Assembly (NCBI GenBank): GCA_025998755.1
Contig: AP024674.1
Coordinates: 1,104,162 to 1,168,161, forward strand
Direction of reading: 5' to 3'
Length of the DNA stretch: 64,000 nt
From: Armatimonadota bacterium
GTDB taxonomy: Bacteria; Armatimonadota; UBA5829; DSUL01
Under the pieces are notes generated by a model. The model saw only the letters and a program-made list of their open reading frames with translations. It made no database searches and had not been told where the DNA came from. Of the stretch, positions 1 through 64,000 are shown piece after piece. Every line of letters begins with the position of its first letter. Within the stretch, counting starts at the first letter, position 1. The translations under genes were made by a program, and so were the position numbers.

Positions 1-425
1 TCGCGGCCAAGCGGCTGCGCTACACGATGGAGATCTTCGAGCCGCTTTACAACGGCGAGATGAAGAAGCACATCCAGGTGGTCAAAACGGTTCAGGAGAT
101 GCTGGGTGACATCCACGACGCGGACGTGTGGGCGGAGCAGCTCCCGGTGTTCATCGCAGAGGAGCGCGCGCGCACCCGCGAATACTGCGGCTCAGAGGCT
201 CCGGCCCGCCGCCTGCTGCCAGGGCTGGAGGCGCTCCGCGCAGACCGCCAGGCATTCCGCCAGCAACGCTACAAGGAGTTCCTGTCTTACTGGAAGGATC
301 TGGGCAGGGACGACGTCTGGGGAGCTCTCCGGACTCTGGTGCTGGAACGGGCGCAGGAGGCCGTGCGCCAGACCAGCCTTCCTGAAGCTGTTCTGGAGCT
401 GGCGCCGGACCCGGCCTCGGACTGA
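1..425 (+). CDS. CHAD domain protein, C-terminal fragment (5' end outside window)
   Basis: Frame is open from position 3. The peptide ...AKRLRYTMEIFEPLY...LGDIHDADVW matches the CHAD domain signature (KRLRY..E.F, then L..HD.DV). Stop codon at 423-425. Confidence 0.45.
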   Translation, partial: AAKRLRYTMEIFEPLYNGEMKKHIQVVKTVQEMLGDIHDADVWAEQLPVFIAEERARTREYCGSEAPARRLLPGLEALRADRQAFRQQRYKEFLSYWKDLGRDDVWGALRTLVLERAQEAVRQTSLPEAVLELAPDPASD

Positions 426-433
426 TCCCCTAC

Positions 434-1585
434 CTACCAGCGGAACTCGCGCGCAGCAGTGAGAGCGGTGTCCACAGCTTCAGGAGGCGTCCCGCTGGGA
501 AGCGGGCTGCCCGTGCTCACGATGAACGGCGCGCCGGGCCCTGAGTCCTGTATCTGCTGCCAGACGGCGGCCCGGATGCTGGAGGGATCGTTCCGGGCGA
601 GAAGCTCCTCCGAGTCCAGATTCCCCATCAGGCAGCGATCAGCGCCGAACACCTGGCGGACTTTCTTGACCGTCACGGCGAAGGTCTTACGCGGCTGCTC
701 GAATGCAAAGGCGTCGTAGTCGAGTTGCGCCTCCAGGTCCAGAATCGGGATGACATCCCCCTCGTTCCACAGAATGCATTTCAGCCCGGCCTTCCGGCAG
801 GCCTCCGCAAAGGACGCCTGATACGGTAGCGCAAAACGGCGGAACATTTCGGGGGAGATGATATCGCAGGAGGCCCAGGCATCCGCGATGAGCACCGCCT
901 CGCAGCCAGCTTCCGCCAGCTCACGCATTCTGAGCTCCTCACCTGCCCGATGGCGCTCGCAGATGTAGAGGAACAGGTCCGGGTCCGTCAGCATCATCTC
1001 CATGCTGCGCTCGAAGCCGAGTGTGTAGCAGGTGGCGATATAGCTGGTGCAATAGTTGGGGAGAACCAGGGCGCGGTCTCCCAGTTCCGTGATGAGACGC
1101 CGCAGCCCGTTCAGATAAGTCTCTCCCCAGCCCGTGAACTCCGGGACGACCCGGTCCGCATCCTCCCGCGAGTGGATGCCCCTGGCGGCCTCTATCTTCT
1201 CTTCCCTGGGCTGAAGAGCTGTCAGGCCGAGGCCGGTCTTGTTGACCAGATAATCCCGTCCGGAGTTCGGGTTGCGCACCGTCCAGTTTTCGGAGTCCTC
1301 AGAGAGAAGGACGGGATCCTCGGGACCGTATCCTCCACCGGAGTACCAGATGATGTCCGGGCGATGACGCTCGTACATCGCCATATGCGCGCGGTGGTAC
1401 ATCTCCGAGGAGCCGAGCGCAAGCTGCCATGGCTCCAGCCCCACAACCTCCCAGAGATAATCGAAGCCCCAGGTCATCACCGTGGCCGGGATACGCTCTG
1501 TGCTGCGGCCCGAAAGCGCATCCAGCACCAGACGTTTTCCCGCAGTATTCTCCTCCGAAGTGCCCGAAGCTAACCCGCTGGTCAT
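434..1585 (-). CDS. uroporphyrinogen decarboxylase (URO-D)-like family protein
   Basis: 383-aa ORF with good codon structure. Overall similarity to the URO-D / methylcobamide methyltransferase fold (…ALIPYQASFAEACRKAGLKCILWNEGDV…). Confidence 0.55.
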   Translation of the reverse strand: MTSGLASGTSEENTAGKRLVLDALSGRSTERIPATVMTWGFDYLWEVVGLEPWQLALGSSEMYHRAHMAMYERHRPDIIWYSGGGYGPEDPVLLSEDSENWTVRNPNSGRDYLVNKTGLGLTALQPREEKIEAARGIHSREDADRVVPEFTGWGETYLNGLRRLITELGDRALVLPNYCTSYIATCYTLGFERSMEMMLTDPDLFLYICERHRAGEELRMRELAEAGCEAVLIADAWASCDIISPEMFRRFALPYQASFAEACRKAGLKCILWNEGDVIPILDLEAQLDYDAFAFEQPRKTFAVTVKKVRQVFGADRCLMGNLDSEELLARNDPSSIRAAVWQQIQDSGPGAPFIVSTGSPLPSGTPPEAVDTALTAAREFRW

Positions 1586-1772
1586 ACTTTCTTCCCCTGT
1601 CCTGAGATACTGGAAAGCCTGCCTCGTCTGCGGCTCCCCGCCGGACCACCGGTATTTATACCTGAATCACGCAGAATGAGCCCAAGGCGCTTGAAAAAAA
1701 CGGGCGCAGGCATTATCGTGTTACCGGTTACATCGGCTGGCGTACCCAGCCACTCCCCCGGAGGGTGTTATT

Positions 1773-2519
1773 ATGCGCAATACAATGATCCTCGGAGCCG
1801 CGCTCTTGCTGGTTGTGGCGGGGTCCGTATCTGCCCAGATCAGCGACGACTTCGACAGCTATGCCGACCAGGCCGCCTTCAATGCGGTATGGAGCGGAAG
1901 CGCCCCGATGTCGCTGACCAACAACAACTGGGTATCCGCCCCCAACTCCATCTATCAGGGGACCGTTGCCCAGCAGAGCTACCGCCACATCGGGATGGGC
2001 ATTCCGCTGCAGCAGCTCTATTTCGGTTTCGACTTCTACGATGAGCGGGGAACCGCTTCGCTGGCCCGGACTTACGGGATGGTTTACTCCCGCGCGGGCG
2101 ACCAGTGGACCGGAGCGCTGCAGCAGATCATCGCGGTCGGAAAGTACAATACCATCGCGACGACCAAGTATAACGCCCGCATCGCGTTCGGCAGTCTGAA
2201 CTGGTTTGTGTTGGATGCGCCTGGCGCGCCGGACCGCTCGGTTGGATGGCACAAGGCCGAAGTCATCGGCGGTGTGGACCCGAACGACCCCACCAAGGCC
2301 CAGGTCAGCATCTATATCGACGGGATCCTGGGCAAGACCGTTACAGGCCTGACGAATGTCAACTTCAACTGGGTGGTGATGGGCTCCGGTCTCACGTCCA
2401 CGCACGGCATGTATTTCGACAATGTGGTGGCCCGTCCCATTCCGGAACCAGCGAGCATGGCTCTTGCAGGTGTGGGATTGGCCGGCATCCTGGGTCTGCG
2501 GAGGCGGATGAGCTCCTGA
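1773..2519 (+). CDS. PEP-CTERM sorting-domain secreted protein
   Basis: N-terminal signal peptide (MRNTMILGAALLLVVAGSVSA). C-terminal PEP motif followed by a TM segment and RRR (PEPASMALAGVGLAGILGLRRRMSS). GGAGGG RBS upstream. Confidence 0.65.
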   Translation: MRNTMILGAALLLVVAGSVSAQISDDFDSYADQAAFNAVWSGSAPMSLTNNNWVSAPNSIYQGTVAQQSYRHIGMGIPLQQLYFGFDFYDERGTASLARTYGMVYSRAGDQWTGALQQIIAVGKYNTIATTKYNARIAFGSLNWFVLDAPGAPDRSVGWHKAEVIGGVDPNDPTKAQVSIYIDGILGKTVTGLTNVNFNWVVMGSGLTSTHGMYFDNVVARPIPEPASMALAGVGLAGILGLRRRMSS

Positions 2520-2553
2520 GCCCCGCCACCGTATTTCGAGCGTGAGAAGCGAA

Positions 2554-2581
2554 GGCCGCCCTTGGGGGTGCGGCCTTTTTC
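2554..2581 (+). terminator. rho-independent terminator (GC hairpin + T5)
   Basis: ggccgcccttgggggtgcggcc followed by ttttt, directly downstream of the PEP-CTERM gene. Confidence 0.5.
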
Positions 2582-2645
2582 TCATCGGGAGATCAGGGAG
2601 CCGGATTGCCACGCGCCGCTTGCTGCCAGGTCATTCCGCTGCCCT

Positions 2646-4097
2646 TCACTGCACGGGTGGGACCTGCAGTTCCGCGCTCAGGCGCTCCATCTCCGCCATA
2701 AGAGCTTTTTGAGTGTAGGCATACCTCGGACCGCCGTAGATGTTGTGCAGTTCGTTCGGATCCCGCTGCAGATCGTACATCTCCCACTCATCAACTGTGT
2801 AGAAATGGATGAGTTTGTAGCGTCCCGTGCGGACTCCACGATGCGGGCGCACTCGGTGGGATTGCGGATACTCGTAGTAGTGGTAATACATCAAGGTCCG
2901 CCAGTCCACGGGCTGCTGTCCCCTCAGCAGGGGAATGAAGCTCCGGCCGTGCAGATCATCCGGCGGCCGCAGTCCGGCTGCATCAAGAAGCGTCGGCGCA
3001 AGATCCGTGTTCAGGACGAAGGCGCCACAACGTGTTCCGGGCTGCGCCACTCCGGGAAAACGCACGATGAGCGGGACTCGAAGCGATTGTTCATACATGA
3101 AGCGCTTGTCGTACCAGCCGTGGTCCCCCAGGAAGAACCCGTTGTCTGATGTGTAGACTACAAGCGTATTCTCCGCCAGTCCGGAGGCGTCCAGAAACTG
3201 CAGCACACGCCCGATGCTTTCGTCCACTGCAGCGATGGTGCGCAGGTAATCCTTGATGAAGCGCTGATAGTTGTAGACCTTGCGCTCGCGCCCGGAGAGA
3301 GTCGCAGGCGCGTCCCCTGCGTAGTCCGGCATATCGGCGATGCGCATGTCAGCTTGAGCAGCTGAACTGGTGCGGCTGCTGTAGTCGTCGTCGAAGGTCT
3401 CCGGCAGAGGAAGGTCCGCGCGCGCGAAGAGAGAGGTGTGCCGGGGAGCCGGCTGCCAGTTGCGGTGGGGAGCCTTGTGATGGAGCAACAGGCAGAACGG
3501 CCCATTCTTCCATTCCCGCATCTTGTGGATGGCAATGTCCGTGATGATGTCCGTGACATAACCCGCAAGCCGCTTGCGCTGGCCCATCTCGATGAGATAC
3601 GGGTTCACGTAGGCCCCCTGCCCCGGTGGGATGTTCCAGTAGTCGAAGTCCGCCGGATCCGAACGCAAGTGCCACTTGCCTACCACCGCGGTGCGATAGC
3701 CCGCCGCGCGAAGCGCACGTGGAAAGGTCCACTGTGAGGTATCGAAATCCGTGAAATTATCGCGTACCCCGTGCGTGTGGCTATACTTGCCCGTAAGGAT
3801 TGTGGCACGTGAGGGGGCGCACAGGGAGTTCGTAACGAATGCGTTCGAGAACAGCACACCCTCGCGCGCCAGGCGGTCCATAGCCGGGGTGCGGATCAAC
3901 CGTCCGCCATAGCAGCCCAGGGCGTGAGCCGCGTGGTCGTCCGCCATAATGAAGAGGATGTTCGGGCTGCGGTGGCGAGCCTGCGTGCCTCCTCCCGCCA
4001 GAGCCGCCACCCCGGCGGCCCCCATCCATTGGAGAACCATCCGGCGGCTGATACGCCCCCCTCCCGGATTGCCGTCGTGCTGCTCACTCATACCCAT
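2646..4097 (-). CDS. sulfatase (arylsulfatase / sulfatase family), Tat-secreted
   Basis: NILFIMADDH…CAPSRATILTGKY sulfatase signature. Start taken at the internal MGMSEQ because a twin-arginine signal (RISRRMVLQWMGAAGVAALAGG) follows it. The 6-frame ORF extends to 4223 but has no signal context there. Confidence 0.8.
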   Translation of the reverse strand: MGMSEQHDGNPGGGRISRRMVLQWMGAAGVAALAGGGTQARHRSPNILFIMADDHAAHALGCYGGRLIRTPAMDRLAREGVLFSNAFVTNSLCAPSRATILTGKYSHTHGVRDNFTDFDTSQWTFPRALRAAGYRTAVVGKWHLRSDPADFDYWNIPPGQGAYVNPYLIEMGQRKRLAGYVTDIITDIAIHKMREWKNGPFCLLLHHKAPHRNWQPAPRHTSLFARADLPLPETFDDDYSSRTSSAAQADMRIADMPDYAGDAPATLSGRERKVYNYQRFIKDYLRTIAAVDESIGRVLQFLDASGLAENTLVVYTSDNGFFLGDHGWYDKRFMYEQSLRVPLIVRFPGVAQPGTRCGAFVLNTDLAPTLLDAAGLRPPDDLHGRSFIPLLRGQQPVDWRTLMYYHYYEYPQSHRVRPHRGVRTGRYKLIHFYTVDEWEMYDLQRDPNELHNIYGGPRYAYTQKALMAEMERLSAELQVPPVQ

Positions 4098-4295
4098 GCG
4101 TTTAGCCGCAGAAGCGCCGAAGCCCTCCCGGCGCGGGCATTGAAGGAATCTGCGACGCTTTTCACGAAGTGTGTCATCAGCGGCGAGCCTGCAGGAGTAC
4201 CAACAGCCTATTGCAGGAGCCATCCGCCCGGCGCGAACATAAAGAGCTGGGCCCGGCCGGCCAGCCTATACAGATTGCTGAGGAGTAACGAAACC

Positions 4296-4820
4296 ATGCA
4301 GATACCCGATGATCCAAGACAGGTGCTGGAGATGGCCCTGAACAACGAGAAGCAGGGCTACAAGATCCTCACTGATGCCAGCGCGGCGTGCGACGATAAG
4401 CTCGCCAAGGCCACCTTCGAGTTCCTCGCCCGCGAGGAGCTGAAGCATATGGACATCATCAAGAAGTATGCCGAGACCGGGATCGCTGAAGCGCCTTCGA
4501 GCGCGGCGATCATTACGAAGGCGGATATAGCCAAAGGGGTCAAGGGGATATTCGAGCAGTTCGGCTGGCAGTACGAGCAGGCCGCGCACCAGGACGAAGC
4601 GCGAGAGGAGGCCTACCGCACGGCCATGGAGATGGAGCGGCACGGCCACCATTTCTATGCGCAGGCCGCCCAGAAGGCACGAGACCCGGAAGCGCGCAAG
4701 TTCTATGAGTTCCTGGCGCAGGAAGAGATCCGCCATTTCGAGATTATTCAGGACTCGCTGGATTTCCTGACCCAACCGGACGCGATGCTGGCGATGGAAG
4801 AGCGCTGGATGCAGGTCTAA
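4296..4820 (+). CDS. rubrerythrin-like ferritin-fold protein
   Basis: Two E..H-containing helix pairs (EELKHMD, EEIRHFE). AGGAG RBS 10 nt upstream of the ATG at 4296. The long upstream extension of ORF 3924..4820 is GC-rich read-through. Confidence 0.6.
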   Translation: MQIPDDPRQVLEMALNNEKQGYKILTDASAACDDKLAKATFEFLAREELKHMDIIKKYAETGIAEAPSSAAIITKADIAKGVKGIFEQFGWQYEQAAHQDEAREEAYRTAMEMERHGHHFYAQAAQKARDPEARKFYEFLAQEEIRHFEIIQDSLDFLTQPDAMLAMEERWMQV

Positions 4821-4954
4821 AAAGAAGCCGGCCAGCATCTGTATCGCAGAGAAGCCAGAGGATTTGGCGCCCGCCCGAGCGCGGGGTGTGACGGGCGAGC
4901 CCTTCAAAACCAAACCAGAGCCGCCGTCCGTGGGCGGCGATGAGGTCGTGACAG

Positions 4955-6292
4955 TTGAAGACTCTTCCGGATCTGGAATCCAGCCGAGCGCTGATCAGCC
5001 CGGCTGAGGCGATGCCGCCTGACAGACTGCGGACCCTGCAGGATGAGCGGCTACGCGCGGTCGTTCGCCGCGCCTACGAGACCGTGGAGGTCTACCGCCG
5101 TAAGTGGGACGAAGCAGGGGTCTCCCCTGAGGACATTCATGGCGTCGAGGATCTTCCCCGCCTGCCATTCATCACCAAAGACGACTTCCGGGAGGCTTAT
5201 CCCTTCGGAATGTTCAGCGCGCCGCTCTCGGAGATCGTGGAGATCCACGCATCCTCCGGGACCACCGGCAAGCCGACCGTGGTGGGCTATACCCGGGCAG
5301 ACATCGAGATCTGGGGCGAAGTGATGGGCCGCACGCTGGCGGCCGGTGGCGTGACTTCCAACGACATCGTCCAGAACTCCTACGGTTACGGACTCTTCAC
5401 GGGAGGACTGGGAGCGCACTACGGAGCCGCGCGCATCGGAGCCGCTGTGGTGCCCACCAGCGCGGGGAACACCAAGCGCCAGCTCCAGGTGATGGAGGAC
5501 TTCGGGACCACCGCCCTCTGCTGCACCCCGTCCTACGCCATCGTGCTGGGCGAGACGGGGCGCGAGATGGGCATCAACTTTGAGGCGCTGCCCCTGCGGG
5601 TGGGATTCCACGGAGCGGAACCCTGGTCCGAGAGCATGCGCCAGGAGATCGAGAAGTCTCTGTGCATCCGGGCACTGGACATCTACGGTCTATCGGAGGT
5701 CATTGGACCGGGCGTGGCCTACGAATGCCTGGCGCAGAACGGGCTGCACATCGCGGAGGATCACTTCTTCCCGGAGATCATCAATCCCACAACTCTCGAA
5801 CACGTCCCTGAGGGAGCCCACGGCGAGCTGGTCTTCACCACGCTGACCAAGACGGGGCTACCGCTCATCCGTTACCGCACGCGAGACATCACACACTTCA
5901 TCCCCGGGGAGTGCGAGTGCGGCAGGACGCTGCGGCGGATGGCGAAGGTCTCGGGACGCACGGACGACATGCTCATCATCCGCGGGGTGAACGTCTTCCC
6001 TTCCCAGATCGAGCAGGTGCTGGGCGCCGTGGAGGGCACGGAGCCGCACTACCAGCTGGTCATTGACCGCCAGCCCGGCCGGCTGGACGAAGTGGAACTC
6101 TGGGTGGAAGTGTCCGAGGACGTCATCTCCGATGAGGTCCGCCGGATGGAAGCCCTGGAGATGAAGATTCTGAAAGAGCTTGAGAGCATGCTTGGCCTGT
6201 CCATCAAGGTGCGGCTGGTGGAACCCAAGTCCATCGCGCGCAGCGAGGGGAAGGCCAAGCGGATTGTGGACAGGAGGGACCTTGGAATATGA
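4955..6292 (+). CDS. paaK: phenylacetate-CoA ligase family protein (PaaK-like adenylate-forming enzyme)
   Basis: 445 aa. PaaK N-terminus ([15 protein letters not shown]…[11 protein letters not shown]) and [12 protein letters not shown]-binding motif. Start may instead be the internal MPPDRL. Confidence 0.8.
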
Positions 6293-6720
6293 AGGTCAGC
6301 CAGATCACCGTTTTTCTGGAGAACAAGAAGGGTCGCCTGGCCGAAGTGACGGAGGCGCTGGCGCGCAGGGGTGTGAACATCCGCGCCGCCTCCATTGCCG
6401 ACACCATCGATTACGGTCTGTTGCGCCTGATCGTCAGCGATCCCGTACAGGCGCGGCAGGCGCTGGCGGAGGCGGGCTTCAGCGCCAGCGAGACCGAAGT
6501 GCTGGCGGTGGAGGTGGAGGACCGTCCGGGAGGACTGGCTTCCATCATCCGCTGCCTGGCGGACGCAGGGATCAACATCGAATACCTCTACGCCTTCGTG
6601 GGCAAGAGTGGAGAGAAAGCCATCGTGGTGCTGCGGTCAGAGGATACGGAGCGGGCACGCGAGGTGCTTCAAAAGAACAACGTGACGCTGTTGTCCGGCG
6701 AACAGGTGCACCGATTGTAG
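6289..6720 (+). CDS. ACT domain-containing protein
   Basis: 143 aa with two ACT-like halves ([19 protein letters not shown]…, [16 protein letters not shown]…). ATGA overlap with the upstream paaK stop. This ACT protein is a typical partner of PaaK paralogs. Confidence 0.75.
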
Positions 6721-6721
6721 G

Positions 6722-8059
6722 ATGACCACACTGAATCGCCGGCTTCCCCCTTTGAAGCACCGCCTCTGGGATCCGAAGGCGGAGACGATGTCCCGTGAGG
6801 ATCTGGAGAAGCTCCAACTCGAAAGGCTTCAGGCCACGGTCCGACGGGTCTACGAACGGGTCCCGTTTTACCGCGAGAAGCTTGACGCTGCGGGCGTGAA
6901 GCCCGAGGACATCCGGAGGCTGGATGATGTCCAGAAGCTGCCCTTCACCTGCAAGGATGACTTGCGGGCCGCCTATCCGTATGGGCTTTTCGCCGCGCCC
7001 CTGAAGGATATCGTCCGCATCCACGCCTCCTCCGGGACCACAGGCCTTTCCACCGTGGTGGGTTACACCCGCAGAGACCTGCGCATCTGGTCCGACCTTG
7101 TGGCTCGACTGCTGACGGCCGGAGGCGTGACTCGCCACGATGTCGTCCATATCTCCTTCGGTTATGGCTTGTTCACCGGAGGATTCGGACTGCACCAGGG
7201 ATCGGAGCGCATCGGAGCAAGCGTCATTCCCGTCTCCAGCGGAAACACGGAGCGACAGGTCCGTCTGATGAAAGATTTCGGGGCGACGGCCCTAGTGGGG
7301 ACTCCCAGCTACGCCCTGCACATCGCGGAGACGATGTATGAGATGGGGGTGAGCCCGGATGAGCTCAGCCTGCGCGTCGGCCTCTTCGGAGCAGAACCCT
7401 CGTCTGAGACGCTCCGCCGGGAGATCGAGGCCAAGTTGCAGATCCTTGCGACGGACAACTACGGGCTCTCGGAGGTGATGGGGCCGGGTGTTTCGGGCGA
7501 ATGCCTGAACAAAAGCGGTCTGCACATAAACGAGGACCATTTCCTGGCGGAGATCATCAACCCGGAGACGGGCGAGGCCCTTCCGGAAGGCTACACCGGG
7601 GAGCTGGTTCTCACCACACTGACCAAGGAAGGGATACCGTTGCTGCGGTATCGCACGCGCGACCTGACGCGTCTGGACTCCTCGCCCTGCTCGTGCGGGC
7701 GCACGTTCCGGCGGATGGCGCGCGTGCAGGGCCGGACGGATGACATGATGATCATCCGAGGAGTGAACGTCTTCCCCTCCCAGATCGAAAACGTCCTGTT
7801 GGAGATCGAAGGGGTTGAGCCGCACTATGAGCTGGTTCTGGACCGCGTTGGAGCACTGGACACCCTGGAGATCCGGGTGGAGGTAACACCGGAGATCTTC
7901 GAAGGCCGAATGGCCGGACTGGTGGAGCTGGAAAAGAGAATCCGTCACAAAGTACAGTCGGAATGTGGAATCACTCCGACGGTATCGCTCGTGGAGCCGA
8001 AGTCCATCCAGCGAAGCCAGGGGAAAGCGAAACGAGTAATCGACAAGAGAGTGTTCTGA
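6722..8059 (+). CDS. paaK: phenylacetate-CoA ligase family protein, second paralog
   Basis: 445 aa, collinear with the first PaaK ([17 protein letters not shown]…). Starts 2 nt after the ACT gene stop. Confidence 0.8.
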
Positions 8060-8097
8060 CCGGTGCCTGAGCCAGTGCCGAACGGAGGGAAACATCA

Positions 8098-9216
8098 ATG
8101 GTGCGATTGCTGAAACGAGTGGCAGCGGGGGCGCTGCTGGGCTTGTTTCTGTTGCCGGGGGCGGCGCGCAGCGCAGAGGTCGTGTGGCACGGCTACGCGC
8201 AGCATCGTTTCTACTCGCCGCAGGGTGGCGCGGCGCGTTTCCGCGTGGACAGGGTTTCGCTGTCGGCGACCGCTCAGATAGACCCCAATACCACGGCCTA
8301 TGTGGAATGGTATTTCCACAACTACGTGGCTGCCGTTTCGGCGGCGGAGCCGTATCGCACCTATCTGGAGAGCGCTTACGCGGACTTCAAGCTGCCGGTC
8401 GGAACGCTGCGAGTGGGCAAGGGACGCCGGATGGCCTTCGCGATCACACCGTCCTATCCGGCGCGCAAGCTTTCGAACTACGGGATCTTTTCCGAGGCGT
8501 TCACTCAAGACAGGGCTCAGGGCATTCAGTATTTCGTAAACGCTCCGGACAAAGGCTATGAAGCGGGGATCGCCCTTCTCACCGGGATGCGCATCGGGAA
8601 CCGGGGCATCGGCGACGTGACTCTGGACGGCACCAACACCGTCAAGAGCCTGGCCGACCGCGACGTGCCGCATGACATCAACGAAAGCTTGCAGGTAGAC
8701 GCGAAACTCGGCCTTTTGAACAAATCCGGTGCGCGCGTGGGCATCACCGGCAGCCTTGGACATCTGGACCGGTCCGATCTGGACTTCCTGAATGGGACCG
8801 AGACAGTGGGCAGCACGACTGTGGCCCGATTTGCCGGGCCGCACACGTCCCGGACGCACAACCGGTACGGCGCGTACTTCACCTACCCCTGGAAGGACTA
8901 CATCGCGCAGGGGATGTATATCCAGGCGAAGACCAGCGACATCAAGCACGCCGGATTCGAGCTGCTGGCCGGCTACAGCCCCAAGGGGATGAAACCCAAG
9001 GCTTATGTGCGCTACGCTGGGGTGGACATAGACATCCCCGTTACCGCCAGCCAGTATACCTGGGACAAACGGCAACTGGGCCTTTCTGTGGTCAAACCAC
9101 TGAAGCCGACCGTGTGGCTGCAGTTCGAGTATGAACGCAACATGGAATCGCAACCGGCCGGGACGCCGAAGGTCAAGAACGACCTGGCATTTGTGGAGAT
9201 CTTCACCGGATTCTGA
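8098..9216 (+). CDS. putative outer-membrane beta-barrel / porin-like protein
   Basis: Signal peptide (MVRLLKRVAAGALLGLFLLPGAARSA), alternating amphipathic pattern, C-terminal aromatic residue (…FTGF). Confidence 0.45.
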   Translation: MVRLLKRVAAGALLGLFLLPGAARSAEVVWHGYAQHRFYSPQGGAARFRVDRVSLSATAQIDPNTTAYVEWYFHNYVAAVSAAEPYRTYLESAYADFKLPVGTLRVGKGRRMAFAITPSYPARKLSNYGIFSEAFTQDRAQGIQYFVNAPDKGYEAGIALLTGMRIGNRGIGDVTLDGTNTVKSLADRDVPHDINESLQVDAKLGLLNKSGARVGITGSLGHLDRSDLDFLNGTETVGSTTVARFAGPHTSRTHNRYGAYFTYPWKDYIAQGMYIQAKTSDIKHAGFELLAGYSPKGMKPKAYVRYAGVDIDIPVTASQYTWDKRQLGLSVVKPLKPTVWLQFEYERNMESQPAGTPKVKNDLAFVEIFTGF

Positions 9217-9240
9217 GGGGCCGGCAAGTCTTGACAAGCA

Positions 9241-9272
9241 GGCCCTCCCCTTGACGGGGAGGGCCTGTTTTC
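9241..9272 (+). terminator. rho-independent terminator (possibly bidirectional)
   Basis: ggccctcccc-ttgac-ggggagggcc hairpin followed by tgtttt. Lies between the convergent porin gene and the symporter gene. Confidence 0.55.
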
Positions 9273-9304
9273 CATATGCAGTCCGGCACCCGGTTTCCCA
9301 GACA

Positions 9305-10924
9305 CTACTGGCCGAATGAGGCTTGAACCTCCTCCGGCTTCATCGGCGGTGTCACGAGCGACACCAGCCAGGTGACCAGCGCGGAAACAGGAAGCGCCAC
9401 GATCAGTGAATCTACAACAGTCCACTTCGTCCCGGCGGCGATGCTCGGTTTGCCAAACAGCATCTGGGAGATGCCAAGAGCTGCGGACTCGCGTTCGTGC
9501 ACAAACAGCACCCACAGCGCCCAGACCACCAGACCAGCCACCATCCCCGCCGTCACGCCGGCCCGCGTGGCCCGCTTCCAGAACAGAGCGGCTACATAGG
9601 CCGGAAGGAAGACCGCCGCGCACATCCCGAAAAAGAGTGCCGTCGCGACGGCGATGATCCCCGGCTGCAACCGATACGCCAAAGTGATGGTGAGAACGAA
9701 ACCAAAGAAGACCCCCAGCTTGGCGATGGGCAAGGTTCGCTCCTGATGGCGCCCGCGCGCCAGCGCCTGCTGATACAGATCGCGGCCGATGGACGTGCCG
9801 ATCGCGTGGAACTGGCCGCTGAGGGTGGACATGGCCGCCGCCAGGAGCGCAAGCATGAAGAGGTAGCCGAACCACTCCGGCATTGCGTGCTGGATGTAGG
9901 TGGGAATGATCTTGTCCACGTTGGGCTTGCCTGAAGGGTCCAGCACCATGGCGAGGGCCAGCTTGCCCTCGTGCTTCATGAAATACAGGTTGCTGAGCGC
10001 CCCGACCACGTAAGCCACACCGGGGATGCACAGGATGAACAGGGATCCCGGAATAAGCGCCCGGTAAAGCTCGCGGCCACTTCGCACCGTCATGAAGCGC
10101 ACCGCCAGCTGAGGCTGGGCCAGCACCCCGATGCCAACCCCCATAATGATGGTGGTCACCACGGTGAACCAGAGCGGCGACCCGAACTCGGGCATTGCAG
10201 TCCATCCCCGGTGGCCCATCTCCGCAAGCTTGGCTGGCACCAGCGGAGCAAGCTCCGTTAGGGCTCGGTGACTGGCAAAGCCGCCCAGGTGCGCGTAGGT
10301 GGCGAAGAGCAGGATGACCATCGCCGCGAACATGATGCCGCCCTGGAAGGCATCGGTATACATGACCCCCTTCAGCCCACCGAAGAACACGTAGGAGACC
10401 ACTACGGCGGAGAATACGAACAGCGCCAGATTGAAGTCCAGATGCAGCTGGACTTCCAGGAACCGCGCTCCGCCGATCATCACACCCGCCGCATACAGGG
10501 GCATCAGCAGAGCGATGACCGCTCCTGAGAATCCCTGAATGAAGCGAGACCGGAATCGCCGCCCGAGCAGTTCCGGGAATGTGTGCGCGTCCAGCCGGGC
10601 CCCCATCCGTCGCGTGGCCCTGCCGAAGACCACGAAGGCCACGAAGATGCCGAAAAAGATGTTCAGCATCACCAGCCACAGCAGGCTCAAGCCATACATC
10701 GCCGCGACGCCGCCGAATCCCACTATGGCGGCGGTGCTGATGAACGTGCTGCCGTAGGCCAAGGCCATCAGCATGGGATGCACCTGGCGGCCTCCCACCA
10801 GGTAATCCGCTGCGCTGCGGGTCCGCCGGTATCCCAGCCACCCGAGGTAGGCGACGACCAGCACATACGCCGCCACCACAATGGACAGAACGTAGAAGTT
10901 CAATCCCCTCTCCTTCCCGCGCAA
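9305..10924 (-). CDS. sodium:solute symporter family (SSF) transporter
   Basis: 539 aa polytopic protein with SSF N-terminal pattern (…YLVGGRQVHPMLMALAYGSTFIS…). Start may be the TTG at LNFYV, preceded by AAGGAG. Confidence 0.75.
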   Translation of the reverse strand: MRGKERGLNFYVLSIVVAAYVLVVAYLGWLGYRRTRSAADYLVGGRQVHPMLMALAYGSTFISTAAIVGFGGVAAMYGLSLLWLVMLNIFFGIFVAFVVFGRATRRMGARLDAHTFPELLGRRFRSRFIQGFSGAVIALLMPLYAAGVMIGGARFLEVQLHLDFNLALFVFSAVVVSYVFFGGLKGVMYTDAFQGGIMFAAMVILLFATYAHLGGFASHRALTELAPLVPAKLAEMGHRGWTAMPEFGSPLWFTVVTTIIMGVGIGVLAQPQLAVRFMTVRSGRELYRALIPGSLFILCIPGVAYVVGALSNLYFMKHEGKLALAMVLDPSGKPNVDKIIPTYIQHAMPEWFGYLFMLALLAAAMSTLSGQFHAIGTSIGRDLYQQALARGRHQERTLPIAKLGVFFGFVLTITLAYRLQPGIIAVATALFFGMCAAVFLPAYVAALFWKRATRAGVTAGMVAGLVVWALWVLFVHERESAALGISQMLFGKPSIAAGTKWTVVDSLIVALPVSALVTWLVSLVTPPMKPEEVQASFGQ

Positions 10925-10999
10925 GCATTCGGCGCTCCCCCAGTTGACAAGAGAGCGCCGGCAGTTTTCCTAGCAGGTTATCCCGGGAGTGTCCTGGAA

Positions 11000-11614
11000 T
11001 CAGGCCGTTTGAAGACCGGGGGATTCCATTGCCACACTCTCCGCATCGCTCCGTCCCCGCCGGAACGCCTGCAGGTTGACCTCGACGCCCTTGTTCTTCA
11101 ACCGGGCGTGGAAAGCCTCCTCCCACTGCTCCAGGCTGAATGGCAGGTGGCAAGACGCGGCACCGAGCACCGCGGAGTTGATGACGCGCGGATCGCCCAG
11201 TTCGGCGGCGATGCGCGGACCATCCACAAAGACCAGCCTCTTTGCCTGCTGCCGGAGCTGTTGGTCAACATCCGGGGGATAGGTAGCCATCCCCGCCGTC
11301 ACAGTGGAAGGGGCGATAGACTGCCGGTTCACCACGATCAGGCCCTCCGGCTTCAGCGCAGGAAGGTTGCGCAGCGCCTCCAGGCGTTCGAAAGCGATGA
11401 TCAGGTCCACCTCGCCCGGCGCCGCAAGTGGAGAGAAGACCTTCTCCCCGAAACGCACGTCGCACGTGACGCTTCCTCCCCGCTGGCTCATTCCGTGGAC
11501 TTCCGCCTTCTTGACATCCAGACCGGCCGCCAGAGCCACCTCCCCAATCAGATTGCTCGCAAGGACGATGCCCTGCCCCCCCACTCCGACGATCCTGATA
11601 CTCGTTGTCTTCAC
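11000..11614 (-). CDS. iorB: indolepyruvate ferredoxin oxidoreductase subunit beta
   Basis: MKTTSIRIVGVGGQGIVLASNL… matches the POR gamma / IorB family. ATGA overlap with the iorA stop. Confidence 0.8.
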   Translation of the reverse strand: MKTTSIRIVGVGGQGIVLASNLIGEVALAAGLDVKKAEVHGMSQRGGSVTCDVRFGEKVFSPLAAPGEVDLIIAFERLEALRNLPALKPEGLIVVNRQSIAPSTVTAGMATYPPDVDQQLRQQAKRLVFVDGPRIAAELGDPRVINSAVLGAASCHLPFSLEQWEEAFHARLKNKGVEVNLQAFRRGRSDAESVAMESPGLQTA

Positions 11615-13422
11615 CTCTTACTCCTGTCCCTGTGGTTGCCGCCGTGCCTGTCCTCTCCGGCACGGTGAATGGCATGCTTCGGACACATCTGCTCGCACAG
11701 GGAGCAGCCGCGGCACAGCAGCGGATCAATGGATGCGCAGGAGCGTCCGTTGCGGGCATCCTCCGCGCTGCCGGAAAGAGCCGGGCAACCCAGTCGGAAG
11801 CATAGCTGGCACGCGGTGCAGTCTTCCGTCTCCACCACCAGCACCTCGTCGCGGACGTCTGCCTGAAGAGCACACGGGCTTTCCGCCACGACGACTGCCG
11901 GTCCGGGATGGTTGAGGCCCTCTTCGATGGCGCTGCGAGTCTCCTCTATGTTCAGCGGATCCACCCGGCGCACAAATTCAACTCCGATGGCCTCACACAG
12001 CCGGACCAGGTCCAGCACGGGAGCACTCCGACCCATCAATGTCCGGCCCGTCGCTGGATGATCCTGCCCCCCAGTCATGGCGGTGGTCTTGTTGTCCAGA
12101 ATGACCAACGTGATCTTGGTGGAGTTGTAAACAGCGTCTATCAACCCACTGATGCCGGAGTGCACGAACGTGGAATCGCCGATGACCGCCACCAACGGGC
12201 GGTTGTCTTCCGGACTGCGGGCTCTCTCCATTCCGATGGCGCTGCCCACAGACGCCCCCATGCTGATGCAGATATCCAGCGAGGACAGGGGCGGAAGCGC
12301 ACCCAGAGTGTAGCAACCGATATCCCCCGGCACAATGGCGCGCATACGGTTCAGCACCCAGAAGACGCCGCGATGAGGACAGCCGGGGCACAGCACCGGT
12401 GGCCGGGCAGGCAGATCCGGCGGGACGCGCGCAGCAAGCGGCTGTCCGGCAAGCGCGGCGCGGACGATTCCCGGGTCCAGCTCGCCCTCCCGCGGAATCA
12501 GCTCCTTCCCGGAGCACGGGATGCCCATGGCCCGAAGTTCGGTCTCAAGGAACGGGTCTAGCTCCTCCACGACCACCACGCGCTTGACCTCCGAGGCGAA
12601 GCTCATCAGCTTGCGCTCCGGCAGAGGCCAGGTCATCCCCAGCTTGAACACGGAGGCTTCCGGATAGGCCTCCTTGACATAGTGGTAGGCGATGCCGCTG
12701 CAGACGATGCCTATGTCCAGCAGATCCCACTCGATGCGGTTGATGGAATCCTCTTCGGCAAACTCCTTGAGCAGCCGCTCCCTCTCCAGGACCAAACTGT
12801 GCCTGCGGCGGGCGTAGGCGGGAATCATGACGAACTTTCCAGGATCCCGCTCGAAGGGACGCGAGGGCGGCACGGAGCGCTCGCCCGTCTGCACCGGCCC
12901 CGCACTGTGCGCAATACGCGTGGTGGTGCGGATCATCACTGGCGTGTCGAAGCGCTCCGAAAGCTCGAAGGCCAGCTTGGTAAACTCGTAGGCCTCCTGG
13001 CTGTCGGATGGCTCCAGCACGGGGATGGAGGCCATCCGCCCGTAATGCCGGTTGTCCTGCTCGTTCTGGGAACTGTGCATCCCGGGATCGTCCGCGCTGA
13101 TGAAGACCACTCCCCCTCGTACCCCGGTGTAGGCCAAGGTCAGAAGGGGGTCTGCGGCCACGTTCACGCCGACGTGCTTCATGGTGGCAAGGGCGCGGAC
13201 GCCGCCGAAACTGGCTCCGGCCGCCACCTCCATGCTGACCTTCTCGTTGGGAGCCCATTCGCAGTAGACGTCCGGATAGCGGGCCAGGTTTTCGAGGATC
13301 TCTGTCGAAGGGGTGCCGGGATACCCGGACGCCACCTTCACGCCGGCCTCCCAGGCGCCCCGTGCGATGGCCTCGTTGCCGCTCAGAAGCCGCCGGGCAG
13401 CCGCGATTGTAGAATCTGCCAT
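11611..13422 (-). CDS. iorA: indolepyruvate ferredoxin oxidoreductase subunit alpha (TPP-binding plus 2x[4Fe-4S])
   Basis: N-terminus MADSTIAAARRLLSGNEAIARGAWEAG…. C-terminal ferredoxin motifs CTACQLCFRLGCP and CRGCSLCEQMCP. Start placed at ATG 13422 with GGAAGG RBS. The ORF extends to 13458. Confidence 0.85.
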   Translation of the reverse strand: MADSTIAAARRLLSGNEAIARGAWEAGVKVASGYPGTPSTEILENLARYPDVYCEWAPNEKVSMEVAAGASFGGVRALATMKHVGVNVAADPLLTLAYTGVRGGVVFISADDPGMHSSQNEQDNRHYGRMASIPVLEPSDSQEAYEFTKLAFELSERFDTPVMIRTTTRIAHSAGPVQTGERSVPPSRPFERDPGKFVMIPAYARRRHSLVLERERLLKEFAEEDSINRIEWDLLDIGIVCSGIAYHYVKEAYPEASVFKLGMTWPLPERKLMSFASEVKRVVVVEELDPFLETELRAMGIPCSGKELIPREGELDPGIVRAALAGQPLAARVPPDLPARPPVLCPGCPHRGVFWVLNRMRAIVPGDIGCYTLGALPPLSSLDICISMGASVGSAIGMERARSPEDNRPLVAVIGDSTFVHSGISGLIDAVYNSTKITLVILDNKTTAMTGGQDHPATGRTLMGRSAPVLDLVRLCEAIGVEFVRRVDPLNIEETRSAIEEGLNHPGPAVVVAESPCALQADVRDEVLVVETEDCTACQLCFRLGCPALSGSAEDARNGRSCASIDPLLCRGCSLCEQMCPKHAIHRAGEDRHGGNHRDRSKR

Positions 13423-13582
13423 GTGTTTATGGACCTTCCAGTTGCGGGGATCGTGCAAACAGCCTCAAACTAACTTGTCTATGCTACCATTATTGCCCAG
13501 AGCCTTCAAGCACGGCTCCACGCAACGCCGCCAGCAAGACGACCCAGACTTCGGGCAAGAGACTGAGAGGTCAGGCGGCCTG

Positions 13583-14977
13583 TTATTCCTGCCGTCTGGG
13601 AGAGACGAGAAAGGCGATGAGCGATGCCGCAAGGCCGGGCAACATGGGCTCGATGCCAAAAGGATACTGCGGCCAGCCATCCACGGCCCGGGTCAGCCCG
13701 GAGACCAGCCAAGACAGCGCCGTGCCAGCGCCGATCGCCATGCAGGCCGAGCAGCCGGCAGCGGTCATCCTCCGGCGGCCGAAGTAGCTGTTCAAAACGG
13801 GCATGATCAGCCCTGGAACGCATACGCTCCCCAGCGTGTACCAGAGCTGCACCACACTGGGAATGGCGACCGCCAGCGCGACCGCCAGCGCCCCCGTCAC
13901 AAGAATCCCCACACGGGTGTACAAAGTCAGCCGGGAATCATCCTGCTCTCCGCGTAGCCTCCACACCACATCCCGTCCCAGGGTCACGGCTCCCAGGAAC
14001 GTATACGAGAGCACGGTGCTCATGATGGTGGCCAGCAACCCCACATAGAAGAAACCTTTGAGGCCTGAAGGCAAAACGGCTTCGGCAAGAAGGGGATAGC
14101 TCATCTTCGGGTCAGCCAGTCCGGGAAGCGCAGCGCGGGCGTAAAGTCCCGTGGCGATGGTCAGGAAGTCGAAGACCAGCCAGCAGCAGACCGCGATGAA
14201 GATCCCCCGGCGCGCCACATCTTCGCTTCTGGCCGCATAGCAGCGCTGATGGAATCCCGGATCCACCAGCGTCCATACTGCGATCAGAAACCAGACCACA
14301 GTCCGCTGGAAGCCTTCCGATCCCTCCAGACGCAGAAGCTCCGGGGGAAGGTTGGCCGTCAAGAACGAAAGGCCGCCATACTTCAGGACAGCCGCCGGAA
14401 GTATGACACCGAATCCCGCGAACATCAGCAGGAACTGGAAAATGTTGACGCGGATATCCGTAGAGAGACCACCGCGGGCCACGTAGAAAGTGGAAAAGAG
14501 CGTCCCCACCAGAACGCATACCGCAAGACTGGCGCCGGTGACGATCTGCAGCAGAACCCCCAGCATCAAAACATAGGGGGCAGGACTGACCAGCACAAAG
14601 ACGAAAACCGACCCCAGCACCGCCGGCGCTTTTCCGAAAGACTGCGCGAGCCGGTCGGGTATGGTATACAGGGCAGCACGACGCACCGGTCCTGCCAGGA
14701 AGAGGGCAAACAGGATGGCGAAAATGTAATAGGGAATGCCCAGCGCAAGCCAGGTGTACAGCCCCGAAGAGTAGGTGAACTCCCCCACCCCGAGGATCCC
14801 TCCGTACCATGTGGCCACAAGCGTGGCCACGAAAGCAGGAAGACTGACTCGGCGCCCTGCAACCAGATAGGCTTCCGCGTCCCCTCCCCGAAAGCGGTGA
14901 AGCCCCATGCCCACCGCCACGGTCGCGGCTAGGTACAACGCAATGACGGCCAGATCCGGCCCGCTCAGAGAGATCAC
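13583..14977 (-). CDS. sodium:solute symporter family transporter (GTG start)
   Basis: SSF-like polytopic ORF. The 6-frame ORF runs to 15166 but overlaps the upstream gene. GTG at 14977-14975 overlaps the upstream TGA (GTGA), consistent with translational coupling. Confidence 0.6.
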   Translation of the reverse strand: MISLSGPDLAVIALYLAATVAVGMGLHRFRGGDAEAYLVAGRRVSLPAFVATLVATWYGGILGVGEFTYSSGLYTWLALGIPYYIFAILFALFLAGPVRRAALYTIPDRLAQSFGKAPAVLGSVFVFVLVSPAPYVLMLGVLLQIVTGASLAVCVLVGTLFSTFYVARGGLSTDIRVNIFQFLLMFAGFGVILPAAVLKYGGLSFLTANLPPELLRLEGSEGFQRTVVWFLIAVWTLVDPGFHQRCYAARSEDVARRGIFIAVCCWLVFDFLTIATGLYARAALPGLADPKMSYPLLAEAVLPSGLKGFFYVGLLATIMSTVLSYTFLGAVTLGRDVVWRLRGEQDDSRLTLYTRVGILVTGALAVALAVAIPSVVQLWYTLGSVCVPGLIMPVLNSYFGRRRMTAAGCSACMAIGAGTALSWLVSGLTRAVDGWPQYPFGIEPMLPGLAASLIAFLVSPRRQE

Positions 14978-15640
14978 TTCGCCGGAACCGGAGCGAAAAC
15001 CGGCTCGCCCCCGCCGCCTCTTTCCACGCAGACCAGCAACGGAGCGCCCTGGCACTCGATGCGCACCAGGCCGCCGCAAGCCAGATTGCTCAGTCCATCC
15101 TTCACGCCCATCTCCAGCTTCAGACCGCGCAAGGGATACAATAGTCCCTCGGACGTCACGGTGCACGGTCCAAACAGTGGCAGAAGCGAGATGCGCAGCT
15201 CACCCGCGGGCTGCCACTCCCAGCATCCTTCCACAGCGAAGAGGTCCTGGCGGCGATCATGGAAGGTGACGCTGAGCAATCCCCGGTATTTCATCAGAAG
15301 ACCCATGTTCGCCAACGCGTGATCCGGTTCGCGGCCAAGCGCTCCTGCCACCGAAACATCCCGCCAGCCCTTATCTGCCACCCAGCCAAGCCCTTTGTCC
15401 AGATCGCTGGATTCCTGGTCATCCAGTCGCACCCATTCCACACCGGCGAATGCGCCACGGGCCGCCCGGCTGGCGCTGTCGAAGTCGCCGAGGACGACAT
15501 CGGGCATATCCCCCAGCTTGCGCGCCGAGTCTGCCCCTCCGTCCACGCACACCAGCGCCGCGCAGCAAGCACGCAGTTTCTTCCAGAGCTTGCGCCCCGG
15601 AGCCCGCCCGTTCGCCAGCAGAAGCACTCTTCCGTGCGGC

Positions 15641-15669
<29 letters not shown>
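14974..15669 (-). CDS. thiamine pyrophosphokinase
   Basis: 231 aa. TPK motifs LLLANGRAP…VCVDGGA…DVVLGDFDS…DQESSDLDK. Confidence 0.7.
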
Positions 15670-16354
<685 letters not shown>

Positions 16355-16822
16355 ATCTGGCTCCTCGGGGATCTGGAGAACGCCGGACGCCGAAAAACGC
16401 GGCCGACTCCTCCGGTCCTGGAGCTGATGACGTTGGTGAGGCCGGATGGTCTTGCCTCGCTTTCCTTCGCCGGCATTACCCGGATCAGGTTCAAGGGGTC
16501 GGCTCCGGTGAGCCTCTCAGCCGCCACGGGCAATCACGGATAAGGTTTCCGCACATCCCGCAGCAGGCTCCCCCAGCGATGGCGCCCGCAATCGCGCCTG
16601 CGGGCGGGCTTCACGGAGTCATCTTACCCCGCGCACCGGCAGAAGACAACACGATCTTCTCGGCGGACGTTCGATTTCCCCGAACGGTCCCTCCCTGGAG
16701 CCGATTGGATACGACGAAAGCGGCGCTTGCCTGCTCCAGAGTCGCGCCGCTTTCGCGAGGAATAATCTTAATAAGATCGATAATGCTAACGGTGGCGTTG
16801 CTGCAGAAGGAGCCCCACCCAA

Positions 16823-17188
16823 TCATTGCACGTAGAGGGCATCGGGGAGAATCCCCAGCATCCGAGCTCGGTGCAAAGCCTGCATCCTGTTGGTGGCCTG
16901 CAGCTTGCGATAGATGCGGTTGAGGTGATAGTCCACTGTTCTCTTGGAGCAGAACAGTGCCTCCGCAACCTCCTTGTTGGATTCCCCTGTCAACGCCCGG
17001 GTGAGAACCTCAAGTTCTCTCCGGGTCAGCCTGACCGGTGGGTGCTTGTCCTGGCGGTTATTAGCCGGTGAATCCACTGCGTCCACTCTCCTTTTCGTGC
17101 TGTCCGAATCGCCCGCCCGCAGCAATCCGATGAGGCTGCTGCAGAGATCTATCGTTGCGGGCCGGGTGCGATCGAATGGCGACCTCAC
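16823..17188 (-). CDS. LuxR-family helix-turn-helix transcriptional regulator (small, HTH only)
   Basis: LTRRELEVLTRALTGESNKEVAEALFCSKRTVDYHLNRIYRKL is a canonical LuxR-type HTH. Start codon uncertain. Confidence 0.55.
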   Translation of the reverse strand: MRSPFDRTRPATIDLCSSLIGLLRAGDSDSTKRRVDAVDSPANNRQDKHPPVRLTRRELEVLTRALTGESNKEVAEALFCSKRTVDYHLNRIYRKLQATNRMQALHRARMLGILPDALYVQ

Positions 17189-17485
17189 TTTCAGTCTATC
17201 CCGACCGCATTGCGCGGATGTTTAGACCCGGTCGCATTTGCATCATCGACGCCTCAGCGCGTCACTTTGTTCCCGTTGTGGCCATGTTACCCGGCTGGTG
17301 GGGCGATGAAACAGCCAGGGACAGAAGCCGGACATCCGGCCCGAACTCCTGTGGTTTCAACACCTCCGGTTCCGCCGGACGGCTGAACCAACGTAGTTGC
17401 TTGGTCCGGAAACACATTCTCCGAACAGAGAATGCGACACCGAAACGATGCCCCACAACCCCAGCAGACAATGCGACTCAGAGCA

Positions 17486-18304
17486 TCAGTCGGCGGTTTC
17501 CGAGTCTGAAGCGTCCCGGAGACGGCAAAGCAGGTGTGTGAAGGCGGCGAGGTCGCCCTCCCATACAGGAGGAGTCTGGATTGGCCTGCGCTCTGTGGCG
17601 CTGCTGCGGACAAGAAATGTCCTGATGCCGAGCTCGCGCGCCACCATGTCCCACTCCTCATCCCCTATGAGCACGCACTCCGATGCGCAGCAGCCCAGGC
17701 TGTCCAGCAGACTCCGGTAATAAAGAAGGTTCGGTTTGCAGGCGCGTGAGTTCTCGTAAGTGGTAACCGCCTCGAAGTCGGACTCGTGCAGGCCGGCCCA
17801 GTGCATCCGCTGAAAGATGGCGGTCGCAGGAAACAAAGGGTTGGTGGCCAAGGCGAGCCGATAACCCAGATCGCGCGCGGACTGGACCGTCTGCCGGGCC
17901 AGAGGGATGTTTTCGGTGAGCGCACGCAGCGCGGGATACTTCTCACGGTAATACCGGTCGAAGACAGGTTGCAATTCCTCCCGCGTGCGGCCAGCCAGTG
18001 GATAGAAGAAACGATTGAACACCTCCTCATTGCTAGCGGTCCCGTCGTTTTCGATCATGGCCCGGGTAGCACGGCGGAGGTGTGCGATGAAGGACTCCCT
18101 GTCCATCAGATCCCGGACGCACTCCGCCAGACCATCATAGTAGGCCGGAAGGAACAGATGCATTCGGCTTTCGATGAGGGTGCCATCCAGATCGAACAGG
18201 ATGGTGGTGACGCGGCTTTCGGATCGGCTCACGGCGGCAAAGGCTCCCCGGCAGAATTGGCGTTGCCGGCAAGGACTATAATGGACTGTCCGACCGCGCC
18301 GCAA
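17486..18304 (-). CDS. HAD-superfamily hydrolase
   Basis: Motif I ILFDLDGTLI and later HAD motifs (…VLIGDEEWDM…). True start may be the internal GTG near 18211. Confidence 0.6.
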   Translation of the reverse strand: MRRGRTVHYSPCRQRQFCRGAFAAVSRSESRVTTILFDLDGTLIESRMHLFLPAYYDGLAECVRDLMDRESFIAHLRRATRAMIENDGTASNEEVFNRFFYPLAGRTREELQPVFDRYYREKYPALRALTENIPLARQTVQSARDLGYRLALATNPLFPATAIFQRMHWAGLHESDFEAVTTYENSRACKPNLLYYRSLLDSLGCCASECVLIGDEEWDMVARELGIRTFLVRSSATERRPIQTPPVWEGDLAAFTHLLCRLRDASDSETAD

Positions 18305-18333
18305 CGGGCGCGGCGTTCAACCGGGAGGCGCGA

Positions 18334-18894
18334 TTGGACTTCGTAAACATTGCTGGCATAGCCCTCGGCCTGGCGATGGACGCCTTCGCCGTGGCCATAG
18401 CATCCAGCATCACTCTGGGCTCAGTCTCTCCCCGGCAGGTCTTCCGCCTTGCCTTCCACTTCGGACTGTTCCAGGCCATGATGCCGGTCCTGGGCTGGCT
18501 GGCCGGGAAATCGGTGGCGGACGTATTCCGACAGTGGGACCACTGGGTGGCGTTCGGCCTGCTGGCGTTCATCGGCATACGGGCGATCCGCGCCGCGCTA
18601 ACGGATGATCCCAACGAAGACGTTCCCGATCCCACCCGCGGCATTTCCCTGGTGATGCTCTCTGTGGCGACCAGCATTGATGCGCTTGCGGTAGGGCTCA
18701 GCTTTGCGATGCTTCACGTGCGCATCTGGTATCCGGCTCTTGTCATCGGCATTGTTGCCGCCACGATGACCACCCTGGGGATGCTGCTGGGCACCCGGCT
18801 GGGAAGCCGCTTCGGACGCAATACGGAGATCGCCGGAGGGATGATTCTCATCATCATCGGCCTGAACATCCTGATCCAGCACCTCAGGGAGTGA
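18334..18894 (+). CDS. mntP: manganese efflux pump MntP family
   Basis: 186 aa, 6 TM, starting with MDFVNIAGIALGLAMDAFAVAIASS. Confidence 0.75.
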   Translation: MDFVNIAGIALGLAMDAFAVAIASSITLGSVSPRQVFRLAFHFGLFQAMMPVLGWLAGKSVADVFRQWDHWVAFGLLAFIGIRAIRAALTDDPNEDVPDPTRGISLVMLSVATSIDALAVGLSFAMLHVRIWYPALVIGIVAATMTTLGMLLGTRLGSRFGRNTEIAGGMILIIIGLNILIQHLRE

Positions 18895-18906
18895 CCCCGA
18901 ACTTTC

Positions 18907-20259
18907 TCACTTCACCTCCTCCGGCCGTTCAAACTCGCCGCTCATTTTAGGCGGAAGCCGGAAAACCCGACCGTCCCGCGTGGCGAAGTAGAGGAAGGAG
19001 GGTGATTCCTTCAGAGTGTCCCCGTCCGCCCAGAGTGCGTAGAAATCGGGCTGAGCGTCCACCGGCCGACGTGCATACGTATGATTGCGTGGGCTGTCTC
19101 GCGTGAGCTGCTTTTCCCGCCTCCACGTCAGCCCTCGATCCTTGCTGATCCACATGACCATCTCGCCGCCTGTATCCCACGGAAAGGGACCGGGCTCCGT
19201 GGGAGCAATGACACGCCACGTCCCATCCTCCTCGATGTAAAGCGATCCGTGATGATAGTTATGGTCAGACGTGGTGACGCTGCGGATGATCCAGCGGGCG
19301 CCGTCCCAGCGCGCCGTCCGCCAGATGCGGGGGCCACTCTCGGGAACGGGTTGATGCCCCCTGCTGGTCAGATAGAGCAGCACTGGCCGGCCATCCGCGT
19401 CGAACTGCAGATCCTTGAGGTAAACCAGCAGTCCTTCCGAGCGGTAGTCGTGCACAAGGGCGGGGTTCGCGATGTCCGTCAGCGGGATCTGCAGGGACTG
19501 CCCGGCAGCATGCGTCCATTTGCGGCCCATGTCCACAGTCTCGACGTAGTAAAGATTGGTGCGCCTGTCCAGCCCTTCCGGGTGGCAGTTGAACATCGAG
19601 CCCACCCGCTCGCCAGAGCGCCAGGTGACCTGATAATGCCCGAAGAAGCTCGCGAGCAGCCGGGGCTCATCCCAGGCCATCCCGTCCGCGCTGGTCATCC
19701 AGAACAGCTCCCGGATTCCCTGCCTGTAGCGGGTGTGCATCAACATGAACCCCTGTCCCGGGATGAACCAGGGCTGCCCGTAGCTGAAATTGGTCTTCAG
19801 CACCTGCTGGAAGCTGTCAATATCGTAGGGACGATCGCTCCGGAAGATATGGGACGGCCTCGCCGTGCCGTGCGAGTTGCCAAAGATCCAGATGTGCCCG
19901 AGCTCGTCCAGAGCCATGGTGGGGTTGTCGTGGGCATCATCCGTCTGCTTGTCGAACAGGATACGCGGACGCGGGACCCGTCCGGTGCGATGGTCGTAGT
20001 AGGAAACCATGTACAGCAACCTGCGCTCGCCCTTCACCGTGCCGCCGTAGCAAAAGAAGGTCTTCTTGACGGCAGGAGCGTAGATGGCGATGGGGAGCTG
20101 CTGCTGCGGATACGTTCCCAGACCACCGCTGTATTTGCGCCCCATTTCGTACCAGATGCCGCGGTAGCCGTCATCCCGTGGCAGCGCCTGAGCGGAGCAA
20201 AACCCGGAGGCTCCTGAAAGAAGCAGAATGACACCGGCGGCGAGTGTAATGTGGCTCAT
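18907..20259 (-). CDS. secreted hypothetical protein (possible beta-propeller / glycosidase-like)
   Basis: Start set at the internal ATG 20259 (MSHITLAAGVILLLSGASGFCSAQA signal peptide, GGAGG RBS). The ORF extends to 20451. No family confidently recognised. Confidence 0.5.
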   Translation of the reverse strand: MSHITLAAGVILLLSGASGFCSAQALPRDDGYRGIWYEMGRKYSGGLGTYPQQQLPIAIYAPAVKKTFFCYGGTVKGERRLLYMVSYYDHRTGRVPRPRILFDKQTDDAHDNPTMALDELGHIWIFGNSHGTARPSHIFRSDRPYDIDSFQQVLKTNFSYGQPWFIPGQGFMLMHTRYRQGIRELFWMTSADGMAWDEPRLLASFFGHYQVTWRSGERVGSMFNCHPEGLDRRTNLYYVETVDMGRKWTHAAGQSLQIPLTDIANPALVHDYRSEGLLVYLKDLQFDADGRPVLLYLTSRGHQPVPESGPRIWRTARWDGARWIIRSVTTSDHNYHHGSLYIEEDGTWRVIAPTEPGPFPWDTGGEMVMWISKDRGLTWRREKQLTRDSPRNHTYARRPVDAQPDFYALWADGDTLKESPSFLYFATRDGRVFRLPPKMSGEFERPEEVK

Positions 20260-20373
20260 CGAAGCCCTCCTGGAAGCAGGCGGAGATGCGCCCCATGATA
20301 CCGCCCTGCCCCGCCGACTCACAAGAGGGGCTCTTGAAAGGCCGCCGTTATTTGAACCGAAGAGGAAGGTCCT

Positions 20374-20679
20374 ATGGAAGTGCCGGTCTTGATGCAGTTG
20401 AGGATGCAGTATCAGGAGGAGTTGGGCGAAGATGCCCGCCTCCGGGAGCATCTAGCCGTTATCAAGACGGTCAACCAGGCCATCGGGCAGGGACGATTCC
20501 CGGTGCAGGTGGTCCGCGTGCTAGCAAACCTTTCCAAGAACCAGTGGATCACTGCCATCACAAACGCAGTGAAGCACTGCAAGGGCGAGGACGAGGTGGT
20601 GGCGTTCTTCATTCTGAGCTCCCTGCGGGAAGGGCTGGTGCCGGAGGGCGCCTCACCGCCGCCGCCATCGGAGCCCTGA
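20374..20679 (+). CDS. small hypothetical protein
   Basis: 101-aa ORF with GAGGAAGG RBS. No recognisable domain. Confidence 0.3.
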   Translation: MEVPVLMQLRMQYQEELGEDARLREHLAVIKTVNQAIGQGRFPVQVVRVLANLSKNQWITAITNAVKHCKGEDEVVAFFILSSLREGLVPEGASPPPPSEP

Positions 20680-21019
20680 ACCGCCACTCCCGGGCCGCGC
20701 CGATATAGCCGCAACCTGAACCTACGGTGGTCGAGTAGCGCGCCGGAAGGCGCGAGTATCGAGACCACTTGCTGCAGTCTACGATGCCGCCACGTCCGCC
20801 TCCGGCGGACGTCCGAGCCAACTTGAGAGAGTTACCGAAAGGGCGCTTTCCCCGCTCATCTTAGCCTTCTACCGCCACAAGAGAAGAAGGTTCTTTGTTG
20901 TCCTCGCCGAAGCCTGACCACCGTTTCTGTATGCTTGCGTCAACGACAAGGGAACGAAAGACCCTCTCCCTTAGCGGGAGAGGGTCTGAGTCAAGGCGAA
21001 ACTCGTCGACGCGGAGAGG

Positions 21020-21751
21020 CTACCTGGACCAGGCGCTACGGTCGTTCTCCCGCTGGAATGCAACGTGACTGTCCAGGAAAAGCACGTTCCAGCCGCCCCT
21101 GTGCATCAGAACTCCACCCGCAGCACTGTCGGCTGGGGTCAGATAGATGGAGTTGACGCGCCGATCCCAAACCACAGGGATGGTGGAAGGCGAGTCGTTC
21201 TTGAAGTTGCCGGCAAACGGGTTACTGGCTGGATAACTCCAGTCCATCGTCTCGTCGATCAGCCGCCCGGCAAGCCCGCGATTGCTGGGCACGCCCGGCC
21301 CCTCCGTCCATCCCCCGTCGGCGCGTGTTGGATCCGGCGGGATGGCCGCCGCAAACATGTTGAAATGATAGGCGAAGTTCTGATTCTTCCGGCTGGTCAG
21401 ATCGCTATTGACGGGATCATTGTAAGGAATCTTCGGATCTATCCTCACCGGATTAGAAGGGCAGTGCCAAACCTCCATGTTGTTGGAGGTGTACGGCTTC
21501 AGCTTCACACCGATGAAGTAAGGTCCGGAGCCGAACCACCAGCACGCCACTGGCAACCTGCCCTTGTGGTCGTCGGCGTACATCATCAGAGCTTTGCCAA
21601 TCTGGTTCATCCCGCTGCGGCAAGAGGACGCCCGCGCATTCTCACGGGCGGCGGAGAACACAGGAAACAGGATTGCGGCGAGGATCGCAATGATCGCGAT
21701 GACGACCAGCAGTTCGATAAGGGTGAAACCTCTGCTCTTGCGCAGACACAT
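21020..21751 (-). CDS. prepilin-type N-terminal cleavage/methylation domain protein (DUF1559 family)
   Basis: Start set at ATG 21751 ([32 protein letters not shown]) with GGAGG RBS. The upstream ORF extension overlaps the neighbouring regulator gene. Confidence 0.7.
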
Positions 21752-21902
21752 CTCAGAATCCCTCCACCATGCGTTTCGACTTACGACGGACTTGGAGCGG
21801 CCCCCACACGGTGCGCAACCGGTTTCACAACCGGCCTCGTCTCTGATTATATTATGCGCCGCCATGGCGGTCAAGATGAGAGCAGGTGAAATTCGGGAAT
21901 TC

Positions 21903-23099
21903 TTAGGTATTGGCAGCCATCGCCGCGGTCGCCGCAGCCTTCCCGCGCCCGGCGGCGGCTTCAGGCTCCCGCCAGACAACAGGAACCGGAAGGATATACG
22001 TCCTTGGAGCAAGCATGCGCCCGCTTAGCTGCTCGAAGATCAGATCCACCGCGATCTCACCCGCGCGGGTGAAGCCCGGACGGGACGTAGGGAACGGGGG
22101 AGTGAACCAGCGGGCCGTATCGTGGTCATCGAAGCCCGTCACACGGATGTCTCCGGGAACATCCACCCCACGTGCCAACAGCGCCTGCGTTAGCATGATG
22201 GCCGTCTGATCCTCCCATGCGATGACGGCATCGGGGACCGGATCCAGCGCGAGCAACCGGGCCGCAAGCTCATCCATGTCGCCTTCCCGGCCTGCAATCC
22301 ACATCTCCACTCGCTCGACTCCCGGCCACCCGACATATTGATCAGGTATGGGAAGTCCGGCATCTTTCATGGCCGTGCGCCATCCCCTGGCGCGCTCGGC
22401 GATGGACCGCCACACGGTCCCCGGCGTGATATCCATAAAGAGGATGTTCCGGTGGCCCCTGCGCAACAGCTCGCGGGTCATGTCATATCCCAGGCGGTAG
22501 TTGTCGAAAGTGACGATGTGGCGGCCCCATTCTTCCGTGCCGAGGTCAATCAGCACGATGGGGATGTCCCTCCAGCGCCTGGCGAGGTAGTCATCCTCAA
22601 GGGCGCCCCCTTTTCGCATGATCGGGTTCAGGATGATGCCCTGCGCTCCAGCTTCCAGGTGTTCCGCGACTAGTTCCTCCTCGTGCTGGACGTCGAAGCT
22701 GGAGGAGCCCATCAGGAGACCGAAGCCGAGCTCCCTAGCCCGGCGCTCTACTCCACGATATACCCTGACGCTCAGCCAGTCGTGACGCAGAGGGACAAGA
22801 AGGCTCAGCAACCGCCCACCACCGTTACCCCCGTTGCCTAAGCGGGACGGCTCCGCGATGTATGATCCACTTCCGTGCCGCGTGACAATCAGCCCCTCTG
22901 ACTCCAGGAGGGAAAGCGCGCGGGAGATGGTGGGCAGGCTGACGCCGAACCGGTCCTGAAGATATCGCTGAGTAGGCAGCTTGCTCCCCGGCGTGGCTCC
23001 GGGTCCGCTCAGCCACTCCTCGCGAATTGCGTTCGCGATCCTCTCATATGCGGGCAACCTATCCACTGCCCTGTCCTCCAACCGGCGTATACCGGACAA
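21903..23099 (-). CDS. transcriptional regulator, GntR-type HTH fused to LacI/periplasmic-binding-protein-like sugar-binding domain
   Basis: N-terminal [15 protein letters not shown]…[32 protein letters not shown] (GntR HTH). Followed by a PBP1-type domain. Confidence 0.65.
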
Positions 23100-23138
23100 G
23101 GGGCCCTTCCGACACCGTGCGCCTTCAGACCCTTCTCA

Positions 23139-23942
23139 TTATCGCCTATAAGCCGGATTGTCGACGCCCCTGTTCGGCAGGAAGCCCCAGTAACTGTCGT
23201 CGTCCATCCGCTCCGGTATCTCGGCCTTTGCATGGCCGTCAAAGAACAGATAATTGACGACGCTTCCGCCGGCGTGCTCGCCTTCTTTCGGCTTGTAGCC
23301 GGCCAGAGACTGATAGGCCGGGAAACCGAACGTGTTGTAGTCGCGGGTGTTCGGGATGGGGTTCCCGCCTGCGTCCACCTTCAAACCATAAGCCCATTCG
23401 CAAAGCAGCACATACCGTGAGTGCTCAGGCTTCATCTGACCCTCCGTCCAGGTGAAAGCCACCGGCTCCGCCAGAGGGCCGCTGGCAGGCCTCCCCATGA
23501 TCATCCAGTCCAGCAGCGGCTGATCGTTGAGAGCATAGCTTCGTTTGTGGGGCTTGACGCCCGGGATCTTCTCCGTGCGACGCGCTCCATCAGACGGGCA
23601 TCCGTAGACGGCCACATTCTTCACGTAAGGGAAGATGGCGACATCCCAAGTGACCCATCCCTGATATTGCTCGGGATGGATCTTGGGAGTCGAAGGGTCA
23701 ATGCGCTGGGCGCCGGCCGGGTAGCGGCCCTTGTGATCGTCCACATACATCTTGAACGCCACGCCCAGCTGCTTCAGATTGTTGAGACAGCCGGTCAGCC
23801 TGGCCTTCTCGCGCGCCTGCAGGAATACGGGGAACAGAATGGCGGCGAGGATGGCGATGATGGCGATGACCACGAGCAGTTCAATCAGGGTGAACCCCTT
23901 ACGGACTTTTGCGGACTGCACCTTGCTGGCCCTCCGGATCAA
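23139..23942 (-). CDS. prepilin-type N-terminal cleavage/methylation domain protein (DUF1559 family)
   Basis: [35 protein letters not shown]-terminal FFDGHA motif. Confidence 0.7.
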
Positions 23943-24202
23943 ACATTTGGCAGGCTCCGCCTGCCTGCTAACAATTATGGCTAGTGTTCAGCCGTGTGTC
24001 AAGAGTGTTTCGGAACAATTTCTGGTCGAATGCTAACACATTAACACAATGCAAATTTCTACTTGACACAGGGCGGACCGAATGGCATACTTGGCATGAT
24101 CCCGGGACTTTACGGCCCGCTTCCGGACACGCGGCGGTCCGGCCGGCGTCCGGAGATTCCGGGGGGGACCCGTGCAAGAATCCGAAAGGAGGGAACACTC
24201 TG

Positions 24203-26668
24203 ATGTTCCGTTTGTTCCGCTTCGCAGCTGCAGGGGTGGCCTTGCTGGTGGCGGCTTCCGTCCTGATGGCTGCAGAGTATGCCGTAAAACAGGACGGCAC
24301 TGCGGACTTCACCACAGTGTCGGCTGCCATCAATGCCGCCAATGCCAATCCGGGTGCGGATGTCATCACCATTCTGGACAGCGCCACTTATGACGAGGAC
24401 TTCCCCCGCCCGACCCAGAGCCTGACCATTCAGGCTGCTCCCGGCCAGACGCCCACGCTGAACAAGGTCTCCAGCGCCAGCGGCGTGGGTCAGGTCATCA
24501 GCTTTGCCGGGCAGGACGGAGACACATTCATCATCCGGGGAGCTTCGCCCACCGAGAAAATGACCGTAAAGAACTCGGTCGGGACAGGCCCGATCCTCGG
24601 CGGGGGGCCCGCTGCCGCGAGATCTTTCACCTACATTGCCGAGAACCTGATCCTGGAGCGCCCTGCAGACGGCGCTGGCAGCACAGGGCTCTTCTCGAAC
24701 ATCAACCACAACGGCCCGGCCGTTCTGCGCAATGTGGAGTTTGTGGGGCATTCGCCTTCCGCAGCTTCCTCCGCGGTGCTGAACATCACCGCCGCGCCGC
24801 ACACTGTGGAGGACTGCGTCTTCCGCCAGAACAATCCGGGGACCGTTATCTATCTGCAGGGCAAGGCCAGCACCTTCCGCCGCTGTAGCTTCCCGGGCAA
24901 CGTTGCCGGCGGCGCACTGGTCTACGCATCGCCCGCGTCGGAAGACTGTATCTTCGAGGACTGCGACCTGCGGCCCGCCAGCGGCTTCGGCGCCGTGGTC
25001 TATCTCGCGGGCGGAAACCACACCTTCACGCGCTGCTCGATCGGAGCTGCTCCCGGCGCGCCGCCTCCCGGCGTTCAGACCATACGGACGAACGGGGCGT
25101 ATAGCGGTACGGTGACTTTTGAGAGCTGCTCGCTGGGCTCGGGCGGTGGCGCCGGATATTACCGGTTCTTCAGCGACAACAGCGCCGGCACGTTTATCTT
25201 CAACAACCCCGTCTTCCTGGACGGTTGCGGAGACGTCGCCTTCCACTGTTTTGGCGGCGCAATGAAGGTCACCATCGCAGGCAGCCCGCTCGCAAAGGCA
25301 TCCTTCGATCCGATCGTGCAGGGCGGGAACATCCTTCCCATCCGGTTCGCCGGAGCGAGCCTCACGCTGCGGGACGTCTCGGCGACCGTGAAAGGCCCGG
25401 CGGCCACCTTCATGGACAGCGCGTTCGAAGGACCGCTGCTCAATCCCTTGACAGTGTCGCTGGAGCGGTGCGAGTTCCTGAACGGCGCCGGTGTCTTCAA
25501 CCTGGTGCTCCGCGATTCCGTAGGAAATCCGGTGTTCCGCGATCAGCCGTTGGATCTCTATGCAACTAACTGCATCTGGCAGGGAGCCGGCGAGGATCAC
25601 TTCATCTGGACAAAGGATTCCCAGACGTTCATCCTGGCGCCCGCCACCATCAACCTCAAGCACTGCACGTTGTTCGGGCGGATCACGAACACCTTCATCT
25701 GGGGATCGCGTCTGGAGGAAGGGGACGGCACGACGGACGTGCTGACCGCTGAATACTGTATCTTCGACGCGCATCAGCAGCAGCCCATCAGCTTCTCCAA
25801 CCTGGACCTGACCGGCCAGAAAAACCTGGTCTTCTGGAGCACCACGAGCCCGGGTGTGGTGGGGTTCGGCGTTTATCCGCCGGATACGATCATCCGGTTC
25901 CCCGCTCTGTCGGCCACGGGCCGGTTGAATGCGACCAGCGTTCCCGCCTTCGCGAAGGCGGTAGGCTCCGACGTTGTGGATGATATTGACGGACGGGCCC
26001 GCCCGCTTCCAGCCTCGGCATCGGCGCCCGACCTTGGGGCGGCGGAGTTCGACGAGCCCACGCCTGTGGATGTGTCTTCCATCGCCCAGCTCAAGGAGCT
26101 CCCGGACGGCACATTCGCCCGGCTGACGGGCAAGGTGGTCACCGGGCGGTTCCCGTGGTGGTTCTACATTCAGGACGAGGACCGCACATCCGGCATCCGC
26201 GCGGACTGGTGGTTGGGATCGTCCGCGAACGTGAATGATCGGGTGACCATCACCGGATCGCTGGTGACGGTGGGCGCAGGCCAGGAGAAGTGGCTGACCG
26301 GCGGTGAGATCCTCTCCGCCACTCCTGGTGCTCCGATCCGACCTCTGGTTATCGCCAACAAGGCTCAGGTCAACACCTTCAACGGCGTCGGCCTGAAGAC
26401 ATACGGTCTGCTGGTGCACACCGCCGGACGCGTCACCGCCGTCCCCTACGGCAACTGCTACTACATTGATGATGGCACCGGGTTCGAGGACGGCAGCGGG
26501 CGGAAAGGCATCTGCATTTACAACATCAACGGCGAGCCGAGCCCAGCAGTTGGCCAGTTCGTCCTGGTGACCGGATGTTCCGGGTTCAACATTGTCCCGG
26601 TGGGAGATCCGGTGACCGGCAGTGTCCCGTCGCCCGTCATCTGGCAGACTCAGATGATCGCACTGTAA
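24203..26668 (+). CDS. secreted right-handed parallel beta-helix repeat protein (pectin-lyase fold)
   Basis: Start at ATG 24203 (AAAGGAGGG RBS; signal MFRLFRFAAAGVALLVAASVLMA). Recurrent C-x-F/N-containing PbH1-like repeats (CVFRQNNPG, CSFPGNVAGG, CIFEDCDL, CSIGAAPG, CSLGSGGG). Confidence 0.6.
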   Translation: MFRLFRFAAAGVALLVAASVLMAAEYAVKQDGTADFTTVSAAINAANANPGADVITILDSATYDEDFPRPTQSLTIQAAPGQTPTLNKVSSASGVGQVISFAGQDGDTFIIRGASPTEKMTVKNSVGTGPILGGGPAAARSFTYIAENLILERPADGAGSTGLFSNINHNGPAVLRNVEFVGHSPSAASSAVLNITAAPHTVEDCVFRQNNPGTVIYLQGKASTFRRCSFPGNVAGGALVYASPASEDCIFEDCDLRPASGFGAVVYLAGGNHTFTRCSIGAAPGAPPPGVQTIRTNGAYSGTVTFESCSLGSGGGAGYYRFFSDNSAGTFIFNNPVFLDGCGDVAFHCFGGAMKVTIAGSPLAKASFDPIVQGGNILPIRFAGASLTLRDVSATVKGPAATFMDSAFEGPLLNPLTVSLERCEFLNGAGVFNLVLRDSVGNPVFRDQPLDLYATNCIWQGAGEDHFIWTKDSQTFILAPATINLKHCTLFGRITNTFIWGSRLEEGDGTTDVLTAEYCIFDAHQQQPISFSNLDLTGQKNLVFWSTTSPGVVGFGVYPPDTIIRFPALSATGRLNATSVPAFAKAVGSDVVDDIDGRARPLPASASAPDLGAAEFDEPTPVDVSSIAQLKELPDGTFARLTGKVVTGRFPWWFYIQDEDRTSGIRADWWLGSSANVNDRVTITGSLVTVGAGQEKWLTGGEILSATPGAPIRPLVIANKAQVNTFNGVGLKTYGLLVHTAGRVTAVPYGNCYYIDDGTGFEDGSGRKGICIYNINGEPSPAVGQFVLVTGCSGFNIVPVGDPVTGSVPSPVIWQTQMIAL

Positions 26669-26782
26669 TACCCTCGCGGAAAAGCAAGACAAGGCACAGC
26701 AAAAGACGGGTCCGGCACCACGGGGCCGGACCCGTCTCCCCAGATGACCCGGACGAGCCGCTCTCGAACACAGGCAGCCCAG

Positions 26783-29700
26783 ATGAAAGTCACCCGACAT
26801 ATTCTTTTCCTGTCCTTGCTGGCAAGCACGCTGTCGCATAATGCTGAGGCGTCCCTGACAATTGAGCAGATCTCGTTCCACCGCGCCACCTACTCGCAAG
26901 CGTATACCGAGAACTACCCGGCGGACAACGGCGGGGTGATGTTCGTGTTCGTCCGTAATGGCGGAACCTTACCGGTCGCCGTGAGCGAGGTCCGTGTCAA
27001 CGGCACTCCGGTGCAGGATCTGCAGGCCAACGGGACGATCTCCTGGTGGCGCATTTGGCCCGCCGTCGTACCGGCGGGAGGGGTGTCCACCGTGACCGTA
27101 AAAGCGACGGGCGTGCCTCTGGCCGAAGGATCCGGCGTGACAGTGACGGTCACGCCGGCGGTTGGCCAGCCGGTTACCGCGACCGCCACCCTGAGCACCC
27201 CCCGACTGCGCATCGGCGGAGTGCTGCCCTCTCCGGACTGGCGCACGGTTTACGTGTTCCTGCGCAATCTGGATACGGTCTCCCACACGGTGACGCAGCT
27301 TTTTCTGAACGACGACGTGACAGCCTCAATGACGCTTGCCGGCGGGCCGGTCATCGCGCCGAACAGCGTCGGAATCGCCAAGGTCACCTACCCTGCCCCG
27401 CTTTCCCCTCTGACCCCTCTGGCGGTGCGCGTGCGCTCCTCACGGGCCGGAGGAGAGATTGTAACCGTGGGCGCGCCGGTGAGACTGGTGGAGCCTTGGT
27501 TTCCTGTGGGTTCCTGGAGCTCCAGCATGGCGACAAACGACACCGGGCAGGAGCTTTCCCGCCAGGCGCTGCTCGATACCGTGACGGGCAGTAACGACTG
27601 GCAGGCCATCCGGCAGATGGCCGACCGGTTCTTCATCCGCACGTTCAACAGCATCAATACCGGCGAGCCGAAGTATCCGGACCCGGCCGTGGTGGCGGCT
27701 CAAACAGGCAACCTCGACATCCGCGCATGGTTTCTGCGCGACGAGCCCGATCTGAACGGAGTTCCCGTGCTGCAGATTAAGGAGGGCAATGACATCCTCT
27801 GGGCGGACCCCACCCATCCGTCCTTCCTGAACCTGAACACCACGCGCGCATTCAATGCGTACGGACACATCCCGGACGTCATTGGCCAGGATCATTACGT
27901 GATGTACGCGCCGAACAACATCCCCGGCACGGGCATCACGCGCTTCGCCCGGCTGGAAGAAGCCATCGAGTTCAGCGATCAACTCAAGCTGAACACCGAG
28001 CCGAAGATCATGTGGAACTGGAGCCAGCTAGCAGGCAGCGCGTGGAACCGGCAGCCTGAGCCGTGGGGTGTCAACTACCAGTTTTGGGGGAACGTAATGA
28101 CCGGCTCCAAAGGCATCCTGTGGTTCGTGCTGCAGCCAAACAGCGCTTCCAACTACCCCGCCCAGTTCCAGGAGGCTGTCAAGCTGGGCAGGCAACTCAG
28201 CCAGATCCGAAACCTTTGCCTGTATGGAGAGTCCATCCCGAACCTGACGTTCAGCACCACACGGGCACTGGGACGCTCCCTGGTGGGAGAGAACGCCGTC
28301 GTGGTGATCGTGCTTAACAACAACTACAGCGTCGGGGGCTTCCCCTGGTCTCCCAGCTATAGCATCAGCCCGCTCTCCGGCACCGTGACGGTCCCCGTTC
28401 CCTCGTGGATACCGGTGCAGCAGGTCTACCGCGTCACTCCGGAAGGAATGGATACGCCCATCCATTCCGTGAATCCTGACGGCACGGTGACCATATCCTT
28501 CTCTATGCACACAGAGATGCAGGTCTTTGTCATCGGGAGGCAGGACGCCACACCGCCTGCGGCTCCGTCTCGGGTGTGCATAGCGCGATATACTGGACCG
28601 GACAGATGCCGTCTCTCCTGGGAGGAGCCCTACGACGACTTCGGAGTCAAGGGCTACAAAGTCTACGCCGACGGGCAGGAGATTGCCGACGTCCGCGAGC
28701 CGATGGCCACCATATCCGGGCTGGTGAATCCGGAGAATATCCGCTTCACGGTCCGGGCCTACGACTCCGCAGGGAATCTGAGCCAGCCATCCCCGAATGT
28801 TCGCTGGCTGACCTGGAGCTTCGAGACGACCGGTTACTTCATGGGCTGGGACATGGCAAACCAGGTGCTGCTTCCGGCCGTGACGGGCGGCGCGCTGCAG
28901 TTCGATATCGGGGGCAATGACCCGTACATCATCTCCCCTGAGATCCGCGCCGACGCCTCGCGCTTTCGGTATCTCAGGATCCGCATGCGCAACTCGAGCG
29001 CCGGCACGCTGGGGCAGGTCTTCTTCTCCACGGAAGCCGCGCCGGGCTGGGACCAAAGCCGAACAGTCACCTTCAGCCTGTTTCCCAACGACGTGGGGTT
29101 CACGGAGTACTTCGTGGACATGGGCTCGAGCGCCCAGTGGACGGGCACGATCACTCGCATCCGCCTGGACCCGGTGGCGAACGTCTCCGCGGGACGCATC
29201 GCAATCGAGGAGATTCAGCTAACTCCGTTTGCATCCCCTGACAGCACGCCTCCAATCGGGTCCCTTTTGATCAACGGTGGCACCCAGTTCACCAACAACA
29301 TCGCGGTAACCCTGAACCTGACCGCCACCGACGACTCCGGAGTGATCGCCGCTCAGTTCAGTCAGAACGGAGTCTCCTGGACGGCTTGGGAGCCGTTCGC
29401 GCCCACGCGCAGCTGGAACCTGGTGAGCCTGGACGGCACAAGATCCGTCTTTGCGCGGTTCCGTGATCCTTACGGGAATATATCCGCGCCCGTCTCAGAC
29501 ACCATCGGCCTGGACCGCGTTCCTCCTCCCACTCCGGCGCAGCCGTCCGGTCCATCGCCATTCACCGGCGATCCGCAGGTCACCTTCACCTGGAACGCCG
29601 TGACGGATGCTCTGAGCGGGACAGCAGGCTATATCTGCAGGATCGGGACCACGCCGGGCGGGTCGGACGTCTTCAACGGAAGCGTCGGGAATACTCTCAG

Positions 29701-30748
29701 CAAGACCATCACGGGACAGAGCGGGCAGACCTACTACTGCCGCGTCCAGGCGGTGGACAACGCAGGAAATATCAGCGGCCTCTCCCCGGTCAGCGCCGGC
29801 GTGCTGGTGGATACGGAACCGCCTGCCGCGCCGTCAGCTCCAAGCGACGCGGGCGTCCACACCACCTCGCCCACGGTTCTGTTCCAGTGGAGCGCCCCGG
29901 ACGATCCGGGAGGCAGCGGGGTGGCCGGGTACGACCTTCAGGTTGGCACGACTCCGGGCGCATCGGATGTCTTCTCCGGCGACATCGGCGACATCCTCTC
30001 GCACAGCATTCAGGGAGAGGCGGGGCGCAGCTACTTCAGCAGGGTGAGAGCCCGCGATAGAGCGGGCAACTTGGGCGGATGGTCACAGTGGAGCGACGGG
30101 ATAGCCGTGGTTGAACACGCGGGGCTCACTCCAGCCGCGGCCAAACTGCTCCCCGACGGCGCATCCGCCGGGATCTCCGGCGCCGTTGTCAGCCAGATAT
30201 CCGGGGCTCAGATCTGGGTGCAGGATGCCGGCAGAGCCGCCGGTCTGCGGGTGCGGCTGCTCGCGCCCGCCGAAGGGATCGCGCCAGGGAGCAGGGTGGA
30301 AGCCGGTGGTGCGATGGCCACCCTGCCGGAGGGAGAACGGTACCTGGAAGGAGTCGCGGGTGTGACGGCGCCGGGATCCGCACCTGAGCCGCTCGGAATC
30401 TCGAACGCCGCGCTTGGCGGAGGCGGTTGGTTCCACGATGCTGAGACGGGAGCTGGACAGGCCGGAGTTACGGGCGCTGCGGGAACAGGCAACATAGGGT
30501 TGCTGGTCAGGATATGGGGCCGCGTGACCCATGTGGATCCCGCAGGCGGCTTCTTCGTAATCTCGGATGGGAGCGGTGTGACAGACGCCTCGGGGCAAGC
30601 AGGAGTGCGGGTCTCGGGGGTCGTCCCGTCCTGGCTGGCTCACGGCGAGATGGTTGGAGTGCGCGGCATCAGCTCTTGCTTCCGCGAAGGCGCTCAGACT
30701 TTCAGGCTCCTAATCGTCGCAGGGGAAGACGCCATCACGCGCCTCTGA
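26783..30748 (+). CDS. very large secreted protein with fibronectin type III repeats
   Basis: Start at ATG 26783 (MKVTRHILFLSLLASTLSHNAEA signal). Three FN3-like repeats share the pattern …TTPGGSDVF…YYCRVQAVDNAGNIS…. Confidence 0.6.
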   Translation: MKVTRHILFLSLLASTLSHNAEASLTIEQISFHRATYSQAYTENYPADNGGVMFVFVRNGGTLPVAVSEVRVNGTPVQDLQANGTISWWRIWPAVVPAGGVSTVTVKATGVPLAEGSGVTVTVTPAVGQPVTATATLSTPRLRIGGVLPSPDWRTVYVFLRNLDTVSHTVTQLFLNDDVTASMTLAGGPVIAPNSVGIAKVTYPAPLSPLTPLAVRVRSSRAGGEIVTVGAPVRLVEPWFPVGSWSSSMATNDTGQELSRQALLDTVTGSNDWQAIRQMADRFFIRTFNSINTGEPKYPDPAVVAAQTGNLDIRAWFLRDEPDLNGVPVLQIKEGNDILWADPTHPSFLNLNTTRAFNAYGHIPDVIGQDHYVMYAPNNIPGTGITRFARLEEAIEFSDQLKLNTEPKIMWNWSQLAGSAWNRQPEPWGVNYQFWGNVMTGSKGILWFVLQPNSASNYPAQFQEAVKLGRQLSQIRNLCLYGESIPNLTFSTTRALGRSLVGENAVVVIVLNNNYSVGGFPWSPSYSISPLSGTVTVPVPSWIPVQQVYRVTPEGMDTPIHSVNPDGTVTISFSMHTEMQVFVIGRQDATPPAAPSRVCIARYTGPDRCRLSWEEPYDDFGVKGYKVYADGQEIADVREPMATISGLVNPENIRFTVRAYDSAGNLSQPSPNVRWLTWSFETTGYFMGWDMANQVLLPAVTGGALQFDIGGNDPYIISPEIRADASRFRYLRIRMRNSSAGTLGQVFFSTEAAPGWDQSRTVTFSLFPNDVGFTEYFVDMGSSAQWTGTITRIRLDPVANVSAGRIAIEEIQLTPFASPDSTPPIGSLLINGGTQFTNNIAVTLNLTATDDSGVIAAQFSQNGVSWTAWEPFAPTRSWNLVSLDGTRSVFARFRDPYGNISAPVSDTIGLDRVPPPTPAQPSGPSPFTGDPQVTFTWNAVTDALSGTAGYICRIGTTPGGSDVFNGSVGNTLSKTITGQSGQTYYCRVQAVDNAGNISGLSPVSAGVLVDTEPPAAPSAPSDAGVHTTSPTVLFQWSAPDDPGGSGVAGYDLQVGTTPGASDVFSGDIGDILSHSIQGEAGRSYFSRVRARDRAGNLGGWSQWSDGIAVVEHAGLTPAAAKLLPDGASAGISGAVVSQISGAQIWVQDAGRAAGLRVRLLAPAEGIAPGSRVEAGGAMATLPEGERYLEGVAGVTAPGSAPEPLGISNAALGGGGWFHDAETGAGQAGVTGAAGTGNIGLLVRIWGRVTHVDPAGGFFVISDGSGVTDASGQAGVRVSGVVPSWLAHGEMVGVRGISSCFREGAQTFRLLIVAGEDAITRL

Positions 30749-30830
30749 GCCGGAGGCCTTCGCGCGTGAGAGGACTCGTTGCGACACGCGCCGAACTCTT
30801 GGCAGGGTTATCAGGAGGGCTCAGAACGGC

Positions 30831-32177
30831 ATGCGCAAGAGCAACGTCATCGCTTCCCTTGCCGCCGCCGTGTTGGCGGGGCTGGTGTTCGGATGCGGCC
30901 GCGCGCCTCAGGAGGAGGTGCTGGAGGTCGCGGTCTTCCAGGGCGGCTACGGCATAGACTTCTTCGAGCGCAAGGCTCGCCAGTTCGAGCAGGAGCATCC
31001 GGAGATCCTTACTCCACCCGGGAAGGACAAGCCACTGAAGATCAAACTTTGGGGCAGCCCGCGTGTCTGGGAGCAGCTTCGGCCCCGATTCGTCTCAGGC
31101 GAGGTGCCCGACCTCACCTGGCCCGGCTGGGGGATGGACTACTGGAAGCTGGTGGCCGAGAACCAGGCGATGCCGATGAACCGCTTCCTGGAGAAGAAGG
31201 CGTGGGACCGGGACATCCCCTGGAAAGACACCTTCGATAAGGCCCTGCTGGAGAAAGGGAGCTATAAGGGCAAGTATTACATCATCCCCTTCAATAACAA
31301 CCTCTTCAGCTGGTGGTACAACGCGGCGATGTTCGAGAAGAACGGCTGGAAGCCGCCGCGGACCTACCCCGAGCTGCTGGAACTCTGCGAAAAGATCAAG
31401 GCGAAAGGCATTGACCCCATCACGTTTCAGGGGAAATACCCGGACTACATGCTTCGCGGATTCCTGTTCCCATGGGTAATCTCCATCGGAGGGATAGACG
31501 CGTTCAACGACGCGCAGGATCTGAAGCCGGGAGCCTGGAAGAGCCCGGCCTTCCTGCAGGCCGCCCGGATGGTGGCCGAGCTTCGCGATCGGGGATACTT
31601 TGCGAAGGGGGCTCTCGGCAAGACGCACACTCAGGCGCAGTCGGATTTCGTGGCCGGTAAGGCAGCGTTCATCCCGTGCGGTACTTGGCTGGCCAGCGAG
31701 CAGAAAGACGACATCGCCGCTCACCCGGAGTTCCGGATGGAGTTCATGCTGACGCCTTACGTTCCCGGCGGCAAGGGCGATCCCACGGCACTTTGCACCG
31801 GCACCGAGGACTGGATCATCCCGGCGAAGGCGAAGCATCCGGAAATGGCGGCCGAGTTCTTCCGCTTCCTGACCAGCCTGGAGAACACGCGGGAGTGGGT
31901 GAAAGAGAAGAACACTTTCACCTGCATCCGCGGAAGCGAGGAAGTGGAGCTGCCTCCCTACCTGAAGGGCGCCGCGAAGCTTTACTCGCAATCCCGGCAG
32001 ATCTGGACCGCGCAGTACGCTCAGTGGTATCCGGAGATGAAGAAGGAGGCCGAGGACGCCCTGCGCCGGCTTCTGAACGGAGACATCACGCCGGAGAAGT
32101 GTGTGGATCTGATGGAGCAAGCTGCCGCCCGCATCCGGGCTAACCCGGACGTCATCAAACACAAGGTGCGCCGCTGA
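30831..32177 (+). CDS. ABC transporter substrate-binding lipoprotein (extracellular solute-binding family 1, sugar type)
   Basis: Lipobox LVFGC after a hydrophobic leader. SBP-like length and composition. Confidence 0.7.
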   Translation: MRKSNVIASLAAAVLAGLVFGCGRAPQEEVLEVAVFQGGYGIDFFERKARQFEQEHPEILTPPGKDKPLKIKLWGSPRVWEQLRPRFVSGEVPDLTWPGWGMDYWKLVAENQAMPMNRFLEKKAWDRDIPWKDTFDKALLEKGSYKGKYYIIPFNNNLFSWWYNAAMFEKNGWKPPRTYPELLELCEKIKAKGIDPITFQGKYPDYMLRGFLFPWVISIGGIDAFNDAQDLKPGAWKSPAFLQAARMVAELRDRGYFAKGALGKTHTQAQSDFVAGKAAFIPCGTWLASEQKDDIAAHPEFRMEFMLTPYVPGGKGDPTALCTGTEDWIIPAKAKHPEMAAEFFRFLTSLENTREWVKEKNTFTCIRGSEEVELPPYLKGAAKLYSQSRQIWTAQYAQWYPEMKKEAEDALRRLLNGDITPEKCVDLMEQAAARIRANPDVIKHKVRR

Positions 32178-32204
32178 GGGGGTCTGGCGCTCCGACAGAC
32201 TGCA

Positions 32205-33197
32205 CTAGCCGACGCGGTCCAGATCCTCCACGCGGCCGTCCAGAAGCGCCCGGACATTCGCGACACATCGCTCCGCCATCCGCCGGTTGGCCATGTCCGT
32301 GTTGCTGGAAACATGGGGGGTGAGGACGACGTTGGCCAGCGTCCGCAAATCTTTTCCCGGAGCGCGGGGCACATAAGGCTCATTCTCGAACACGTCCAGA
32401 GCCGCCCCCGCAAGTCTGCCTTCGGCCAGCGCGTCGAACAGGGCGTCCTCATCCACGATACCACCGCGCGAGGTGTTCACCAGGAACGCATCCGGGCGCA
32501 TCAGGGCAAGCTGCCGGCTGCCGATCAGAGCGCGCGTGCTTTCCACGAGAGGGACGTGCAGACTGACGAACGACGCCTGCGCAAGAGCCTCGTCCAGGGA
32601 AGTCGTGTAGGCCGTGCGCACCCCGGAGCGATCCGCAAGTTCCTCCAGAAACTGCGCGTGTGCGGCGGGCGGCGTCACGGCGCAGGCCAGAATATCCATC
32701 CCGAAGCCCATCGCCGCAATGCGCGCGGTCTCCTTCGCGATGCGCCCGAACCCCACCATAGCCAACAGTTTGCCGCGAAGCTCCACCCCCCGCTCCGGGG
32801 CCCAATCACCCGCCTTAAGACCGGCGGATAGCCGCGGCACCCCGCGGGCCAACGCGCAGACCAGTCCCATGGCGTGCTCGGCGACCGAGACGTCCAGCAC
32901 GCCGGGCGTGTTCGTGACCAGGATGCCGCGCGATGCTGCCAGCGCCTTGTCCACCCCGTCGTGCCCCACTCCGAACCGCGCGATAAGTCCTCCCGAGGGA
33001 AGGGCATCATAAAGCGCCCCTTGATATTTCCGGACACCAATGATGACGGCTCTGGCGCCGCACCGGCGGACAGTCCCCGCGAGCGAGTCTTCCTCATCCG
33101 GAGCCGATAGGAACGTGACATCCTCTGCGGAGAGACTCTCGAACACATCCCGCCCTTTGTCGTATTCGGGGGCGGTGACAGGGACCAGATGAGTCAA
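32205..33197 (-). CDS. D-isomer-specific 2-hydroxyacid dehydrogenase (glyoxylate/hydroxypyruvate reductase-like)
   Basis: NAD-binding GxGxxG (MVGFGRIAKETA) and catalytic region (…NTSRGGIVDEDAL…HVSS…). Confidence 0.8.
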   Translation of the reverse strand: MTHLVPVTAPEYDKGRDVFESLSAEDVTFLSAPDEEDSLAGTVRRCGARAVIIGVRKYQGALYDALPSGGLIARFGVGHDGVDKALAASRGILVTNTPGVLDVSVAEHAMGLVCALARGVPRLSAGLKAGDWAPERGVELRGKLLAMVGFGRIAKETARIAAMGFGMDILACAVTPPAAHAQFLEELADRSGVRTAYTTSLDEALAQASFVSLHVPLVESTRALIGSRQLALMRPDAFLVNTSRGGIVDEDALFDALAEGRLAGAALDVFENEPYVPRAPGKDLRTLANVVLTPHVSSNTDMANRRMAERCVANVRALLDGRVEDLDRVG

Positions 33198-33991
33198 CGC
33201 GCGCCCTCCCGTGCCCTTGCGGCTTCCCTGGCGGCGGTCGTAAGAACGCGCGTTCCGTGTTGTAGCAGCGTGACATCCAGGCTGAGGGCGATCAGGTTGA
33301 AACCTTCGGAAAGCCGCGCCCGGACCTCATCCGGGTCGGGCTGCACCACGTGCACGCCGGCAAGCTTCCCCCGCTGACGGCAAGCGTTCAGACACCGGTT
33401 GCGGGCCTCCTGCATCAGGGGATGATCGAACTCGCCAAGCACGCCGTAACTGCCGGAAAGGTCGTAAGGACCGATGAAGATGCCATCCACCCCCGGCACA
33501 TCCAGGATGGCATCCACATTCTCCACGCCGGATGCGGTCTCGATCTGGACGATCAGGGACAGTGCCCGGTTGGCATCGGCGAGGCAGGCTGGGGAAATAC
33601 GCTCACCGAAATCGTTCGCCGGGGCATAGCCGATTCCGCGCTCGCCTTCCGGCGGATATTTCGCAATCCGCGCCGCGGAGGCCGCTTCACCGGCATCGTT
33701 CACCAAGGGTATGATCAGGCCCCGGAATCCCACATCCAGAGCCCGCCGGATCCAAATAAGGTCGTTGTGCGGGATGCGGGCAAGCGGAACGCATCCCCCA
33801 CCCTCCAGGATGCGCGCCAGCGCCAGGCACTGCGAGATGTCCACCGCCCCATGCTCCAGATCCACCGCCACCCAGTCCAGCCCGGCGCCCGCCAGGATCT
33901 GAGCGACACCCGGATGTCCGATCTGCATCCATCCGCCGAAGCTGGCCTCGCCCGGTCCGAGCCTGCGTCTGATCCCCGCAACACGCTGCAT
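33194..33991 (-). CDS. HpcH/HpaI family 2-keto-3-deoxy-acid aldolase
   Basis: Start set at ATG 33991 (MQRVAGIRRRL…). HpaI-family pattern (…WVAVDLEHGAVD…IIPLVNDAGEAASAARIAKYPPEGERG…). ATGA overlap with the downstream dehydrogenase. Confidence 0.7.
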   Translation of the reverse strand: MQRVAGIRRRLGPGEASFGGWMQIGHPGVAQILAGAGLDWVAVDLEHGAVDISQCLALARILEGGGCVPLARIPHNDLIWIRRALDVGFRGLIIPLVNDAGEAASAARIAKYPPEGERGIGYAPANDFGERISPACLADANRALSLIVQIETASGVENVDAILDVPGVDGIFIGPYDLSGSYGVLGEFDHPLMQEARNRCLNACRQRGKLAGVHVVQPDPDEVRARLSEGFNLIALSLDVTLLQHGTRVLTTAAREAARAREGAR

Positions 33992-34239
33992 CCGCGAACC
34001 CTTCCGTTTCCCTGAAGTCGCGGGGACACAATATCCCACCCAGGCGCGCCCGTGCAAGGTGCGGGAAAGACAACCGGGAATCTCTTCCAGACAGAAGGCG
34101 TGCCCGGGTGATTTGAATCCAGGACGGCGAAAGTGACAGCAACCTGGCGGCCTTCCGATCCTCTCCGCAGCGAGCGCGTCCGGCCAGCCCGGTCCCAAGG
34201 AGGAGGCGATTTGGGGTAAAATGGGCTCTGCCCCGATGC

Positions 34240-34327
34240 GGAGAGGTGCCCGAGTGGTTTAAGGGAACGGTCTTGAAAACCGTCCTGGCGCCTGTCGCCA
34301 GCGTGGGTTCGAATCCCACCCTCTCCG
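34240..34327 (+). tRNA. tRNA-Ser (anticodon TGA)
   Basis: GGAGAGG acceptor stem pairs with CCTCTCC. Anticodon loop CTTGAAA. Long variable arm CCTGGCGCCTGTCGCCAGCG. T-arm GTGGGTTCGAATCCCAC. 88 nt, CCA not encoded. Confidence 0.85.
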
Positions 34328-35042
34328 CTGGTTTCTTTTCTGACACGTCTTCTCGCCACCCTGGAATTCTCTCTCAACCTTGCGGATGAGAGGCCGCCGG
34401 CGGCCACGTAACCCAACCAACCCGTCAAGAGCTTTCTGTAATACAACAGCAATGGCAGGAACCAGACAGAATGGGCCAATGCCAGCTTTTCGACGAGGGG
34501 GCAACTGGAAGGTCACCAAGCCTTCGAGACGGGTTTAGGAGCACGGGCGAGGGCGACATCCGCAGAACCTATCTCACCGCTTCCCAGTATTGCGCAGCGA
34601 CCCAGGTAGATGAAGCACTGGGCTAAGTGTGTCCGGTATGCGTTGAGCGTCTGTCGAGAGCCTTCGCAATCGTCTCTCAAGCCACCGATGGACCGCAAGA
34701 CTTGGGTATCTTCTTTATCCCGAACACCCGGCCCGCCTCCAAGCCCAACCTTCTCCATCACAAGCCGAGGCTTGTCCGACCGTATTAGGTATGAGATCGG
34801 GGTCTTGATGTGCTGAACACCAGCACACTTGGCCAAGGGGAGAGTTGAAAAAACCGCGGACTTTTTGGAGTTCCTGAAATGGCCGAGGAGGAGTGAGGAA
34901 CGCGGACAGCTAAATTCGTGCATAAAACGGTCCGCCAGTGGGCATCCGCAGCTCGCCCAAGTATCCGCATCAGCGGCTGTTAACTTACTGGCCTGGCCTT
35001 GGCCGGCCCGACATACAGGCGGCACACTATGAGGAGGGGGAT

Positions 35043-36392
35043 ATGACTCACTCTGAAGAGGTTCTTTCTCCGGATTTTGAGTTGTTCGGGCTGAAACGGT
35101 CCGGTTCCGGAGCCGTCACACCACCTGCCCCACCGCAACGGGAGACCATCTCACTTGAGCTGAGCCTGATCACGCCGATGTTCGGCGGCGGCGCCGTGGC
35201 AGGACAGGTGGACCCCGACAGGCCTGTAAATGCAAAGTCCATCCGCGGACACCTGCGATTCTGGTGGCGAGCCTGCTACGCCGGCCAGTTCGATTCGGCG
35301 GAGCTCATGTTCCAGCGTGAGGCTGAGATCTGGGGTGCCGCCGGTGAGTATGGGGCCGATGGCAAGCCTGTGCTCGGGCAGGGGGCGGTCGACCTTGAGG
35401 TGGCAATCAAAGAGAAAGGACAACCCGTTCCCTGTGCCACCTATCGGAAACAAGAGCGCGCCACGTTCAATGATAAATATCCAGCATACGTTCTGTTCCC
35501 CTTTCAAGGCAAGCTCGCCAAAGACCGCTGCGTAATTGAGGTACCGCCAACGAAATGCCTGGAAAAACTAACATTCGCATTGCGGCTTAGCGTTCCCGGG
35601 GAAGTTCGGGAAGAGGTAGATTGTGCGCTTCGGGCGTGGATCCTTTTCGGGGGGGTGGGAGCCCGCACACGGCGCGGTTGCGGAGCTCTTGCCCGGGTAC
35701 CAGCGTCCGATGAATGGCTTCGCGGCTTCGACGACTTGTTTTCCCAGCACGGACCGGCGAAATGGGCAATGTTTCCACAGCTTGCAGGCTCCCGCGTGCT
35801 ACTCGGAGAGCAGCAGAACCATTTGCAGGCCTGGAGCACAGCAGTCAACCTGATGCGGGATTTCCGCCAGAGACCGGACTTTGCCCGCAATCCCGGAGAC
35901 AATCGCCCGGGCCGCAGTCGCTGGCCAGAACCAGATAGCATCCGCGACGTCAGGAGGCGATGGGCACCAGGCCACGAACCCACTCACCCCGCACGTCCGT
36001 TCTATCCCCGCGCGGATTTAGGTCTGCCTATTGTCTTTCATTTCAAAGATGGCAACAGAGGAGATCCCCAAGACCCTGACCCCACGCTGGAGGCAGCAGG
36101 AGAAGACAAGACGAGAATGGCCTCAGCTATCATTCTCAAACCTGTAGCTATATCCGAGAGCCTGTCCGTTCCGCTGGTTCTGCTGCTCAACACACCGCAT
36201 ATTTACGATGAGGCAGCACCGGGGGCCAAGCTAAAGGAAGTGCGCGGACAATCTATTGCAAGAACTGAGCTCTTAAATGAGACAAAGGCTGGCCTTGTGG
36301 CGCCGATGGACGGTGAGCCCGACGTGAGAAAGGCGTTCCTGAATTTCGCGAGAAACAACTTTCATGTAAAAAGGGAGGTGAAACTGGAGTGA
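35043..36392 (+). CDS. cmr1: type III-B CRISPR RAMP protein Cmr1
   Basis: Start ATG 35043 with GAGGAGGGGG RBS. Motifs ITPMFGGGA and IRGHLRFWWRA. Confidence 0.75.
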   Translation: MTHSEEVLSPDFELFGLKRSGSGAVTPPAPPQRETISLELSLITPMFGGGAVAGQVDPDRPVNAKSIRGHLRFWWRACYAGQFDSAELMFQREAEIWGAAGEYGADGKPVLGQGAVDLEVAIKEKGQPVPCATYRKQERATFNDKYPAYVLFPFQGKLAKDRCVIEVPPTKCLEKLTFALRLSVPGEVREEVDCALRAWILFGGVGARTRRGCGALARVPASDEWLRGFDDLFSQHGPAKWAMFPQLAGSRVLLGEQQNHLQAWSTAVNLMRDFRQRPDFARNPGDNRPGRSRWPEPDSIRDVRRRWAPGHEPTHPARPFYPRADLGLPIVFHFKDGNRGDPQDPDPTLEAAGEDKTRMASAIILKPVAISESLSVPLVLLLNTPHIYDEAAPGAKLKEVRGQSIARTELLNETKAGLVAPMDGEPDVRKAFLNFARNNFHVKREVKLE

Positions 36393-38128
36393 CATACCTT
36401 GTATCCATCTCAATCGGGCCAGTACAGGATTTCATCGCGGCGGCCAGGAAGACCCGGGATCTCTGGGCAGGTTCTTATCTGCTCAGCGAGATATCCCGCG
36501 CGGCAGCTCAGGCGCTGGCCGATAAACAGTGCCAGCTGGTCTATCCCTCCCGTGCGACCGTCGTAAATAGAGATCTTTCCATACCTAACAAGATTCTGGC
36601 CATCGCACCGCAGGGTTCCTCTCCGGCAGACCTAGCCAAAGAAGCATCCAATGCCGCCGAGGAGAAATTGTTCGAGTTCCTTGATGCTGCGCTCGAAAAA
36701 GTCCGTACCGAATATCCTGAGATTGATGTAAAAGTCTGTCAAAGCCAGGTTGAGACCTTTTTGGAGCTCTACGCGGCCTGGTGGCCAATGAAGGACGGCA
36801 ATCTCGTGGAAGCCCGCGAACAGGTGGAAGAGCTAATGGCCGGGCGCAAGGCGCTCCGGGACTTCGCACAGTCGGCAAGCAGCGCCGGCGTTCCGAAGAG
36901 CAGCCTGGACCCCGGCCGGGACGCAGTGCTTGATGGCCGTAAGGTTCGGGAACACCGTACGGGACAGGAACATAACCTGGACATCAAGCAAGGCGAGATG
37001 CTGGATGCGATATCCCTCACGAAGCGCTTCGGCCCTGCCCAGCGTTTTGTATCCACCGCGAGAGTTGCCGCCGACCCTCTGATCCGTAGAATGAAAGGAT
37101 CGCCAACTCTGGAGGAGCTGCGGGGACTCGCAGAGGAGATGCTAAAGCAGAAGAGTCAGCTCTGCACATCATTCTCCCCCGAGTCTTTCCCGCAATATGC
37201 TGAGTTCCCGTACGACACATCTCTGTTTTTCAGTGAAGGGCGAGAGGAGGTAGCCGAGGATCCGGCAAAGGACCTGGTCCCAGACTTCACGCATGTGCTG
37301 GGTCGCTTTCTTCGTGATAACGAACTGCCATCTCAGTTGCCAGCCTACTACGCAATACTGGCGGCCGACGGCGACAATATGGGGAAAGTGGTCTCGGAAA
37401 AGGCGTGCTCCGGAGGACTTAAGGAGCTGGAGGAGTTTTCCAAGGTCTTGTCGAAATTCAGCGCGAACGTCCGGGAAATCGTCGAAAACCAGCATAACGG
37501 AGCCCTTGTCTATGGGGGCGGAGATGATGTGCTGGCGTTCCTCCCTCTGGACAGAGCCCTGCCCTGCGCGAATGCTCTCCGGCAGGAGTTCAGCAACTTG
37601 ACTGGGTGCACAATGTCGGTCGGCATCGCGATCGCTCACTACGCTGCCCCGTTGCAGACCGCCGTTCGGTGGGCTCGGGAAGCAGAGCGAGACGCCAAGG
37701 CGCAATCGGGCAAGAATGCGCTCGCCGTCCACCTGCACACGCGCACAGCCGGAGAAGAGCACATCGCGGCCAGGCACAGTTGGGATGATGACCCGGTCAA
37801 CCGCTGGGATCTCTGGACCACGATGCTGGATGAGCGGAAACTCCCATCCCAGGCAGCATATCACTTGCGCCAACTGGCGTGCGAGTTCAACGGGATAATG
37901 GCGAGCGACGTTCTTTACAAGGAGGCTGAACGGATCCTGAAACGCAAGCGCGCGGACTCCGGAACCGAGGAGCTTGACCAGGATGCTGTCGCAAATATTC
38001 TGAGGTTTGCCGGAGGGAAGAACAACATGAGCGCACAGTCCCTTCACGGCGCTGTTAACGAGATCCTGATAGCCCGGAAGATCGTGCCAGCACTAACGTT
38101 GACACGTCAAAAAGGAGAGCAGGAATGA
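36389..38128 (+). CDS. cmr2: type III-B Cas10/Cmr2, short HD-less form
   Basis: GTG start overlapping the cmr1 stop (GTGA). N-terminus TYLVSISIGPVQDFIAAARKTRDLWAGSYLLSEI. Cyclase GGDD motif present (LVYGGGDDVLAFLP). Only 579 aa, and no HD motif precedes the SIGPVQ region. Confidence 0.85.
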   Translation: MTYLVSISIGPVQDFIAAARKTRDLWAGSYLLSEISRAAAQALADKQCQLVYPSRATVVNRDLSIPNKILAIAPQGSSPADLAKEASNAAEEKLFEFLDAALEKVRTEYPEIDVKVCQSQVETFLELYAAWWPMKDGNLVEAREQVEELMAGRKALRDFAQSASSAGVPKSSLDPGRDAVLDGRKVREHRTGQEHNLDIKQGEMLDAISLTKRFGPAQRFVSTARVAADPLIRRMKGSPTLEELRGLAEEMLKQKSQLCTSFSPESFPQYAEFPYDTSLFFSEGREEVAEDPAKDLVPDFTHVLGRFLRDNELPSQLPAYYAILAADGDNMGKVVSEKACSGGLKELEEFSKVLSKFSANVREIVENQHNGALVYGGGDDVLAFLPLDRALPCANALRQEFSNLTGCTMSVGIAIAHYAAPLQTAVRWAREAERDAKAQSGKNALAVHLHTRTAGEEHIAARHSWDDDPVNRWDLWTTMLDERKLPSQAAYHLRQLACEFNGIMASDVLYKEAERILKRKRADSGTEELDQDAVANILRFAGGKNNMSAQSLHGAVNEILIARKIVPALTLTRQKGEQE

Positions 38129-39276
38129 CCACTGTTCTGCTTATCCAGCCGCGTGACCCGCTTCTGTTCCGCGATGGACGCCCCTTCACCGCCGACCCTG
38201 GCGCGATGGCGCGGTCGCTGGACTGGCCGATGCCTTCCACAGTGGCGGGAGCTGTGCGCACGCTGATCGGTAACGCAAACGGGTTCGCCTGGCAGCAAGA
38301 CGGCCCGCATCTGGCCTTGCAGATCCGTATCCGGGGCCCGTTGGCTGTTGTGGAAGGCAAAGACGGAAAGTGCCGCATTTATGTGGCCGCTCCTGCGGAC
38401 GTCCTGTGGTTCGAGGATGGCAAAACATGCGAGGTTCTGCGGCCGCTCAGAACTCTGCCCGAAGGGGCTGGGTGTACGATGCCCGCTGGACTGATGCCGG
38501 TGAGCGTGAGCGCCAGAGAGAAGCCCTACACGCGGATCGCGAGCTGGCCGATGGATTCGATGCTCTCCTTCCTGCTGGAAGGCAAGGTGCCTGATGCGAA
38601 CGAGTGCATTGAGCGCTTCCCGCGGGAGGCTCGCACGCACGTCCGGATGAACGCACAGACTCTAACGGCAGACCCTGGCGGTCTGTTCTCGACGGAGTCG
38701 CTATGCATCCCCGATGTAACGATCCAACGGACAAACGCACGCCGCACCGGCCTGCTTGTTCAGATAGTGTCAGACTGCGACGTTCCCCAGAACTGCTTTT
38801 TCCCGTTGGGCGGCGAACGGCGTGCCGCGATAGCGATGGAAGCTCATGGGCAGTGGCCGGAGCCGCCCGGAGAGTGGGTGGAGAAGCTGGCGAAAACCGT
38901 GTCCGGGAAGAAACGGATCAAGCTCCAGCTGGTAACGCCGGCGGTGTTTGCCAACGGATGGCGTCCGGGTTGGATCGGAGATGACCTGACTGGAACCGTA
39001 CCTGGAACAGGGATCCAGGTGAAGCTTGTCAGCGCGTGCGTCCCCCGCCCTATCGGCTTCAGTGGGTGGGACTACAAAGAGGGCAAACCCAAAGCGGCAA
39101 GCTACGCCGCGCCTGCGGGAAGCGTGTACTTTTTTGAGATCACGGGTGGTGATGTGGATAAGGAGGAACTCGGCAAGTTATTCCTGGCGCCGCTCTGTGA
39201 CGAGTCTCGATTCAGTAACGATGGTTTTGGCCTGGCGTTGCCGGGTATGTGGGATTACGCCGGAGAGGCACAGTGA
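38125..39276 (+). CDS. cmr3: type III-B Cmr3
   Basis: MTTVLLIQPRDPLLFRDGRPFTADPG… is the canonical Cmr3 N-terminus. ATGA overlap with cmr2. Confidence 0.85.
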   Translation: MTTVLLIQPRDPLLFRDGRPFTADPGAMARSLDWPMPSTVAGAVRTLIGNANGFAWQQDGPHLALQIRIRGPLAVVEGKDGKCRIYVAAPADVLWFEDGKTCEVLRPLRTLPEGAGCTMPAGLMPVSVSAREKPYTRIASWPMDSMLSFLLEGKVPDANECIERFPREARTHVRMNAQTLTADPGGLFSTESLCIPDVTIQRTNARRTGLLVQIVSDCDVPQNCFFPLGGERRAAIAMEAHGQWPEPPGEWVEKLAKTVSGKKRIKLQLVTPAVFANGWRPGWIGDDLTGTVPGTGIQVKLVSACVPRPIGFSGWDYKEGKPKAASYAAPAGSVYFFEITGGDVDKEELGKLFLAPLCDESRFSNDGFGLALPGMWDYAGEAQ

Positions 39277-39285
39277 GGAGATCCG

Positions 39286-40197
39286 ATGGGTAACGCGATT
39301 ATTTTCTTCCACGCTCTGACGCCCATTCACACGGGCACTGGGCAGGCGGTGGATGTTATCGATCTGCCGGTTGCCCGCGAGAAGGTGACAGGATGGCCTT
39401 ATATTCCTGGGTCGAGCATCAAAGGAGTCCTGCGGGACGCAGCCGAGAAGGGGGATAAGCACAAGCGGGCCTTCGGACCGGAGACAGAGAACGCGAAGGA
39501 ATCAGCTGGCAACCTGCTGTTCTGCGACGCCAGACTGCTGTGCTTTCCGGTGCGGTCTTTCAGTGGAACCTTCGCGTGGGTGACTTGCCCTTCTGCCATC
39601 ACGCGGCTCAGCAGGGATTGCGCGGCCGCTGGACTCGATGGGCCACCCCCCTTCACACTGCCGGAGAACTGGGAATTCGCCAGCGTCATTACTACTCCGC
39701 AGACCGCACTGCGAACGCAAAGGCAAAAAAATGGGAACGACGTACGCATCATCCTTGAGGAGTACGATCTTACACCCCTGGAGTACGATCTTACACCCCT
39801 GGAAGAGAACATCTCCAAGCTCGCGGACTTCATCGCTGGAAAAGTTTTTTCCGACAGCGCTTCGCGGGAGCATTTCCTGAAACGTTTTGCCCTGGTCCAC
39901 GACGATATGTTCAGCACTCTCACGGAAACTGCCACTGAGGTGGTTGCGCGCATTGCGCTGGATGAGCGGAAAAAAGTGGTCAAACAAGGCGCACTGTGGT
40001 ACGAGGAGGCAGTACCTGCAGAGGCGATATTCGTTAGCCCTCTCATCAACGCGGAGCGGAATCCCGAAGACGACCTGATCGCCGACTATCTCGTCAAGCA
40101 ACGACTTTCCCCGGTGCAGATCGGCGGGAACGCCAGTGTGGGAAGGGGCCTGGTTCGGATCGTGCTGAACGGCTCGGAGCTTAACGGAGGGCAGTAA
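39286..40197 (+). CDS. cmr4: type III-B Cmr4 (Cas7 backbone subunit)
   Basis: FHALTPIHTGTGQ…WPYIPGSSIKGVLRDAAE. Carries an in-frame 21-nt tandem duplication (EYDLTPL x2). Confidence 0.85.
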   Translation: MGNAIIFFHALTPIHTGTGQAVDVIDLPVAREKVTGWPYIPGSSIKGVLRDAAEKGDKHKRAFGPETENAKESAGNLLFCDARLLCFPVRSFSGTFAWVTCPSAITRLSRDCAAAGLDGPPPFTLPENWEFASVITTPQTALRTQRQKNGNDVRIILEEYDLTPLEYDLTPLEENISKLADFIAGKVFSDSASREHFLKRFALVHDDMFSTLTETATEVVARIALDERKKVVKQGALWYEEAVPAEAIFVSPLINAERNPEDDLIADYLVKQRLSPVQIGGNASVGRGLVRIVLNGSELNGGQ

Positions 40198-40198
40198 T

Positions 40199-40645
40199 AT
40201 GAGCAGGCAGCTTGAACTGATGGGTCAGGCTATCGATCACATCAGGGCACAAGAAAACGGGGACGAAGAATTCCGCAGAATCTACGGGGGCCTCTATCAC
40301 AAACTGCCTGTGCTCATCAGGACGTGCGGGCTCTGTCAGGCTCTAGCGTTTGTGAACTCCAAGACACAAGCACAAGGTTCTAGAGGCTCCGCGCACAAGG
40401 CGGTGATGAGTGACGTCACGAACGTCCTGACGAAATTCTGTGGGGTGAGAGTCGCTGAGGACGACAAAGGGGATATCCTGGCCGTGATACGAGAGGAGCT
40501 GCAATCCTGGGAGTATGCTATGGCAACGCGCATCCTCCTGCAGTCTCTGGTCTTTCATAAGCGGTTTGCGGAATCCATCCTCGGAGTCGAGGCCTCGGAC
40601 TACTTGGCCGAGGACGAGCGGGTAGCGGAGATTCAGGTTCAATGA
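40199..40645 (+). CDS. cmr5: type III-B Cmr5 (Cas11 small subunit)
   Basis: 148 aa alpha-helical protein (…FRRIYGGLYHKLPVLIRTCGLCQALAF…) in the position expected for cmr5. Confidence 0.8.
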   Translation: MSRQLELMGQAIDHIRAQENGDEEFRRIYGGLYHKLPVLIRTCGLCQALAFVNSKTQAQGSRGSAHKAVMSDVTNVLTKFCGVRVAEDDKGDILAVIREELQSWEYAMATRILLQSLVFHKRFAESILGVEASDYLAEDERVAEIQVQ

Positions 40646-41688
40646 GGGATGTCCTTTCTAAGTACAAGACCTCCCACGCAGGTCTACTGCTGGAACGGCT
40701 TGTTCCAGACTTAAGCGATTCTTCCACAAAGCCCGAGAAGATCGCTTCGCTGATGAGTACTCTCGAAGACTGGTGCGGCTCCGATGATAACGGGAAACTT
40801 TATCAACACGCATTCAACTCACTCCAAGAGCAGCTCCAGCGCTTGCCGAACATTGTGCTGAAACAACTTAAAGTCACAGACCGGATCATCGTGGGTCTTG
40901 GCGCCGAAAATCCGATGGAAACTTCCATTACCCTGAATCGGTTGTTCGGGGTTCCTATTATCCCCGGATCGGCGTTGAAGGGTGTTGCCCGGAGATATGC
41001 CGAGATGTTCGAACCGGAGGATAAGGAAAGAAAGGGGGATCACACAAAGCAGATCCAGTTCCTGTTCGGCGACGTCAACTTCGGGGGCAGGATCACATTC
41101 TTCGATGCTTGGTGGGTGCCAGACCAACAAGAAAAACCGCTGTGCAAGGACGTGATCACTGTCCATCATCAGGAATACTACAGGACGAAGGGCAAGAAGC
41201 CGCCTACCGACTTCGACGACCCGAACCCCATGAGCTTCGTCAGCGCAAAGGGCACTTTCCTCTTCGCCGTACAGGGGCCTACCAAGGAATGGTCGCAGCT
41301 GGCGATGGCCCTCCTTCAGGGCGGACTCTGTCATCTCGGGGTCGGAGCGAAAACCAGCAGCGGCTACGGAAGGTTCCAGGACGATACGGCGGTGTTCGGT
41401 TCGTCAACGCAATCTGCTGGGCAAGCATCAAGCGCTGAGCCACTTATAGATCCTTCCGCTATGCCCGACGAAGCGCTAAAGACCGCTATTGAGAGTCTCT
41501 CTCGTGCGAATATGAAGGACTTACTACCAAAGTTCGCGGCCCGGTGGGACACCATTCAGAGCGATCACATGAAACGGCAGGTTGGGCAGATCATTAGAGA
41601 GAAATCTCGGATATCAGGTGTGAGCGGCCCATGGCTCAATCCCATCAACAACTTTCTACAAGGAAAGAGACCCAATCGCAGACGGTAG
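40642..41688 (+). CDS. cmr6: type III-B Cmr6
   Basis: RLFGVPIIPGSALKGVARRYAE…GGRITFFDAWWVPD. ATGA overlap with cmr5. Confidence 0.8.
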   Translation: MRDVLSKYKTSHAGLLLERLVPDLSDSSTKPEKIASLMSTLEDWCGSDDNGKLYQHAFNSLQEQLQRLPNIVLKQLKVTDRIIVGLGAENPMETSITLNRLFGVPIIPGSALKGVARRYAEMFEPEDKERKGDHTKQIQFLFGDVNFGGRITFFDAWWVPDQQEKPLCKDVITVHHQEYYRTKGKKPPTDFDDPNPMSFVSAKGTFLFAVQGPTKEWSQLAMALLQGGLCHLGVGAKTSSGYGRFQDDTAVFGSSTQSAGQASSAEPLIDPSAMPDEALKTAIESLSRANMKDLLPKFAARWDTIQSDHMKRQVGQIIREKSRISGVSGPWLNPINNFLQGKRPNRRR

Positions 41689-41709
41689 TGTCGCTAGGTT
41701 ATTACGAAT

Positions 41710-42993
41710 ATGAGGATGGAGGATGGAGGATGGAGGATGGAATCCGCTGTGCAGCCTACAGTCTCTCCCAATGCCACTGAGGAACCTTCAGACCTTACCC
41801 TGCTCACGACGCTCGGCACTGGCAAGTATGTTGATGTGACCTATCAATACGGCCAACAGCAGTTCACCACCAGCCTCGTTCCTGTGGCTCTTGCCGAATG
41901 GTTCAAGCCCACCAAGACGATCGTGCTGTTGACGGAACAGGCAAAGAACTCAGACTACTGGCAATTGCTCAGTAAGAAAGTCCAGAACTGTCAGGAAGCC
42001 AAGATCCCTGAAGGCCGATCTGAGGAGGAATACTGGAAGATATTCGACATCGTTACCTCAGCACTCAGTGGGTCTAAAGAGGTTATCCTGGATATCACGC
42101 ATGGCTTTCGCTCTCTGCCGGTAATTGTTTTGCTGGCTGCTGTGTTCCTTCAAGAAAGCCAGGGGGTGAAGATGAGGCACATCTTTTACGGAGCGTATGA
42201 AGCTCGTGACAAGGACAAAGGAGAGCCTGCGCCCATCTTTGACCTCTCGCCAATGCTTGACCTAGTGCAATGGGCTGTCGCCACTAACCGGTTCCTCGAG
42301 ACCGGAGACGCTCGCAAACTCGGCCACCTTCTTGAGGAGATCCAGCGGAGGTTTTACACATCTGTAGAGGTCTCGGCAGGAAAAGAGCCGCCAAAGCAGC
42401 TTCAATCTGCTGGCCAGGCACTGTCTAAACTGTCCCAAGCCATCGATCTTGTCCGCCCTGCCGACATACGCGAATACAGTCAGAAACTTATGGAAGAGCT
42501 GGTCACGGCAAAAACAGAGATCCAACTATTCGCCCGCCCGTTCGAACTTGTGCGGGAACACGTTCAGGCCGAGTTCGGAGGTTTGAAGCAGGGTGATCTT
42601 GCCTCCCAACGGGATCTCATCAAATGGTATCTGGATCATGGTCGTATATTGCAGGCAATGATCTTTGCGAGGGAATGGGTGATATCTTGGACGGCTGAGG
42701 CCATCAACCGCGGGGACCTGAAAGACCGTGAAAGCATTGAGCACGCGCTGAATCAGGTGATTCACCGGAGTGAAGGACGTGACCCAACCAAGGCAAAGGA
42801 CATTGACCCAGACATCGTGAAAAGCGTGAACGACTTGGAGGCGAGGGAGCAGCTGAAGGATATCTGGAGTGAGCTGGGAGGCTTGCGCAATGACCTTGCC
42901 CATTGTGGTTTCCGCAAGGACCGCAGAAAAGTGAACAGGCTGCCTGATCAGGCCAAGGAGATCTACTGTCTTCTGAGGGAGCTGGAGTGTTGA
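41710..42993 (+). CDS. csx1: Csx1 family CARF-HEPN protein (DxTHG motif)
   Basis: CARF signatures TLGTGKY and DITHGFRSLP. C-terminal HEPN R-x4-H motif (RNDLAHCG). The more likely start is the in-frame ATG at 41737 (MESAVQ), preceded by an (AGGATGG)4 repeat. Confidence 0.75.
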   Translation: MRMEDGGWRMESAVQPTVSPNATEEPSDLTLLTTLGTGKYVDVTYQYGQQQFTTSLVPVALAEWFKPTKTIVLLTEQAKNSDYWQLLSKKVQNCQEAKIPEGRSEEEYWKIFDIVTSALSGSKEVILDITHGFRSLPVIVLLAAVFLQESQGVKMRHIFYGAYEARDKDKGEPAPIFDLSPMLDLVQWAVATNRFLETGDARKLGHLLEEIQRRFYTSVEVSAGKEPPKQLQSAGQALSKLSQAIDLVRPADIREYSQKLMEELVTAKTEIQLFARPFELVREHVQAEFGGLKQGDLASQRDLIKWYLDHGRILQAMIFAREWVISWTAEAINRGDLKDRESIEHALNQVIHRSEGRDPTKAKDIDPDIVKSVNDLEAREQLKDIWSELGGLRNDLAHCGFRKDRRKVNRLPDQAKEIYCLLRELEC

Positions 42994-43367
42994 CTGTTCT
43001 CAACTTTTCCCACCCCCTCACTCAGGAACAGCTGCAGCAGATTGAGGCTATTTCGGGTGAGCCAATATGTGACGTGCGGCAGATCCCTTGCCAGTTCGAC
43101 CATATGCAGGGTTTCGCGGAGCAGACGCGAGCCCTAGTAGATGCGGTGGGGCTGGGCCCGGAGGAGTGGCAGACACTCCCAATTCTCGTAAACCTTCCCA
43201 CCCACCACGTTATTGCGGCTGCTGTTGTGGCAGAGATCCAAGGTCGGGTGGGATACTTACCCGCCGTGCTGCGCCTTCGTCCTGCCGGCAACAGCCTGCC
43301 GCGCTTTGAGGTCGCCGAGATCCTGAATCTGCAGGCAGTGCGCGAGACTGCTCGCCTGTCAAGGTAG
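42987..43367 (+). CDS. small CRISPR-associated accessory protein, possibly DUF1874 (Crn2/AcrIII-1-like ring nuclease) family
   Basis: 126-aa ORF with GTG/TTG start overlapping the csx1 stop. TVLNFS…L beginning, a central …LVNLPTHHVIAAAVV… His-containing segment and an E-containing C-terminal helix (FEVAEILNL) loosely match the DUF1874 pattern. Assigned from memory only. Confidence 0.3.
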   Translation: MLTVLNFSHPLTQEQLQQIEAISGEPICDVRQIPCQFDHMQGFAEQTRALVDAVGLGPEEWQTLPILVNLPTHHVIAAAVVAEIQGRVGYLPAVLRLRPAGNSLPRFEVAEILNLQAVRETARLSR

Positions 43368-43465
43368 CCAGGTCATATTCTCCAGCTTTTCAGAGCATCC
43401 ATCTGGTGTCCCTGGACAATGCGGAGGTTCCCCCTGCCGACTGACAACTATCAAGGAGCCGCCTG

Positions 43466-43726
43466 ATGCTCGCAGCGTTCGATATTCGACTCAATCCGGC
43501 AGATGATGCGCTGCTTCCCCACCCCTGCGGGCACCAGGTGCACGCGGCTCTGCTCGCTGCGGTCAATCGAGTTAATCCCGAGCAGGCCAGGGCGTTCCAT
43601 AGCGATGCGCAGGTAAAGCCATTCGCCATTAGTGCGCTCTCTGGCCCCGCATCCGCATCCGGGGGACCACGTTGGAGGTGCCCAGGGACACTGAATGCCG
43701 CGTGCGCCTCGTCACCAACGCCTTAG
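43466..43726 (+). pseudogene. cas6: Cas6 N-terminal remnant (truncated)
   Basis: FDIRLNPADDALLPHPCGHQVHAALLAAV…FHSDAQVKPFAISAL matches the Cas6 N-terminal ferredoxin-fold pattern (…HD…KPFTFS.L). It then degenerates into low-complexity P/S/A/G sequence and a TAG stop. No glycine-rich loop or C-terminal domain. Confidence 0.5.
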
Positions 43727-43768
43727 GGCAATCATCCCTGGGGCGACGGCTGGTCGAAAAGGATTCCG

Positions 43769-44860
43769 ATGGCAGAGGCGCGGAAGGAAAATCGTGACAT
43801 GAGAGACCTCATCGTAACCGTGGGAACATCGCTACTCGGCAACTGGCGGGGATCCAACCGTACACAGGAACATCGTGCGGAGGATCTTCCAGACTGCCAG
43901 ACTCTCTTGGATTGGGTCGGCCAGCAGCCTCCCGAAAAGGCCTCTGCAGAGACCCACACGCTTTTCCGGCTTCCGCTTGAAGCAGACGACAGAATTCACC
44001 TTCTACACAGCAGCACAGAGGAAGGGCGGCTCTGCGCGCACGCGCTAGAACGCCATTTTTCACCCCGGTGCCGCGAGTGCAGATTTGTGGAGATAAGATA
44101 CCTGTCCTACAGCGAGCCGCACTTTAGGGACCGCGGTCTTCGAGAGCTGCTATCTGAGGCGTTCAAGATTATCCGGGAGGCCCGGCGCAAAGGCCGCAGC
44201 GTAGAGATCTGCGCCACCGGTGGTTTCAAGCCCGAACTTGCCTATCTCAATGTGGCAGGGCTGCTGGCAAAATGCCCGGTCCACTACGTCCACGAGCGCT
44301 TCGCGAGTCTGATCACCCTGCCTCCGCTGCCGGTGGACTGGGCAGTGAATCTCGACGAGCAAAGCATTGAGTTCCTGCAATGGCTGGACTCCGGTTTCAG
44401 GAATGAGCAAGAGACAGAAGCCCGTCTGAAACAGCTGCCCCACCTGCGTTCACTGGTCTCCTTCGACGACGAAGGATGTTCTCTCTCTCCTGCCGGGCTT
44501 GCCCTGTTGGAGGCGTGGCGCGAACGGACCGGCTTCATACCCGAAGTCCACCTACCCCACTCCGGAAAGGCGGCTGCTGAGAAGATCGACCTCAGCAAGG
44601 AGCCCCATCACCGTCCGTCCGGGTTCGATAAATATCGGGACCGCATTGCAAACTTGGATTTTGTAACGCAGATCTTCTATCGCGGTGGCCTGCCAGCGTG
44701 CGAGAAAAGCGTCGCCGTTTTGAACGCTGCTGAGGGCAGTCTTCGCGTGCGTCTTTCCGACGGAGACTATGGCATCGAACTTATTGTTCACACCACCGCA
44801 ACGGATGACGCTGGGGCGGAGTTAGCGGCGAAGCTGGTTCGCGAAGCTTTGGATAACTGA
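43769..44860 (+). CDS. CARF-domain protein with uncharacterised C-terminal domain
   Basis: CARF signatures DLIVTVGTSLLGN and ICATGGFKPELAYLNVAGLL (Csm6/Csx1-like). The ~180-aa C-terminal half has no HEPN R-x4-6-H motif or any other motif I recognise. Confidence 0.6.
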   Translation: MAEARKENRDMRDLIVTVGTSLLGNWRGSNRTQEHRAEDLPDCQTLLDWVGQQPPEKASAETHTLFRLPLEADDRIHLLHSSTEEGRLCAHALERHFSPRCRECRFVEIRYLSYSEPHFRDRGLRELLSEAFKIIREARRKGRSVEICATGGFKPELAYLNVAGLLAKCPVHYVHERFASLITLPPLPVDWAVNLDEQSIEFLQWLDSGFRNEQETEARLKQLPHLRSLVSFDDEGCSLSPAGLALLEAWRERTGFIPEVHLPHSGKAAAEKIDLSKEPHHRPSGFDKYRDRIANLDFVTQIFYRGGLPACEKSVAVLNAAEGSLRVRLSDGDYGIELIVHTTATDDAGAELAAKLVREALDN

Positions 44861-44982
44861 CTCGTACCACAAAATCACCGCACCGCTAATGCGGCAAGCC
44901 CCTTGCCGTCGCCCCGGGCACGCTTTAGCCCTTGATAACTGAGGGGTGAGATTGCCCCCTTGGTTGCAACGATTCCTCAATC

Positions 44983-47190
44983 ATGCTCGTGATCACCGGC
45001 CTCGAAAGGCCGGTGCAACATCCCGGTCCACGTCTGTCTGTGAATGTTTCTTCTTGTTTCAATCCTCACCGGCCTCGAAAGGCCGGTGCAACTTTCAGCG
45101 TGTCCCGGTCAATACTGGTCCTCTTCGTTTCAATCCTCACCGGCCTCGAAAGGCCGGTGCAACATTCCGAGTGGGCGTGGCGGGAGCTGCACTCCCGCAG
45201 TTTCAATCCTCACCGGCCTCGAAAGGCCGGTGCAACGAGCCTCTGGGGAGAAGGGCCCCGACAGACCTAAAGTTTCAATCCTCACCGGCCTCGAAAGGCC
45301 GGTGCAACGACGTTCTCGCCATACAGTCTGGCGGGAATCAGCGTTTCAATCCTCACCGGCCTCGAAAGGCCGGTGCAACGTGTGAAGACAACGCAAATAG
45401 GGCCGTTGTTCGACGTTTCAATCCTCACCGGCCTCGAAAGGCCGGTGCAACGGGAAAGACGCCGACTTCCATATCAAGGATTTCTGCGTTTCAATCCTCA
45501 CCGGCCTCGAAAGGCCGGTGCAACGTCGAACAGGCCGGGGGTACCGGAACTTCTTGTGCGGGTTTCAATCCTCACCGGCCTCGAAAGGCCGGTGCAACCG
45601 CCTGCGCGCATGCGCGCGCGTGTCGCGGCCTACGACGTTTCAATCCTCACCGGCCTCGAAAGGCCGGTGCAACAGCCGCACACTCGTGTATGGAAGTCGG
45701 ATTTCGTTGTTTCAATCCTCACCGGCCTCGAAAGGCCGGTGCAACGGCGGCCGGGGATATCAGTACGAGGTCGGCTGCTCGTTTCAATCCTCACCGGCCT
45801 CGAAAGGCCGGTGCAACAGGATAGGAGGTACCTACATGGAACAGGCAATCACGTTTCAATCCTCACCGGCCTCGAAAGGCCGGTGCAACTCCAAGCTGTA
45901 CGAAGAGCTTCTTTCGAGGAAGTGTTTCAATCCTCACCGGCCTCGAAAGGCCGGTGCAACTTTTCGCCTGCCGGGCCCCGTGAAAGCGCGACCAGGTTTC
46001 AATCCTCACCGGCCTCGAAAGGCCGGTGCAACGAGGATATCGTTACGCACATATCCAAGCTGTACGGTTTCAATCCTCACCGGCCTCGAAAGGCCGGTGC
46101 AACGTCGCCGCGGGCGACGTGGGCTCGGCGGCTGCGCGGGTTTCAATCCTCACCGGCCTCGAAAGGCCGGTGCAACGCCCGCGGGCAGTACAAGTACGAT
46201 TACGCCCACACGGTTTCAATCCTCACCGGCCTCGAAAGGCCGGTGCAACTTCAACTAGCTAGTACCAAGGAGGTTGCGATGAAGTTTCAATCCTCACCGG
46301 CCTCGAAAGGCCGGTGCAACGCCCCGTGAAAGCGCGACCAGGAGACTGAGGCATGAGTTTCAATCCTCACCGGCCTCGAAAGGCCGGTGCAACTGTCTGC
46401 TCCCCGTCCGCAGGGGCGGGGATAGATGTTTCAATCCTCACCGGCCTCGAAAGGCCGGTGCAACACTGCGAAGCCGTACAGCTCACGAACTGCACGCTCG
46501 TTTCAATCCTCACCGGCCTCGAAAGGCCGGTGCAACCGAGTTGCAGCCGTCATGGCGCCGTGGTGATGTGGTTTCAATCCTCACCGGCCTCGAAAGGCCG
46601 GTGCAACTGATGAATTCGCCTCCGAGGCGAATCCAGCCCATCCTGTTTCAATCCTCACCGGCCTCGAAAGGCCGGTGCAACGCCTGATCCTTCTGCGCGG
46701 CGTAGCACGCCGCGCAGTTTCAATCCTCACCGGCCTCGAAAGGCCGGTGCAACCCTGCTAGCCGTAGGGGGGCGCGCCCCCCCCTACGGGTTTCAATCCT
46801 CACCGGCCTCGAAAGGCCGGTGCAACGGCGGCCGCAGGGGGGCGGCCGCAGAGCGGCCGCAGGTTTCAATCCTCACCGGCCTCGAAAGGCCGGTGCAACG
46901 CAACCGCCATTGTGGCAGGCGCCATCCTGGACATGGTTTCAATCCTCACCGGCCTCGAAAGGCCGGTGCAACGAATCAACTAGCTACTACCGAGGAGGAT
47001 ACGATGAAGTTTCAATCCTCACCGGCCTCGAAAGGCCGGTGCAACTTGCTTGGGCGTCATCGTTATCACCGGCGCCCAAGGTTTCAATCCTCACCGGCCT
47101 CGAAAGGCCGGTGCAACCGTGCGACGTGTGCAATTACTCCAGACCATTTTGTCGTTTCAATCCTCACCGGCCTCGAAAGGCCGGTGCAAC
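44983..47190 (-). CRISPR. CRISPR array 1 (30 full repeats plus 1 degenerate terminal repeat, 30 spacers)
   Basis: 37-nt repeat, read on the + strand as GTTTCAATCCTCACCGGCCTCGAAAGGCCGGTGCAAC. This is the reverse complement of the array-2 repeat, so the array appears transcribed on the - strand from the cas2 side. Spacers are 33-36 nt. The degenerate repeat at 44983-45019 sits at the leader-distal end. Confidence 0.95.
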
Positions 47191-47408
47191 GGACCCTGGA
47201 AAGCCCCCTCGGAGGGCCTTCCCAAGCTCAAATCAGGGCTTCTGGACTCCCCATCTCTATTCCTCCTCCCACCGACCATTTTTGCAGCCCATGCCTGCCC
47301 GCGTGCGGGAAAAGCCACAAAACCGTGCGCGAACCTCCTTCGTGAAACACCCTCACTCCCGATCCGCGCAGAGGCTAATGGATCCTGAAATGAGAAGAGA
47401 TGTCCCAC
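47191..47408 (-). promoter_or_regulatory. CRISPR leader of array 1
   Basis: Lies between the cas2 stop and the first repeat. Contains a ~70-nt block homologous (inverted) to the sequence upstream of array 2. Confidence 0.5.
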
Positions 47409-47705
47409 CTAGACGATCATCGGCGCATCAGGATCCACGTAACGGTCCACGCCGTAGGTCTCCACGCAGCGTTCGCGTCCGCCAGGCAGGCGATAGATGC
47501 GGATGCTATCCTTCTCAGGATCAATGATCTTCAGCAACTTGGCCCGTAGCCGCTCCAATTCCCTCTCGTTCAGGCGGCATTCGAAGACAGAATACTGGAC
47601 GCGCTGCCCGAAATTCACACAAGCTTTCGATGCCCTGCGCAGGCGTTTCTGGCCCGCCGCGTCTTCCGTGTTCACATCATATGAGATCAGATAGTCGTCT
47701 CGCAT
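47409..47705 (-). CDS. cas2: Cas2
   Basis: Start ATG 47705 (MRDDYLISYDVNTEDAAGQKRLRR…VQYSVFEC). 10-nt gap after the cas1 stop. Confidence 0.85.
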   Translation of the reverse strand: MRDDYLISYDVNTEDAAGQKRLRRASKACVNFGQRVQYSVFECRLNERELERLRAKLLKIIDPEKDSIRIYRLPGGRERCVETYGVDRYVDPDAPMIV

Positions 47706-47715
47706 AGTAGCCTCT

Positions 47716-48762
47716 CTAGCGAGGGATAAAGGGGGTATAGAACGGGATATCACCCCGCAGGCAACGGGCCAGGATCCTCGCCTGCAGATGAGGGACTACC
47801 CCTAGTGGTACGCGAGTCTTCAGCATGGGATGGGATACCTCGGTCTGCTTCCGCGTCTGGTAGGCGACCACCACCTTTTTACGCCCATCCTCATTCAACA
47901 AAACTGCGCCACCAGGCCTCTCGCGAAAGTCTTCGGGACCGATCTGCTTGCGGTTGATCAGCGTCAGCGCCAAGCGGTCTGCAAAGGGTGCGCGGAACTC
48001 CTCCATCAGGTCCAGAGCCAACGCCGGCCGCCCTGGCCGGATGGCGTGAAGAAACCCGAACTGCGGATCAAGTCCCACCCCTTCGCAGGCCGCGCGGCAA
48101 TCGTTCACCAGCAAGGCATACAGGAAAGAGAGAAGAGCATTTACGCGATCCTTTGGCGGTCTGCGGCTCCGGGAGTCAAAGCGGAAGTCCGTCCGTTGCT
48201 GGGTGATAAGGGAATCGAACGCCTCGAAATATGCCGCTGATCCGTGTCCCTCGGCTCCTCGCACGGCATCGAGCGAGCGTGCTTCCTCCAGGCTTTTCAG
48301 CTGACCGGCAACAGCCTCTGCCGCCCTGGAGAGGGCGGCCACCGCTTCCTTTGCCCTTTGTCCTTCCCCGGCTTCGCGGATGGCCCGGTTCAATACTCCT
48401 CTGCAGTTCTGAAGCTTCCCTGCAACAATGCAACGGGCCACAGCTGCAGCGGCTGACTCGTCCCGGTGCGTCTCATACTGGGCCTTCCGGAGCAGCACAT
48501 TCCCGCTTGTGGCCCCTTCCACCCGTGCCAGAAAGCGGCCGTTCACGTCCATAAACGTTACCGCCCGGCCATCCTCGGCGCACCGATGCATCAGGTAAGG
48601 GCTTACTGTCACCAAGCCGAAAGTCACGATGGCGCCAAGGTGATGCAGAGGGGTCTGCTTGAGCCTCTCGTCCTTTAGATCCACCCGGACCGTGTCTCCG
48701 TCCAGGTGCACGTAGGCTCCCTGCGTGAAGACGTAAAGCGTGTTCAGCAGCTCGGTGGTCAC
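47716..48762 (-). CDS. cas1: Cas1
   Basis: 348 aa. Cas1 N-terminus NTLYVFTQGAYVHLDGDTVRV and conserved core. Confidence 0.9.
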   Translation of the reverse strand: MTTELLNTLYVFTQGAYVHLDGDTVRVDLKDERLKQTPLHHLGAIVTFGLVTVSPYLMHRCAEDGRAVTFMDVNGRFLARVEGATSGNVLLRKAQYETHRDESAAAAVARCIVAGKLQNCRGVLNRAIREAGEGQRAKEAVAALSRAAEAVAGQLKSLEEARSLDAVRGAEGHGSAAYFEAFDSLITQQRTDFRFDSRSRRPPKDRVNALLSFLYALLVNDCRAACEGVGLDPQFGFLHAIRPGRPALALDLMEEFRAPFADRLALTLINRKQIGPEDFRERPGGAVLLNEDGRKKVVVAYQTRKQTEVSHPMLKTRVPLGVVPHLQARILARCLRGDIPFYTPFIPR

Positions 48763-48790
48763 GTCTTGGAGAGTCCTTTCCCACCCTTCG

Positions 48791-49441
48791 TCAATCGAGA
48801 CCCTCGCCCTCGCGCGGGACGAACAGTGGGTGCTCTCCCCGGCTTTGCTGCAGATAGTCTATCAGTCCGGGTTGGCAGACCTCAATCAGCGAGCAATCCG
48901 GGCAACGCCGGTCGTTTACCGGCGGGGGCGTGCAAGCGGTCGCCAGCATCTGGCGGATGCAGAAAATGGTTTGTTCCGTAAATGCACGCAGTTCAGCGTC
49001 CAGATGCACTTCCTGCCTCCGGCGTGAGCCGCGATAGTAGATGGCCGCGCTCGGAATGCCAACACCCAGCATCTCTTCCAGACACATGGCCTGCGCGCAC
49101 ACCTGCGCCATGTCGTTCAGTTTGCCTAGCCGGTAACGGCGGCCATGCTTGTATTCCACCGGTACCACACGGCCGTCCGGCCAGAACTCAACCACGTCGG
49201 CCACGCCGGAGAGTCCCAGCCGGCGGCTGTAAAGGGGCAGCGCGAACTGTACCACCACACCAGCCTCGACCTCGTGGCCGGCCTCGTGGATCTCCTCGTG
49301 CTCGCGCCGCCCCTTCAGCGTGAAGACGTTGTCCTCGAAGATGTCCTCCAGGTGGATAAGCGCGCACCGGCGTGGACAGTAGCACCAGTGCGAGATGGCG
49401 CTCACCATTACCAGTTCATCTTCGGGCCAATCGCCGTCCAT
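48791..49441 (-). CDS. cas4: Cas4 (RecB-like nuclease with Fe-S cysteines)
   Basis: ISHWCYCPRRCAL… and C-terminal CPDCSLIEVC cysteine cluster. Confidence 0.85.
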   Translation of the reverse strand: MDGDWPEDELVMVSAISHWCYCPRRCALIHLEDIFEDNVFTLKGRREHEEIHEAGHEVEAGVVVQFALPLYSRRLGLSGVADVVEFWPDGRVVPVEYKHGRRYRLGKLNDMAQVCAQAMCLEEMLGVGIPSAAIYYRGSRRRQEVHLDAELRAFTEQTIFCIRQMLATACTPPPVNDRRCPDCSLIEVCQPGLIDYLQQSRGEHPLFVPREGEGLD

Positions 49442-49449
49442 CGAGTCCC

Positions 49450-50427
49450 TTACAGCATCTCGAGGACTTCCACCCCCGCCGGAACGCGCTCCTTATGGAT
49501 TTCCACCGCAAAGTCGGAGAACTTGCGCGGTGGCCTGGTCGGATCCTTCTGCCAGACGCGCACAATGGCTTTCCCGTCGTCTTCCGCGCCCCCCAGGTCC
49601 AGGAGCCGATGCGCCGGAGCGCAGCCAAGTTTGGCCTGCCGCTCCCGCTGAGCGGGATCGCTGTCCGTGCCGACGTGCCGGAACACCACCAGCTTGCGCG
49701 CTGACATGGTCCCTTTGCTGGCGCTACGGTCGTGGTCGTACATGTTCAGCAACGCTTCCCACAGGAGTTGCAGGTCCTCCTCCGTGAAGCCTGTCCCTTC
49801 CGCCAGATGAGCACTGATGAAGCCGTTAGCGCAATAAAGGCCATACGGGATAAGGGCTTTTCGCCCCATAGTGCGCAGCTGGTCTTCCGGCTGCTCTTTT
49901 TCCCACTTCAGGTAGTCCTCGCTGGACTTCGCTTCGCGCACGTCCTCAGCGACAGCCATCCTGGTGACGGAGGCATCAAGCGGCAGGATCGGATGCAGCG
50001 AACGTGCGAACGAAAGCTGGACCGGTCCGCGCACCTGACCCGCATTCGGGCCTGTGCTCATAACCGCCCCCAACGCGCGCACATCGTAGAAGTTCTGACA
50101 CATCCATCTGCGCGCCAGCTCCACCTTGTCCTTGCCAACTCTGGCACCCGGCTGAAAGCCGCCTTCCGTCTTCTCGTGGGCCATCACGATGGGACGGTTC
50201 AGATTGGTGGCGTGCTCCACGAAGATGCAGTAGGGAGCCTGATTCCCGCGGGCGATCTGCACGTAGTTGCGGATCCGCCGCTTCAGCGCCACATCGGACA
50301 CCAGACCGTGCATATCCTCAGGGTCCACCCGGGGCGCGTTCCCCGCATCGGGATCTCCGTTGGGATTGCCGTTCTCGCAGTCAAACAGATACAGAAACTC
50401 GTAGCGATTCTTGATGACGTCAGACAT
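49450..50427 (-). CDS. cas7: type I-C Cas7 (Csd2)
   Basis: Start ATG 50427 with [38 protein letters not shown] is the Csd2 hallmark. Confidence 0.9.
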
Positions 50428-52165
50428 TGCTTTCCTCCTCAACCGAATTCACCGGCGCCGCGCCGGCCTTCCTGGCGCGGTCGGCAGCAAGCTGCTGGTA
50501 GTATCCAAGGGCGAACAGGCTCTGCTCTTCGAGCTTCAAAGCTCCAGGCGGTCTGTCTCCGATGCGAGCCCAAATGTCTGCGATCCTCGTCTCGAAGTAG
50601 CGCGCCCGTCCCGGCTCCAGCTTGTTCAGATGGAACTGGCTGAGCCGCGCCAGTCGACCCAGGACCAGTGAGGGCGTGGCGCTGGCGGCAGCGTAGAACC
50701 TCTGCACTACGCCCGCGCCGACGTCCCCCTGCGCGGCATGCTGAAGCTGCGCATATTCCGCCATCAGCCTCCCGCAGTGATAGGCGGGAGATGGGTGATC
50801 TTCATTCAGATAGGGTTTCACGTCAGTGTCTCCTTCCCGGACAAGAAATGCCTTTATCAGCCCGAACCGCGCGTGGTTGGCGGCCTGGTCGTCGAGGATG
50901 TCACACCGCGCGCGGGCAAGCGCCTGGGCCACAAGCTGCCGCGGGATCGGTCCTGCGGTCAGCGCGGAGCGCCAGAGCGCAGCCACCGCCGGGGCGGCAA
51001 GGTCATCGAGCTCCCTCACCGTAGAGCCCAGCACCGCCATGAACTTGGGTGGCGGCGCCAGGCCGGTTCCGTCCCGGTTGACGACGGAGAAGTCGTCGAA
51101 CCAGCCATTGATGTTGCGGACAAGCTCCTCGAACTGTCCTTCCATCCAGTCCCGTACCATGGCCCTTCCCGCTGCCCCGCTGATAGTCAGGGCATAGAAG
51201 TGGTTCTGTTGCAGATCGGGCCTCTGACCGGTCCGGATGGCCTCCAGCAGTTCTCGTGCCCGCTGCTGAGCGGTGAGTTTTTCCGTTTCCTCTGCGCTTT
51301 CGAGCCACTCCAGCGGGTCTTCATCAGCGGCAACGCGGTCCTTGAACCAGTGGGCCACCTTCGCTTCCGCCAGGCGCCGGCTATGGCGGTCCAGCAAGTG
51401 GTTCAGGGCGGCGCGATATGCGGCCGCAGCCTCTTCCGAGACTGCTCCGTTTTCGGACTGAGAGAGACCGAACGACTGGAAGGCGTCCTTGTCGTATCCG
51501 ATGAGCGAGGAGCCCATCCCCATCCCACCCACGTCGGAGAGTCCCGATATTTTGGGATGGGTGCGAGCCGGTTCGACGGTCTGGCCGGTGGCGAGGCAGA
51601 TCATCTGGCTTCCCGTTCCCTGCCTGGCCAGCGTGCGGCGGAACGTCTGCCACCAGGCGTGCCAGGAGGAGTCCTCAACCGGAAAGGCCCCATCCACCCG
51701 GATGGTTATCTTATCCGTCGGGCTTGCCTTTTGGCCTGAGAGCTCAGCCCGGATCTGCGCCAGAACGGCATCATCCGCCAGGCTGTCCGCCACCGGCTTC
51801 AGGCAGGGCGTAACGGTTGAGGCATCACGCAGCAGCCGCACGAAATACCCGTGCTTTGCTTCGATGTCGCGGATTTCTTTCTCGGATGCCCCGCTCTTCG
51901 CCCAGTTGGCCACCACCTGACAGGTATCCACCAGGAAATGACTCTTGGTCTGGCCTCCTGAAGTCAACTCCGGCTGCGTGAGGTCCGGACATTTCGTGAA
52001 TCTACGTCCCGGATCCCGCTTGTCGGAACGGTTCCCGAGAGGCAGAACTCCCAGGAACTGACCATTCGCATCGAAATCCAGGGCCCACCGGACGTCCTTC
52101 GGTGCGAATCCTGGCTCAGTGACGAGCTGCTCGCGGCGCGCGTATTCCACCAGAAGGTCAAGCAT
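50420..52165 (-). CDS. cas8c: type I-C Cas8c (Csd1)
   Basis: Start ATG 52165 ([32 protein letters not shown]…) with GGAGG RBS. 8-nt overlap with cas7. Confidence 0.85.
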
Positions 52166-52877
52166 GTCTTCCCTCCTTCGGCGGTTTAAGCACCCGGTCC
52201 GACTCAAACGGCGGCACCTCCAGCACTCCGCCTTTCACCTCCGCCTCAAACAGCGTGATGAACGGCCGGTCCGTGGACTCCCCCGGCCGCGAGAGGTCGA
52301 ACACGTCGTAGAGCATCCATCCGATACGCGCATCCACCTGCGCTGGAGGCGGCCCCGTTTCCCCGTGATCCAGAAGACGGAAGAAAGCCGGGAACTCCCT
52401 GCAGCCCAGATAGGGCTGATAGAAGCACTTCCCGCTTCCTGCAATGCGCCGGAACTTCGCCTCCATCTCCACAACACGGTCCTCGAAGCCCGGCCAGGGC
52501 CGCACTTCGGCGTGGATGCGGTAGCGGACGTTCTTGAGCGCCATGGTCTGGCGTTGGGTGTTCGCCTCCTCTCCGGCCCCGGCCAGAATGGTCTGCGGCG
52601 GTGCGCTTCCACTCATCCACTGTCCGATCGTCCGGTCGGTAGGCGCCTTGCACTTGACCTCGTTGCGCCTCAAAGCAATGAACCGCGGCGGCTCAAGCAT
52701 CTCGATCTGCACAATCTGCCAGCGGTATTCGTGCCGGTTGACGCAGATGGCATCGAAGATGCCACGGGCCGCCGACGGCGTGATGACGGGGTAGCTGAAG
52801 CGCTCCACCTTCAACTCAGGACGGGTGAAACAGGCCAGTGCCCCCCAGACTTCAATGGTCTGACGCGATGGCGTCAT
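52158..52877 (-). CDS. cas5: type I-C Cas5c (Cas5d, pre-crRNA processing subunit)
   Basis: IEVWGALACFTRPELKVERFSYPVITPSAARGIFDAI… is the Cas5d N-terminus. Confidence 0.85.
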   Translation of the reverse strand: MTPSRQTIEVWGALACFTRPELKVERFSYPVITPSAARGIFDAICVNRHEYRWQIVQIEMLEPPRFIALRRNEVKCKAPTDRTIGQWMSGSAPPQTILAGAGEEANTQRQTMALKNVRYRIHAEVRPWPGFEDRVVEMEAKFRRIAGSGKCFYQPYLGCREFPAFFRLLDHGETGPPPAQVDARIGWMLYDVFDLSRPGESTDRPFITLFEAEVKGGVLEVPPFESDRVLKPPKEGRHA

Positions 52878-52990
52878 CTTTCACCTCCCTTCAGGCGATC
52901 AGAACCTGCGACTCTGCCGGCACCACCAGACCGAGATCGGTCTCCCGGTCGTAATGGTCCGGTTCCAGATAGATGAACCACTCGCTGGAA

Positions 52991-55222
52991 TCACCTCCCT
53001 TCACCACAGGGCACCGGCTTCAGATACCGCAGGATGGGATCGCGTGGCCGGGGCCTGAACACGGAAACCGAATGTGGTCTGGCCCTCCGCAGCCATTTGG
53101 CGGTCAGGCCGGTCTCTTCCACCTCTGTGCGGAGTCTCTCGAACTCCTTCAGGTCATAGGGGACCAGCACATTGATGGCATCATCCGCTATCAGGCGGAA
53201 TTCTCTAGCCACGGTCTCGAAGTCCTGCCGTTTGATCGCGTCCTGCAGATCGGGGCAATGAGACTCGGGGCGGGAGAGATCGTAGAGCTCTCTAAAATAG
53301 CGCCGGAAAAGCTCCGGGTCATTCAGATCCAGACCATCAGGTCCCAGCCTGTTCAGCAGAGCCTCCGTTACTGCTGCCGCCTGCTGGTAACCTCCAGGCG
53401 GGTAAGCATTGTCCTCGGGCCGGAAGACTTCCACCACACCGCCGTCCCCAAGCAGTCCGTTACGGTTGCAGCGGCCTGCTGCCTGGGCAATGGATTCCAT
53501 TGGTCCCATGGCTCGAAAAACAATGGGGAAATCCAGATCCACGCCGGCTTCCACGCACTGCGTGGAGACCAGACGGCATTCGACTCTGCCGTTTTCCAGA
53601 GCCTGCTGCACCTCCTCGAGCACCTTCTGCCGGTGGGCAGGGCACAGATTGGTGGAAAGATGGCGGGCGTCTGCCGCCCCTGCTTCCCGCAAACGGCGCA
53701 CGAGCTCATAAGCGTGACGCTTGAGATTGACAACACAAAGCACCCGGGGATGCGCCTTGAGCTTGTCGGCCAACTCATCCCAACCAATGGCTGTCTGTCC
53801 GGGCCACCTGACGCGGGTACGCCGCAGTCGGTTGAACAGATTCAAGCGGGAAGGGGTGATCTCGACTGGTTGCCACCCACAGTTTCGGTCCTCCTGGACG
53901 TGTTCAGCCAGTGCCTCAAATGCGGGTTGAGTAGCGGTGGCCATAACAATGCTGGTGTTGTAGCCCGCTGTCAGTCTGGAAAGCGCCTTCAGGCTTGGAA
54001 TGGTCAGCGAGACCGGCAGGGTCTGAACTTCATCGAACAGAACAATGCTGGAAGCGATGCGATGGAGTTTCCGGCAGGCTCCCGGCCGGTTGGAGAATAG
54101 AGACTCCAGGAACTGGACACTCGTGGTGAGGATCACGGGAGCGTCCCAGTTCTCTGCAAGAAGCCGTTCGCGGCGGACCTTCTCGTCGACGGAGTCGGTC
54201 TCCTGCGCTTCCGCGGCGCGCGTCCCCGTCAGGGTATGGTGTTCAATGATATAGCCTTGGCCGAAAACGGGCTCCAGGATGCGCCGGTATACCGAAACAT
54301 TCTGGTCAATGATGCTCAGATAAGGCAACACGAAGATAAGCCTTCTGGACCCGGTACGGATGGCTAGCTTCAAAGCAAATGCCAGCATCGCCAGGGTTTT
54401 GCCGGATCCTGTCGGGGCCGTAAGGGTGAACACTCCTGCCGATGAAGCCCGATCGGCTGCTTCCAGACAGGCTGTCATCAGCTCCGCCCGGGCCCGTAGC
54501 ACCTCCGCATCGGCATTCGTGTTGCTTTGCAGATGCTCCACGTGCTGCAGGACCGCATCCAGCGCTCGTTCGGGCTGCAGGTCAGGCGCGTGTGGCCGTG
54601 CCTGGCCACACTTGAAATGGCGCTCGGTGTCCAGGAAGTCGGCGTCTACCAGGGCCGAAAAGAGCATCCGCACGTCCAGCATTGCGGAGACTGTCTGCTG
54701 GATTGAGCTGCCATAAATCGAAGGCGGTGAATAAGGCGGCAGCAAGCCGGCCGCTGTGAGGCACTCCAGCATCGCCGTTGTATCCGAGACAGACAGACGA
54801 GGCCCCTGCGGATGAGTCTGCTCCCATTTCGTGGGGTCCAGGCGGGCCAACGCATCCTTGCTGATCTCTTTAAGCCCCTGGTGGTGTCCCTGCACGGCTA
54901 CGGCCGCGGCAACACTGCGGAAGCGCTTCAAGGCCGCCCACGCGCCTGGTGACCAGTGATCAACCGCGGCGCTCTGTCCCTGCAGGCGTCGCTGAAAGGG
55001 TTCGCCGAGTTTGCCCGCATCGTGAAGGGCTGCCGCGAGACAAGCCTCTTCACCAGCGTTAAAGACCGAGGCAAACTGTGCCGCAAGCTCCGCAACGCCC
55101 TGGAGATGATCCTTTAGAGGCTGGGCGTGGCCGCAAGGATTCTGGCTGTGTGCGTAGCATTCCTGGAAATCTGTCAGCCCAGGTGTCAACGAGAAACCTC
55201 CTTGCGGGAAAGTTTGCCGCAA
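52991..55222 (-). CDS. cas3: Cas3 (HD nuclease plus DEAD/DEAH helicase)
   Basis: N-terminal HD motifs (CYAHSQNP…H…ALHDAGK). Walker A APTGSGKT. DEAH-like FDEVQ. True start may be the TTG near 55186, preceded by AGGAGG. Confidence 0.9.
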   Translation of the reverse strand: MRQTFPQGGFSLTPGLTDFQECYAHSQNPCGHAQPLKDHLQGVAELAAQFASVFNAGEEACLAAALHDAGKLGEPFQRRLQGQSAAVDHWSPGAWAALKRFRSVAAAVAVQGHHQGLKEISKDALARLDPTKWEQTHPQGPRLSVSDTTAMLECLTAAGLLPPYSPPSIYGSSIQQTVSAMLDVRMLFSALVDADFLDTERHFKCGQARPHAPDLQPERALDAVLQHVEHLQSNTNADAEVLRARAELMTACLEAADRASSAGVFTLTAPTGSGKTLAMLAFALKLAIRTGSRRLIFVLPYLSIIDQNVSVYRRILEPVFGQGYIIEHHTLTGTRAAEAQETDSVDEKVRRERLLAENWDAPVILTTSVQFLESLFSNRPGACRKLHRIASSIVLFDEVQTLPVSLTIPSLKALSRLTAGYNTSIVMATATQPAFEALAEHVQEDRNCGWQPVEITPSRLNLFNRLRRTRVRWPGQTAIGWDELADKLKAHPRVLCVVNLKRHAYELVRRLREAGAADARHLSTNLCPAHRQKVLEEVQQALENGRVECRLVSTQCVEAGVDLDFPIVFRAMGPMESIAQAAGRCNRNGLLGDGGVVEVFRPEDNAYPPGGYQQAAAVTEALLNRLGPDGLDLNDPELFRRYFRELYDLSRPESHCPDLQDAIKRQDFETVAREFRLIADDAINVLVPYDLKEFERLRTEVEETGLTAKWLRRARPHSVSVFRPRPRDPILRYLKPVPCGEGR

Positions 55223-55313
55223 TGTCTTTTCCTTCCTTCCTGCCTGACTGTGCCCCGGTGCGCCTCTTTTTGGGCGAGTTTACACGTAGACTAACTTCAA
55301 GGGATGTCAAAAA

Positions 55314-55328
55314 CTGTCAGTCTGACAG
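55314..55328. promoter_or_regulatory. 15-bp perfect palindrome CTGTCAGTCTGACAG upstream of cas3
   Basis: Perfect dyad symmetry ~90 nt upstream of the cas3 start. Followed by AATATTTTTTGAC. Candidate operator or bidirectional terminator. Confidence 0.3.
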
Positions 55329-55815
55329 AATATTTTTTGACTATTGAGGCCGCGGGAGCCGTGTACGCGGAAGGAGGGCGGACCACGAAGCCTTACGGGT
55401 AAGGAAGGAAGGCGGCCTTCCCACAGGGAAATTCCCTCACTGGAAAGCAGGCTCGCCGGGTGATGTATCAGCAGAATCACCTGCCGGGAGAGGCCGAGCC
55501 GGACGAACGCTCGTTGCGGAGGGGAGTGGCACGCGTTCGAAGGGTTGCAAACTTCACCTGTTCCAAGCAACGACGGGATGCTGAATGCAGGGAAGAACCT
55601 TTCGCCGGCCATACCGATAACTGGCATTAGAGGCAGGCTGCCCGATGTGGGAGACAGACGGGTGGCGAGATCCAAACGGCGGCGAGCTTGCTGCTCCGAT
55701 AAAACGGCTTGGCTGTTGAATCCTGCGGAATGTCTAAGACAGCCCTGATTAACAGCGTGAGCGGTTATTTAGCGCATCTGCGGAAGGCTATCAAGAGAAA
55801 GGATGGCTCGCCGAA

Positions 55816-56166
55816 GTGATTCGCCAGGAGCAACCGGAGATTTCGCAAAATGTAGGCATCTACTGCACTGCCCACGCCATTCGGCGTTATCGCGAGCGGG
55901 TCAGTCGTGTGCCGCTGACGCCGGAACAGGCCAGGCGCGAAATTGAAGAGGCTATGCGACGGCCGCTGTTCGCCCGCGAGCTTCGACCGTCCGGCCTGGT
56001 GCTTTGGGGATGTCGCAACGCCCATGGATTCTGCTTTACGGCGGCCACGCCTCCTCTGGATCGGCATCCGGGCTGGCTCGTCGTCCAGACGGTCGGGCCG
56101 TGGTGGCACTGGCACGAAGTGAAACGGCTATGGCGCGAGGAACGTCGCCGCGTGAAGCAAAAATGA
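55816..56166 (+). CDS. hypothetical protein (weak DUF4258-like H…R..ER pattern)
   Basis: 116-aa ORF between cas3 and the array-2 leader (…YCTAHAIRRYRERVSRVPLTPEQARREIEE…). No confident family. Confidence 0.3.
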   Translation: MIRQEQPEISQNVGIYCTAHAIRRYRERVSRVPLTPEQARREIEEAMRRPLFARELRPSGLVLWGCRNAHGFCFTAATPPLDRHPGWLVVQTVGPWWHWHEVKRLWREERRRVKQK

Positions 56167-56289
56167 CGGGGAGGCCGCGGAATAGGAAACTTATCTTCGG
56201 ATGGCTACTGCCACACGCCTGGTTTTGCCAACAGGCATGTTTGCCGGGCTCCAGGCCGGCCGAACTCCTCTCTGTCGAGGGCGCTGTCC

Positions 56290-56507
56290 CTGAACCGGAA
56301 GAGCCCATCTGCGCCGGGATTGGGATCTGCGCGGATCGGTAGTGAGGGCGTCTCACGAAGGAGGTCCGCGCACGATTTCGGGGCTTTTCACGCTCGGCAG
56401 TAGGAAGAAGCTGCAAAAATCATGGGAGAGGGGAGGAATTGACGGGAGGAGCCGAGAAGTGCCAATTTGAGCTCGGGAAGGGCCTATCGGGGCGCTTCTC
56501 AGGGTGG
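56290..56507 (+). promoter_or_regulatory. CRISPR leader of array 2
   Basis: Contains a block homologous to the array-1 leader in inverted orientation. Immediately precedes the first repeat. Confidence 0.5.
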
Positions 56508-59500
56508 GTTGCACCGGCCTTTCGAGGCCGGTGAGGATTGAAACAGCGACTCCGCAGCGGAGCCTGCAGCCTGCGTTGCACCGGCCTTTCGAGGCCGGTG
56601 AGGATTGAAACCGCCCAGGCCGGCACCTGCGCATGCCGTCTGTTGCACCGGCCTTTCGAGGCCGGTGAGGATTGAAACTCGACCGGCGGTACAATGCCGT
56701 CCGCTACTGTTGCACCGGCCTTTCGAGGCCGGTGAGGATTGAAACTGGCGCTGGTGCCGGGATGCAGTCTACCGAGACTGGTTGCACCGGCCTTTCGAGG
56801 CCGGTGAGGATTGAAACATCGCACCGCCGACCCACCGCCCGGCGGCGTGGTACAGTTGCACCGGCCTTTCGAGGCCGGTGAGGATTGAAACGCCCTACTT
56901 CCCCATCATCGTACGCCCGTAGTCGTTGCACCGGCCTTTCGAGGCCGGTGAGGATTGAAACGTGCAAATTTCGCGCTACCGACACAGGAGTGTTGCACCG
57001 GCCTTTCGAGGCCGGTGAGGATTGAAACCAAACGTGACAGGATATTGCGATGTCGTCACCGCTCGTTGCACCGGCCTTTCGAGGCCGGTGAGGATTGAAA
57101 CATCTATCCGCCCCTGCGGACGGGGAGCACACAGTTGCACCGGCCTTTCGAGGCCGGTGAGGATTGAAACTGACGCAGTATGGGTTAGCGTCAGCCGGGC
57201 TGTAGTGTTGCACCGGCCTTTCGAGGCCGGTGAGGATTGAAACATGCTGCGTCCGCGGATATGTCCGGCGGACCAGTGTCGTTGCACCGGCCTTTCGAGG
57301 CCGGTGAGGATTGAAACCTGCGGCCGCCGCTCATCCGCAGGATGCCGCCACCAGGTTGCACCGGCCTTTCGAGGCCGGTGAGGATTGAAACAGCTTACGG
57401 CCGCGTGGCAACTCGGGCCACGCGTAGTTGCACCGGCCTTTCGAGGCCGGTGAGGATTGAAACCCCTCCAACCTGATCCGCACCTTCCGCGATGCCGGAT
57501 GTTGCACCGGCCTTTCGAGGCCGGTGAGGATTGAAACCTGTAGTCGCCAGCAGCGCCTGGTGGCGTGTAACGCGTTGCACCGGCCTTTCGAGGCCGGTGA
57601 GGATTGAAACCCGTAGGGGGGCCGCGCCACCCTACGGCTGGCAGGTTGCACCGGCCTTTCGAGGCCGGTGAGGATTGAAACATAGCAGGGGGGCGCATTA
57701 AGGCGCGCGATGTGGTAGTTGCACCGGCCTTTCGAGGCCGGTGAGGATTGAAACGTTCCATCCGCCCGTTGAACCGTGAACGTGTGCTGGTTGCACCGGC
57801 CTTTCGAGGCCGGTGAGGATTGAAACCAGAGTACCTCGAGACTTTGGACGAATATTAATACTGCGCGTTGCACCGGCCTTTCGAGGCCGGTGAGGATTGA
57901 AACTCAATGCACGGGCGATCAGTTTCTCGGGCCGCTGCATGTTGCACCGGCCTTTCGAGGCCGGTGAGGATTGAAACACGTCGGCGTTCGCCTGTGGCTG
58001 GCCGCCGGACTGGTTGCACCGGCCTTTCGAGGCCGGTGAGGATTGAAACAGGAAGCTTCCGCAATCCTAAATTCGCGGGCTACGTGGTTGCACCGGCCTT
58101 TCGAGGCCGGTGAGGATTGAAACGCTGCATGCGCTGCTGATGGAGCGGCTGCGGATGAGTTGCACCGGCCTTTCGAGGCCGGTGAGGATTGAAACTAGAA
58201 TTTTTCGGGGAGACGGTCGACCAGACGAAGTTGCACCGGCCTTTCGAGGCCGGTGAGGATTGAAACCCATCCTCCCGCCACGGCTCTTCCGGCCAGTCGT
58301 TGCACCGGCCTTTCGAGGCCGGTGAGGATTGAAACACCGTTTCCGCTTCGTTGAAGCCGTCCATCAGGTGTTGCACCGGCCTTTCGAGGCCGGTGAGGAT
58401 TGAAACATGCCGATACTCGCTCCGCTCGCCTGTCCGGTATGTTGCACCGGCCTTTCGAGGCCGGTGAGGATTGAAACAGTTCTACCATTGGTACTCCTCC
58501 TCTACCGGTCAGGTTGCACCGGCCTTTCGAGGCCGGTGAGGATTGAAACTGGCGGTAATGCGGCGGTGAATGCGTGGCCGACGATGTTGCACCGGCCTTT
58601 CGAGGCCGGTGAGGATTGAAACCTTTGACGTCGGCGCGGATCATCGCCGCCGCGACGTTGCACCGGCCTTTCGAGGCCGGTGAGGATTGAAACCAGCTGG
58701 GAATGGCAGCCGCCAGGCCCAGCCGGTTCGTTGCACCGGCCTTTCGAGGCCGGTGAGGATTGAAACACGCCTCCGGGTTTCGTGGCATCCCCCAATGTGC
58801 GGTTGCACCGGCCTTTCGAGGCCGGTGAGGATTGAAACCTGGATCGCTGGGCGCGGATGGAAACTGGAGTCCGGGGTTGCACCGGCCTTTCGAGGCCGGT
58901 GAGGATTGAAACAGCTTTATCTCGATCGGCGATCATGATTCGACGCAATTGTTGCACCGGCCTTTCGAGGCCGGTGAGGATTGAAACGAGGATTCCACAC
59001 AGAAGGTATAGGTCGTGCGGACCGTTGCACCGGCCTTTCGAGGCCGGTGAGGATTGAAACAGCGCACCGCCTGGAACGGTATGCTGAGGCCATCCCAGTT
59101 GCACCGGCCTTTCGAGGCCGGTGAGGATTGAAACGCGCTGTAGAGCTCGTCCCAGGAGCTCTCCGTCACCTGTTGCACCGGCCTTTCGAGGCCGGTGAGG
59201 ATTGAAACAAGCGAATAGTGTAAAATGTAGCAGCAGACCCACGTTGCACCGGCCTTTCGAGGCCGGTGAGGATTGAAACGCAGTGGGCTTCGACGCGCGC
59301 GCGGATGTAGAGTCCACCGTTGCACCGGCCTTTCGAGGCCGGTGAGGATTGAAACCCTCCCTCCGGAGAAGGGAGTTGACTACCTCCAGGTTGCACCGGC
59401 CTTTCGAGGCCGGTGAGGATTGAAACCGTGCGCCTTGCGGATCGCCGCCTGCGCGCGTTCGTTGCACCGGCCTTTCGAGGCCGGTGAGGATTGAAACTGA

Positions 59501-59714
59501 AGGGCAGGTGAATCCTACTGGGCGGTATGTTGCGTTGCACCGGCCTTTCGAGGCCGGTGAGGATTGAAACTCGAACTGCTGGGCGCGGAAGAGGAGGATG
59601 TCGAGGTTGCACCGGCCTTTCGAGGCCGGTGAGGATTGAAACTTCACCTCCTGTGGCAGTGGCGTGCGGGACGTTTCGTTGCACCGGCCTTTCGAGGCCG
59701 GTGAGGATTGAAAC
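56508..59714 (+). CRISPR. CRISPR array 2 (45 repeats, 44 spacers)
   Basis: 37-nt repeat GTTGCACCGGCCTTTCGAGGCCGGTGAGGATTGAAAC. An 8-bp stem CACCGGCC/GGCCGGTG is followed by an 11-nt tail ending ATTGAAAC, which is typical for type I-C. Spacers are 32-37 nt. All 45 repeats enumerated by eye. Confidence 0.95.
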
Positions 59715-59809
59715 CGGACTGAAGATCTGACAGAAAAGCAGCATATACCGCTTGGGGATAGGCTGGATTCCTGCTTGATGAGCATTGCCGACAAAGACGG
59801 GGTTTAATT

Positions 59810-60586
59810 GTGGTTAACAACTCCGAACGCGACCCTAAGCACACCGCGGCTAACATGAAAGCACGTACGGTGCTGTACACTGGCATTTTGGCCTGCGTGG
59901 TTCTCATTATTGCACGGCCATTTGTCAAAGAGGTTGCTAAAGTCGAGCCTTACTCGGACAGTATTGCACCGACTTACAGCGCAAAAGGTCCATTACCGGC
60001 CACAACCCGATACGATGTGACCTTCAACTACATTGATACTCCCGTCACGCTCAAAGTCCGGGACGGCTCTGTGGACTTCATGGGCATTAAAAGGCCTGCG
60101 GTCGGAATGACGACTATAAAGAAAATAAAAGCGTATCAACCAGGCAGCTACGATGTTGAATATGTGCTGAATCTGTATGGTGATGGTACAGCCATTGTTC
60201 AGTGCGCAGTGCTTGATAAAAAACTGAAAAAGCTCGACACCTTGCAGGTCATTTTTGGCGTGTTTTCCAACTTTGGCATTTCCGAAGACTATACTGTGGA
60301 CATGAAAGTGGCCGGTGGGCGTCTTACGGCGTGGTATGACGTTGAGCCGAAAGACGCCGAAGTTGATTTGGACGCCCCTCAACCCAAACAGTTTACTGTC
60401 TGCTACCAGTTTGAATACAAGCATAACAACGGCAGCCAGATATCCGCGATTTGCGACATGACAACAGGGATGAACCCGTTTGTTTTGGACAGGCCGTCCA
60501 TCAAATTGTACTGTCAGAGGAATATACCATACCAGCTGGTGCGCTTTTACGAGACACTGGATGTAAAGGAGCTTGTGTATAAGTAA
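59810..60586 (+). CDS. hypothetical membrane-anchored protein in low-GC insertion
   Basis: 258-aa ORF in a markedly AT-richer segment. N-terminal TM anchor TVLYTGILACVVLIIARPF. No recognisable domain. Confidence 0.4.
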   Translation: MVNNSERDPKHTAANMKARTVLYTGILACVVLIIARPFVKEVAKVEPYSDSIAPTYSAKGPLPATTRYDVTFNYIDTPVTLKVRDGSVDFMGIKRPAVGMTTIKKIKAYQPGSYDVEYVLNLYGDGTAIVQCAVLDKKLKKLDTLQVIFGVFSNFGISEDYTVDMKVAGGRLTAWYDVEPKDAEVDLDAPQPKQFTVCYQFEYKHNNGSQISAICDMTTGMNPFVLDRPSIKLYCQRNIPYQLVRFYETLDVKELVYK

Positions 60587-61046
60587 TCCATGCATTTGAG
60601 GTTTTTTAAAAATCGGGGTGCTTTATCAGGAACTGCAAGGTTGGTAACGCTCCTCCTTTTGCTTTCTGCCATTAATATTGCGAGATCACCGGAATTGGCC
60701 AATGACATAGACCCTTTTTAGAGAAAGAAATCCGTATGGCATTGGATTCATCAAGACATCAGGCAGAATTGGATGCTGTCTGTGCTGTGCAGCATCCATG
60801 ATAACGGATCTAATGCAACCTTACCCTGAGGGGTTTGTGGCAACCCCTGATGTCTTGAAATGCTGGCTGGTGGAAGGCAGGGCATACGCAAGTAAAACTC
60901 TTGTTGACCACAATGCAGTGTGCTTTGAGGTAAAGAAGCGTCTGGCTTTTTCAGGAGCTCCTTTCAGAGTGGCTTAGCGCTGTAACCTGGGTGTAAGTGC
61001 TGGCATATTCTTCGTAGTCAAATCGCCGCGGCAGGCGTATTGTATC

Positions 61047-61081
61047 GTTGCACCTGCCTTTGGAGGCCGGTGAGGATTGAC
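61047..61081 (+). repeat. orphan degenerate CRISPR repeat
   Basis: gttgcacctgcctttggaggccggtgaggattgac. Differs from the consensus repeat at 2 positions and lacks 2 nt of the 3' end. Lies 1.33 kb beyond the last full repeat of array 2. Confidence 0.6.
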
Positions 61082-61254
61082 AGTCAAATGGCCGCCCTGG
61101 CCTGGGAGGCCACCGGGGCGAGCGCCAGGTGGCGTTACGCAGCCGGGCTGGGATAGCGAATCCTTTGGGGCGTCTGGGGATACTGCAGGGGGAGAAGGAA
61201 AAACCCGAGAACGCCACGGAGAAGGTGGTATAATGCGTACGGAGGGCCACAAAA

Positions 61255-61860
61255 ATGAAGATGACTCCAAGGGAACAGACGGTTCTGCAGCATCTGAGGC
61301 GGAATTGCCCGAAGATGTACAAGGAGATGAAACAGGACGGGAGTCTGATGGAGTTCGTCCGGGAGAGGGCGAGGATAATGGACGAGACGAAGGAGACTCT
61401 GATAAAACAGGGTCTGGAACCGGCGTGGGCGGAGGAAGCGATACTGGAGGAACTTCTTCCGCGGACGGAGTGCTATCCACTTCCGTAGACTCCGAGAAAA
61501 TCAAGCCCAAGACAAACACCCCCGGCGCACTGCCCGGGGGTGTTTCGCCTTCGGACCAAAACGTCCGGTCGCAGGAGCTACCCACAAACTACTATGATCT
61601 GGTACTCTCCAACGTCCCGTTTGGCGATTATCCCGTTTTCGACCCCTGGCTGGTCGAGGCCACCGGCAACCCGAGGCTAAACAAGCGCATACACAACTAT
61701 TTCTTCGCGAAAGCGCTGCAGCACGTGCGGCCCGGAGGGATTGTGGCGTTTATCACCTCGGTCGGCACGCTGAACGCCCGCGACGCCGTGGCCATGGACC
61801 TGCGCAGGCATATCGCCTCGCAGGCGGACCTAATGGCGGCGTTTCGCCTGCCGCAGCGGG
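61255..61860 (+). pseudogene. frameshifted remnant of an N6-adenine DNA methyltransferase-like gene
   Basis: One frame gives a plausible N-terminal peptide (MKMTPREQTVLQHLRRNCPKMYKEM…, 61255-61488). A second frame gives methyltransferase motif IV-like LVLSNVPFGDYPV and …VRPGGIVAFITS… (about 61540-61860). No single intact ORF. The long acidic low-complexity stretch in ORF 61077..62102 is probably out-of-frame read-through. Confidence 0.35.
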
Positions 61861-62061
61861 TCGGCCAATCTGTATCTGGCTTGGGCGTTCCTGACGCTCT
61901 ATGTCATCGTGCTGGCGTTCCGCTTTCTGGCCCGGTTCCGCCACGGGGCGTGGCGGGAGGTGAGGGTCATCGGCGCAGCGCAGACGCCAGGGCAGGCGCC
62001 TCAGCAGGCGGCTGCGGGAGGCTGACGATACCCCGGGAAGCGGAAAGGGAAGACAGAAAAA

Positions 62062-62133
62062 TGGGCCCACCCGGATTCGAACCAGGGACCAAACGGTTAT
62101 GAGCCGTCCGCTCTACCGCTGAGCTATGGGCCC
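62062..62133 (-). tRNA. tRNA-Met (anticodon CAT)
   Basis: Reverse complement reads GGGCCCATAGCTCAGCGGTAGAGCGGACGGCTCATAACCGTTTGGTCCCTGGTTCGAATCCGGGTGGGCCCA. Acceptor GGGCCCA/TGGGCCC. Anticodon loop CTCATAA. T-loop TTCGAAT. Confidence 0.8.
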
Positions 62134-62211
62134 GCGCAAGGATTGTAGCACAAAGGGCGCGCAGACGGCCCCGCCCGCCCCACCCCCGGCAGGAACACAG
62201 CGAACCTGTGG

Positions 62212-63594
62212 CTAGCGTTCGATGATCGGGTCGAATGAGATCTCGAACGCACTGATGACCCAGCGCTCCCCCACCCGCTCGAGAGTGTAGCGCTCGTAGC
62301 GCAGATCGTTGCGGGCGCCTGATTCGCGAAGCTGATGCCTAGCGAACAAGAACGCTTCTCCCGGTCGGACCGGCACGACCCGGTCTACGGTGAAAGTGCG
62401 GGTGCCGCGCTCCTCCATATCCTCGCGGACTCTCTCCAGAAACTGCCGGTATCCCACCCAGTACAGATAGCTGCCGGACTCATACAGCCGTACCGGCAGG
62501 TCGTTGTCCAGACAGTCCGCCATAGCCTTCAGGTCCGCCTCCTCCCAGGCCCGCTCGATGACGCGCGCAGCGCGCTCAACATCGCGGCGCTCGTCCCGGT
62601 AGCCGGGCCAGGGCTCCTCGGACGAAGCTCCGGCCGAATAACTGACAACGGGCGTCTCGCGCACGACATACTCCGTACGGGTCTCCACCACGCGTGTGGC
62701 CGGTTGATTGACCACCACCACAGTGCTGCTCCGGAACGGGTGGTACAAGTCGTAGCCCCAGTAGTGGTAGCCGGGCGAATAGTAATACACCGGCACACGC
62801 CACGGGTGGTTATGGTACATCACCGTCACCCGCGGATTGCTGAGGCAGAATCCGCTCCAGAAATCCCATTTCCAGTCTGAGCGGCGGCGCGAGTCGCTTT
62901 GCAGACGCTCATGGTATTCCCATGCCCAGCGTGAGCGATCGTACCGGTTCCATGAGGGGTCTGACAATGCCTTAATGTCCCGGGGATTGCGTGAGGTCTG
63001 CTGGTTCAGGTCGCGCGCGATGAGCGCAGGATCCACGGGCGGCGCGGATTGCGGTCTCGGCGGTGGCCCGGTGACGTTGGCGGCAGGCCGGTTGAGGGGA
63101 GCGGCCTGCTCCGGACGGACCCGCTGGCGATCCCGCGGAGCAACAGGCGACTCCGGCAATGGAGAAGCCGGGCGCGCTGTGGTCACCGGGGCAGAAACAG
63201 TCTCGGCCGCTGGAGCCACGGCTCCGCTCGACGGCGCGGTGGGAGATATGGGTTTCTGCACTGGTATATCCTGAACTGCTTGCTCTGGAAGCGGGGGCGG
63301 ACCCTGACGCTCCGGCTCACGCGGAGGCGCTGGGCGCGATGGCGATGGAGCGGGCTGCACGGCCTGCTCCGGGCGCGGGGGCGGACCCTGACGCTCCGGC
63401 TCACGCGGAGGCGCGGGAGCTTCGGGCCGCGGACGGGCCTCGGGACGTTGCCGAACCTGCTGGCCGCCGTCACCGGACGGCCGCTCGCCTCTCGCTTCCG
63501 GCCTTGCCTGTGCTCTATCATCCGAAATGGCCGGCTGCGGAGCAGCCGCCCAGCACAGCATCAAAACTGTAAACAGAGTACCTGCCCACCGCAT
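62212..63594 (-). CDS. secreted proline-rich repeat protein with uncharacterised C-terminal domain
   Basis: Start at ATG 63594 (signal MRWAGTLFTVLMLCWAAAPQPA). Tandem PAPPREPERQGPPP(R/L)PEQAVQ repeats. C-terminal ~250 aa aromatic-rich domain of unknown function. Confidence 0.5.
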   Translation of the reverse strand: MRWAGTLFTVLMLCWAAAPQPAISDDRAQARPEARGERPSGDGGQQVRQRPEARPRPEAPAPPREPERQGPPPRPEQAVQPAPSPSRPAPPREPERQGPPPLPEQAVQDIPVQKPISPTAPSSGAVAPAAETVSAPVTTARPASPLPESPVAPRDRQRVRPEQAAPLNRPAANVTGPPPRPQSAPPVDPALIARDLNQQTSRNPRDIKALSDPSWNRYDRSRWAWEYHERLQSDSRRRSDWKWDFWSGFCLSNPRVTVMYHNHPWRVPVYYYSPGYHYWGYDLYHPFRSSTVVVVNQPATRVVETRTEYVVRETPVVSYSAGASSEEPWPGYRDERRDVERAARVIERAWEEADLKAMADCLDNDLPVRLYESGSYLYWVGYRQFLERVREDMEERGTRTFTVDRVVPVRPGEAFLFARHQLRESGARNDLRYERYTLERVGERWVISAFEISFDPIIER

Positions 63595-64000
63595 CTTTCG
63601 AAACCCCCATGTCCCGGAGACTCCGGGGCACCCTGCCAACACGCCTGAGCGCTCGCCTGGGTACATTTTAGAGCATACTGGGAGAGCGGTGGTTCCGCGG
63701 GGATGTTTCGGGTTTTTCGCACTGCGCGCTGGCTGGACAGATCCCGTTTTGTGCCGGTCACGAAGGCGGGGCGCCGTGAACTCGTGAAACGTATGGGTGG
63801 CGCGCATATTCGGATTTGGACTCAACAGATGGAACGAGATGGCTGGCTGGCCCGTCGCGCCTGGATCCGAGCCCTCCTGGGCGACCGGCTTTCAGATGAC
63901 CGCACAGAGGTCCGAAGCTGCCGTCAGGGCAAGGGATCAGACGGCCCGGCGGTCCACGCAGGAGGGAATATGGATGAGGAGAGCTCTGGGCGTATGGGAA

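Follow-up and report, generated by a model that had tools for sequence, protein, structure and literature searches.

The window, a 64-kb stretch of a 3.29-Mb contig from an Armatimonadota bacterium, contains a chromosomal CRISPR island bounded on the left by a tRNA-Ser gene (tga; 34240..34328, plus strand; Rfam tRNA 60.8 bits and ARAGORN) and on the right by a tRNA-Met gene (cat; 62062..62133, minus strand; ARAGORN). An earlier note on this DNA had described a composite locus with a complete type I-C operon between two arrays and a type III-B Cmr module (cmr1-6), Csx1 and two accessory genes beside the distal end of array 1. Gene families from NCBIfam, Pfam and PADLOC, together with the repeat search and leader alignment below, bear out this description.

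The I-C operon runs on the minus strand in the order cas3-cas5c-cas8c-cas7-cas4-cas1-cas2. Cas3 (52991..55222; cas3_HD, cas3_core) combines an HD nuclease with a helicase and is 100% identical to an NCBI-annotated Cas3 from an Armatimonadota MAG. It is followed by cas5c (Cas5d; 52158..52877; TIGR01876, 106.8 bits, cut-off 85), the I-C pre-crRNA endonuclease, whose top PDB matches are I-C Cas5 proteins described as 'pre-crRNA processing endonuclease' (E = 8e-42). The remaining genes are cas8c (Csd1; 50420..52207; TIGR01863, 291.9 bits, cut-off 218.65), cas7 (Csd2; 49450..50442; TIGR02589, 301.3 bits, cut-off 182), cas4 (48791..49441; TIGR00372, 122.1 bits), I-C-type cas1 (47716..48762; TIGR03640, 496.8 bits, cut-off 385), and cas2 (47409..47753; TIGR01573, 63.9 bits). 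Upstream of cas3 lies a region of ~1.1 kb without a conserved ORF (55223..56317), of which 55223-55895 is orthologous to the region upstream of cas3 in relatives; the ORFs at 55307-55675 and 55765-56115 are unconserved in these relatives and probably not genes.

An exact search with the 37-nt repeat GTTGCACCGGCCTTTCGAGGCCGGTGAGGATTGAAAC, tolerating up to 3 mismatches and controlled by shuffles, returned 75 copies, every one perfect, against 0 expected. These form two arrays of opposite orientation, as previously noted. Array 1 (44984..47190, minus strand) comprises 30 perfect repeats (45056-47190) and a degenerate terminal one (44984-45020), in which the first 26 nt match and the last 11 nt diverge, with 30 spacers of 34-38 nt; array 2 (56508..59714, plus strand) contains 45 perfect repeats and 44 spacers of 30-40 nt. 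The earlier counts of 31 and 45 repeats are right if the degenerate copy is included. A terminator-like hairpin on the minus strand (44875..44897), just past the array 1 trailer, comes from a consensus scan and is weak (3 sites found vs 3.7 expected). Folding of the repeat gives a 9-bp hairpin followed by an 11-nt 3' tail, AGGAUUGAAAC, which is the geometry of I-C repeats, and the repeat 3' end is ATTGAAAC, the 8-nt tag usual in type III systems. Because I-C-only Armatimonadota relatives (L039 and L047) carry the repeat GTTGCATCGGCCCTTCGGGGCCGGTGAGGATTGAAAC, the repeat of the present locus is assigned to the I-C lineage. In two pairs, A1_11/A2_9 and A1_6/A2_16, the array 1 and array 2 spacers represent variant forms of one protospacer, in identical register and polarity, which argues that one machinery fed both arrays. 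No spacers are shared with strains of 99% identical Cas1, which points to array turnover, and a search for protospacers of the array spacers found none.

Each array is preceded on its cas-proximal side by a homologous leader, as the earlier note had stated, although the homology spans ~190 nt instead of the ~70 nt given there. Alignment of the reverse complement of 47191-47380, within leader 1 (47191..47408, minus strand), with leader 2 (56318..56507, plus strand), its inverted copy, gave 141/189 identical positions (75%), with several blocks perfectly conserved. Leader 1 is 95-97% identical to the leaders of two relatives (L002 and L043). Four sequence features support the proposed orientation of the arrays, in which both would be transcribed outward from the cas operon: the position of ATTGAAAC at the repeat 3' end, the degenerate terminal repeat marking the distal end of array 1, the blocks that both leaders share with leaders downstream of cas2 in I-C-only relatives, and the equal polarity of the same-register variant spacers in arrays 1 and 2. 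A simple sigma-70 scan, which may not suit this phylum, detected no promoter in leader 1 or 2.

The genes of the III-B module are all encoded on the plus strand. The longest cmr1 ORF starts at 34938; the gene call in an independent assembly (L001) starts at 35043, giving 35043..36392 (TIGR01894, 45.6 bits, cut-off 28.65; PADLOC Cmr1). The 579-aa product of cas10/cmr2 (36389..38128; TIGR02577, 188.6 bits, cut-off 79.4; Pfam Cmr2_N and palm2) contains the GGDD cyclase motif within ...LVYGGGDDVLAF..., and neither Pfam nor reading of the sequence revealed an HD domain in its N-terminus. These are followed by cmr3 (38125..39276; TIGR01888, 100.8 bits, cut-off 100.4), the backbone RAMP gene cmr4 (39286..40197; TIGR02580, 231.3 bits), cmr5 (40199..40645; TIGR01881, 36.6 bits, cut-off 27.9), and cmr6 (40642..41688; TIGR01898, 139.6 bits). 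Next to them lies the gene of a Csx1-type CARF-HEPN effector of the CARF2 clade (41710..42993; PADLOC CARF2--CARF_HEPN, E = 2.6e-107, full length; also TIGR02221 and DxTHG), with the HEPN motif RNDLAH near the C-terminus. The accessory genes are csx15 (42987..43367; NF040560, 145.3 bits, cut-off 35), a member of a family that degrades or sequesters cA4 (ring nuclease or sponge; PMC13148439), and a gene for a CARF7 (APE2256)-DUF2103 protein (43769..44860; PADLOC CARF7--CARF_DUF2103, E = 1.3e-84; Pfam PF09651). The latter matches PDB structures of the APE2256 family (including 3qyf and 7pq2) and, as judged by these similarities, is related to Crn1-type ring nucleases. As noted before, the module contains no adaptation genes (cas1/cas2); it likewise lacks an array.

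A cas6 pseudogene (43466..43773, plus strand), missing from the earlier gene list, separates csx15 from the APE2256 gene. About 82 N-terminal codons are left, with a frameshift near codon 58 and an internal deletion of 526 bp. Full-length Cas6 proteins (259-314 aa) align solely to residues 1-95 of the remnant, and its sole PDB match is Cas6B. The deletion boundary (43710/43726) corresponds to positions 16846/17373 of the related locus L053; the deletion is common to the window and L040, and in a third lineage cas6 contains a frameshift. As the module's own cas6 is dead, its guides would have to be cut by another agent. I-C systems lack Cas6 altogether, and for this reason the remnant makes the use of I-C crRNAs by the III-B complex, as presumed in the earlier note, less trivial. 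Cas5c leaves a handle of 11 nt vs the 8-nt handle used by type III complexes, and literature searches found no report in which a type III complex uses Cas5c products. Use of type I crRNAs by III-B systems has a precedent, and arrays serving type I and III-B systems in common are already well known (PMC5576922).

Comparison with relatives suggests that the Cmr genes have been retained despite the loss of cas6. In three lineages all of cmr1-6 remain intact, and their dN/dS values of 0.16-0.6 indicate purifying selection. Synonymous divergence varies ~15-fold along the operon, which suggests recombination, so part of the selection signal may be older than the loss of cas6. The point at which the III-B module meets the array 1 trailer, degenerate repeat included, is conserved in L040 and L053 and thus in three lineages, consistent with the earlier view of the locus as one unit. 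This view holds in part: one strain, with Cas1 at 99% identity, lacks the Cmr module at the array trailer, and strains have swapped the accessory effector cassette.

The explanation regarded as rather probable is that a single I-C adaptation module (Cas1-Cas2-Cas4) supplies spacers to both arrays, array 1 being the canonical site downstream of cas2 and array 2, upstream of cas3, an inverted copy of leader and array. The leaders would face the cas operon from both sides, each array being transcribed outward from its own leader. Cas5c would cleave the pre-crRNA on the 3' side of the base of the repeat hairpin, and Cascade (Cas5c-Cas8c-Cas7) would take these crRNAs, with Cas3, against DNA. The Cmr module, having neither adaptation genes nor an array nor a working cas6, would take guides from the same two arrays. 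Upon binding of target RNA, the HD-less Cas10 would produce a cyclic oligoadenylate species activating the Csx1-type CARF-HEPN RNase, a signal probably damped by Csx15 and the CARF7 protein. Cas5c is the likeliest processor of the Cmr guides: the 8-nt tag AUUGAAAC lies within its 11-nt handle, which might be trimmed or tolerated. Alternatively, host RNases or a Cas6 from another part of the genome could cut the guides.

It is possible, if doubtful, that Cmr uses the I-C arrays with crRNAs cut by the Cas6 of another CRISPR-Cas system in the genome, the local cas6 being redundant and free to decay. Many III-B, III-C, and III-D loci without cas6 depend on other systems of the same genome (PMC5576922). 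The window covers 64 kb of the contig, and a distant relative (L056) with two adjacent type III modules, of which one has an intact Cas6, demonstrates multi-system genomes in this phylum. However, Cas6 enzymes are usually repeat-specific, and a foreign enzyme would need to recognize this I-C-type repeat. Processing in I-F and III-B systems is mutually specific (PMC5576922), and no other Cas6 of the remnant's own family occurs within the window, divergent Cas6 families lying outside that search. An unlikely alternative in terms of function would make the III-B module a decaying relic, with cas6 loss as the first step and Cmr now deprived of guides or function. Independent cas6 lesions in three lineages, the close strain without Cmr, and the relatively high dN/dS of cmr1 (0.60) fit such decay, but cmr1-6 and the CARF-HEPN, csx15 and CARF7 genes are full-length in the window, L040, and L053, and cas10 and cmr3-6 have dN/dS of 0.16-0.31 at dS of up to 1.3. 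Moreover, the exchanged effector cassette was replaced by a different intact CARF-HEPN gene, indicating ongoing selection on signalling output.

For array 2, a passive by-product of inversion or duplication, orphaned and out of use for acquisition or expression, would be a poor explanation. Among ~24 related I-C loci whose sequence extends far enough, none has an array upstream of cas3, leader 2 has diverged by 25% from leader 1, and the operon is flipped relative to tRNA-Met in comparison with L043, so rearrangement has happened at the locus. Leader 2 nevertheless retains all blocks conserved among the I-C leaders of the clade; array 2 is the larger of the two, with 45/45 perfect repeats, and its spacers include same-register variants of protospacers represented in array 1, while the distinct length class of its leader-proximal spacers points to separate, recent acquisition. 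Highly improbable is an assembly artefact caused by the identical repeats. Short-read assemblies are often broken or misjoined at CRISPR repeats, and arrays form the ends of several related contigs; here, however, the spacer sets are entirely different, the leaders differ, and each leader is contiguous with unique sequence, leader 1 with the cas2 end and leader 2 with the region upstream of cas3. The large size of the contig and the independent assembly, which reproduces the Cmr side as far as the trailer, also argue against it.

The favoured reading, with I-C adaptation feeding two arrays and III-B sharing the guides, has close parallels in the III-B system of Marinomonas mediterranea, which coexists with I-F, and in the chimeric III-B/Cas6f loci of Marinomonas sp. 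MWYL1 and Shewanella putrefaciens 200 (PMC5576922). As in these, Cmr without its own adaptation genes lies beside a type I system with usable arrays, and the III-B module is gained, lost or exchanged dynamically among close strains. The partner there is I-F, in which Cas6f gives crRNAs with 8-nt handles, and the chimeric loci keep cas6f (PMC5576922), whereas the partner here is a I-C system without Cas6 and the III-B cas6 is a pseudogene. Canonical I-C (Dvulg) systems (e.g., Desulfovibrio vulgaris, Bacillus halodurans, Neisseria lactamica, PDB 8dex and 8g9t) share with this locus the gene order, the absence of cas6, the leader and array downstream of cas2, and the form of the repeat, in which a 3' hairpin precedes an 11-nt tail with ATTGAAAC at its end. 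They differ in lacking the second, inverted leader and array upstream of cas3, and the III-B module abutting the canonical array's trailer. Within I-C the architecture is uncommon, as the earlier note had stated; in other subtypes, inverted array pairs flanking the cas genes are familiar. In Sulfolobus islandicus REY15A, loci 1 and 2 flank the adaptation cassette and are shared by I-A and two Cmr modules, and in the I-F system of Pseudomonas aeruginosa PA14, CRISPR1 and CRISPR2 flank the cas genes; in both systems the leaders are cas-proximal. Both resemble the present locus in having one repeat type on both sides of the cas genes and a single adaptation module, and REY15A also in the sharing of arrays by type I and III-B effectors; they belong to other subtypes and phyla, however, and have a working Cas6. 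The type III-Bv system of Synechocystis likewise has a III-B-like effector without a dedicated Cas6, and although it uses its own array and repeat, with neither a I-C array nor Cas5c, its crRNAs mature independently of Cas6 by RNase E and RNase J, the latter a 5' exonuclease whose role sets a precedent for shortening a 5' handle that is too long (PMC12464536).

The minus-strand type I-C operon is contiguous, lacks cas6 and is complete, as the earlier note had proposed: curated models identify the signature genes cas8c (Csd1; TIGR01863, 291.9 bits against a cut-off of 218.65), cas7 (Csd2; TIGR02589, 301.3 against 182.25) and cas5c (TIGR01876, 106.8 against 85), a cas3 with both HD and helicase parts (cas3_HD and cas3_core), and the adaptation genes cas1 (I-C-type; TIGR03640, cas1_DVULG, 496.8 against 385), cas4 (122.1 bits) and cas2 (63.9 bits). 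In the plus-strand III-B module, cmr1, cas10/cmr2, cmr3, cmr4, cmr5 and cmr6 all match NCBIfam equivalogs above cut-off (6/6), cmr3 barely so (100.8 vs 100.4 bits). No second cas1 or cas2 was matched within the window, and its only arrays are those with the I-C-lineage repeat; the III-B module thus stands beside a type I system with neither adaptation genes nor an array of its own. The proposed module of cmr1-6, Csx1 and two further accessory genes, devoid of adaptation genes, is borne out, and the reading of the whole as a composite I-C and III-B locus is essentially supported by gene content, the shared repeat and leader homology.

The 37-nt repeat GTTGCACCGGCCTTTCGAGGCCGGTGAGGATTGAAAC occurs in 75 perfect copies in the window (0 expected by chance), with 30 in array 1 (45056-47190, minus strand) and 45 in array 2 (56508-59714, plus strand). 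A 31st, degenerate repeat (44984-45020) closes array 1 on its distal side; it retains its first 26 nt, while the damage lies in its 3' part, the last 11 nt having diverged. The period is ~72 nt, as expected (Tandem Repeats Finder); array 1 has spacers of 34-38 nt and array 2 spacers of 30-40 nt, every one of them unique. The minimum-free-energy fold of the repeat consists of a 9-bp stem and an 11-nt 3' tail, AGGAUUGAAAC (z = -3.8). In characterised I-C systems, Cas5c acts on a repeat of this shape, and the tail becomes the 5' handle after cleavage. The 3' end of the repeat is also a type III-like 8-nt tag, ATTGAAAC. In I-C-only relatives (Cas1 74% and Cas3 66% identical), the repeat is GTTGCATCGGCCCTTCGGGGCCGGTGAGGATTGAAAC, which is the same but for compensatory changes in the stem. 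As both the repeat lineage and the fold geometry are those of I-C, the two arrays are I-C arrays and the Cmr module is their guest.

The leader alignment called for by the earlier note (reverse complement of 47191-47380 against 56318-56507) gave 141/189 identical positions (75%), with perfectly conserved blocks that include TCTGCGCGGATCGG, CACGAAGGAGGT, GCTGCAAAAAT and ATTTGAGCT. The claim of homologous cas-proximal leaders on both sides therefore holds, their homology extending over ~190 nt and not the ~70 nt originally estimated. Blocks of both leaders recur in the leaders that I-C-only relatives from the Armatimonadota (loci L039 and L047) carry downstream of cas2. A sigma-70 consensus scan, which is uninformative for this phylum, found a promoter in neither leader. 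Four independent features agree on orientation, namely the repeat 3' end ATTGAAAC, the degenerate distal repeat, the shared leader blocks and the same polarity of variant spacers in the two arrays, so both arrays probably run outward, away from the cas operon. The counts of 31 and 45 repeats on opposite strands and the predicted transcription away from the cas genes are as first described. Judged from this layout, array 1 is the canonical I-C array (cas2-leader-array), and array 2 is an extra, inverted leader-plus-array upstream of cas3.

Two pairs of spacers, A1_11/A2_9 and A1_6/A2_16 (array and spacer number), sample the same protospacers as variants that begin in one register and are oriented alike with respect to the repeat, which indicates that one adaptation machinery fed both arrays. 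Among the first nine spacers of array 2 (56545-57170), six are 30-33 nt long and four of these exactly 30 nt, whereas 64 of the other 65 spacers measure 34-40 nt (hypergeometric P = 3e-6 for the short class at the array-2 leader end); the newest array-1 spacers are 35-36 nt. The same-register variants and the distinct length class are indirect evidence that both arrays may acquire spacers. Of the adaptation proteins, Cas4 has the lowest conservation relative to the closest strain, at 92-93%, where Cas1 and Cas2 reach 99-100%. The closest metagenomic relatives (L043, 1788-8839, and L045) possess a cas2-side array of at least 98 copies of the identical repeat. A comparison of spacers, made as a test for inversion between arrays, found none common to the window and L043, L045 or a further relative, L002, which points to complete spacer turnover between strains with 99% identical Cas1. 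With two inverted arrays and one Cas1-Cas2-Cas4 complex, the locus lends itself to studying how that complex selects between leaders that have diverged.

The fifth spacer from the leader of array 1 (A1_5) is internally repetitive, with three occurrences of CTGCGGCCGC, and GC-rich palindromes make up several of the spacers. The targets may be repetitive elements; no matches were found. Neither a scan of three conserved or degenerate spacer cores against IMG/VR nor blastn of both whole arrays against INPHARED phages returned a protospacer, and comparison of the spacers with the rest of the window yielded only chance-level matches of 11-19 nt, i.e., no self-targeting. An Rfam gathering search of 34-61 kb recovered one tRNA only, with no CRISPR-DR and no other RNA family.

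The region upstream of cas3 (55223-56317) is unusually long, at 1.1 kb, and has ~68% nucleotide identity in relatives. A perfect palindromic hairpin of 6 bp, accompanied by runs of T and of A, lies within it at 55314-55328, and the region is possibly regulatory. Two ORFs (55307-55675 and 55765-56115) were rejected as genes, having no family matches and being interrupted by stops in the orthologous loci L045 and L046. Remnants of cas genes beside leader 2, the mark of a deleted second I-C operon, were looked for and none were found; the 425 nt between the conserved part of the region and leader 2 have no homologue in any fetched locus.

The III-B module would be expected to combine crRNA-guided RNA cleavage with target-activated synthesis of cyclic oligoadenylate (cOA). 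Its Cas10 (579 aa) starts with a Cmr2_N domain, lacks an HD motif and keeps the cyclase motif GGDD in palm2; the likely output is therefore cOA signalling and RNA cleavage by Cmr4, not ssDNA cleavage. Three accessory genes follow on the plus strand. The first (41710-42993) encodes a full-length, Csx1-type CARF2-HEPN protein (PADLOC CARF2--CARF_HEPN, E = 2.6e-107, residues 31-423), with an N-terminal CARF and a C-terminal HEPN domain bearing the R-X4-6-H motif as RNDLAH (~residues 393-398). The second is csx15 (42987-43367; NF040560, 145.3 bits vs a cut-off of 35), whose family binds cA4, some members slowly degrading it (PMC13148439). The third (43769-44860) encodes a CARF7/APE2256 protein (PF09651, 95.7 bits; APE2256-family matches in PDB) fused to DUF2103, its C-terminal half matching the DUF2103 fusion model; it is a possible relative of the Crn1-type ring nucleases, and against the ring nuclease equivalog NF040951 it scores 33.6 bits (cut-off 600).

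The accessory genes mentioned in the earlier note are present, and its list was incomplete, as a cas6 pseudogene had been missed. An 86-codon ORF (43466-43726) gives weak matches to the Cas6 N-terminus, the sole PDB match being Thermus Cas6B (residues 23-77). In a HMMER search of 1.84 billion representatives, the matches were proteins of 259-314 aa whose similarity was confined to residues 1-95 of the remnant (best E = 8.6e-21), and the C-terminal Cas6 domain PF10040 was present in 10/10 checked full-length matches. The identification as cas6 follows from synteny with the related loci L053 and L054 (Cas10 60% and Cmr3 87% identical), where the order is cmr1-6, a Csm6-like gene, cas6 and the APE2256 gene, with cas6 retaining its full length of DNA but carrying a frameshift. 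In a more remote relative from the Fimbriimonadales, cmr6 is immediately followed by an intact cas6, and the closest full-length Cas6 proteins occur in cas6-APE2256 pairs of III-A loci. One 526-bp deletion in cas6, with identical boundaries, is common to the window and L040 (MAG Uz-U4-28, ~85% nucleotide identity), and the window copy has an additional frameshift near codon 58. No other Cas6 of the remnant's family is encoded in the 64-kb window, so that the Cas6 typical of III-B systems, though not universal among them, is represented within it by the remnant only.

Simple decay of the whole III-B module could be proposed from the state of cas6, and is argued against by its other genes. The cmr and accessory genes are intact in three lineages (the window, L040 and L053), and a comparison of the window with L040 gives dN/dS values of 0.16-0.31 in cas10 and cmr3-6, with 0.60 in cmr1. 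As dS along the cmr operon is a mosaic, ranging from 0.09 (cmr1) to 1.35 (cmr6), recombination is indicated, and part of the selection signal may predate the loss of cas6. The APE2256 gene meets the degenerate terminal repeat of array 1 in a junction that L040 and L053 have kept, so the association between module and array is old. The accessory-effector cassette has been exchanged: the window (41387-43459) encodes the CARF2-HEPN Csx1 and Csx15, while L040 (6700-8348) and L053 (15315-16604) encode a CARF1-HEPN protein (Cas02710/Csm6-like) with no detectable similarity. The difference between strains is a non-orthologous replacement. Across three related lineages, cas6 has decayed through lesions of independent origin, with the effector genes under what appears to be purifying selection.

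Type III Cas6 typically generates crRNAs with an 8-nt 5' tag. The type I subtypes other than I-C are all known to come with a Cas6, whose cleavage leaves the 8-nt handle needed by type III complexes. In the proposed scheme, Cas5c would process the pre-crRNAs of both arrays for Cascade, and Cmr would draw its guides from the same I-C arrays, a use suggested by the lack of any other source and by the type III-style 8-nt tag in the repeat. Cmr could then give PAM-independent, transcription-dependent back-up immunity, its signalling output being served by the CARF-HEPN effector and the two putative cOA-damping proteins. Back-up immunity of III-B has been described with type I-F in Marinomonas, as have communal type I/III arrays (PMC5576922).

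After the loss of its own Cas6, Cmr may be loaded with Cas5c-cut crRNAs, the 11-nt handle AGG-AUUGAAAC being either trimmed by 3 nt (e.g., by a 5' exonuclease resembling RNase J) or tolerated; the cas operon may or may not be invertible as well. Taken by itself, this proposal is less likely than not. It is considered the most parsimonious route for the Cmr guides, since no enzyme other than Cas5c is known to cut this repeat. Nearly as likely, a Cas6 encoded elsewhere in the genome makes the Cmr crRNAs, and host RNases are a documented alternative, as in Synechocystis III-Bv (PMC12464536). No paper was found in which a type III complex uses Cas5c/Cas5d products. If true, processing by Cas5c would be the first case of Cas5c-dependent, Cas6-independent type III crRNA biogenesis and would explain type III modules parasitising I-C arrays. 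Guides from either Cas5c or housekeeping RNases would widen the known routes of crRNA biogenesis and explain how mobile type III modules settle beside I-C, which is among the most common subtypes. The locus is a natural test case for the under-studied question of how type III effectors get guides in I-C hosts.

The composite locus is bracketed by tRNA-Ser (34240-34328) and tRNA-Met (62062-62133). In L043, the tRNA-Met flank (1-373, 86.5% identity to window 62225-61849) adjoins the trailer of the cas2-side array, so that the I-C operon is inverted relative to tRNA-Met between L043 and the window. The flip fits an inversion across the two oppositely oriented arrays, and equally an insertion that took place independently at a tRNA hotspot; the orientation in L043 hints at the possibility that an operon placed between inverted arrays is flippable by recombination. 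Between the array-2 trailer and tRNA-Met lies a low-GC patch (59810-62102; 0.47 at 60-61 kb vs ~0.61 for the window) with ORFs of 258 and 341 aa that belong to no Pfam family, the longer having a weak methyltransferase-like PADLOC match; L043 has an unrelated, uncharacterised ORF at this position. Upstream of the island (23984-30748), two very large predicted secreted proteins of 894 aa (beta-helix) and 1334 aa (fn3/Ig-like) appear unrelated to the CRISPR locus.

Relatives were surveyed through 38 I-C loci retrieved with Cas1 and four with Cas3, ~24 of which extend more than 1.5 kb upstream of cas3. None of these ~24 has an array there, all arrays lying downstream of cas2, and cmr genes were absent within 10 kb in the surveyed I-C loci. 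Array 2 is likewise missing from relatives with 66-71% Cas3 identity, and a scan of metagenomes for the leader blocks located leaders on the cas2 side only, the contigs of the closest MAG ending before the expected array-2 position. The second array is therefore probably lineage-specific within I-C. The architecture, called uncommon in the earlier note, is so within I-C (0 of ~24 loci) and not in general, since paired and communal arrays are established in other subtypes. Paired arrays around cas genes are known from Sulfolobus and Pseudomonas geometries. The literature consulted gave no explicit, citable statement of a paired inverted geometry in Sulfolobus. In the communal-array system of Marinomonas (PMC5576922), a III-B module is likewise placed beside type I arrays; its partner there is I-F, whereas here it is I-C. 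The locus illustrates two principles already known, the communal CRISPR array and the back-up of a type I system by a type III module without adaptation genes.

What the first reader, a model, noticed from the sequence alone, without database searches (positions are those of the whole stretch)
43466..43771. Cas6 remnant: the only Cas6-like sequence is an 86-aa N-terminal stub, in frame with the downstream CARF gene across a single TAG
The peptide FDIRLNPADDALLPHPCGHQVHAALLAAV…FHSDAQVKPFAISAL is a typical Cas6 N-terminus, but the ORF then degenerates and stops at 43724-43726. The reading frame stays open from that TAG to the ATG of the CARF gene at 43769.

No intact Cas6 exists in the window. 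The I-C system processes crRNA with Cas5d, but the III-B complex normally needs Cas6-generated 8-nt 5' handles (AUUGAAAC here). Either Cas6 is encoded elsewhere, or Cmr accepts Cas5d-processed 11-nt-handle crRNAs, or the III-B module is crRNA-starved and decaying.
Basis: partly seen in the sequence, partly recalled or inferred. Interest (0 to 1): 0.55.

Follow-up and report, generated by a model that had tools for sequence, protein, structure and literature searches.

The report
Dead cas6 gene in CRISPR locus
The short reading frame is the wreck of a cas6 gene, which normally encodes the enzyme that cuts CRISPR RNA for the neighbouring type III-B defence complex: 170 internal codons are missing and 2 bases have been inserted, while close relatives still carry the intact gene at the same spot.

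Summary

- **Deletion.** Window 43466-43797 is a cas6 pseudogene. Syntenic contigs from related Armatimonadota have the same gene order (cmr1-6, csx1, csx15, cas6, CARF gene) and the identical 37-nt repeat. They carry an intact 279-aa Cas6 that is about 92% identical to the stub. The window keeps codons 1-81, a 15-nt junction and the last 23 codons. It has lost 510 nt in frame, including the whole PF10040 C-terminal domain.
- **Frameshift.** A related genome assembled from a metagenome (MAG) carries the same deletion as an open 109-aa reading frame. The window also has a 2-bp CT insertion at 43637-43642. This insertion creates the "degenerate" tail, the TAG stop and the in-frame relation to the CARF gene, which is therefore incidental. 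The CARF gene probably starts at 43799.
- **No other cas6.** No other Cas6-like sequence was found in the 64 kb.
- **State of the neighbouring systems.** The type III-B genes are all intact. About 11 nonsense mutations would be expected under neutral decay, and none is seen. Intact cas6 in sister lineages is under strong constraint (dN/dS 0.13). The Cmr complex therefore probably still receives crRNA, either from an unlinked Cas6 or from Cas5c-processed type I-C transcripts. This could not be resolved here.

The feature itself is an ordinary pseudogene, but the natural pair of lineages with and without cas6 is useful.

The parts
43453..43458 (+). AAGGAG ribosome-binding site, 7 nt upstream of the cas6 ATG. 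It is retained, so the 86-aa peptide may still be translated.
   Evidence: Read directly from the sequence. Conserved as AAGGAA in the intact locus L009.
43466..43710 (+). 5' remnant of cas6: codons 1-81 (beta1-alpha1-beta2-beta3 of the N-terminal ferredoxin-like domain), interrupted by a 2-bp insertion.
   Evidence: About 92% amino-acid identity to intact Cas6 P0023. DNA alignment to L009 and L015. Profile A6 E=1.8e-23. Secondary structure taken from the AlphaFold model of P0023.
43637..43642 (+). (CT)3 run. Relatives have (CT)2 here, so one extra CT unit has been inserted. This shifts the frame and creates the aberrant tail and the TAG.
   Evidence: Alignments A1 and A4 and the global alignments. 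A second assembly of data from the same sample (L004) is identical.
43711..43725 (+). Deletion junction. GTCACCAACGCC is a possible 12-nt island matching intact codons 107-110 (VING) at 10 of 12 positions, in frame. It is followed by TTA.
   Evidence: Global alignments. The junction sequence is identical in the window and in L001. A match this good somewhere within the 510 deleted nt has roughly a 2-5% chance, by my own estimate.
43724..43726 (+). TAG that ends the 86-aa ORF. It lies out of frame relative to the ancestral gene.
43726..43797 (+). 3' remnant of cas6: the last 23 codons (GQ of the G-rich loop, the last strand and the disordered tail ...AEGKS) plus TGA at 43795-43797. In the window it is in the +1 frame relative to the ATG.
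   Evidence: 13 of 23 residues are identical, without gaps, to the P0023 C-terminus. BLAST places L009 position 10769 at window position 43726. Profile hit in this frame.
43799..44860 (+). CARF gene (Cas_APE2256 family, possible ring nuclease or effector). The probable true start is ATG 43799; the longest ORF starts at 43769.
   Evidence: Pfam PF09651 E=2.7e-27 and NCBIfam TIGR02619. M1 of the homologues in L006 and L007 aligns with MRDLIVTVGTS at 43799. GGAAGGA lies 10 nt upstream.
34938..41688 (+). Type III-B effector genes cmr1, cas10/cmr2 (GGDD present, no HD domain), cmr3, cmr4, cmr5 and cmr6. All are intact.
   Evidence: NCBIfam hits. GGDD at residue 377. dN/dS of 0.13-0.6 against relatives.
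41710..43367 (+). csx1-like CARF gene (TIGR02221) and csx15, immediately upstream of the cas6 remnant.
   Evidence: The same pair precedes intact cas6 in L009-L014.
45056..47190 (-). CRISPR array 1: 30 perfect copies of the 37-nt repeat GTTGCACCGGCCTTTCGAGGCCGGTGAGGATTGAAAC, read on the minus strand, with the leader on the cas2 side.
   Evidence: The repeat folds into a 9-bp stem with a UUCG loop and an 11-nt 3' tail.
47409..55222 (-). Complete type I-C operon: cas3, cas5c (52158-52877), cas8c, cas7, cas4, cas1, cas2.
   Evidence: NCBIfam hits. cas2 ORF.
56508..59721 (+). CRISPR array 2: 45 perfect copies of the same repeat, inverted relative to array 1.

Best explanation
Window 43466-43797 is a cas6 pseudogene that decayed where it stands.

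**Shown.**
- The ancestral gene encoded a 279-aa, type III-associated Cas6 endoribonuclease of the Thermus TTHB231 kind. It sat between csx15 and the APE2256 CARF gene, at the 3' end of a cmr operon that adjoins a type I-C system and uses its arrays.
- One ancestral event removed 510 nt (170 codons) in frame. It may have been two nearby in-frame deletions. The loss covers helix alpha2, most of strand beta4, the entire C-terminal RRM domain (PF10040) and most of the G-rich loop.
- What remained was a 109-codon ORF made of codons 1-81, a short junction and the last 23 codons.
- In the window's lineage a CT unit was then added to a (CT)2 run. This shifts the frame and yields the 86-aa ORF, its nonsense tail and the TAG.

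**Inferred.**
- The product lacks the RNA-binding half of Cas6, so it cannot be a working Cas6 endoribonuclease. The frame match to the CARF gene has no function.
- The type III-B module is still maintained by selection, so it still obtains crRNA without this gene.
- My rough split of the possible sources is: Cas5c-cut type I-C transcripts, with or without 5' trimming from 11 to 8 nt, about 30%; an unlinked Cas6 elsewhere in the 3.29-Mb chromosome, about 30%; a host RNase, about 10%; the module is actually silent, about 15%; the rest undetermined.
For: **Homology to Cas6.**
- P0001, the 109-aa relative of the stub, matches the N-termini of 260-290-aa proteins that all carry PF10040.
- The corrected stub is about 92% identical to intact Cas6 P0023 and about 89% to P0021.
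- The AlphaFold model of P0023 (pLDDT 84.6) matches T. thermophilus Cas6 TTHB231, entry 4C9D, at E=3.9e-23 and TM 0.78-0.84.
- The only hit of a PDB sequence search with P0001 is the same protein.

**Decay in place.** Loci L009-L014 have cmr1-6, csx1, csx15, a 99-nt gap, intact cas6 and the APE2256 CARF gene. They also have the identical 37-nt repeat and type I-C genes next door.

**Anatomy of the deletion.**
- Global alignments define what is kept and what is lost.
- PF10040 covers residues 143-258 of P0023, entirely inside the deleted part.
- No C-terminal Cas6 sequence exists anywhere in the window.

**A single old event.** The junction is identical in the window and in L001-L003, which come from other samples and differ by about 6% in nucleotide sequence.

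**Frameshift.** A 2-bp insertion is present relative to all five relatives.

**Relaxed constraint on the remnant.** Window-specific changes in codons 1-81 are about 5 nonsynonymous to 2-3 synonymous. The intact pair shows 4 to 19 (Fisher p=0.014-0.027).

**Cas6 matters in sister lineages.** dN/dS is 0.13 for L009 versus L015.

**The type III-B module is maintained.**
- All ORFs are intact, with dN/dS 0.13-0.31 for cmr2-6 and the CARF gene.
- About 11 nonsense mutations would be expected in 9,426 nt at the window-specific divergence of the stub, and none is seen (P about 2e-5, or 0.008 at the lower bound).
- Cas10 keeps its GGDD motif.

**The repeat is a type I-C substrate.** It forms a hairpin with an 11-nt tail ending in AUUGAAAC.
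Against: - The 109-aa ORF is open in the L001-L003 lineage, the deletion is in frame, and a good ribosome-binding site is kept. A residual role for a mini-protein is therefore not excluded.
- The 2-bp insertion is seen only in data from one sample. The window and L004 are 100% identical, which points to the same sample.
- The locus is a recombination mosaic: nucleotide identity to L001 runs from 40% to 94% along the operon. The "no nonsense mutations" argument could therefore be weakened if intact cmr segments were re-imported from lineages that still have cas6.
- The rest of the chromosome could not be searched, so nothing here shows how Cmr is loaded.
- In T. thermophilus HB27, Cas5c products serve only the type I-C system and type III needs a Cas6 (PMC12102369). 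This argues against the Cas5c route as a general rule.
Confidence: 0.88

Rival explanations
1. An unlinked Cas6 elsewhere in the 3.29-Mb chromosome processes these repeats for Cmr. On this view the local cas6 became redundant and was lost.
For: T. thermophilus HB27 type III interference depends on cas6-2, a gene far from any CRISPR locus (PMC12102369). Sharing of one Cas6 between type I and type III-B systems is documented (PMC11127173; PMC12814883). The type III-B genes look selected.
Against: No second cas6 and no second repeat type occur in the 64 kb. Cas6 enzymes are usually repeat-specific (general knowledge), and the enzyme that evolved alongside this repeat is the one that was lost. In sister lineages with the same repeat, the local cas6 is under strong constraint (dN/dS 0.13). 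This suggests those lineages have no redundant copy.
Confidence: 0.3
2. Cmr is loaded with Cas5c (Cas5d)-processed crRNAs from the type I-C arrays. The 11-nt 5' handle is either tolerated or trimmed to the 8-nt AUUGAAAC tag, so Cas6 is dispensable.
For: The only arrays present are type I-C substrates with a hairpin and an 11-nt tail, and the last 8 nt are the canonical type III tag. cas5c and the whole type I-C operon are intact. The type III-B genes stayed intact after cas6 was lost. [quoted passage not shown]
Against: My literature searches found no experimental precedent. [quoted passage not shown] Cas5 normally stays bound to the 5' handle inside Cascade (general knowledge). Sister lineages keep cas6 under selection even though they have cas5c.
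Confidence: 0.3
3. The type III-B module is starved of crRNA and is simply at an early stage of decay.
For: Its dedicated processing gene is destroyed. dN/dS is rather high for cmr1 (0.60), and for csx1 and csx15 (0.62-0.65), in the low-divergence comparisons.
Against: There is no stop codon or frameshift in 9.4 kb, where about 11 nonsense mutations are expected. dN/dS is 0.13-0.31 for cmr2-6 and the CARF gene. The deletion is old enough to be shared by two diverged, recombined lineages, and both have intact cmr operons. The 330-nt remnant itself has already picked up a frameshift.
Confidence: 0.15
4. The truncated product (109 aa in L001-L003, 86 aa here) is a functional mini-protein. It could act, for example, as a regulator or a dominant-negative Cas6 N-domain.
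For: The deletion is in frame. The ORF is open in three assemblies. The ribosome-binding site is kept. The conserved His45 and Lys51 of the alpha1-beta2 motif are retained. L001-specific changes in codons 1-81 are 1 nonsynonymous to 3 synonymous. A Cas6 with a regulatory role is known in Thermus.
Against: The window's copy is frameshifted and shows relaxed constraint. Helix alpha2, most of strand beta4 and the whole second domain are missing, so a stable fold is doubtful. A deletion is in frame one time in three by chance. The L001-L003 proteins are identical, so they give no independent evidence of conservation.
Confidence: 0.06
5. The frame match across the TAG is functional: stop-codon readthrough would yield a Cas6N-CARF fusion.
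For: Only the in-frame arrangement itself.
Against: In relatives without the 2-bp insertion, the remnant is in another frame and ends in TGA 1 nt before the CARF ATG. The CARF homologues start at the residue that aligns with 43799. The 30 nt between 43769 and 43799 differ by nonsynonymous changes between the window and L001. A frame match arises one time in three by chance.
Confidence: 0.01

Closest known systems
Thermus thermophilus Cas6 TTHB231 (Cas6B; PDB 4C98/4C9D) and the Pfam PF10040/PF19308 Cas6 family
   Same: The intact orthologue P0023 has this fold (Foldseek E=3.9e-23, TM 0.78-0.84, 30% identity) and this domain content. The stub aligns to the N-terminal beta1-alpha1-beta2-beta3 part, including the LH...KPF..S motif.
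   Different: The window's copy lacks residues 82-106 and 111-256 or so, including the whole C-terminal RRM domain and most of the G-rich loop. It is also frameshifted. It is a pseudogene, not a working member of the family.
Sharing of crRNA or of one Cas6 between type I and type III-B systems (Pyrococcus furiosus, Sulfolobus islandicus, Marinomonas mediterranea; PMC11127173, PMC12814883)
   Same: A type III-B module with no adaptation genes of its own sits beside a type I system and its arrays, and all arrays share one repeat.
   Different: In the known cases a Cas6 does the cutting. Here the partner is a type I-C system, which has no Cas6, and the type III-linked cas6 is dead.
T. thermophilus HB27 cas6-2, an orphan cas6 far from any CRISPR locus that is required for type III interference (PMC12102369)
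   Same: It shows that a type III system without a local cas6 can depend on a distant one.
   Different: In HB27, type III uses its own repeat type, and the Cas5c-processed type I-C array is not used by type III. Here only repeats of the I-C type are visible.
Moraxella bovoculi, type I-C plus type III-B with no cas6 reported (PMC12827968)
   Same: The same pairing of systems and the same missing gene.
   Different: That paper gives no evolutionary trace of a former cas6 and does not examine crRNA supply. Here the loss is caught in the act, with sister lineages that still have cas6.
Synechocystis subtype III-Bv, where crRNA is matured by host RNase E without Cas6 (Behler et al. 2018; recalled from memory, not checked here)
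   Same: A Cmr-type system that works without Cas6.
   Different: No evidence for RNase E sites or involvement was sought or found here.

Membership tests
Cas6 endoribonuclease (PF10040 / PF19308; TTHB231-like) | Homologous N-terminal ferredoxin-like (RRM) domain with the conserved His/Lys motif | tested here: met
   Codons 1-81 are about 92% identical to intact Cas6 P0023. Profile A6 gives E=1.8e-23. H45, P52, S56 and L58 are conserved. Only beta1-alpha1-beta2-beta3 are kept; alpha2 and most of beta4 are missing.
Cas6 endoribonuclease (PF10040 / PF19308; TTHB231-like) | C-terminal RRM domain with the glycine-rich loop (PF10040), needed to bind the repeat RNA | tested here: not met
   PF10040 covers residues 143-258 of P0023, entirely within the deleted segment. 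No match to profile positions beyond 83 exists anywhere in the window.
Cas6 endoribonuclease (PF10040 / PF19308; TTHB231-like) | Uninterrupted reading frame of about 240-290 codons | tested here: not met
   The ORF is 86 aa. The frame-corrected remnant is 109 aa, against 279 aa in the orthologues.
Cas6 endoribonuclease (PF10040 / PF19308; TTHB231-like) | Located in a CRISPR-cas locus, at the position held by cas6 in orthologous loci | tested here: met
   L009-L014 and L015 carry intact cas6 between csx15 (or the Cas02710 gene) and the APE2256 CARF gene.
Cas6 endoribonuclease (PF10040 / PF19308; TTHB231-like) | Cleaves the CRISPR repeat to leave an 8-nt 5' tag | not testable with these tools
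   This needs biochemistry or small-RNA sequencing.
Type III-B (Cmr) effector module | cmr1, cas10/cmr2, cmr3, cmr4, cmr5 and cmr6 present and intact | tested here: met
   NCBIfam equivalog hits above cut-off for Cmr1-6. All ORFs are full length.
Type III-B (Cmr) effector module | Cas10 cyclase GGDD motif and HD nuclease domain | tested here: inconclusive
   GGDD is present at residue 377. No HD domain or motif is found in the 579-aa protein, so only the signalling branch is expected to work.
Type I-C CRISPR-Cas | cas3, cas5c, cas8c and cas7 present, no cas6, plus cas4-cas1-cas2 | tested here: met
Type I-C CRISPR-Cas | Repeat forms a hairpin followed by an 11-nt 3' tail ending in ATTGAAAC (the Cas5d substrate) | tested here: met
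   9-bp stem, UUCG loop and 11-nt tail, -18 kcal/mol, z=-3.8. That Cas5d cuts at the base of the hairpin is general knowledge and was not tested here.

The most novel reading that the evidence does not exclude
In this Armatimonadota lineage the Cmr (type III-B) complex is loaded with crRNAs cut by the type I-C enzyme Cas5c rather than by Cas6. That would make Cas6 dispensable and explain its loss. The sister lineages share an identical repeat, type I-C system and cmr operon, and differ in having cas6 intact or deleted. They would form a natural experiment for a Cas6-independent route from type I-C to type III.
Probability: 0.28. Interest if true: 0.7.

Novelty: new member of a known kind. Interest (0 to 1): 0.35.

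Why it matters
On its own this is a routine pseudogene, and the main practical gain is a corrected annotation:
- the cas6 remnant spans 43466-43797;
- the CARF gene probably starts at 43799;
- the match in reading frame has no meaning.

The context is worth more than the remnant. The same III-B/I-C hybrid locus, with one repeat type, exists with cas6 intact and under strong constraint, and with cas6 destroyed. In the destroyed version the Cmr genes still look selected.

How type III systems without a Cas6 obtain guides when their only partner is a type I-C system, which has no Cas6, has not been settled experimentally as far as I could find. These paired alleles supply ready-made constructs to test it: Cas6 P0023, the window's Cas5c and Cmr1-6, and one 37-nt repeat.

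Tried and rejected
**Searches that gave nothing or little**
- NCBIfam scans of the stub, raw and frame-corrected, gave no hit even at E<=10.
- My first frame correction placed the shift a few residues too late. It still retrieved P0001, which fixed the true junction.
- The word-indexed protein search with the stub alone found only itself and P0001. The intact orthologues appeared only after the exhaustive search and a profile search.
- The genome-contig scan with the CARF protein found nothing. The scan with A5 returned 80 Cas6 loci, but the best is only 52% identical (L017, Armatimonadota). The species with the intact orthologue is therefore not among the GTDB representatives.
- The exact deletion-junction pattern is absent from the JGI metagenome contigs.
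- No sigma-70-like promoter lies in 42900-45100, and terminator-like sites are at background level. Rfam finds nothing in the region.
- Literature searches for Cas5d- or Cas5c-fed type III systems found no direct precedent.

**Readings considered and rejected**
- Readthrough fusion with the CARF gene: the frame match is not conserved.
- Duplication remnant of a nearby intact copy: no such copy exists, and the synteny shows decay in place.
- Assembly artefact for the deletion: it is present in four separate assemblies.

**Not possible with these tools**
- Scanning the rest of the 3.29-Mb chromosome for another cas6.
Full report
**1. The observation**

The ORF at 43466-43726 (86 aa) is real. It starts MLAAFDIRLNPADDALLPHPCGHQVHAALL and ends at TAG 43724-43726. 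The same frame runs open to the ATG at 43769. AAGGAG lies 7 nt upstream of the start codon.

- cmr1, cas10/cmr2, cmr3, cmr4, cmr5 and cmr6 at 34938-41688;
- a csx1-like CARF gene at 41710-42993, and csx15 at 42987-43367;
- the stub, then a Cas_APE2256 CARF gene;
- CRISPR array 1 at 45056-47190, with 30 repeats;
- a complete type I-C operon on the minus strand at 47409-55222 (cas3, cas5c, cas8c, cas7, cas4, cas1, cas2);
- CRISPR array 2 at 56508-59721, with 45 repeats.

Both arrays use one 37-nt repeat, GTTGCACCGGCCTTTCGAGGCCGGTGAGGATTGAAAC. It folds into a 9-bp stem with a UUCG loop and an 11-nt 3' tail. By general knowledge this is the layout of a Cas5d substrate. Its last 8 nt are AUUGAAAC.

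**2. Is it Cas6?**

Library profiles alone are weak. Pfam CRISPR_Cas6_N gives E=5.7e-4 and 20.5 bits, below the gathering score, although residues 9-59 match profile positions 9-59 in register. NCBIfam finds nothing.

The protein search found P0001, a 109-aa ORF from another Armatimonadota MAG. It matches the stub and then continues in the window's +1 frame.

An exhaustive phmmer search with P0001 found 260-290-aa proteins whose N-termini match it (P0003: E=8.6e-21, 52% identity over residues 1-95). All of those tested carry the PF10040 Cas6 domain.

A profile search then found intact Cas6 proteins whose first 81 or so residues are about 92% (P0023) and about 89% (P0021) identical to the corrected stub.

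The AlphaFold model of P0023 (pLDDT 84.6, pTM 0.83) matches T. thermophilus Cas6 TTHB231 (4C9D) with E=3.9e-23 and TM 0.78-0.84. The only hit of a PDB sequence search with P0001 is the same protein.

A profile built from intact proteins only (A6) hits the window's six-frame translation in two places. One is 43445-43723 (E=1.8e-23, profile positions 1-60). The other is 43633-43794 in the +1 frame (E=4.1e-9, positions 57-83). It hits nowhere else.

**3. What happened to the gene**

Six contigs (L009-L014) carry P0023 in a locus fully syntenic with the window. The order is cmr1-6, csx1, csx15, a 99-nt gap, cas6 (279 aa), then an APE2256 CARF gene overlapping the cas6 stop. An array with the identical 37-nt repeat follows, and then cas3 and cas5d.

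Global DNA alignments show what the window keeps:
- cas6 nt 1-243 (codons 1-81) at 43466-43710;
- a 15-nt junction at 43711-43725, whose first 12 nt match codons 107-110 of the intact gene at 10 of 12 positions, in frame;
- the last 23 codons plus TGA at 43726-43797, of which 13 of 23 residues are identical to the P0023 tail, ending in the same AEGKS.

The loss is 510 nt, or 170 codons, in frame. It covers helix alpha2, most of strand beta4, the whole C-terminal RRM domain (PF10040, residues 143-258) and most of the G-rich loop.

The junction is identical in L001-L003, which come from other samples and in which the 109-codon ORF is open. This points to a single ancestral event.

The window also has (CT)3 at 43637-43642 where all relatives have (CT)2. 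This 2-bp insertion produces the "degenerate" tail and the TAG. It also puts the 5' part in the same frame as the CARF gene.

In L001 the remnant ends in TGA 1 nt before an ATG. That ATG aligns with M1 of the CARF homologues and corresponds to window position 43799. The frame match is therefore incidental, and 43799 is the likelier CARF start.

L004, a second assembly that is 100% identical to window 34308-45085, shows the same insertion. The identity points to the same sample. The source MAG was built from PacBio HiFi reads (PMC9671151).

**4. Evolutionary signals**

- **Intact cas6 is constrained.** L009 versus L015 gives dN/dS 0.13 over the whole gene and 0.06 over codons 1-81 (4 nonsynonymous to 19 synonymous changes).
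- **The window's remnant is relaxed.** Its lineage-specific changes in the same codons are about 5 nonsynonymous to 2-3 synonymous (Fisher p=0.014-0.027).
- **The locus is a mosaic.** Nucleotide identity to L001 runs 94, 83, 91, 78, 73, 66, 40, 94 and 86% from cmr1 to the CARF gene.
- **The upstream module has been swapped.** L001 has a Cas02710 CARF gene in place of csx1 and csx15, with the homology break exactly at the cas6 start. L015 shows that same architecture with an intact cas6. The first 100 nt or so of the L001 remnant are identical to L015. The upstream module was therefore exchanged by recombination after the deletion.
- **The type III-B genes look maintained.** All are full length, with dN/dS 0.13-0.31 for cmr2-6 and the CARF gene. 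Cas10 keeps GGDD but has no HD domain.
- **Decay test.** Suppose the 9,426 coding nt had drifted neutrally for as long as the window-specific divergence of the remnant, which is 8 changes in 243 nt. About 11 nonsense mutations would then be expected (4.8 at the lower 95% bound). None is seen (P about 2e-5, or 0.008 at the lower bound). Recombination that re-imports intact segments is the main caveat.

**5. Mechanism**

Shown: the gene is dead as an endoribonuclease, and no other Cas6-like sequence lies in the 64 kb.

Inferred: Cmr still receives guides. The candidate sources are as follows.
- **An unlinked Cas6.** The precedent is T. thermophilus HB27 cas6-2, which lies far from any CRISPR locus and is required for type III interference (PMC12102369).
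- **Cas5c-cut type I-C transcripts.** The repeat has the hairpin and 11-nt tail, and the 8-nt tag is embedded in that tail. [quoted passage not shown] No experimental precedent was found, and in HB27 Cas5c serves only type I-C.
- **A host RNase.** This is the Synechocystis III-Bv precedent, recalled from memory and not checked here.
- **Silence.** Early decay is possible but disfavoured by section 4.

The chromosome outside the window could not be searched. The organism is MAG KatS3mg024 (mg024), class-level clade UBA5829, from Katase hot spring sediment, with a 3,289,812-bp contig.

**6. Comparison and verdict**

The remnant belongs by descent to the Cas6 family of the PF10040 / TTHB231 type. 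It fails the defining features of a working member, because the C-terminal domain and an intact frame are both missing. It is a cas6 pseudogene.

Pseudogenes in cas loci and type III modules without cas6 are both known, so the feature itself is ordinary. What is useful is the natural pair of sister loci, with and without cas6, that share one I-C-type repeat.

Interest is 0.35. The most novel reading not excluded is Cas5c feeding Cmr, with a probability of about 0.28.

Noticed in passing
window 47409-59721 compared with L009 13243-20838: The type I-C operon and both leaders are inverted in the window relative to the syntenic contig L009. There, cas3 and cas5d follow the array on the plus strand. 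The two window arrays are inverted copies of the same repeat and flank the operon, so recombination between the arrays could flip it.
   Followed up: partly
window 41710-43465 compared with L001 7066-8355 and L015 711-2000: The accessory module differs. The window and L009 have a csx1-like gene (TIGR02221) plus csx15. L001 and L015 have a single Cas02710 CARF gene. The homology break lies exactly at the cas6 start codon. Both architectures occur with intact cas6 and with deleted cas6.
   Followed up: partly
window 34240-34328 and 62062-62133: tRNA-Ser(tga) lies just upstream of cmr1, and tRNA-Met(cat) lies just beyond the far end. The whole 28-kb CRISPR-Cas cluster therefore sits between two tRNA genes and may be an island.
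   Followed up: no
window 59810-62102: GC content drops to 0.47 at 60-61 kb, against about 0.6 around it. This stretch holds a 258-aa ORF (59810-60586) with an N-terminal hydrophobic segment and no Pfam hit. The next ORF (61077-62102) has a low-complexity N-terminus and an NVPFGDYP stretch that resembles motif IV of N6-adenine methyltransferases. A degenerate repeat copy with 4 mismatches lies at 61047-61083.
   Followed up: partly
window 39759-39803: A perfect 21-nt tandem duplication inside cmr4 encodes EYDLTPL twice. Window Cmr4 is 303 aa, against 288-289 aa in relatives.
   Followed up: no
window 41712-41741: The heptamer GAGGATG is repeated 4.3 times at the annotated start of the csx1-like gene. 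Another gene call for the identical sequence starts later (418 aa instead of 427 aa), so the true start is probably downstream.
   Followed up: no
window 36389-38128: Cas10/Cmr2 is short (579 aa). It has no HD nuclease domain but keeps an intact GGDD cyclase motif. Together with two CARF genes and csx15, this suggests a type III-B system that relies on cyclic-oligoadenylate signalling only.
   Followed up: partly
window 43769-43801: The CARF gene is annotated from ATG 43769 (363 aa), but homologues begin at the residue encoded at 43799. A GGAAGGA ribosome-binding site precedes that ATG, and the 30 nt between the two start codons are not conserved at the protein level.
   Followed up: yes
window 34938-36392: cmr1 is 94% identical in nucleotide sequence to L001 but only 57% to L009. 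The reverse pattern holds for cmr6 and csx1. The operon is a recombination mosaic.
   Followed up: partly
window 16445-16584: A TPP riboswitch lies on the minus strand (Rfam RF00059, 67 bits), unrelated to the CRISPR region.
   Followed up: no

What the first reader, a model, noticed from the sequence alone, without database searches (positions are those of the whole stretch)
43769..44860. CARF-domain protein with an unassignable C-terminal domain (candidate new cOA-activated effector or regulator)
The N-terminal ~180 aa carry clear CARF hallmarks (LIVTVGTSLLGN; ICATGGFKPELAYLNVAGLL; HLLHSSTEEG). The remaining ~180 aa contain no HEPN R-x4-6-H motif, no obvious nuclease, PIN or TM segment, and no winged-HTH pattern that I can recognise.

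It sits beside an HD-less Cas10 with an intact GGDD cyclase motif, a canonical Csx1 and a possible ring nuclease. In that context it is a plausible second cyclic-oligoadenylate sensor with a new output domain, and is the best candidate here for something undescribed.
Basis: partly seen in the sequence, partly recalled or inferred. Interest (0 to 1): 0.7.

Follow-up and report, generated by a model that had tools for sequence, protein, structure and literature searches.

The report
CARF7 sensor with DUF2103-like output domain
This gene encodes a type III CRISPR signal-sensing protein of a family that is already catalogued (CARF7 fused to a "DUF2103-like" domain) but, as far as I could find, never tested; its small C-terminal domain sits where a known relative carries an RNA-cutting toxin, so it is a good experimental target but not a new kind of system.

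Summary
The ORF (43769-44860, +, 363 aa; likely true start 43799) is real, intact and under purifying selection. Its anatomy is CARF7 (res ~11-190), winged helix (~195-257) and a ~100-aa alpha/beta domain (258-363).

The first two-thirds match Cami1 (CARF-RelE) and the Crn1-type ring nucleases Sis0811/Sso1393. Both Sis0811 catalytic residues are kept (S21, K154).

It is not undescribed. The whole protein matches PADLOC model "CARF7--CARF_DUF2103" end to end (E 1e-84), and a 2025 paper notes the same "DUF2103-like" domain in Menshen NsnC effectors.

I found about 200 clusters (50% identity) carrying the domain, with near-invariant K272, H280/H281, P283 and T342/T343. It recurs inside cmr operons and is sometimes the only cOA sensor beside an HD-less, GGDD Cas10.

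Best reading: a self-limiting, cA4-activated second effector next to Csx1, probably a metal-independent RNase or phosphodiesterase. That chemistry is inferred, not shown.

Verdict: a new member of a known but uncharacterised kind, of moderate interest.

The parts
43769..44860 (+). Gene for the CARF7-wHTH-DUF2103-like protein (363 aa from the first ATG; probable true start is the ATG at 43799, 353 aa)
   Evidence: ORF list. Identical protein in NCBI as 'hypothetical protein KatS3mg024_0957, Armatimonadota bacterium'. Full-length match to PADLOC PDLC01931, E 1.3e-84. dN/dS about 0.3 against L005/L006 orthologues.
43799..44338 (+). CARF7 domain (residues ~11-190) with GTS (S21) and TGGFK (K154) motifs
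   Evidence: Pfam PF09651, E 2.7e-27. Profile alignment to Sis0811 places S12 and K169 on S21 and K154. Foldseek hits Cami1, Sis0811 and Sso1393 at E 1e-13 to 1e-12.
44351..44539 (+). Winged-helix (wHTH) middle domain (residues ~195-257)
   Evidence: AF2 secondary structure H-H-H-E-E-H over 197-254. Sequence alignment to Cami1 runs through residues 259-262. Foldseek alignment to Sis0811/Sso1393 over ~275 columns, TMt 0.66.
44540..44857 (+). DUF2103-like C-terminal domain (residues 258-363): alpha-beta4-alpha. Conserved P263, K272, H280, H281, P283, G285, T342, T343, A344.
34938..41688 (+). Type III-B effector genes cmr1, cas10/cmr2 (36389-38128; HD-less, GGDD at residues 377-380), cmr3, cmr4, cmr5, cmr6
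   Evidence: Pfam and PADLOC hits. GGDD and absence of HD.
41710..42993 (+). csx1 (CARF-HEPN), the canonical cA4-activated RNase of the locus
   Evidence: PADLOC CARF2--CARF_HEPN E 2.6e-107; Csx1/Csm6 E 2.3e-99.
42987..43367 (+). csx15 (candidate ring nuclease or cOA sponge)
   Evidence: PADLOC Csx15, E 4.2e-33. The literature reports no ring-nuclease activity in vitro, so the function is uncertain (PMC12409355).
43466..43726 (+). cas6 remnant: only the first ~83 codons survive, with a frameshift
   Evidence: Weak Cas6 N-terminal hits. tblastn with the intact 279-aa Cas6 of syntenic locus L005 matches residues 1-67 and 58-83 in two frames only.
44983..47190 (-). CRISPR array: 30 exact 37-nt repeats plus one degenerate terminal repeat. 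It lies between the III-B genes and a minus-strand type I-C module. Strand is inferred from the ATTGAAAC repeat end.
   Evidence: Repeat finder and exact count. I-C genes cas1, cas4, cas7, csd1; cas5d and cas3.

Best explanation
The gene encodes a three-domain ancillary protein of the type III-B CRISPR locus: a CARF7 sensor, a winged-helix linker, and a ~100-residue 'DUF2103-like' output domain.

**Proposed mechanism**
1. The Cmr complex binds target RNA, and its HD-less Cas10 (GGDD) makes cyclic oligoadenylate, most likely cA4.
2. A homodimer of this protein binds cA4 in its CARF7 pocket, as its relatives Cami1 and Crn1/Sis0811 do.
3. Binding switches on the C-terminal domain. This domain sits exactly where Cami1 carries its RelE ribonuclease.
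4. The CARF pocket, which keeps the Crn1 ring-nuclease Ser and Lys, slowly cleaves cA4 and switches the protein off again.

**Output activity (not shown)**
I infer a metal-independent phosphodiester-cleaving activity (RNase-like). The grounds are the conserved K272 / H280-H281 / T342-T343 constellation and the absence of conserved acidic residues.

**Confidence by step**
- Domain identity and family: shown, about 0.9.
- cA4 sensing and self-limitation: inferred from homology, about 0.7.
- Effector role for the C-terminal domain: inferred from domain swaps and genomic context, about 0.55.
- RNase chemistry: speculative, about 0.3.

In this locus the protein would act as a second effector beside Csx1.
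For: **Family and fold**
- Pfam Cas_APE2256 above threshold.
- Full-length PADLOC CARF7--CARF_DUF2103, E 1.3e-84.
- The best solved relatives are Cami1 (8PHB/8PHJ) and the CARF7+HTH ring nucleases Sis0811/Sso1393.
- Sis0811 S12 and K169 align to the invariant S21 and K154. Their role is described in PMC9638899.
- A CARF7-RelE relative has ring-nuclease activity in vitro (PMC9676260).

**Evidence for an effector role**
- Among close homologues the same CARF7-wHTH scaffold ends either in RelE or in this domain.
- The domain is modular. It occurs after another CARF family (Cas_NE0113), after coiled coils, and after a TM + coiled-coil module that is fused to a NERD nuclease domain in a Nostoc plasmid defence island.
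- A relative's domain hits the C-terminus of the Menshen NsnC model. PMC12065111 lists the domain among NsnC effector domains.
- At least 25 of 43 genome loci with the domain have type III, cas1 or CRISPR features within 10 kb.
- The gene is often the last or first gene of the cmr operon.
- In L085 the compact cmr1-6 operon has an HD-less GGDD Cas10 and this gene as the only ancillary gene, flanked by a chondroitinase-like lyase and AddAB-like genes.

**Conservation**
- K272 86%, H280 86%, H281 82%, P283 93%, T342 99%, T343 94% over about 160 representatives.
- The gene is intact with dN/dS about 0.3.
Against: - I had no model coordinates, so I could not test whether K272, H280/H281 and T342/T343 cluster in space. 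T342/T343 precede a helix and could partly be a structural N-cap.
- This locus already has a Csx1 effector, so an effector role is not required here.
- Conserved Ser/Lys do not guarantee ring-nuclease activity. TsCard1 keeps them but does not cleave cA4 (PMC9638899).
- About 40% of loci with the domain are orphans with no cas genes within 10 kb.
- Q349, present in 67% of the family, is G in this protein.
- The domain has diverged faster on this lineage than the rest of the protein.
Confidence: 0.55

Rival explanations
1. It is mainly a Crn1-type ring nuclease, an off-switch that degrades cA4 to reset Csx1. The C-terminal domain is an accessory: dimer stabiliser, regulator, or processor of the A2>P products.
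For: - Residues 1-~255 align in sequence and structure to the large standalone ring nucleases Sis0811/Sso1393, with both catalytic residues kept.
- A weak NCBIfam 'CRISPR system ring nuclease' hit.
- The locus already has Csx1 as effector.
- Csx15 is reported to co-occur with Crn1 (PMC12409355), and csx15 lies about 400 nt upstream of this gene, separated from it only by the cas6 remnant.
Against: - There are loci where it is the only cOA-binding protein next to an HD-less cyclase-active Cas10 (L085; probably L051 and L011). Such a locus would have an off-switch but no effector.
- The domain also occurs without any CARF, in effector-type positions: NsnC, and the TM module that elsewhere carries NERD.
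- The NCBIfam score of 33.6 is far below the 600 cutoff.
Confidence: 0.25
2. The C-terminal domain is a non-catalytic binding module. After cA4 binding it tethers or sequesters a cellular partner, for example the ribosome or a translation factor, or another defence protein.
For: - The relative Cami1 is captured by the ribosomal stalk (PDB 8PHJ title; PMC11229360).
- In one Chthonomonadales-like lineage the orphan gene sits next to rplJ-rplL.
Against: - Near-invariant His-His, Lys and Thr-Thr across very different architectures is more typical of a catalytic or phosphate-binding site.
- The rplJ-rplL adjacency is a single lineage and may be coincidental.
Confidence: 0.13
3. It is a Csa3-like cOA-responsive transcription regulator that acts through its wHTH.
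For: A wHTH follows the CARF domain. Foldseek hit to Csa3 6W11, E 2e-5.
Against: - The Csa3 match is poor (TMt 0.44), and there is no Csa3 Pfam hit.
- The wHTH is the one shared with Cami1 and Crn1-type enzymes. I know of no reported DNA-binding role for it in those proteins; that rests on my own knowledge, not on a tool result.
- This model does not explain the conserved extra domain, which also occurs without a wHTH.
Confidence: 0.05
4. It is a degenerate Cami1 or Csx1, with a decayed RelE or HEPN domain, or a pseudogene.
For: PADLOC CARF_RelE models match the protein strongly. An R219-x5-H225 string exists.
Against: - The RelE models align only to residues ~251-282, that is CARF plus wHTH.
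- hhalign of the domain against Cami1-like RelE domains gives probability 0.2%.
- H225 is not conserved.
- The domain family has about 200 clusters with its own conserved motif.
- The ORF is intact with dN/dS ~0.3.
Confidence: 0.02

Closest known systems
Cami1 (CARF7-wHTH-RelE; PDB 8PHB/8PHJ), a cA4-activated, ribosome-dependent mRNA nuclease
   Same: Best solved relative by sequence (profile E 6e-32 over CARF + wHTH) and by fold (Foldseek E ~1e-13). Same domain order, similar length and same type III-B/Csx1 company. Close homologues of the query include RelE-ended proteins.
Crn1 large standalone ring nucleases (Sis0811 7PQ2, Sso1393 3QYF; CARF7 + HTH)
   Same: Fold match over ~275 columns (TMt 0.66). 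Catalytic S12/K169 correspond to S21/K154.
   Different: Those enzymes end after the HTH, whereas this protein has an extra conserved 100-aa domain. The NCBIfam ring-nuclease equivalog score of 33.6 is far below the cutoff of 600.
Catalogue family 'CARF7--CARF_DUF2103' (PADLOC-DB v2 model PDLC01931)
   Same: End-to-end profile match, residues 11-361 to profile positions 1-339 of 340, E 1.3e-84. This is the family the protein belongs to.
   Different: Nothing structural differs. The family has no experimentally assigned function in the literature I could search.
'DUF2103-like' C-terminal domain of Menshen NsnC effectors (PMC12065111) and Pfam DUF2103 (PF09876)
   Same: - A relative (P0080) hits the C-terminal 100 positions of the NsnC model.
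- 5 of 128 relatives hit PF09876, collinearly.
   Different: The query itself matches neither PF09876 (no hit at E <= 10) nor the NsnC model. The relationship is distant, and DUF2103 is itself uncharacterised.
Csx1/Csm6 (CARF-HEPN)
   Same: A CARF-containing type III ancillary protein. A true Csx1 is encoded two genes upstream.
   Different: Different CARF clade (CARF7, not CARF2). No HEPN domain. The output domain is a small beta-rich domain rather than a helical one.

Membership tests
CARF superfamily, CARF7 clade (Pfam Cas_APE2256) | Profile match above the curated threshold to the CARF7/APE2256 Rossmann-like domain | tested here: met
   PF09651 95.7 bits against a cutoff of 24.8; TIGR02619 80.1 against 37.45; several PADLOC CARF7 models.
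CARF superfamily, CARF7 clade (Pfam Cas_APE2256) | Binding of a cyclic oligoadenylate in a dimeric CARF pocket | not testable with these tools
   Inferred only, from conserved GTS and TGGxK motifs and homology to cA4-binding Cami1/Sis0811.
CARF7--CARF_DUF2103 (PADLOC PDLC01931) | Full-length collinear match: CARF7 + wHTH + DUF2103-like domain | tested here: met
   E 1.3e-84, residues 11-361 against profile 1-339/340. 13 full-length homologues align end to end.
Pfam DUF2103 (PF09876) | Profile match to PF09876 at or above the gathering score (22.4 bits) | tested here: not met
   No hit for the query or 12 close relatives even at E <= 10. 5 of 128 distant relatives hit it weakly (best E 1.4e-5). 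P0169 scores 17.6 bits, covering profile 5-94/98. Hence 'DUF2103-like', not a member.
Cami1 (CARF-RelE) | CARF7 + wHTH scaffold | tested here: met
   Profile E 6.2e-32 to 8PHB over residues ~43-262; Foldseek E ~1e-13.
Cami1 (CARF-RelE) | C-terminal RelE/BECR-fold ribonuclease domain | tested here: not met
   [not shown]
Crn1 ring nuclease (large, CARF7+HTH type) | Conserved catalytic Ser and Lys (Sis0811 S12, K169) | tested here: met
   They align to S21 and K154, which are invariant in 13 homologues.
Crn1 ring nuclease (large, CARF7+HTH type) | Standalone CARF(+HTH) architecture; equivalog-level profile score | tested here: not met
   An extra 100-aa conserved domain is present. NF040951 scores 33.6 bits against a cutoff of 600.
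Crn1 ring nuclease (large, CARF7+HTH type) | cA4 cleavage activity | not testable with these tools
   Needs biochemistry. Note that TsCard1 keeps the Ser/Lys but is inactive (PMC9638899).
Csx1/Csm6 (CARF-HEPN) | HEPN domain with a conserved R-x4-6-H motif | tested here: not met
   No HEPN profile covers the C-terminal half. The only R-x5-H string (219-225) lies in the wHTH and is not conserved.
Csa3 (CARF-wHTH regulator) | Csa3-type CARF and DNA-binding wHTH as the terminal output domain | tested here: not met
   No Csa3_N Pfam hit. Foldseek to 6W11 gives only TMt 0.44. The wHTH is internal and followed by another domain. DNA binding itself is not testable here.
Menshen NsnC C-terminal effector domain | Match to the C-terminal ~100 positions of the NsnC profile | tested here: inconclusive
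   The relative P0080 matches NsnC positions 179-278/281, E 3.5e-5. The query itself does not. The link is also stated in PMC12065111.

The most novel reading that the evidence does not exclude
The DUF2103-like domain is a new class of small, metal-independent RNA- or phosphodiester-cleaving effector. It would be switched on by cA4 through the Cami1/Crn1-type CARF7-wHTH scaffold. The same effector would be reused by Menshen (NsnC) and by membrane-anchored cyanobacterial defence proteins. That would make this a third output type for the CARF7 scaffold, and a toxin domain shared across unrelated defence systems.
Probability: 0.35. Interest if true: 0.65.

Novelty: new member of a known kind. Interest (0 to 1): 0.42.

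Why it matters
Type III CRISPR immunity depends on which effectors the cyclic-oligoadenylate signal switches on. Most catalogued CARF architectures have now been characterised: Csx1/Csm6, Can1/2, Cami1, Cam1 and Cad1.

I found no experimental study of the CARF7-DUF2103-like family in the held literature, yet it is widespread. It comprises about 200 clusters at 50% identity, across Armatimonadota, Latescibacterota, Acidobacteriota, Planctomycetota, Chloroflexota, Cyanobacteria and others.

In some loci it is the only candidate effector beside an HD-less cyclase-active Cas10. Such loci cannot currently be explained.

Working out its activity would fill a real gap in the effector list. It would also assign a function to the matching domain in Menshen NsnC and in the cyanobacterial membrane proteins.

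For this particular window the gene is an ordinary member of that family. The value lies in the family, not in this locus.

Tried and rejected
**Hypotheses rejected**
- **HEPN, PIN, TM.** No profile or hydropathy support.
- **Divergent RelE.** hhalign probability 0.2%.
- **Pseudogene.** The ORF is intact, all family-conserved residues are present, and dN/dS is ~0.3.
- **Standalone C-terminal-domain genes (P0040, P0044, P0046) as evidence for a free toxin.** They sit at contig ends or after gaps next to cas genes and look like fragments.

**Searches that found nothing**
- PDB sequence search with a profile of the C-terminal domain: no hit at E <= 10.
- BFVD viral structures: nothing at E <= 0.001.
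- IMG/VR scan for viral homologues: none.
- Search for a named relative ('Cami2'): only unrelated metagenomics papers.
- 'DUF2103' occurs in a single held paper.

**Tools or sources unavailable**
- The afdb50 fold library was not available.
- The search for related loci with the domain-only alignment failed, because no stretch was conserved enough.
- The Makarova et al. 2020 CARF classification paper, presumably the origin of the CARF7 labels, is not held. I cite the PADLOC model names instead.
- I had no access to model coordinates, so I could not test spatial clustering of the conserved residues.

Full report
**1. The observation**

The ORF at 43769-44860 (+) is real and encodes 363 aa. The exact protein is deposited as a hypothetical protein of an Armatimonadota MAG (KatS3mg024_0957).

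Pfam assigns residues 57-187 to Cas_APE2256 (E 2.7e-27, above the gathering score), and NCBIfam assigns TIGR02619.

Homologues begin at 'MRDLIV' and residues 1-8 are modelled with pLDDT below 50. The true start is therefore probably the ATG at 43799.

The gene is intact. It keeps every family-conserved residue and shows dN/dS of about 0.3 against its two closest orthologues (L005, L006). It is not a pseudogene.

**2. Surroundings**

Upstream on the same strand lie:
- cmr1, cas10/cmr2, cmr3, cmr4, cmr5 and cmr6 (34938-41688);
- csx1 (41710-42993);
- csx15 (42987-43367);
- an 86-codon ORF with weak Cas6 N-terminal similarity (43466-43726).

Cas10 is 579 aa. It has GGDD at 377-380 and no HD domain.

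Downstream is a CRISPR array of 30 exact 37-nt repeats plus one degenerate repeat (44983-47190). A type I-C module follows on the minus strand: cas2, cas1, cas4, cas7, csd1, cas5d and cas3.

A metagenomic contig (L005) has a 78%-identical orthologue. It shows the same gene order with an intact 279-aa Cas6.

**3. Anatomy of the protein**

An AlphaFold2 model built from 13 homologues has mean pLDDT 87. It shows three parts:
- a Rossmann-like CARF domain (~11-190);
- a helix-helix-helix-strand-strand-helix winged helix (~195-257);
- an alpha-beta4-alpha domain (258-363).

Modelled alone, the last domain reaches pLDDT 92.

Foldseek of the full model against the PDB returns Cami1 (8PHJ/8PHB, E ~1e-13). 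Next come the CARF7+HTH ring nucleases Sso1393 (3QYF) and Sis0811 (7PQ2), with TM-score 0.66 over ~275 columns.

A profile of the family aligns to Cami1 over CARF + wHTH (E 6e-32) and to Sis0811 (E 4.5e-22). The deposited Sis0811 mutant sequences identify the ring-nuclease residues S12 and K169. These fall on S21 and K154 of the query, which are invariant in the family. Their catalytic role is described in PMC9638899.

**4. The C-terminal domain**

| Test | Result |
|---|---|
| Pfam, query and 12 relatives | no hit, even at E <= 10 |
| PDB sequence profile search | nothing |
| hhalign against RelE domains of Cami1-like homologues | probability 0.2% |
| BFVD viral structures | nothing significant |

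The domain is therefore not HEPN, RelE or PIN, and the protein has no TM segment.

It is nonetheless a known entity. The whole protein matches PADLOC model PDLC01931, 'CARF7--CARF_DUF2103', from residue 11 to 361 (E 1.3e-84).

An exhaustive HMMER search of 1.84 billion representatives with the domain profile found 203 proteins at E <= 0.001. Of 128 of these scanned against Pfam:
- 81 carry Cas_APE2256;
- 4 carry another CARF family (Cas_NE0113);
- 5 give weak hits to PF09876 (DUF2103), collinear with that profile.

'DUF2103' appears in no other paper of the held library.

**5. What the domain's distribution says**

Across about 160 representatives the near-invariant positions are:

| Position | Conservation |
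|---|---|
| P263 | 91% |
| K272 | 86%, plus 10% R |
| H280 | 86% |
| H281 | 82% |
| P283 | 93% |
| G285 | 79% |
| T342 | 99% |
| T343 | 94% |
| A344 | 84% |

No acidic residue is conserved.

The domain is modular. Besides CARF7-wHTH it follows:
- coiled-coil N-termini;
- other unassigned N-terminal domains;
- in cyanobacteria, a two-TM + coiled-coil + wHTH module.

That same TM module is fused to a NERD nuclease-related domain in a Nostoc plasmid. It also sits among methylase, HEPN, GIY-YIG and helicase genes in Synechococcus plasmids.

A relative's copy of the domain matches the C-terminal 100 positions of the PADLOC NsnC model.

Among close homologues of the query, the same CARF7-wHTH scaffold ends either in this domain or in RelE. 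This pattern of swaps is what is expected of an effector module.

**6. Genomic association**

In one genome per GTDB species, 43 loci encode the domain behind a CARF7. At least 25 of them have type III genes, cas1 or a CRISPR array within 10 kb. This is a lower bound, because only phmmer with this window's proteins was used.

The gene is typically the last or first gene of the cmr operon. In cyanobacteria it lies between cmr3 and cmr4.

In L085 the operon cmr1-cas10-cmr3-cmr4-cmr5-cmr6 plus this gene is flanked by a chondroitinase-like lyase and AddAB-like genes. Its Cas10 is HD-less with GGDD, and no other CARF/SAVED protein was found. L051 and L011 look similar.

Such loci need an effector, and this is the only candidate.

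Other copies are orphans, for example next to flagellar genes or next to rplJ-rplL.

**7. Most likely mechanism and its rivals**

- **Shown:** domain identities, family membership, and conservation of the ring-nuclease residues and of the C-terminal motif.
- **Inferred from homology (Cami1, Sis0811):** dimeric cA4 binding and slow self-inactivation by cA4 cleavage.
- **Inferred from swaps and context:** the C-terminal domain is the output that cA4 switches on.
- **Speculative:** its chemistry. A Lys/His-His/Thr-Thr constellation without acidic residues resembles metal-independent RNA-cleaving enzymes, which use His/Lys general acid-base catalysis. This comparison rests on my own knowledge, not on a fold match.

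The main rival is that the protein is chiefly a Crn1-like off-switch for Csx1 with an accessory domain. It is favoured by the strong Crn1 similarity and by the Csx1/Csx15 company. It is disfavoured by the sole-sensor loci and by the CARF-less architectures.

A non-catalytic binding module and a Csa3-like regulator are less likely. A degenerate RelE or HEPN is excluded as far as these tools can test.

**8. Novelty and verdict**

But the wHTH was missed, the architecture is already catalogued, and the domain is already named in the literature.

This is a new member of a known but experimentally uncharacterised family. Interest is moderate. A specialist would not be surprised by its existence, but the family is a clear open target whose function is directly testable.

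Noticed in passing
window 43466-43726 (+): cas6 is a remnant. Compared with the intact 279-aa Cas6 of the syntenic locus L005, only residues 1-67 and 58-83 are matched, in two different frames. This implies a frameshift plus a deletion of about 590 nt just upstream of the CARF7 gene. crRNA processing for the III-B complex may therefore depend on another enzyme, for example the neighbouring I-C Cas5d.
   Followed up: partly
window 44983-47190: One CRISPR array (30 exact 37-nt repeats plus a degenerate terminal repeat at 44983-45019) lies between the plus-strand III-B genes and a minus-strand type I-C module (cas2 47409-47753 through cas3 ~52894-55177). Read on the minus strand, the repeat ends in ATTGAAAC. 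This suggests transcription from the I-C side and an array shared by both systems.
   Followed up: partly
window 45961-45995 and 46321-46356: Two spacers share a 21-nt overlap (GCCCCGTGAAAGCGCGACCAG). They were acquired from overlapping positions of the same target, which is consistent with repeated or primed acquisition.
   Followed up: no
window 44540-44857 vs L005/L006: The C-terminal domain of the window's gene has diverged far more from its two closest orthologues (dN 0.25, dS 0.6-0.9) than its CARF domain has (dN 0.05-0.08). The two orthologues are nearly identical to each other in this domain (dN 0.03). Possible explanations are recombination from a more distant allele or lineage-specific acceleration. 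Family-typical Q349 is G here.
   Followed up: partly
L003 10001-12180, L004, L035, L049: In a Chthonomonadales-like lineage, an orphan CARF7-DUF2103-like gene with no cas genes within 10 kb lies convergent with rplL-rplJ (ribosomal stalk L7/L12 and L10). This is curious because the relative Cami1 is captured by the L12 stalk. It is a single lineage and may be coincidence.
   Followed up: partly
P0049, P0056, P0066, P0074 (representative proteins); L086 5968-8019; L087 5938-7386: Cyanobacterial proteins of 580-670 aa combine a two-TM N-terminal module, a long coiled coil, and the same wHTH + DUF2103-like module. In a Nostoc plasmid the same N-terminal module is instead fused to a NERD nuclease-related domain. 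In Synechococcus plasmids it sits in defence-island-like neighbourhoods. This may be an unnamed membrane-anchored defence family.
   Followed up: partly
L060 9926-11011, L064 1446-2522: In cyanobacterial type III-B loci the CARF7-DUF2103-like gene is inserted between cmr3 and cmr4, inside the effector-complex operon rather than at its end.
   Followed up: no
window 42987-43367 (+): csx15 overlaps the end of csx1 by 7 nt and lies about 400 nt upstream of the CARF7 gene, with only the cas6 remnant between them. The literature reports that Csx15 lacks ring-nuclease activity in vitro and tends to co-occur with Crn1-type proteins (PMC12409355). A Csx15 + CARF7 pairing is seen here and in L005.
   Followed up: no
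P0011 (358 aa homologue): One CARF7-wHTH homologue ends in a third type of C-terminal region that is matched neither by the RelE alignment nor by the DUF2103-like profile. It may be another swapped output domain.
   Followed up: no
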